Source: Candidatus Krumholzibacteriia bacterium
GTDB taxonomy: Bacteria; Krumholzibacteriota; Krumholzibacteriia; JAJRXK01
Reading direction: 5' to 3'
NCBI GenBank assembly: GCA_041484665.1
Contig: JBGPIA010000032.1
Location: 1-19,152 of the forward strand
DNA: 19,152 nucleotides
Program-made: the position numbers and the translations under genes
Shown here: in pieces, positions 1-19,152 of the stretch
Position numbering within the stretch: the stretch's first letter is position 1
How the letters are laid out: each line of letters begins with the position of its first letter
Notes under the pieces: generated by a model
Seen by the model: only the letters and a program-made list of their open reading frames with translations
Told to the model about the DNA's origin: nothing
Databases searched by the model: none

Positions 1-486
1 AACGGCCGTCCCTTCCGCATGGCGGCGGGACGTCAGGACGCTGCCGTCGAAGTCCAGCGTCACCCTGGCCAGCGCTGCTTCGATGAGACGGTCGAGCACG
101 ATCTCGCGGTTGAGGCGCGCCACTTCGCCGCACGCCGGCAGATCCATGGTCGCCAGACGCCGGGAGTACGTCGATACGTCGGGCAGGTGCTGCCAACCCA
201 GCACGCGCAGCACCATGGGACCTTCCCGGTAGTACGCCGTCTCCCGCAGGTTGCGGTAGCCCAGCAGGACGTGGACCACCAGGCTGAGGAAAAGGTCCAC
301 GTGAGCGTAGATTGGCCACTGCACAAGGTGGTTGAAGCACCCGCGTAGCCGCCGGCGGAGGTTCAGCGACTGGAAGAGCGCTTCGTAGAGGACCAACCCG
401 GCCGAGGAGGCCAACGCTTGATCCTCGAACCGGCACTGGGGGAGGGTATGGACACGACGCCGGACCTGTGCTTTACTGACTTTCAC
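1..486 (-). CDS. IS1380-family DDE transposase, N-terminal part (runs off the left edge)
   Basis: Not in the ORF track because no stop lies inside the window. Manual translation from GTG at 486: VKVSKAQVRRRVHTLPQCRFEDQALASSAGLVLYEALF...LLGYRNLRETAYYREGPMVLRVLGWQHLPDVSTYSRRL...RVTLDFDGSVLTSRRHAEGTAV. The TLDFDGS first-Asp motif and LPDVST motif match IS1380-type transposases. Confidence 0.85.
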   Translation of the reverse strand, partial: MKVSKAQVRRRVHTLPQCRFEDQALASSAGLVLYEALFQSLNLRRRLRGCFNHLVQWPIYAHVDLFLSLVVHVLLGYRNLRETAYYREGPMVLRVLGWQHLPDVSTYSRRLATMDLPACGEVARLNREIVLDRLIEAALARVTLDFDGSVLTSRRHAEGTAV

Positions 487-607
487 GAGAAGTGGCCTCT
501 GCTTCGTGGGGAGTTGGGTGTAATGTTCAACCCCTTTTTCCCACGATGGAGGCCACTTTTCAATTCATCATATCAAGCCGTGCCCAGATCTTTTTGCAAC
601 AGCGGGG
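1..607 (-). mobile_element. Left end of IS1380-family insertion sequence (partial)
   Basis: Transposase plus an AT-richer leader with inverted repeat AAGTGGCCTC/GAGGCCACTT (490-499/549-558). The putative terminus reads CCC(C)GCTGTTGCAAAAAG on the minus strand at about 589-607. The other end is outside the window, so the boundary is inferred. Confidence 0.6.
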
Positions 608-619
608 TTGAGAGAGCCC

Positions 620-1114
620 ATGACAAGCGATGTCCTCCTGCGTGATGTGACAGAGGGTGACCTCCCCATCTTCTTCGAGCACCAGATGGACCCGGACGCA
701 AACCAGATGGCCGCGTTTCCGCCCAGGGACAGGGATGCGTTCATGACGCACTGGACGAAGAAGATCCTGGGCGACGACACCGTGACCAAGAAGACGATCC
801 TCTTCGACGGGCAAGTGGCCGGGAACATCGTGAGCTTTGAGCATTGTGGTGAAACACAAGTCGGCTACTGGATTGGGAAGCAGTACTGGGGCAAGGGCAT
901 CGCGACCCGGGCGCTATCGGAGTTCCTGGATCGCGTCAAGGCGCGCCCGCTCCATGCCCATGTCGCGAAACACAATCTCGGCTCCCTGCGGGTTCTGGAG
1001 AAATGTGGGTTCAGGATCTGCGGCGAGGACAAGGCGCCTTCCAACGCGGGCGGCGAGCCGGTCGAGGAGTTCATCTTGACGCTTGGAGCCAACGCGCGAG
1101 GCGAATCGCCGTGA
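620..1114 (+). CDS. GNAT N-acetyltransferase, RimJ/RimL-like
   Basis: MTSDVLLRDV...VGYWIGKQYWGKGIATRAL (acetyl-CoA binding motif A)...N(LG)SLRVLEKCGF. Confidence 0.9.
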   Translation: MTSDVLLRDVTEGDLPIFFEHQMDPDANQMAAFPPRDRDAFMTHWTKKILGDDTVTKKTILFDGQVAGNIVSFEHCGETQVGYWIGKQYWGKGIATRALSEFLDRVKARPLHAHVAKHNLGSLRVLEKCGFRICGEDKAPSNAGGEPVEEFILTLGANARGESP

Positions 1115-1881
1115 GCGCGGTACGCCGCCCGATCCTTGGTGTGCTCGTGGCGATCGCGATTACCACCACGATGGACGCCACCGGGCTTTCCGCATTCAGC
1201 GCCTTGCCGTTGTTTCCCCTGATGGGCATCTTGTGGTACCTCGACCGGCTCGCGCGTCCGAGCATGGGTTTCGTGTGGGGACGATGGAGCCACTATGGCC
1301 TGGCCGGGCTCTATCCGGTGGTTGTGCTCGGCGTGGTCGCGCTCGTCTCGGCAGCGGCCGGCGCCGTTGACCTCTCCCAGACCAACTGGGAGAAGGTCCG
1401 GCTCAACCTTGCGCTCGTCGCTGTATCGACGATCCTCGTTGCAATGATCACCGAAGAGGGGTTCTTCCGCGGCTGGCTTTGGGCCTCGCTCGAACGAGCG
1501 GGGCAGAAACCGGGGTGGGTGTTGCTCTGGAGCAGCATCGCGTTTTCGCTGTGGCACTTGTCGGCGGTGGCCCTCAAGACCGGATTCGACCTCCCGGCGG
1601 CCCAGATTCCCGTCTTCATGGTCAACGCCGCCGTCATGGGTGCGGTGTGGGGTCTTCTGCGCCGGATCTCCGGCTCTGTGGTCGTCGCCAGCTTGAGCCA
1701 TGGCTTGTGGAACGGCGGCGCGTACGTGTTCTTCGGATTTGGAACCAGAGTTGGGGCGCTCGGCATCAAGGACACTGCGACCTTCGGGCCCGAGGTGGGC
1801 GTCTTGGGGCTGGCCGCGAACGTCGCCTTTGCCATCGCGCTGTGGTGGTGGTGGAGAGCGGGTGCCGGCGACGCCGCCTGA
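1111..1881 (+). CDS. CPBP (CAAX/Abi) family intramembrane metalloprotease
   Basis: Multiple hydrophobic helices; EEGFFRG, FSLWH and HGLWN motifs. The GTG start overlaps the GNAT stop (GTGA). Confidence 0.88.
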   Translation: MSAVRRPILGVLVAIAITTTMDATGLSAFSALPLFPLMGILWYLDRLARPSMGFVWGRWSHYGLAGLYPVVVLGVVALVSAAAGAVDLSQTNWEKVRLNLALVAVSTILVAMITEEGFFRGWLWASLERAGQKPGWVLLWSSIAFSLWHLSAVALKTGFDLPAAQIPVFMVNAAVMGAVWGLLRRISGSVVVASLSHGLWNGGAYVFFGFGTRVGALGIKDTATFGPEVGVLGLAANVAFAIALWWWWRAGAGDAA

Positions 1882-1882
1882 T

Positions 1883-1944
1883 GCCTGACACGCCGCCGAA
1901 GCTGACGGCCGCCTTCGGCGCCCGAAGCGCATCGGCGGTTTGGC
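1883..1944 (+). other. Degenerate integron attC site
   Basis: GCCTGAC...AAGCTGACGGCCGCC-TTC-GGCGCCCGAAGC...GTTTGGC: a 62-bp imperfect palindrome right after a stop codon, with R''/R'-like ends and an L''-like GCTGAC. Confidence 0.65.
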
Positions 1945-2005
1945 AGGCGAGTCGTTATCCTCGTCGCCGAACCCCAACAGAGTGGCATTCGCGGGGAGGC
2001 TCGAA

Positions 2006-2515
2006 GTGGATGCGACCTGGAGAGCGATCCTCTGGCATCAGTTCGGGGGCGCGATCGACATGCTCGAAAATGCCCTGGTCGCCTGTCCCGACGAGCTATG
2101 GGGCGACCGCTCGCGGAAGCCTGAGTTCTGGTATCTCGTGTATCACACGCTCTTCTGGCTGGACCTGTACCTCTCCGACTCGCTCGAGGGATTCGCGCCG
2201 CCCGCTCCGTTTACGCTGGACGAGCTGGACCCGGCGGGGCTGCTCCCCGAACGGGTGTATTCGAAAGACGAGCTTCAAGCCTATCTTGTGCATAGCCGCC
2301 GCAAGTGCAGAGCGACGATCGACGCGCTGACGGACGCGAAAGCCCGTGAGCGCTGTGGGTTCGAATGGGTCGACGCCAACGTCGCAGAGTTGCTTCTGTA
2401 CAACATGCGCCATGTCCAACACGGCGCTGCGCAGCTCAATCTCATATTGCGGCAGACGACCGACTCGGCCCCGCGCTGGGTCAAGCAGACGAAACGCGCG
2501 CGCACGGGCGAATGA
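2006..2515 (+). CDS. DinB/YfiT-like family protein
   Basis: GGAGG RBS before GTG 2006; FWYLVYHTLFWLDLYL and YNMRHVQHGAAQL histidine motifs. Confidence 0.85.
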   Translation: MDATWRAILWHQFGGAIDMLENALVACPDELWGDRSRKPEFWYLVYHTLFWLDLYLSDSLEGFAPPAPFTLDELDPAGLLPERVYSKDELQAYLVHSRRKCRATIDALTDAKARERCGFEWVDANVAELLLYNMRHVQHGAAQLNLILRQTTDSAPRWVKQTKRARTGE

Positions 2516-2550
2516 GCATTCGCGACGCCGAGGCGACCGAAAGGGTCAGC

Positions 2551-2889
2551 ATGACCGCAGCAAAGTTCCGAAGTCTGGCGCTCAGTCTTCCCGAGGCGTC
2601 AGAAGCCCAGCACATGGGGCATCCCGATTTCCGGGTCCGTGGGAAGATTTTCGCGACGCTGGGGCCTGGCGAGGCCTGGGGCATGGTCAAGCTGACGCCG
2701 GCCGAGCAGCGGTCGTTCATGCGCGCTGCGCCGGATGTCTTCGACCCCGCCAGCGGGGCGTGGGGGCGTCGAGGGGCCACGATCGTCCGCCTGCGCGCCG
2801 CTCACGAGTCGATTGTTCGGCAAGCCCTGATCGCGGCATGGCGCAACACTGCCCCAAAGCGACTCGTTGCGCAATCTGATGAGGAGTAG
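2551..2889 (+). CDS. MmcQ/YjbR family DNA-binding protein
   Basis: FRSLALSLPEASE..HMGHPDFRVRGKIFATL...GAWGRRGAT. An alternative in-frame ATG at 2512 overlaps the DinB stop. Confidence 0.85.
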   Translation: MTAAKFRSLALSLPEASEAQHMGHPDFRVRGKIFATLGPGEAWGMVKLTPAEQRSFMRAAPDVFDPASGAWGRRGATIVRLRAAHESIVRQALIAAWRNTAPKRLVAQSDEE

Positions 2890-2912
2890 CGCGTCCGTCG
2901 AGGAGTGCTTCC

Positions 2913-3014
2913 ATGAGGTTCCTGTTCATGCTCGCACAGGTAGAAGAAGCCTGGGCCGCGCGCATGCCCAAGTACGGACACGGGTCGATCGAGGTGCGTC
3001 CGATCTGGGATTGA
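2913..3014 (+). pseudogene. YciI-family gene with in-frame internal deletion (33 aa)
   Basis: AGGAG RBS; MRFLFMLAQVEEAWAARMPKYGHGSIEVRPIWD*. A YciI-like N-terminus is joined directly to the conserved C-terminal WAARxP...GSIEVRPI motif. Confidence 0.7.
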
Positions 3015-3048
3015 ATCGCCTCTGCAAACCCCACGGGGGCGCGCGACT

Positions 3049-3163
3049 GACGTCCCCAAACGGTCGCGGCGGCCGCGACGACACCGTGACCTGACCGCGG
3101 TCGTGATCTACACTCAGGCGCTGAAATCGCAGCGGCCGCAGCGTCAGGAACCCCGCGGAGGAC
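3049..3163 (+). pseudogene. intI: Eroded C-terminal remnant of an integron integrase
   Basis: From 3082: HRDLTAVVIYTQAL, one extra A at 3124, then NRSGRSVRNPAED. Compare the IntI C-terminal consensus HxDVSTTMIYTHVLNRGGxGVRSPxD. Confidence 0.6.
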
Positions 3164-3218
3164 CAGCGGGAGCCGTGAGAGGCTGGTGGAGGTTGCGCCC
3201 GGGGGATGACTGTGCGCG

Positions 3219-3390
3219 ATAGACTGCGGCGCGGCGCTCGGTATCCGGGAGGGGTGGGCCGGACAAACCGACGGAAGGCCGTGCGGGAATGACCTATGAG
3301 CGGCTGAACGCGATCGGTCGCCGGCGTGATGGACGGCGAGTTTCAAGCCCGCTCATTGGAGATAGATTCGCTGTCTACTGCTCGTTGGGC
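3219..3390 (+). repeat. attI-like module, copy 1
   Basis: Begins ATAGACTGCG and ends GAGATAGATTCGCTGTCTACTGCTC-GTTGGGC. Aligns along its length with 10036-10200 and at both ends with 18731-18902. Confidence 0.75.
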
Positions 3391-3399
3391 CGCAGTTGA

Positions 3400-3424
3400 C
3401 TGCCGCTCATGTCGGACGTTAGGC
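3400..3424 (+). other. Right half of an attC site (remnant of a deleted cassette)
   Basis: GCCGCTCATGTCGGAC-GTTAGGC is a canonical-looking L'-spacer-R' end; no left half lies upstream. Confidence 0.55.
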
Positions 3425-3430
3425 GGCAAT

Positions 3431-3577
3431 GTGGGAAAGACCCGGGTCATCCTCTTTTTCTTCATCGCAGTGGCCCACTTCGTGGCGAGTGTCGCCGCCG
3501 CCACTTACACATTTAGTAGTGCCATGAAGGGAGCGACGCCGACAGGGCCATCCAATGGCTACAGCCGAAACGCCTAA
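3431..3577 (+). CDS. Small hydrophobic cassette ORF (48 aa), possibly truncated
   Basis: VGKTRVILFFFIAVAHFVASVAAATYTF...; lies between GTTAGGC (3418) and the exactly complementary GCCTAAC (3572), which contains its TAA stop. Confidence 0.45.
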   Translation: MGKTRVILFFFIAVAHFVASVAAATYTFSSAMKGATPTGPSNGYSRNA

Positions 3578-3632
3578 CCACTCGAGCGGTCTGTTCGTTC
3601 ACACGAGCGGGCGGGCCGCTCCGGTGTCCGGC
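3572..3632 (+). other. Degenerate attC site
   Basis: GCCTAAC CACTCGAGCGG...CCGCTC CGGT GTCCGGC. R'' is canonical, GAGCGG/CCGCTC form inverted arms, and R' is degenerate. Confidence 0.55.
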
Positions 3633-3657
3633 CACCCAGCCCCGGCAGGGGGCTTCC

Positions 3658-3737
3658 ATGAGGTTCCTGTTCATCCTGACACAGGTGGAAGAAGCCTGGG
3701 CCCGCGCTGCGCCGGGTGAGGGTGATCGCGTCGGCGT
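3658..3737 (+). pseudogene. Second YciI-like 5' fragment, truncated at the 3' end of the SNF2 gene
   Basis: GCTTCCATGAGGTTCCTGTTCAT...CACAGGT.GAAGAAGCCTGGGCC is nearly identical to 2907-2957. It encodes MRFLFILTQVEEAWARAAPGEGDRV, then runs antisense into the helicase. Confidence 0.6.
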
Positions 3738-6700
3738 TCAGGCTCTGCGAACCCGGGTGCTCTCCTGCGTGCCTCGCAGAAGTCCGGCCAGCCCTTCGAA
3801 GAGTGCCACCAGCGTCGCCGCAGCTTCGGCATTCGCCTCAATGCGCAGACCCCCTTGCGATGTCGGACGGATCTCGAGCTGCGTGAACAGTCGCCGAACG
3901 TCGGCAGCCGACACAGCGCGCGCCGCGGCTTCGGCGATAGCCGCTGCCCCATCCACGCGCGATCCGTCCGCCGCCGCTCCTGGATCCTCTTGGATGGGAC
4001 CCGAGGCGGCGATCGGGTCCGCGGTCGCGGGGGCCGCCACGACACGTTTGGCTGCGCCAACCAGCCCTTCCGCCGGCAAAATCTCATCAGCCCCGCGCGA
4101 CTCGTCCGCCGCGGCCACGAGCGCCTCGATCTCCCGCTCCACCGCGGCGTCCACCACCGATTCCGACTCGGCGGCGAGTTCCTCCGCGGCGGCGGCGGCG
4201 CGACGGCCAGCAGCGCCGTCGCCATGGCCAGCCGCAACGCGCCGCTCAACCGCTCGCTCGCGTGCCACGCGTTGAGTCGCAGCGGCTGCCTGCCCAACAG
4301 CGCCGCCACCAGCGCCGTCTCCGGCGCCATCCGTCGCACCCGGCCCCGCCTCCACCAGCCTCCCGACGTTGGCCAAGAACGACCCCGAGCGCTCGAAGCG
4401 GATCTCGTCGCTGCGCCCGTCGAAGAGGCCCGTGAACAATGCGCGCTTGTCGCCGACGAGGGCCGCGATGCGCGACTCGATGCAGTCCTGCGCCACCAGG
4501 TTGTAGACATCGATCGGACGTTTCTGGCCCATCCGGAAGATGCGGCCGATACGCTGCTCGAGCACGGCGGGGTTCCATGGCAGCTCGATGTTGACGCAGC
4601 AGCTCGCGGCGCGCTGCAGATTCAGCCCCACGCCGCCGGCGTCGGTTGCAAAAAGCACGCGCACGCGAGGATCGTCGTGGAACTCGACGATATTCCTGGT
4701 GCGCTGCCGCTGGTTCTCGCGGCCGGTGAAGAACGCGGCCCGCAGTCCCCCCTCCGCCAGCACATCGCCCACCGCCCAGTGCGCGAGAGCAAGCATACGG
4801 CGCCACTGGCTGAATACGACCACCTTGCGCTGCTGCTGGATGGCGACCTGGGCGATGATCTCCCGCAGCTCCGAGAGCTTGGGGCTGTGCAAGCTCTGCA
4901 AGAGCTGCGGCTCGGGGCGTGGCGCAGCACTGATCTGCGGCCAAATCTGAGCGAAGCGGATCTGCCCCAGACCGTTGGCGATCATCCGCTGGGTGGTGAG
5001 GAGCGTCATCAGCCTCAGGAACTGGGCCTGCGTGAGCGGCCGCTTGCGTGCGATGGCCGCGAGCTGGGCGATGGGCTGGTTGAGCGCGTCGTGCTCGTCG
5101 CGCTGCTCGCTCGTCAGATCGACGGGGATGACGCTGTCCGTCCGTGGCGGGAGCTGCGTGAGGATCTCGCGCCGCACGCGGCGGAGCATGCAGGGCGCCA
5201 GGCGCACCCGCAGCGTGTCGAGATTGCGGGCGCCAGCTGTTTCGGATGCGCCGTCCGACCACATGGAGTGCCACGGCACCAGTCGCCACTTGGGCTCGAG
5301 CGCGTGGTCGTCGACCCATTCGACGATGGAGGCCAGCTCCTCGAGGCGATTCTCCATGGGCGTCCCGGTGAGGACGAGCCGGTACGCCGGCTGGAGCTGC
5401 TTGACGCAGCCGGCCGTGCGCGTCGCCCAGTTCTTGATGCGTTGCGCCTCATCAAGCACGATGAGATCGGGCGCCCAGGCCTGCATCGCCGGCAGGTCGC
5501 GCAGCACCTGCTCGTAATTGACCAAGAGGAACCCAAGCCGGCGGCGCCGGTAGAACGCGTGCCGTTGCTGCGGGCCGCCGTCGACGACATCGATCGGCGC
5601 GTCGGAGAAGAGCCTCCACTCGCGCTGCCACTGCGATTTCAGGCTCGCGGGCACGATCAACAGCCCTCGCCGCACCCTGCCTGCGTGCCACAGGACGTGA
5701 CACGCCGCGGTGGCCTGCACGGTTTTGCCGAGCCCCATGTCGTCGGCCAGCAGCAGGCGCCCGGTGTCGAGGAAACGGCGGACTCCCTCCTGCTGGTACG
5801 GGTAGAGCGGCCGGCGGAGTGAGCGCAGCGACCGCTCCAGACGCTTGCGTTCGGCGCGGTCGGCGGTGATTCGCGCGAGATGCTTGCGCTCGGCGGCGAG
5901 CAAAGCGTGCAAGGCCGGCTCTGCGGTGAGCCGGGCGCGGCCTCCTTTCGCACGCTGTCGACGGGTCCCACCGTGCCGGGGAGGCTCGCTAGCGCGCAGC
6001 AGATCCTCGATCATGGCAGTCCGCGCTTGCGGGCGATCCTCGCCGGGAGCCTCCGCCTGCAGGTCTCCGTTCGTTCCACCGCGGAACCAGCGCCGCGCCC
6101 GGGCCAGATCGGCGTGCCTAACGGCGTGCTGCGGGTCGAATCCGTGCCACCACACCCGGCCGAGCCAGTCGCCGCGCCCCGTCAGCGGTCGCACAGGATC
6201 CCAGGTAAGCTCCGGGCCGTCGGCCGTCGTTGGTGCGGCGAGAGCCCGCTGCCAGCGTCGCGGCCTCGCGGCGAGATCATCGAGCACGACGAGCAGATGC
6301 TTGCACAGTCCCAGCGAGCTACGCAGGTAGTCGGGGCAATCGCAACTGCCGCGCAGCGGGCTGAGGGACTGAAGCGATGTGGAGTAGGGCCGCTGCGATC
6401 CGCGTACCCGCCGCGTCGAGTAGGCCCCGAAGGGCGCCTGCCGGGTGGGTCGCGCTGCGATGCGCAGCCGGTCGCGTAGCGCGAACGCGCAGCGGCGCAG
6501 CAGCGCCTCCATCGCGGCCCGACGGACCGGCCAGTCCGCTTGGGCCGTAAGCGTGAGGACATGCTGAACGAGCAGCAGCGGGGGGATGCGCAGGGTGGCG
6601 CCAAACGCCAGGTGTTGGAGCGCGGCCACCGCTTCGCTACGGTCGGCGGGCTCGCCGTTGGCGTGTGTCGCGGCAGGCGCGGGCGTGGCTCGCGCCGCGA

Positions 6701-6818
6701 CGGGCCGCGGGCGGCGAGCGGATGGGCCAGCCTGCCGGCCAGCGGAACCCTTGATGATGACGGAAGGCGGTGCGGATCCCACCGAAGAGCGGTACCGCCG
6801 GGGAATCGTGGAGGCCAT
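3738..6818 (-). CDS. SWIM zinc-finger SNF2-family helicase/ATPase
   Basis: SWIM motif CDCPDYLRSSLGLCKH; Q-motif LYPYQ; Walker A LADDMGLGKT; DEAQ; LTGTP; GGVGLNLQ; PWNP...QRIGR; Ala/Glu-rich tail. The start is uncertain (ATG 6818 chosen; the frame is open to 6932). Confidence 0.92.
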   Translation of the reverse strand: MASTIPRRYRSSVGSAPPSVIIKGSAGRQAGPSARRPRPVAARATPAPAATHANGEPADRSEAVAALQHLAFGATLRIPPLLLVQHVLTLTAQADWPVRRAAMEALLRRCAFALRDRLRIAARPTRQAPFGAYSTRRVRGSQRPYSTSLQSLSPLRGSCDCPDYLRSSLGLCKHLLVVLDDLAARPRRWQRALAAPTTADGPELTWDPVRPLTGRGDWLGRVWWHGFDPQHAVRHADLARARRWFRGGTNGDLQAEAPGEDRPQARTAMIEDLLRASEPPRHGGTRRQRAKGGRARLTAEPALHALLAAERKHLARITADRAERKRLERSLRSLRRPLYPYQQEGVRRFLDTGRLLLADDMGLGKTVQATAACHVLWHAGRVRRGLLIVPASLKSQWQREWRLFSDAPIDVVDGGPQQRHAFYRRRRLGFLLVNYEQVLRDLPAMQAWAPDLIVLDEAQRIKNWATRTAGCVKQLQPAYRLVLTGTPMENRLEELASIVEWVDDHALEPKWRLVPWHSMWSDGASETAGARNLDTLRVRLAPCMLRRVRREILTQLPPRTDSVIPVDLTSEQRDEHDALNQPIAQLAAIARKRPLTQAQFLRLMTLLTTQRMIANGLGQIRFAQIWPQISAAPRPEPQLLQSLHSPKLSELREIIAQVAIQQQRKVVVFSQWRRMLALAHWAVGDVLAEGGLRAAFFTGRENQRQRTRNIVEFHDDPRVRVLFATDAGGVGLNLQRAASCCVNIELPWNPAVLEQRIGRIFRMGQKRPIDVYNLVAQDCIESRIAALVGDKRALFTGLFDGRSDEIRFERSGSFLANVGRLVEAGPGATDGAGDGAGGGAVGQAAAATQRVARERAVERRVAAGHGDGAAGRRAAAAAEELAAESESVVDAAVEREIEALVAAADESRGADEILPAEGLVGAAKRVVAAPATADPIAASGPIQEDPGAAADGSRVDGAAAIAEAAARAVSAADVRRLFTQLEIRPTSQGGLRIEANAEAAATLVALFEGLAGLLRGTQESTRVRRA

Positions 6819-7086
6819 GCTGGGCAGGCTAACGTGCAGCAGCCTGAAGGACAAGGGGGTAGCGCTTCCACCCGACCTCGCGCCGGGTGTGACGTGGTAG
6901 GCAGTGGAAACCAGGGTCTCGGCCCAAGTCACCAGCCCTTGACCCTACCAGCCGGCGCGGGCCCCGAAAGAGCCCTTCCCCCAGCCCAAGATCGGCGGGG
7001 CGGCTCCGGCCGCAGAGTGCGTCCTTCGGTGGCCGGTCTCGACGTAGCATGGAATCTCGGCGATCATGCTTTCGTGATTCTCGTTC

Positions 7087-7212
7087 GTGATTCTCGGCTT
7101 CCGCAACATGGGCACCCAGGATAGCTTCAATGGTCGCTCGACCACGGCGGCACGAAAGACCTGTCCGACGGCCCTGTGGAGCGTGGCCGCGCGGAAGCTG
7201 GAGTACCACTAG
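7087..7212 (+). pseudogene. higB: HigB (RelE/ParE-family) toxin with internal deletion (41 aa)
   Basis: Manual translation VILGFRNMGTQDSFNGRSTTAARKTCPTALWSVAARKLEYH*. A HigB-type N-terminus (..F....T...F.G...A.RKL) is fused to the terminal YH*; the PPGNRLE...YSIRIN.Q.RI core is absent. It sits directly upstream of higA. Confidence 0.8.
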
Positions 7213-7221
7213 GTGTGTGCG

Positions 7222-7539
7222 ATGATTCGAGTCCCAACCCACTGCGAGCCCATCCACACCGGCGGAATGCTGCTGCGGGAGTTCTTGGAGCCCAGGGGGA
7301 TCACGCAGCGGGACCTCGCGGACGGCATTGGCGTGCCCTACCAGCGCGTGAACGAGCTCGTGAACGGTCGGCGTGGCGTGACCCCGAGCACCGCGCTGCG
7401 GCTTGCCAAGTACCTGGGGACCTCCGCGGAGCTATGGCTGGATCTTCAGCAGCGGTGGAATCTCTACCACGCGCAGCGAGTGGAGGCGGCGGCGCTGGGA
7501 CGAATCCGGCGCGTGACGCGGCCCAAGCGAGCCGCCTGA
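7222..7539 (+). CDS. higA: HigA-family antitoxin (XRE HTH)
   Basis: MIRVPTHCEPIHTGGMLLREFLEPRGITQRDLA...RVNELVNGRRGVTPSTALRLAKYLGTSAELWLDLQ. The usual HPGE motif reads HTGG here. Confidence 0.9.
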   Translation: MIRVPTHCEPIHTGGMLLREFLEPRGITQRDLADGIGVPYQRVNELVNGRRGVTPSTALRLAKYLGTSAELWLDLQQRWNLYHAQRVEAAALGRIRRVTRPKRAA

Positions 7540-7657
7540 TTCGCGTTGGAACCACACGAGCGCCAGTGCTCTCGGTCCTGGAGGCGGGCACCGCCCAAGT
7601 CCGGTTCGATGCGGCCGCGCACCGGCAGGTCTGCCAGCCGCCCAGCCTGGAGGTCCG

Positions 7658-9898
7658 ATGCCCCGCAAACCCGCCGCCCCCCGTTCGCCGCGCGCAGGCA
7701 CGACGTCTGGTGGGCGCAACCGCGACCGTGACACGCTCAAAGGTAAGGTCCGCCCCCACGATTCTTTCGAGCTGATCCGCTGGCTCGCCTACAGCCAGCC
7801 CGATCCACGCAAGGCGCTGGCCGAGCTGGTCCAGAACAGCCTCGACGCGCAAGCCGCCCACGTGCGGGTGACGCGCGTCCGCCTGAAGAGCGTCCCCTGC
7901 CTGCGCATCCACGATGACGGTGACGGCGTCATCCCCGAGCTGCCGCGTCCCGAGGCGCTCAAGTACATCGCCACGCACATCGGCCACAGCCGCAAACGGC
8001 ACCTGTCCCCCCAGGAGCGGCTGGAGCTCATGACGCAGGGCCAGTACGGCATCGGCCTGCTGGGCTTCTGGAGCCTGGGCGCGCAGCTTGACATCCGCTC
8101 GGCCGTACCCGGGCAGCGTCCCTACCGGCTGCTCTTGCACCGCGACAGCTCGCGCTACGAGATCGAGCCCTTGCGCGGCCATTTGGGACTCGACGAGCGC
8201 TCGACCGAAGTCGTCGTGTCGGGGCTGAGGCGCGAGGCGCTGGCGGTGCTGGCGGCCGGACGCGCCGCCGACTACCTCGCCGCCGAGCTGCGCGGGCAGC
8301 TCCTGGCGCGCGAGGTCGAGCTTGTGATCGAGGACAAGATCGCGCGCGGCCGCGCGCAGAAGCTGATCCGCGTGCGCCCGCCGCGCTTTCTGGGCGAGCG
8401 CGTCGACTCGCTCACGGCCGTCGCCGTGCCCGGCCACCCTCCCATCCGTCTGGAAATCTACGTCGCCCCAGAGCGCGGCGACGGCGGCGAGCCCCACGCG
8501 CTCGCGGTGTACTGCACGGGGACGCTGGTGGCCGACGACTTCCATGCGCTGGCGGCGCTGGGACTGGACCACTCACCCTGGACCGACACGCGACTGGTCG
8601 GGATGGTCGACTGGCCCGCCTTCAAGGTGGCCCCGGGGAGCAGGCGCGGCGTACTGGCCGACGACGCGGCGGGCGCGTTCTCCCGCGCGCTGCTGACGGC
8701 GGAGCCCGCGCTGCAGGCCGTGCTCGAGACGCTCGAACGCCGGCGCGAGGAGGAGGCGGACCGCCACCTCGTGCGTGACCTCCAGCGGGCCTTCCGCGGG
8801 CTGTACCGGCAACGCCCGCGCTACGCGATGCTCCCGGTGGAATCCCCGGGCGACCGCGGCGCGGCCGCGGCGGGCGACGGCGCGGCGGGTGGCGCGGAAG
8901 GAACGGCGGCGGGCACGGATGCGCCGGCTGGTCCAGACATCACCAGTCCCGAGACGGCAGCGGCCGCTGAGGATGTCGCGACCGGCGACGTGGATGCCGC
9001 GGCCGCGGCCGGCCCGGACGCGCTGGAGAGCGTTGAGGCGGCCGACTCCGCGCAAGGCCAGCTCCTCCCGCCCGGTCCGCTGCACAGCGTACGCATCGCG
9101 CCCGCACGGCTGCGCGTCGAGCGCGGCGGCACGCGGCGCGCGCGGGCCGAGGCGCTGGATGCCTCCGGCCGCGCCATCGAGGAGCCGATTGCGCACGAGT
9201 GGCGGTTGGTGTGCGCAGCGAATGGGCGCGGCGGTGCTGACGAAGCCGATGAAATCGAGCCACTTGGCCGGCTGGAGCCGGTCGAAGGCCGGCCCGACGT
9301 CGTGCTGTTGCATGCTGGAGATATTGCGCGCGACGGCGAGCTACAAGTTGTCGTGCGCAGCGGTGGGCTCGAAGCGTTCGCTGCCATTCCCGTAGAGGTC
9401 GTCGACGAGCTGCATGCGGGCCGCTCGGACGAGGGCATCCCCAAGCCGCAGTTCATCTACGACCCGGGCGCGAGCTGGCGATCGCGGATGGTCGACGCGC
9501 GATGGCAGGTGAACTCGGGGCACCACGAATTCCGTGGGATCGCCGACCGCCCCGCCCTCAAGCTGCGCTACCTCGCCCTGCTCTTCGCCAAGGAGGTCGT
9601 GCTGCGCAGCTACCAGGACCCGCGGTTGGAGAAGCCGCTGGAGCAGCTCGTGGAGGTCATGGCGTTCGCGGACCGCAATCTCGCCGGAAAGGGGGCCAGG
9701 AGCGCGAAGGGAGCCGGAGCCGACAAGGGCGCGCGCGGCCTCCGTAATCCGCGAAGGGTCGCCCCGTCGGCGGAGGCAGGCGCCACGGAGCCCGCCGCAG
9801 AACTCGCCGCGCATCCCGCTGCGGAACCCGCCGCCGATCCCGACACAGAACCCGCAAGGGACCGCGAGGAACGCCACGCTGACGATGCAGCGGGGTGA
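7658..9898 (+). CDS. GHKL (MORC/Hsp90-like) ATPase with low-complexity linker and probable Ig-like domain
   Basis: ALAELVQNSLDA (N-box), IHDDGDGV (G1), GQYGIGL (G2), ERSTEV (T-box); Ala/Asp-rich linker; VRIAPARLRVERGGTRRARAEALDASGRAI (Big_2-like); C-terminal QVNSGH motif. Confidence 0.85.
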   Translation: MPRKPAAPRSPRAGTTSGGRNRDRDTLKGKVRPHDSFELIRWLAYSQPDPRKALAELVQNSLDAQAAHVRVTRVRLKSVPCLRIHDDGDGVIPELPRPEALKYIATHIGHSRKRHLSPQERLELMTQGQYGIGLLGFWSLGAQLDIRSAVPGQRPYRLLLHRDSSRYEIEPLRGHLGLDERSTEVVVSGLRREALAVLAAGRAADYLAAELRGQLLAREVELVIEDKIARGRAQKLIRVRPPRFLGERVDSLTAVAVPGHPPIRLEIYVAPERGDGGEPHALAVYCTGTLVADDFHALAALGLDHSPWTDTRLVGMVDWPAFKVAPGSRRGVLADDAAGAFSRALLTAEPALQAVLETLERRREEEADRHLVRDLQRAFRGLYRQRPRYAMLPVESPGDRGAAAAGDGAAGGAEGTAAGTDAPAGPDITSPETAAAAEDVATGDVDAAAAAGPDALESVEAADSAQGQLLPPGPLHSVRIAPARLRVERGGTRRARAEALDASGRAIEEPIAHEWRLVCAANGRGGADEADEIEPLGRLEPVEGRPDVVLLHAGDIARDGELQVVVRSGGLEAFAAIPVEVVDELHAGRSDEGIPKPQFIYDPGASWRSRMVDARWQVNSGHHEFRGIADRPALKLRYLALLFAKEVVLRSYQDPRLEKPLEQLVEVMAFADRNLAGKGARSAKGAGADKGARGLRNPRRVAPSAEAGATEPAAELAAHPAAEPAADPDTEPARDREERHADDAAG

Positions 9899-10035
9899 CG
9901 CAGGAACGATCATCGAGTTCGTGGATGCTCTCACGGCGGTTGACGCGCCCTGGCTGCACCTGGCCCAAGCGACCTCATCGCGATCGAGCTTCCGACGGCG
10001 CCCCTACATCGGCGTCCGCCAGGCACCGGCGCGGC

Positions 10036-10200
10036 GCGGCGCGGCGCTGGGCATCCGGTGGAGAGTGACCTGGTCAAACCGGCGGAGGTCCGTGCGGCAA
10101 TGACCCACGAGCGGCTCAACGCGATTGGTCGTCGGCGTGATGAACGGCGAGTTTCCGCCCACTCAATGGAGATAGATTCGCAGTCTACTGCTTGTTACCT
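10036..10200 (+). repeat. attI-like module, copy 2
   Basis: Collinear with 3226-3390 (e.g. GAGCGGCT.AACGCGAT.GGTCG.CGGCGTGATG.ACGGCGAGTTTC); ends GAGATAGATTCGCAGTCTACTGCTT-GTTACCT. Confidence 0.78.
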
Positions 10201-10221
10201 GACCTGGAGAGGAGAATCGGT

Positions 10222-10458
10222 ATGGCGATATGGCAGCGAATCGTCGGCCAGATTCTGGTGGCCGTTGGTGCGGTTCTGGCCGCGGGCGGGGTCCTGAGTT
10301 TTTTCTGGACGAATGTCGAGTTGAAGTTCTTCAAGACACCGGTTGCCTCTCCGCAGGCACGAATAACGTGGGTCATCGTCACGTTGGCTGTGGCACTCCT
10401 CGGTCTCTGGCTTGTACGCCGCTCGAGGGCGGCACGGGACCGGCCAACGGTCAGCTGA
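10222..10458 (+). CDS. Small two-TM membrane protein (gene cassette)
   Basis: GAGGAG RBS; two hydrophobic segments; the stop lies inside the downstream attC R''. Confidence 0.75.
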   Translation: MAIWQRIVGQILVAVGAVLAAGGVLSFFWTNVELKFFKTPVASPQARITWVIVTLAVALLGLWLVRRSRAARDRPTVS

Positions 10459-10513
10459 CAAGCGCATGCAGCGAACGGCGCTACGCGCCGCCCCTGATGC
10501 GCAGACGTTCGGC
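10453..10513 (+). other. attC site
   Basis: AGCTGAC AAGCGCATGCAGCGAACGGCGC TAC GCGCCGCCCCTGATGCGC AGAC GTTCGGC, 61 bp, with GCGCAT(G)CAG/CTGATGCGC arms and an extra-helical base. Confidence 0.85.
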
Positions 10514-10535
10514 CACCGACTCAACGAGGTGGATC

Positions 10536-10937
10536 ATGGCCATCAAGATTGAAGGAACCTGCACCCTGCTCGAGGTCTTCGACATGCCGACGTCGGTTGC
10601 GTTCTACCGCGACGTGCTGGCTTTCGAGGTCGTCAAGGCATCGCAGCCTGGAGACGATTTCGATTGGGGGCTGCTCCGGCTCAACGACACGGAGTTGATG
10701 CTCAACACACTGTACGAGAAACACGACCGGCCGCCGGCCCCGGCTCCCGCCCGCGTCGCCGGCCGCGGCGACACCTCGCTCTTCTTCAGTTGTCGGGACT
10801 TGGACGCGGCTTACGCGCACCTCCGCGCGCACGGCATTGACGTGAAGTCCCCGGTCGTTCGTGACTACGGCATGAAGCAGCTGTCGCTCGACGATCCGGA
10901 CGGCGACAATGTCTGCTTTCAGTGGCCAGCGGTTTGA
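10536..10937 (+). CDS. VOC (glyoxalase/bleomycin-resistance) family protein
   Basis: GAGGT RBS; LEVFDMPTSVAFYRDVLAF...DLDAAYAHL...YGMKQLSLDDPDGDNVCFQ. Confidence 0.9.
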   Translation: MAIKIEGTCTLLEVFDMPTSVAFYRDVLAFEVVKASQPGDDFDWGLLRLNDTELMLNTLYEKHDRPPAPAPARVAGRGDTSLFFSCRDLDAAYAHLRAHGIDVKSPVVRDYGMKQLSLDDPDGDNVCFQWPAV

Positions 10938-11030
10938 CAAGGCGCTGCAGCTGGGGACCCACGCGCGGCGCGACGGCGACCCTCGAAGTTCGTCCCGCGT
11001 GGCTCGCAGCTGAACGCCAGGCCGTCAAAG
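10932..11030 (+). other. attC site with non-canonical GAC/GTC cores
   Basis: GTTTGAC AAGGCGCTGCAGCTG...CCACGCG...CGCGTGG...CGCAGCTGAACGCC AGGCC GTCAAAG, a 99-bp imperfect palindrome. Confidence 0.78.
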
Positions 11031-11087
11031 CGGCGCTTGACGTCGCCAGACTGGACGCTCGCCCGTGAGGGCGGGAGGAGGGAACTG

Positions 11088-11339
11088 ATGAGGTTTTCCG
11101 ATCCCACAAAGCGCGAGGCCCGTTGGCGACAACACAGCAGATGTGCGGTGCGTGGCGGGAGCCTCGATTGGCAGGAGGAGTTCGCCCACCATGTCGATCC
11201 TGATGCGCTGGGTGGACCGGATCGCGTGGACAACTGTGTGATCCTGTGCCGGCCCGGCCACGACCGAGTGCACTACGATGGTCGGTTTCGCACCGGCATC
11301 GTCGCACCGCGAAGCTATTTTCGCTACTTGATCGGGTGA
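11088..11339 (+). CDS. Small HNH endonuclease, probably degenerate
   Basis: GGAGGAGG RBS; RCAVRG...AHHVDPDALGGPDRVDNCVILCRPGHDRVH has the HNH pattern, but the second Cys of both expected CxxC pairs is substituted. Confidence 0.7.
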   Translation: MRFSDPTKREARWRQHSRCAVRGGSLDWQEEFAHHVDPDALGGPDRVDNCVILCRPGHDRVHYDGRFRTGIVAPRSYFRYLIG

Positions 11340-11429
11340 TCCTCGGGTCATCCGACGGTACGCGCGTGCTGCCCATGGATCGCGCTCATTGCGCCGATTG
11401 CGTCGGTCGCGACCGTCACGTCGGGCCGA

Positions 11430-12896
11430 TCAGCCCCGCCGCTTGGCCACCGCCTCTGCGAGCCGCTTGCCGTACTCCGCGTCCGCCTTGCGGAAGTGCT
11501 CGATCGAGCGGGCGACGACGTCTTGGAGGCTCACCTGCGCAAGGCCTCCGGCGATGTTGTCGATGAGGCGCTTGCGCGCGTCTTCCCTCATCACGCGGTA
11601 GAGCGCGCCGGCCTGGACAAAGTCGTCGTCCTCGCGATGCTTCACGAGCCCGTGCGGTCCCACAGCGCCCGAGACGTCGTAGCCCAGGTCGTAGGCAGCG
11701 CCGGTCTGGGCGGGACCGTCGTAGCTGTTGGGCTCGTGGTTCTTGGTGCGCCCGCCGTTGTCGTCGAAGCGCATGGCGCCGTCACGGCCGTAGTTCTGGG
11801 CGCCGCCCTCGACTGCACGCGGTGCGTTCACCGGCAGCCGCGTGTGGTTGACGCCGAGCCGGTAGCGGTGTGCGTCGCCGTACGCGAAGAGCCGCGCTTG
11901 CAGCATCGGGTCGGGGGAGGGGCCGATGCCGGGCACGAAGTTCGACGGATCGAACGCTGCCTGCTCCACCTCGGCGAAGTAGTTGTCCGGCACCCGGTCG
12001 AGCACCATTCTACCGATCGGGATGAGCGGGTAGTCCTTGTACGGCCAAACCTTCGTCAGGTCGAAGGGATTGAAGCGGTAACTAGCCGCCGCTTTCTCCG
12101 GCATCGCCTGCACCTTGAGCGTCCACGACGGGAACTCACGGCGGGCGATCGCGTCGTAGAGATCCTTGTGGATCGCGGAGGGGTCCGCACCACCGATGCG
12201 CTCCGCCTCCTCGCTGGTGAGGCACTTGATCCCCTGGTCCGTCTTGAAGTGGAACTTGACCCAGACGCGCTCGCCCTTGGCGTTGACCCACTGGAACGTG
12301 TGCGATCCGAACCCGTCCATCTGGCGGTAGCTGGCCGGGATCCCGCGGTCGCCGAACAGCCAGGTGAACTGGTGCGTGGCCTCGGGCGAGTGCGAGAAGA
12401 AGTCCCAGATGTTGTCGGGCTCCTGGCGGTTGGTGAAGGGGTCGTACTTCTGCGAGTGGATGAAGTCTGGGAACTTGATGCCGTCGCGTATGAAGAAGAT
12501 CGGCGTGTTGTTGCCGACCAGGTCCCAGTTACCGTCCTCGGTGTAGACCTTGATCGCGAAGCCGCGCGGGTCGCGCGCCGTGTCCGCCCCGCCGCGTGAA
12601 GCCGCCACCGTCGAGAACCGGACGAAGAGCGGCGTGCGCTTGCCCGCCTGCGCGAAGACCTTCATCTTCGTCCAGCGCGCCACGTCCGGGCTCGTGACCT
12701 CCAGGTAGCCGTAGGCACCGCTGCCGACGGCGTGGACGATACGCTCGGGAATCCGCTCGCGGTTGAAGCGCGCGAGCTTCTCGATCAGGTGGTGGTCCTG
12801 CAGCAACGTCGGGCCGCCCGCGCCTGCTCTCTGGGAGTGCTGATTGTCGCTCACCGGGGCCCCGGCCTCGGTCGTGAGCTTCCGTCGCTTCGCCAT
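11430..12896 (-). CDS. katA: Monofunctional heme catalase (small subunit)
   Basis: FNRERIPERIVHAVGSGAYG (distal His), DLVGNNTPIFFIRD, RLFAYGDAHRYR (proximal Tyr); GGAAAGG RBS. An alternative ATG lies at 12902. Confidence 0.96.
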   Translation of the reverse strand: MAKRRKLTTEAGAPVSDNQHSQRAGAGGPTLLQDHHLIEKLARFNRERIPERIVHAVGSGAYGYLEVTSPDVARWTKMKVFAQAGKRTPLFVRFSTVAASRGGADTARDPRGFAIKVYTEDGNWDLVGNNTPIFFIRDGIKFPDFIHSQKYDPFTNRQEPDNIWDFFSHSPEATHQFTWLFGDRGIPASYRQMDGFGSHTFQWVNAKGERVWVKFHFKTDQGIKCLTSEEAERIGGADPSAIHKDLYDAIARREFPSWTLKVQAMPEKAAASYRFNPFDLTKVWPYKDYPLIPIGRMVLDRVPDNYFAEVEQAAFDPSNFVPGIGPSPDPMLQARLFAYGDAHRYRLGVNHTRLPVNAPRAVEGGAQNYGRDGAMRFDDNGGRTKNHEPNSYDGPAQTGAAYDLGYDVSGAVGPHGLVKHREDDDFVQAGALYRVMREDARKRLIDNIAGGLAQVSLQDVVARSIEHFRKADAEYGKRLAEAVAKRRG

Positions 12897-13026
12897 GGTC
12901 ATCTGCCTTTCCGGGGGCGGCGCCCCGCGTTCCGCTACCTTGCGGGATTCCTCGGTTGTCCGACTGCTCACGCGTACAGTGTGTGCTGGGGGGGGCTGAT
13001 TGCTCCAAGACATTCTATGGATGGAT

Positions 13027-13047
13027 GTGATAGTTTAGGTCTATCAC
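13027..13047. promoter_or_regulatory. OxyR-type operator (ATAG-N7-CTAT)
   Basis: GTGATAG-TTTAGGT-CTATCAC is a perfect 7-bp palindrome between divergent katA and oxyR. Confidence 0.8.
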
Positions 13048-13065
13048 GAACCTCGGCCCACATCC

Positions 13066-14028
13066 ATGAATCTCGGCCCACATCCCTTTACGCTGCGGCA
13101 GCTCCAGTACGCGGTCGCGGTGGCGGAGTCGCTCAACTTCCGCAAGGCCGCGCAGCGGTGCCACGTCTCCCAGCCAGCACTCAGCACCCAGATCGCGGAG
13201 CTCGAGCGCGTCCTGAGCGTGACGCTCTTCGAGCGCGACCGCAGGCGCGTCCTGGTGACCGCGGTCGGGCGGGGGCTCGTCGAACGAGCGCGGGTTGTCC
13301 TGCGCGAAACGGACGATCTGGCCGAGTCAGCGCGGCAGTCGGGCGATCCGCTCGCCGGAACGCTGCGCATCGGCGTCATCCCGACCATCTCCCCCTATCT
13401 GTTGCCACACATCACGCCGGCGATCCGCGCGGCGCATCCCCACCTCACGCTGCTGTGGGTGGAGGACAAGACGGGCACGCTGGCGCGCAGGGTCGACGCC
13501 GGCACGCTGGATGCGGCGCTGCTCGCGCTCGAGGCGGATCTCGGCGACGTGGAACACGAGGCGATCGCGCGGGACCCGTTCGTCCTGGTGGGCGCAGCGG
13601 GAGAGCCACTCGTGACCCGAGCCGTTTTGGCCAAGCCGTCCGAGCTTCGCGACGTGAGCGTCCTGCTGCTGGATGACGAGCATTGCTTCGGCAAGCAAGC
13701 GTTCGACTTCTGCTCGAACGCAAAGGCGCGCGAGCTGGAGTTCAGGGCCACGAGCCTCTCCACGATCGCGCAGATGGTGGCGGGCGGCGCCGGCGTTACC
13801 TTGCTGCCGGAGCTGTCGGTGGCGACCGAAGTCCGGGGGACGCAGCTGCGCGTGCGCCGGTTCGGCGATCCCGCCCCGGGCCGCACGATCGCGCTGGTGT
13901 GGCGCAAGCGGTTCCCTCTGGCGCCTGCATTGCAGCAGCTGGCGGCCACTATGCGCGCCGCGTACCCTGGCCAGCGGCGGCCGAAGGCGAGCCCGTCGGC
14001 GCGAAAGCGGAGAGCAGGGCGGCGATGA
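13066..14028 (+). CDS. oxyR: OxyR-like LysR regulator
   Basis: LysR HTH (TLRQLQY...VSQPALSTQI); LLLDDEHCF...FC redox cysteine pair 9 residues apart; ATSLSTI.QMVA.G.G.TLLP; divergent from catalase. Confidence 0.9.
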   Translation: MNLGPHPFTLRQLQYAVAVAESLNFRKAAQRCHVSQPALSTQIAELERVLSVTLFERDRRRVLVTAVGRGLVERARVVLRETDDLAESARQSGDPLAGTLRIGVIPTISPYLLPHITPAIRAAHPHLTLLWVEDKTGTLARRVDAGTLDAALLALEADLGDVEHEAIARDPFVLVGAAGEPLVTRAVLAKPSELRDVSVLLLDDEHCFGKQAFDFCSNAKARELEFRATSLSTIAQMVAGGAGVTLLPELSVATEVRGTQLRVRRFGDPAPGRTIALVWRKRFPLAPALQQLAATMRAAYPGQRRPKASPSARKRRAGRR

Positions 14029-14315
14029 TCTATGTATTGTGGGGCCTCGGCATACTCGCTGGCCTCTACTGCCTCCACCGGGCCGCGCTGTGGGCCGAGC
14101 GACGTGGCTGGATCTACTACCGCAAGGCGGGCAGTAGCGGGGCCATCGGGAACGCGTTTCTGGAGATCCAAGCGACCTTCGACCCAGCGGCTCGCCACGT
14201 TCAGGAAGAACGAGAGAGAGCTCACTCGCAAACGCAGGAGTCCGGAGACCCGCCCGTGCCTGGGCCACAATCCACGACGCCGGAGGACCCCACTCAGCGG
14301 CAAACTCGGGGTTGA
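14025..14315 (+). CDS. Small membrane-anchored hypothetical protein (96 aa)
   Basis: ATGA overlap with the oxyR stop; N-terminal TM helix, then LWAERRGWIYYR...GDPP. Confidence 0.7.
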   Translation: MIYVLWGLGILAGLYCLHRAALWAERRGWIYYRKAGSSGAIGNAFLEIQATFDPAARHVQEERERAHSQTQESGDPPVPGPQSTTPEDPTQRQTRG

Positions 14316-14360
14316 GGGCGGCCTCGCTGCCGACGCATCGGTTGGCCGACTCTGCCACCT

Positions 14361-14476
14361 GCCTACAGTGGCTGAGCGCGGCCGGCCTCGCCGAGAGAGA
14401 GGTGCACGACGAGCAGTTGGGCTACCATCTGCACCCCCCCGAGGCGAGTTGGGCCGAGTGAGCCTCGGGGTCTGGC
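14361..14476 (+). other. Eroded attC-like palindrome
   Basis: GCCTAC...GGCTGAGCGCGGCC...CTCGCC...GGTGCA / TGCACC...GGCGAG...GGCCGAGTGAGCC...GTCTGGC form nested inverted arms; both cores are non-canonical. Confidence 0.4.
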
Positions 14477-14526
14477 AGCACGCGACACAGTGGAACTCTT
14501 CCCCGATCCCCCACGGTGATACCAGG

Positions 14527-14991
14527 ATGGCGAACGGCGAGAAGATCCACCCCGGATCCGCGGAAAGGACAGTGCCTCTGCGGGTGACGCTCCGGGAGCC
14601 TCCAGCGGGCGTGACATGGGCCCTCCAGATCGGACGCGATGAGCTCGCGCCTCCCGCCAAGACGACGCGCAAGAGTATTATTTTCGATGTCGTCGTTCGG
14701 GTCGCGGGGACCGTCTCGGGCGGAGCGCCGCAGTGTCTGGGCCCTGCCGTCCCGGGGCCGCCGACGTCTCGCTTCCTGTACCTGAACTCCGGTCTGCGGG
14801 CGGGCCAGGTGAGCTCCGGCTGGGACCGTCGGGCCAAGGTGCCGCTCGTCGGCATCAGCTGGGCCCTCATCGAGGCCGTGGCTGCCAAGCGCGGAGCCGT
14901 GCTCGTCGCGGAGGTGGCCGGCACGGCGCGGGATGGCGGGCCGGCGTGCGCTTCCGTGCCGCTTCTCGGGAGTGGCTGGCGGATCGCCTGA
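14527..14991 (+). CDS. DUF5990-like protein
   Basis: LRVTLREPPAGV.WALQ.G...GPPTSRFLYLNSG..AGQ..S.WDRRAKVPL...GTARDGGPACASV; family recalled from motif. Confidence 0.7.
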   Translation: MANGEKIHPGSAERTVPLRVTLREPPAGVTWALQIGRDELAPPAKTTRKSIIFDVVVRVAGTVSGGAPQCLGPAVPGPPTSRFLYLNSGLRAGQVSSGWDRRAKVPLVGISWALIEAVAAKRGAVLVAEVAGTARDGGPACASVPLLGSGWRIA

Positions 14992-15043
14992 AGCGCCGCC
15001 CGGTGCGCCCGCGGTCAAGAGCACCTATGCAGGAGGAAACACG

Positions 15044-15607
15044 GTGGCCAGCAGGCAAGTCGCACTGATCCGCGGCATCAACGTCGGGCGCGCCAAGCGA
15101 ATCGCGATGGCGGATCTGCGAGCCCTCGTCGAGAAACTGGGCTACGGCGACGTGCGCACACTTCTCAACAGCGGCAACGTGGTTTTTACCGTCTCTGCCG
15201 CCACGGGCCGCAGCGATGGGGCCCCGGGCAAGTCCGGCGCCCGTATCGAGGAAGCGATCCGCACGAAGCTTGGCGTTTCAGCTCGGGTCACGGTGCTCAG
15301 CGCGGCAGAGCTCGCGGTTGCCGTGGCCGAGAACCCGCTGCTGGAAGTGGCCGACAACCCGTCTCGCCTGATGGTCGCGTTCCTCGCCGACCCGGCCGAT
15401 CGGCAACGATTGAAGCCGCTGTCGGGAAAGGACTGGCACCCCGAGGTTCTGGCCATCGGCAAGCGGGTGGCCTATTTGTGGTGCCCGAACGGGATGCTCG
15501 AGAGCCCGCTGTCCGAGGCCGTTGGCCGGCTGCTGGGCGCTGCCGTGACCACCCGCAACTGGGCGACCGTGACGAAGCTGCACGCGCTCGCTGGGGAGAA
15601 GCCGTGA
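15044..15607 (+). CDS. DUF1697 family protein
   Basis: AGGAGG RBS; VALIRGINVG...MADLR...V.TLLNSGNVVF...TTRNWATV. Confidence 0.88.
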   Translation: MASRQVALIRGINVGRAKRIAMADLRALVEKLGYGDVRTLLNSGNVVFTVSAATGRSDGAPGKSGARIEEAIRTKLGVSARVTVLSAAELAVAVAENPLLEVADNPSRLMVAFLADPADRQRLKPLSGKDWHPEVLAIGKRVAYLWCPNGMLESPLSEAVGRLLGAAVTTRNWATVTKLHALAGEKP

Positions 15608-15914
15608 TCGCGCAGCTGCTCCAGTCCAATCGCTGCGGTACGTGGCAGACCCACTTTTCGCCCCCCGACTTTCATACCAAGGTTCGCAGAAACGTCAGAG
15701 CCGGCGGCCCGCGCGGCTGCGCGACCCGGCCACGCAACTCAGCACTCCCGGTCTCGGGAGGGCTGCCTCCCCAGACTACGGCATGGACACGCCTTGGCCT
15801 CTTGAGACCTCGGGGATAGACTCCAGCCGCCGATCGCTCGAGCAAGATTGGATTCGTGGGCCGCCATTCGTCGGGTGTCGGGCCAGGCACGCGATGCGAG
15901 GGGAACGATTCGTT

Positions 15915-17669
15915 ATGTGGAGGCTCAGCAGCGTCTTGGTGTTCTGTGTTGTCCTGACTGGCTGCGTTCTTTCGAACGATGCGGTGGTCCCGGAATCCGC
16001 AGCGACGTTCGACGCCCGCCTGTTGGGTGGGTGGGAAGAGGTCGGCGGATCGGATCGCGCCGTCGTTTCGAGCGCCAGAACGAATGCCTATGCGATCGAG
16101 TACACCGATTCCGACGGTCAGGTGGGTCGGTTCGAAGCGCGCCTCGGGCGTCTCGGCACGCGCCTCGTCCTCGACGTCCTGCCTGCCCCGCGACAGGCCG
16201 GCTCCTCGCCTCCGGAAGCCGGCGCGTTGATCCGGGGGCATGTCCTGTTCGATCTGCAGGTCGGTGCCGACACCGCTCGGGTAGCCCTGCTGGAGCAGGG
16301 TGCGCTTGTGGCGGTGCTTGCCGGCGGCGCTTCGCACTTGGCGCACGTCACCAGCGGCGATCAGCTGATCCTCACCGATGCGACGGATCGGCTGCGCGTC
16401 GGCCTGGCGCGTTACCTGGATCGGGCGGGGCCGTTCGGGTCGCCGAGCGTCTGGCACCGGACGGGCGGACCGGAGCCCGCTGCCCCTGGCCCAGACAAGA
16501 GCGCGCGGCATACGGCCGCGGCCGCGCTCCCCGGCGCGCCCACCGCACCACGCGCCACCCCCAACGCATCGCGCACGGCGCCGCCCGCCTCACCTACCGC
16601 CTCGTCGACGGCCTCGCCCACCGCGGCCGCGCAACAGGGGCAGGACCCGTGCTTCGAGTCAGCCCCGTGGCGCGAAGCCGATCTCTTGTTCCGTCGCGAC
16701 CCGCACTGGGTTGGATCGGACGGTGCGTACTCGATCGACCTCGGGCACGAGCGCATCCTCTGGCTCTTCGGAGACACCAGGATCGATCCGTCGGGCCGGC
16801 ACACCCGGTGCGGAGCGCGCATGGTCCGCAACACCGTGGCGATCCAGAAGGGCGCGGATCCATCGCGAGCGGAAATGACGTTCTACTGGGGCGAGACGCG
16901 TGGCGGCGAACCCGGGCCGCTGTTCGCCGACCAGGGGGACGATTGGTTCTGGCCCGGGAACGGCATCCGACTCGAGAATTGCCTCGTCCTGTTCCTCATG
17001 CGTACCCGGGGCAGCTCCGGTGGGCTCGGCTTCGAATCAGCCGGGTGGAATGCCGTGCTGGTGAGCAATCCAGACGCGGAGCCGTCCCAATGGAAGGTCA
17101 AGTGGCTGGACACGCCGCGCAATGCGCTCGGCGTCGTCGTTGGATCGGCTGGCGTCGTGCGATGGGGCGATCAGGTGTACGCCTTCGGATCGCAGGAGCC
17201 GGTGAAGTCGCATCCGATGTACGTCGTGCGCTGGCCGGTGGCAGCGCTGCGGCGAGGCGACCTGCGCGCTCCGGAGTGGTGGGCGGGCGCCGACGCGGGA
17301 TGGGTCCCGGACTCATCCCAGGTCGCGCGTTGGCCGGCGTTCGAGAACGGCCAGTCCGAGCTCACCGTCCACTTCGATGAGCCCACGCGCCGATTCGTGG
17401 TTGTCCAGTCCGTCGGCTTCGGTGCGGCGGACGTGGCGGTCCGCTTTGCGCCCGAGCTGACCGGCCCGTGGACGCAGCCGCGCACGGTCCATCGGCCCGC
17501 GGAGTTCTACCGGCCCAAGATCATGATCTACGCCGCCAAGGCGCACCCGGAGCTCTCGGGCGCCGACCTGGTGCTGACCTATGCCACCAACACGTTTGAA
17601 TTCGCGGAGCAGATGACGGACAGCACCAGTTATTATCCGCGGTTCGTGCGGCTGACACGGTGTCCGTAG
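15915..17669 (+). CDS. Lipoprotein: unknown N-terminal domain, Pro/Ala/Thr/Ser linker and DUF4185/DUF5005-like beta-propeller
   Basis: Signal peptide with lipobox LTGC; linker TAPRATPNASRTAPPASPTASSTASPTAAA; GSDGAYSIDLG..RILWLFGDT, GPWT and YAAKAHPEL...Y.PRF motifs. Confidence 0.72.
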   Translation: MWRLSSVLVFCVVLTGCVLSNDAVVPESAATFDARLLGGWEEVGGSDRAVVSSARTNAYAIEYTDSDGQVGRFEARLGRLGTRLVLDVLPAPRQAGSSPPEAGALIRGHVLFDLQVGADTARVALLEQGALVAVLAGGASHLAHVTSGDQLILTDATDRLRVGLARYLDRAGPFGSPSVWHRTGGPEPAAPGPDKSARHTAAAALPGAPTAPRATPNASRTAPPASPTASSTASPTAAAQQGQDPCFESAPWREADLLFRRDPHWVGSDGAYSIDLGHERILWLFGDTRIDPSGRHTRCGARMVRNTVAIQKGADPSRAEMTFYWGETRGGEPGPLFADQGDDWFWPGNGIRLENCLVLFLMRTRGSSGGLGFESAGWNAVLVSNPDAEPSQWKVKWLDTPRNALGVVVGSAGVVRWGDQVYAFGSQEPVKSHPMYVVRWPVAALRRGDLRAPEWWAGADAGWVPDSSQVARWPAFENGQSELTVHFDEPTRRFVVVQSVGFGAADVAVRFAPELTGPWTQPRTVHRPAEFYRPKIMIYAAKAHPELSGADLVLTYATNTFEFAEQMTDSTSYYPRFVRLTRCP

Positions 17670-17724
17670 AGTTCGAGGCATGCGTTGCGACGGGGTTGCG
17701 GACATCGCGCGTGGAGCATGAGAC

Positions 17725-17867
17725 GCTGGCGCGGCCAGCGGGGATGGAGCGGATGCGAGAGGGTATCGAAGAGGGTGGGTCGACAGCGGGTGCCGTCGTG
17801 GTCGGATCGTAGAAGGTCCGGGCGGATCGTTCACGAAACGCCCGCGTCCTTGCGTTGGCCGCGCAGC
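17725..17867 (+). other. Eroded long attC-like palindrome
   Basis: Arms GCTG(G)CGCGGCCAGCGGGGATG and CGTCCTTGCGTTGGCCGCGCAGC(TGAGCGCG), with one unpaired base in the left arm as in attC L''; core sites are not recognisable. Confidence 0.35.
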
Positions 17868-18169
17868 TGAGCGCGGGTGACGGCGCATCCATGTGGATCG
17901 AGGGTGAGGTTGTCCGGGGCGAGGCGTAGATCACAACATTATGATGTGCTGTGTGCGGCGAGCCTTCCGTCGGCAGGGTCAACACCCCGTGTCGTCGGGT
18001 GTGCGATCGCTCTTCCGGCGATGCTGAGGCCCTTGTCGCCTCCACAGCCAAGTTGTAGGCTTGTCTCCGTCGTTGTTGGGCTGCCAGAAAGACCGAACTT
18101 GGGCGCACTGCAGGCCCCTGTTGCAAGTATGCGCGGCGCGTGGTGTGGGACCCCGCGGCGGTTTGGCAT

Positions 18170-18647
18170 GTGTGCGCGCGGAGGCGCGGGGCCGCCGGTG
18201 GGTCTGAAGGCGCCGTTCGCGGCTCGCCTGGGGCGGGTGCGGGCGCAGCACCGGCGCTACCTGGGGGCAGGGCGCGGAAGCGTCGAGCTGCCCTCTGCGC
18301 TGACCAAGAAGCACCCGCTCGCCGCGTGGGCCTGGGCGTGGCAACGGTTGTTCCCCGCGACCCGCTTCTACCTGGATCCTCCGTTGGACCAGTACCACCG
18401 CCACCATTTTCACGCGTCCGTGCTGCAGCGGGTCGTCAAAGAAGCTGCCCGGACGGCGGGCCCGTCGAAACCAGCGAGCTGCCACACCCTGTGGAACGCC
18501 TTCGCCACCCACCTCCTTGAGTGCGGATAGGACATTCCCACCGTTCAAGAGCTGCTCGGACACGCGGGCGTGAGCACGACCCTGATCTGCACCCACGTCC
18601 TGAATCGGGGTGTGCGCAGCCCGCTCGATGAAGGTGTGCGGCTATGA
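18170..18647 (+). pseudogene. intI: Integron integrase pseudogene (C-terminal half)
   Basis: GSVELPSALTKKHP..AWAWAWQRLFP...RHHFH..VLQR (integron-specific insertion), then [49 protein letters not shown]. There is an in-frame TAG at 18528; HxxR reads HxxW and the catalytic Tyr reads Cys; the N-terminal half is missing. The start of homology is approximate. Confidence 0.92.
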
Positions 18648-18716
18648 TGGGCGCCGTGCGAGCGTCGAGCGCGGTCCGAGGGACGGCGCGAGCGTGCCGA
18701 TGAAGCGGGGGCAGGG

Positions 18717-18902
18717 ATAGACTGCGGAGGATAGACCGCGGCTCGGTGCGGGGTATCTGGGGCGGGCGGCTTGCGTCGGCGCGATGGAAGAGGCAGCCGG
18801 GATCGAGGATGCGGGTCGCTCGGGCGTGTGGGAGCGGCGGGATAGACGGACGGATAGCGCGCGATCAAGGGAAATAGATTCGCAGTCTACTACTTGTTCG
18901 GC
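18717..18902 (+). repeat. attI-like module, copy 3
   Basis: ATAGACTGCGG (18717), ATAGACCGCGG (18731) ... GAAATAGATTCGCAGTCTACTACTT-GTTCGGC; directly downstream of the intI pseudogene. Confidence 0.75.
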
Positions 18903-18956
18903 GGGCTCGGAGAGCGTGAACATCGAGGCGATCTTCTTCCAATAGGAGATATCAAA

Positions 18957-19152
18957 ATGAACGCAAGTGATCTTATTGATGATCTAATCGCAACACTTAC
19001 TGATTGGCGCAGCGTGACTTTTACCAACATCCGCAAAATTGTCCGTGATGCTGATCCAGAGATAGTCGAGGAATGGAAATGGATGGGTACCCCAGTCTGG
19101 TCTCACGATGGAATAGTCTGTGTCGCAAATGCCTTCAAAGATAAGGTTAAGC
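18957..19152 (+). CDS. DUF1801 (YdhG-like) protein, partial; AT-rich cassette gene
   Basis: AGGAG RBS; MNASDLIDDLIATLTDWRSVTFTNIRKIVRDADPEIVEEWKWMGTPVWSHDGIVCVANAFKDKVK; runs off the right edge. Confidence 0.88.
   Translation, partial: MNASDLIDDLIATLTDWRSVTFTNIRKIVRDADPEIVEEWKWMGTPVWSHDGIVCVANAFKDKVK

Follow-up and report, generated by a model that had tools for sequence, protein, structure and literature searches.

Putative reverse-integron attI platforms stacked on a single accessory island beside broken or missing integrase genes

Introduction

In known reverse integrons the integrase gene intI is co-oriented with the cassette array, attI lies 3' of intI and the crossover is at G|TT. For most integrons attI is undefined, and IntegronFinder cannot search for it in most of them (PMC4889954). 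Within class 1 and 2 arrays attI-derived sites recombine, and ΔattI-type and attI-ORF-attI cassettes place attI sequence inside the array, attI1-ORF-attI1 being excised at 100% (PMC12901181). CALINs are arrays without an intact intI that are open to use in trans (PMC4889954; for Xanthomonas, 10.1101/2025.06.18.660453), and oral Treponema integrons carry ORF-less promoter cassettes, non-coding units within the array that may drive downstream genes (10.1101/427781). Earlier work has described reverse integrons, CALINs and ΔattI cassettes, and stacked whole platforms are apparently new; neither stacked diverged attI platforms nor integrons of this phylum were found in the literature searched, which comprised few subscription papers and no supplements.

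Here we analyse a stretch of 19,152 nt (the window), which is an island of three platforms whose intI genes differ in their stage of decay, from a 3' half through an 80-bp tail to complete absence. In contrast to known reverse integrons, it carries a stack of several platforms that have diverged from one another and that all lack an intact intI in cis, and the host belongs to another phylum (likely Candidatus Krumholzibacteriota). The platforms also differ from ΔattI-type cassettes in being whole, diverged and chromosomal, and some of them are accompanied by an intI tail and by kilobases of cargo; one copy in the same-family genome G006 has no ORF. Unlike the described CALINs, the arrays retain a recognisable attI and therefore could gain cassettes as well as donate them, and whereas the Treponema promoter cassettes end in attC (10.1101/427781), the ORF-less G006 unit ends in attI.

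Materials and Methods

attC sites were detected with our own covariance model (R1) and not with IntegronFinder; R1 replaced a loose attC heuristic, which was too noisy, and a fixed-length matrix, which missed most of the sites in the window.

Results

A 17-mer motif occurs three times in the window, at 3362, 10172 and 18874, always on the + strand and, as an earlier note on this DNA had reported, with GTT at 3384, 10194 and 18896; none of 200 shuffles gave three matches. Copies 1 and 2, said in that note to align over about 165 bp up to GTT, are 84% identical across 162 nt ending there, and outside the core the three copies are 51-82% alike. The whole 5.4-Mb genome holds only four copies of the motif, to which allowing one or two mismatches added none, and the fourth is found on contig C34, where it stands 3' of an intact intI of the same orientation. 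The same core also follows an intact intI in a relative (G002:C19). Exact core-plus-GTT matches in 208 genomes of the phylum are confined to this genome (four) and one same-family genome (two, both heading attC arrays, one of them following an intact intI). All six exact matches are located at integron heads. This rules out a regulator-binding palindrome (TAGA-N7-TCTA) unconnected with integrons, although the core is a weak palindrome. Mis-assembly was considered together with it, given that the source contig comes from a metagenome bin; against it, an 11,282-nt contig of metagenome run X3 spans 514-11795 with zero differences and contigs of runs X1, X2 and X3 bridge copy 3, and we regard both accounts as having a negligible chance of being right. 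Across GTDB a 16-mer of the motif was found in 75 stretches; since GTT stood at the right spacing in just one and an intI-level match within 4 kb in none, the remaining stretches look like chance occurrences. Rfam gave no match, and a stricter 24-nt pattern returned nothing from metagenome or viral contigs.

Conservation ends at G|TT, where the cassette core site starts, as seen in the alignment of the copies, at the joint of a mobile cassette and in the complementarity of R and R''. Among 11 platforms examined in relatives, complementarity between the crossover 7-mer and R'' of the first attC extended to 7/7 positions in five cases, 6/7 in three, 5/7 in two and 3/7 in one. In 11 of 13 pairwise platform comparisons the core (-25 to -6) was more conserved than its flank; this conservation could predate the loss of intI (P 0.024 for copy 1 and 0.29 for copy 3). 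All six aligned copies have GTCTAC at -11, 5 bp before R, which by analogy may be an inverted core-like L box in the simple-site layout of attI. In attI1 of class 1 integrons a 7-bp L box likewise precedes a GTTRRRY R box, with core-like 7-mers further upstream (PMC12901181, PMC3146285); the likeness drawn is one of geometry, with none claimed in sequence, and the geometry is conserved here to -166 (a GATA-N20-TATC inverted repeat), as against 65 bp for attI1 in those sources. An intI remnant precedes copy 1 and another precedes copy 3; copy 2 has none. We consider it highly probable from these sequence comparisons that the motif is the attI core of reverse integrons, and the earlier proposal that the sites are attI gains support from the intact intI beside the C34 copy, the R/R'' complementarity and the cassette joint at 18896.

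Around intI in this class, 64 strict attC were found downstream of intI on its strand, two on the opposite strand and none upstream, in scans of 199 kb and 77 kb whose loci partly overlap. In the window, intI remnants and cassettes also share one strand and the arrays lie 3' of intI. A search for a cassette promoter (Pc) found no sigma-70 consensus in the three platform regions.

The left end of the window holds the 5' part of an IS1380-family transposase (1-486, - strand; family search), cut by the contig end. It is followed on the + strand by a decayed cassette-type run (608-3014) with Pfam matches to GNAT, CAAX protease, DinB, YjbR and a short YCII-like fragment, the last weak (E 0.17), and with a degenerate attC (1883-1960; attC model E 0.027) whose R'' reads GAC in place of AAC. 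A frameshifted intI 3' tail of about 30 codons (3082-3178, + strand; nhmmer E 0.002 over 3082-3160 in a window-only search), changed in 7 of 30 conserved columns, precedes putative attI copy 1 (3218-3390, + strand), which has the GATA-N20-TATC repeat at -166, its core at 3362-3383 and its crossover at G3384|T. Behind it (3391-3578, + strand) the sequence contains an attC right arm alone (core site 3418) and then a 48-codon cassette whose attC is reduced to R'' (3572-3578); core and R'' complement at 7/7 positions, and the attC model did not detect this site. Putative attI copy 2 (10036-10200, + strand; crossover G10194|T) has no intI and has lost the distal repeat; an intI remnant before it was unsupported in the window search. 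Two cassettes follow (10194-11030, + strand), encoding a small membrane protein and a glyoxalase; their attC, at 10453-10513 and 10932-11030, are degenerate (E 4.5e-4 and 1e-3; core and R'' complementary at 5/7 and 3/7 positions). By our covariance model this stretch classifies as a CALIN, having two degenerate attC and no intact intI nearby. The third platform is preceded by the 3' half of an intI pseudogene (18194-18647, + strand; E 4e-81 over 18194-18632) with an internal stop and the catalytic Tyr replaced, in which 10 of 117 conserved columns are changed (8.5%) compared to a mean of 0.87 in 52 intact intI; a decayed 5' half before 18194 was unsupported, its score falling within those of shuffles. 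Putative attI copy 3 (18730-18902, + strand), with the GATA-N20-TATC repeat again at -166, its core at 18874-18895 and its crossover at G18896|T, is 70% alike to the intact C34 platform and is followed by a DUF1801 cassette of 47% GC (18896-19152, + strand), cut by the contig end. The earlier note had placed co-oriented intI remnants about 220-250 bp before copies 1 and 3; the remnants are there, with stops 205 and 248 nt before the crossover G. At all three platforms the intI in cis is broken or absent, thus none is a complete integron, and intact intI genes lie elsewhere in the genome, on contigs C34 and C53.

Between the platforms lies cargo of another kind. Cargo 1 (3738-9898) encodes a SNF2 helicase (- strand), a HigA antitoxin (+) preceded by a 41-codon ORF that had no family match, and a HATPase_c_3 protein (+), and cargo 2 (11088-17669) encodes HNH, a catalase (katA; -), an OxyR-like LysR regulator (+), DUF5990, DUF1697 and a DUF4185 protein. 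In all of this DNA between the cassette parts, the attC model gave nothing better than E 0.69. The HATPase gene occurs in 7 of the 208 phylum genomes, and a link between it and integrons was rejected, 64 homologue loci having neither intI nor attC; the catalase is present in 35 of the 208 genomes and in none of nine same-family genomes. Cassette DNA does follow each copy, as had been claimed, but only in small amounts: about 837 + 195 + 257 of 15,684 bases (roughly 1.3 of 15.7 kb), so that about 92% of the span is non-cassette. This span does not have the make-up of one long array, with short ORFs and attC between them throughout. The idea of a single continuous 16-kb array with three working entry points, put forward in the earlier note, would be in keeping with the co-orientation of the copies, the GTT kept by all three, and a cassette-rich array with internal platforms in G006; because the spacers consist of large non-cassette genes in both orientations, with attC absent among them, and every platform lacks an intact intI in cis, we consider it very improbable.

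Multiplication of platforms was found here and, independently, in relatives. In G006 seven co-oriented copies extend across about 62 kb; the second has no ORF and starts exactly at an attC core site, which fits a ΔattI-type unit with an att core site upstream and attI sequence downstream, and two intI tails share an identical rearranged upstream sequence. Platforms without intI head attC arrays in four further genomes (G002, G012, G054 and G158). Three other genomes (G129, G065 and G080), each searched with its own platform, gave a single copy, and 12 of 13 long loci had no second platform within the 5-13 kb examined. Just one of the orphan platforms inspected begins at an attC, and the attC model placed none before any platform of the window, therefore capture junctions are not visible there. 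The youngest platform is the last in the window and the first in G006. Of the earlier claim that the platform was repeatedly duplicated or captured, the multiplication stands, and recent duplication is unlikely because of the low similarity of the copies outside the core. A history in which one integron underwent tandem segmental duplication long ago and the copies then diverged and suffered deletions, with no part for IntI in platform movement, would accord with the 84% likeness of copies 1 and 2, a YCII-like fragment on both sides of module 1 (91% over 57 nt) and the two G006 tails. Yet the window holds no other duplicated gene, copy 3 shares 62-70% with the C34 platform and 48-54% with copies 1 and 2, and a platform start exactly at an attC core site would be unexpected, which makes this history improbable in our judgement.

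What follows copies 1 and 2 was identical in all four metagenome runs compared, and this is the invariance behind GTT that the earlier note had named as evidence against attI. Since their attC have lost AAC, we take these copies to be the older ones, now probably frozen. Copy 3 is probably the working copy, holding a fresh AT-rich cassette. In runs X3 and X5 this cassette also stands behind attC-type arms, different in each run, joined exactly at 18896 and, in X5, with 3 of 257 bases different. A cassette-age test gave P 3e-7 if the cassette drifts neutrally and P 0.19 if only third positions are free. Among the matches listed, no run had a different cassette behind copy 3, with contigs dropping rare variants, and among the joints listed none lay between window copies. 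On balance, these sequence data lean towards copy 3 having been loaded in trans, the intact IntI responsible being the product of a gene at another place in this genome.

Discussion

One alternative is that three complete reverse integrons with cargo arrived separately at one hotspot and then died, leaving all attI as inert fossils. Pseudogenes make up about one third of intI genes, and about one fifth of lineages have several (PMC2426708). The cargo is accessory DNA absent from nine same-family genomes, an IS1380 element lies at the left end, the copies are poorly alike outside the core, and what follows copies 1 and 2 does not vary. Such a history fits less well with a near-unchanged AT-rich cassette at copy 3 adjoining a well-decayed intI, with a core more conserved than its flank in most platform pairs, or with the G006 platform abutting an attC, and we hold it to be unlikely. 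The explanation we favour, with fair though not strong confidence, is that reverse-integron attI sites are stacked on one accessory island, their cis intI broken or gone, with at least copy 3 probably still loaded in trans. It builds on direct observation of the position 3' of intI, the G|TT boundary, the decayed state of intI, the intervening cargo and the recurrence in relatives.

In the reverse layout the platform of about 170 bp would lie wholly outside intI, and therefore intI could decay while the platform stays useful; selection would then keep the platform core after intI is lost. IntI might occasionally excise platform-bearing blocks at a secondary site, in some cases together with an intI tail and neighbouring cargo, and such blocks might be inserted at the attI or attC of a resident integron. 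Deletion by attI x attI recombination between copies may be held in check by their differing 5-bp spacers. That IntI mediated the stacking is our preferred but tentative suggestion, slightly short of an even chance. More speculative again is the wider idea that the platform is a mobile unit, moved by IntI like a cassette into arrays and new chromosomal sites, so that genomes would come to hold many integrase-free entry points with one IntI serving them in trans. If this were true, many CALINs would be working satellite integrons and not debris.

The origin and status of CALINs is a question on which this lineage bears. It offers a natural series in which one attI type is represented by seven alignable copies in two genomes, alongside cognate integrases that are intact and array heads that are integrase-free, which makes the definition of a reverse-integron attI, cassette gain by integrase-free arrays and platform movement testable. 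As an example, the window is itself in partial decay, and cleaner cases are found in the relatives.

Motif copies and their likely attI identity

The window is the whole of one contig (C32) of a host genome of 5.4 Mb in 54 contigs. Three motif copies with GTT at 3384, 10194 and 18896 had been described in the earlier note, and they stand: the shared 17-mer (3362, 10172 and 18874) gave three matches in none of 200 shuffles, and conservation ends at GTT. They lie within platform copies 1, 2 and 3 (3218..3390, 10036..10200 and 18730..18902, forward strand), the platform being the attI region of about 170 bp 3' of intI. Copies 1 and 2, said to align up to an abrupt stop at GTT, are indeed 84% identical over 162 nt. 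Assembly error was ruled out as the cause of this layout by an 11,282-nt contig of sequencing run X3 covering 514-11795 with zero differences, and by contigs of runs X1 (possibly the source run), X2 and X3 bridging copy 3.

The three copies are very likely attI sites, as had been proposed. A search of the host genome found one more copy, on contig C34, where an intact intI precedes it by about 230 nt. Among 208 phylum genomes, exact matches to the core (the conserved motif before the crossover) plus GTT occurred in the host genome (four) and in G002 of the same family (two) and in no others, while a third genome carried the core with one mismatch and without GTT. Both G002 copies head attC arrays, one 3' of an intact intI and the other 3' of a gene that reads as ppk2-like; motif and array also occur in a record labelled Candidatus Krumholzibacteriota. 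As a mark of insertion at attI, we used complementarity between the seven bases from the crossover and the R'' box of the first attC; across 11 platforms of relatives, which take in unusual core variants, it was 7/7 in five, 6/7 in three, 5/7 in two and 3/7 in one. The reading is most directly supported by runs X3 and X5, where attC-type right arms of two different kinds precede the first cassette of copy 3, with the junction exactly at 18896; the last 15 bases of the X5 arm are those of an attC in G006, a genome of another genus in the family. Runs X3-X6 also hold a fifth variant of the window attI (compared with 18857-18902), absent from the assembled genome. In the integrons at L103, L113 and L166 the apparent crossover is GAT, not GTT, and the same short GC-rich repeat comes next.

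Reverse integrons, with intI co-oriented with the array, are the rule in this class: full-score intI was present in 66 of 151 genomes, and strict attC around intI lay downstream on its strand in 64 cases, on the opposite strand in two and upstream in none, in a tally of partly overlapping loci from non-independent kin. Such integrons were already known (10.1101/427781, PMC4909258, PMC9668308).

State of intI and cassette content

The co-oriented intI remnants claimed before copies 1 and 3 were recovered with a profile built from 52 intact genes, as a short tail (3082-3160) and a 3' half (18194-18632); copy 2 had no match to this profile. The copy-3 remnant, nearest to the C34 gene (74%), is changed at 10 of 117 conserved columns, against a mean of 0.87 and a maximum of 7 in intact genes, and the copy-1 tail at 7 of 30. 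The copy-3 cassette has 47% GC (contig 68%). Compared with the attC-linked X5 copy it shows three differences in 257 bases, and each of five variable coding positions examined was a first or second codon position. Under neutral drift the cassette would postdate the inactivation of its intI by a wide margin (P 3e-7); if change is allowed at third positions alone, the test has little force (P 0.19). Because the test is strong only if drift is neutral, we regard loading of copy 3 in trans as somewhat probable. Among the contig matches listed, in which rare variants tend to be lost, no run showed an alternative cassette behind copy 3, and the sequence 3' of copies 1 and 2 was identical in 4/4 runs, an invariance after GTT that counts against the earlier note. 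Conservation is higher in the core than in its flank for 11 of 13 pairs of platforms, which fits ongoing selection yet could predate intI loss.

The proposal of a single 16-kb array did not hold, as cassette DNA makes up about 1.3 of 15.7 kb and genes for SNF2, HigA, HATPase, HNH, catalase with an OxyR-like regulator, and DUF proteins intervene. The window is an accessory island; of 208 phylum genomes, 7 have the HATPase and 35 the catalase, each found in 0/9 of the same family, and 64 loci with HATPase homologues (415 kb) contained no intI or attC. A covariance model made from 27 attC of relatives found three degenerate attC (1883-1960, 10453-10513 and 10932-11030), all remaining matches having E >= 0.69; downstream of copy 1, cassette-type sequence is limited to the right arm of an attC and a small cassette whose own attC is truncated. 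All three window attC have GAC in place of AAC in R''. R'' boxes thus read TGAC for TAAC at 1883, 10453 and 10932, and likewise at G000:C34 5768; at 10453 and 10932 this is also the stop codon of the cassette gene, and in a GC-rich host a switch from TAA to TGA may therefore lock cassettes in place.

The SNF2 helicase and HATPase_c_3 (MORC-like) genes lie in 3738-9898; a SNF2 gene also lies next to 3 of the 64 homologues of the HATPase, and the two may be paired in defence. Ahead of higA (7087-7539) is a 41-codon ORF that reads as an internally deleted higB, with no family match. YCII-like fragments flank platform 1 (2907-2963 and 3652-3707; 91% alike over 57 nt).

Stacking of platforms

Platform multiplication, which the earlier note had envisaged for the window, was also found in relatives. 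G006, with a different attI sequence, carries seven co-oriented platform copies over about 62 kb with about 30 attC. These are 72-82% identical to the lead copy; two have lost GTT and one has an intI tail, while a further intI tail lacks a platform. The start of one platform coincides exactly with the core site of the tenth attC that was detected. This region (G006:C2 ~35-97 kb; L129 1316-1543, L239, L240, L247) is a cleaner case than the window; identity to the lead copy drops with distance, and the first cassette is present three times. IntI-less platforms occur in G002, G054 and G158 (two each) and G012 and G009 (one each), several directly 3' of an unrelated gene or tRNA-like sequence; five of the eight have a downstream attC match and first-cassette complementarity of 6/7 or 7/7. 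In G129, G065 and G080 the genome's own platform is single-copy. In L134 (~1040-1060, G002:C48) a canonical core site about 20 nt past the upstream gene's stop, just before an IntI-less platform, is possibly its insertion junction.

In the reverse layout, platform and intI do not overlap, so the gene could decay without loss of the site; three stages of intI erosion beside a kept platform are seen in the window. Intact IntI from C34, possibly C53 (a further host contig), would act in trans on the remaining sites. Given the G006 attC-platform junction and the recombination of attI-ended cassettes described in PMC12901181, we tentatively favour IntI-mediated capture of platform-bearing blocks as the origin of the stacking. 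Separate arrivals at one hotspot and old duplications are less probable alternatives, the window's own junctions being too eroded to discriminate among the three. In the same paper a pair of identical attI1 sites gave 100% excision, so it may matter for the persistence of the three copies that their spacers differ. Earlier work had described frequent intI pseudogenes and genomes with several intI (PMC2426708), CALINs that can be used in trans (PMC4889954, 10.1101/2025.06.18.660453) and ΔattI cassettes (PMC12901181); among the papers listed by our literature searches, none dealt with whole, diverged platforms in a stack or with CALINs headed by attI in Krumholzibacteriota.

Platform anatomy

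Six aligned copies share GTCTAC at -11, with TAGRTTCGC immediately before it and a 5-bp spacer of variable sequence after it. A GATA-N20-TATC inverted repeat lies exactly at -166 in copies 1, 3 and C34 and is absent from copy 2; of 59 other regions downstream of intI, 7 contain it exactly, whereas repeats with other spacer lengths score 0-3. Three of the seven could be placed, and there it lies at -54. By analogy with attI1 (PMC12901181, PMC3146285), these elements may be IntI-binding L and accessory sites. A search of the platform regions for a sigma-70 promoter found none. The second intact intI of the host genome (L002, G000:C53 1-210) is followed by a platform of another type, which also has the GATA-N20-TATC repeat, on a contig that stops just short of the expected crossover. 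In several reverse integrons of the class (L105, L121, L126, L138, L141, L143, L156, L162 and L163), small toxin-antitoxin-like gene pairs lie between intI and attI; similarity confirmed HigA in L143, L156 and L163, and the remaining pairs were identified by reading.
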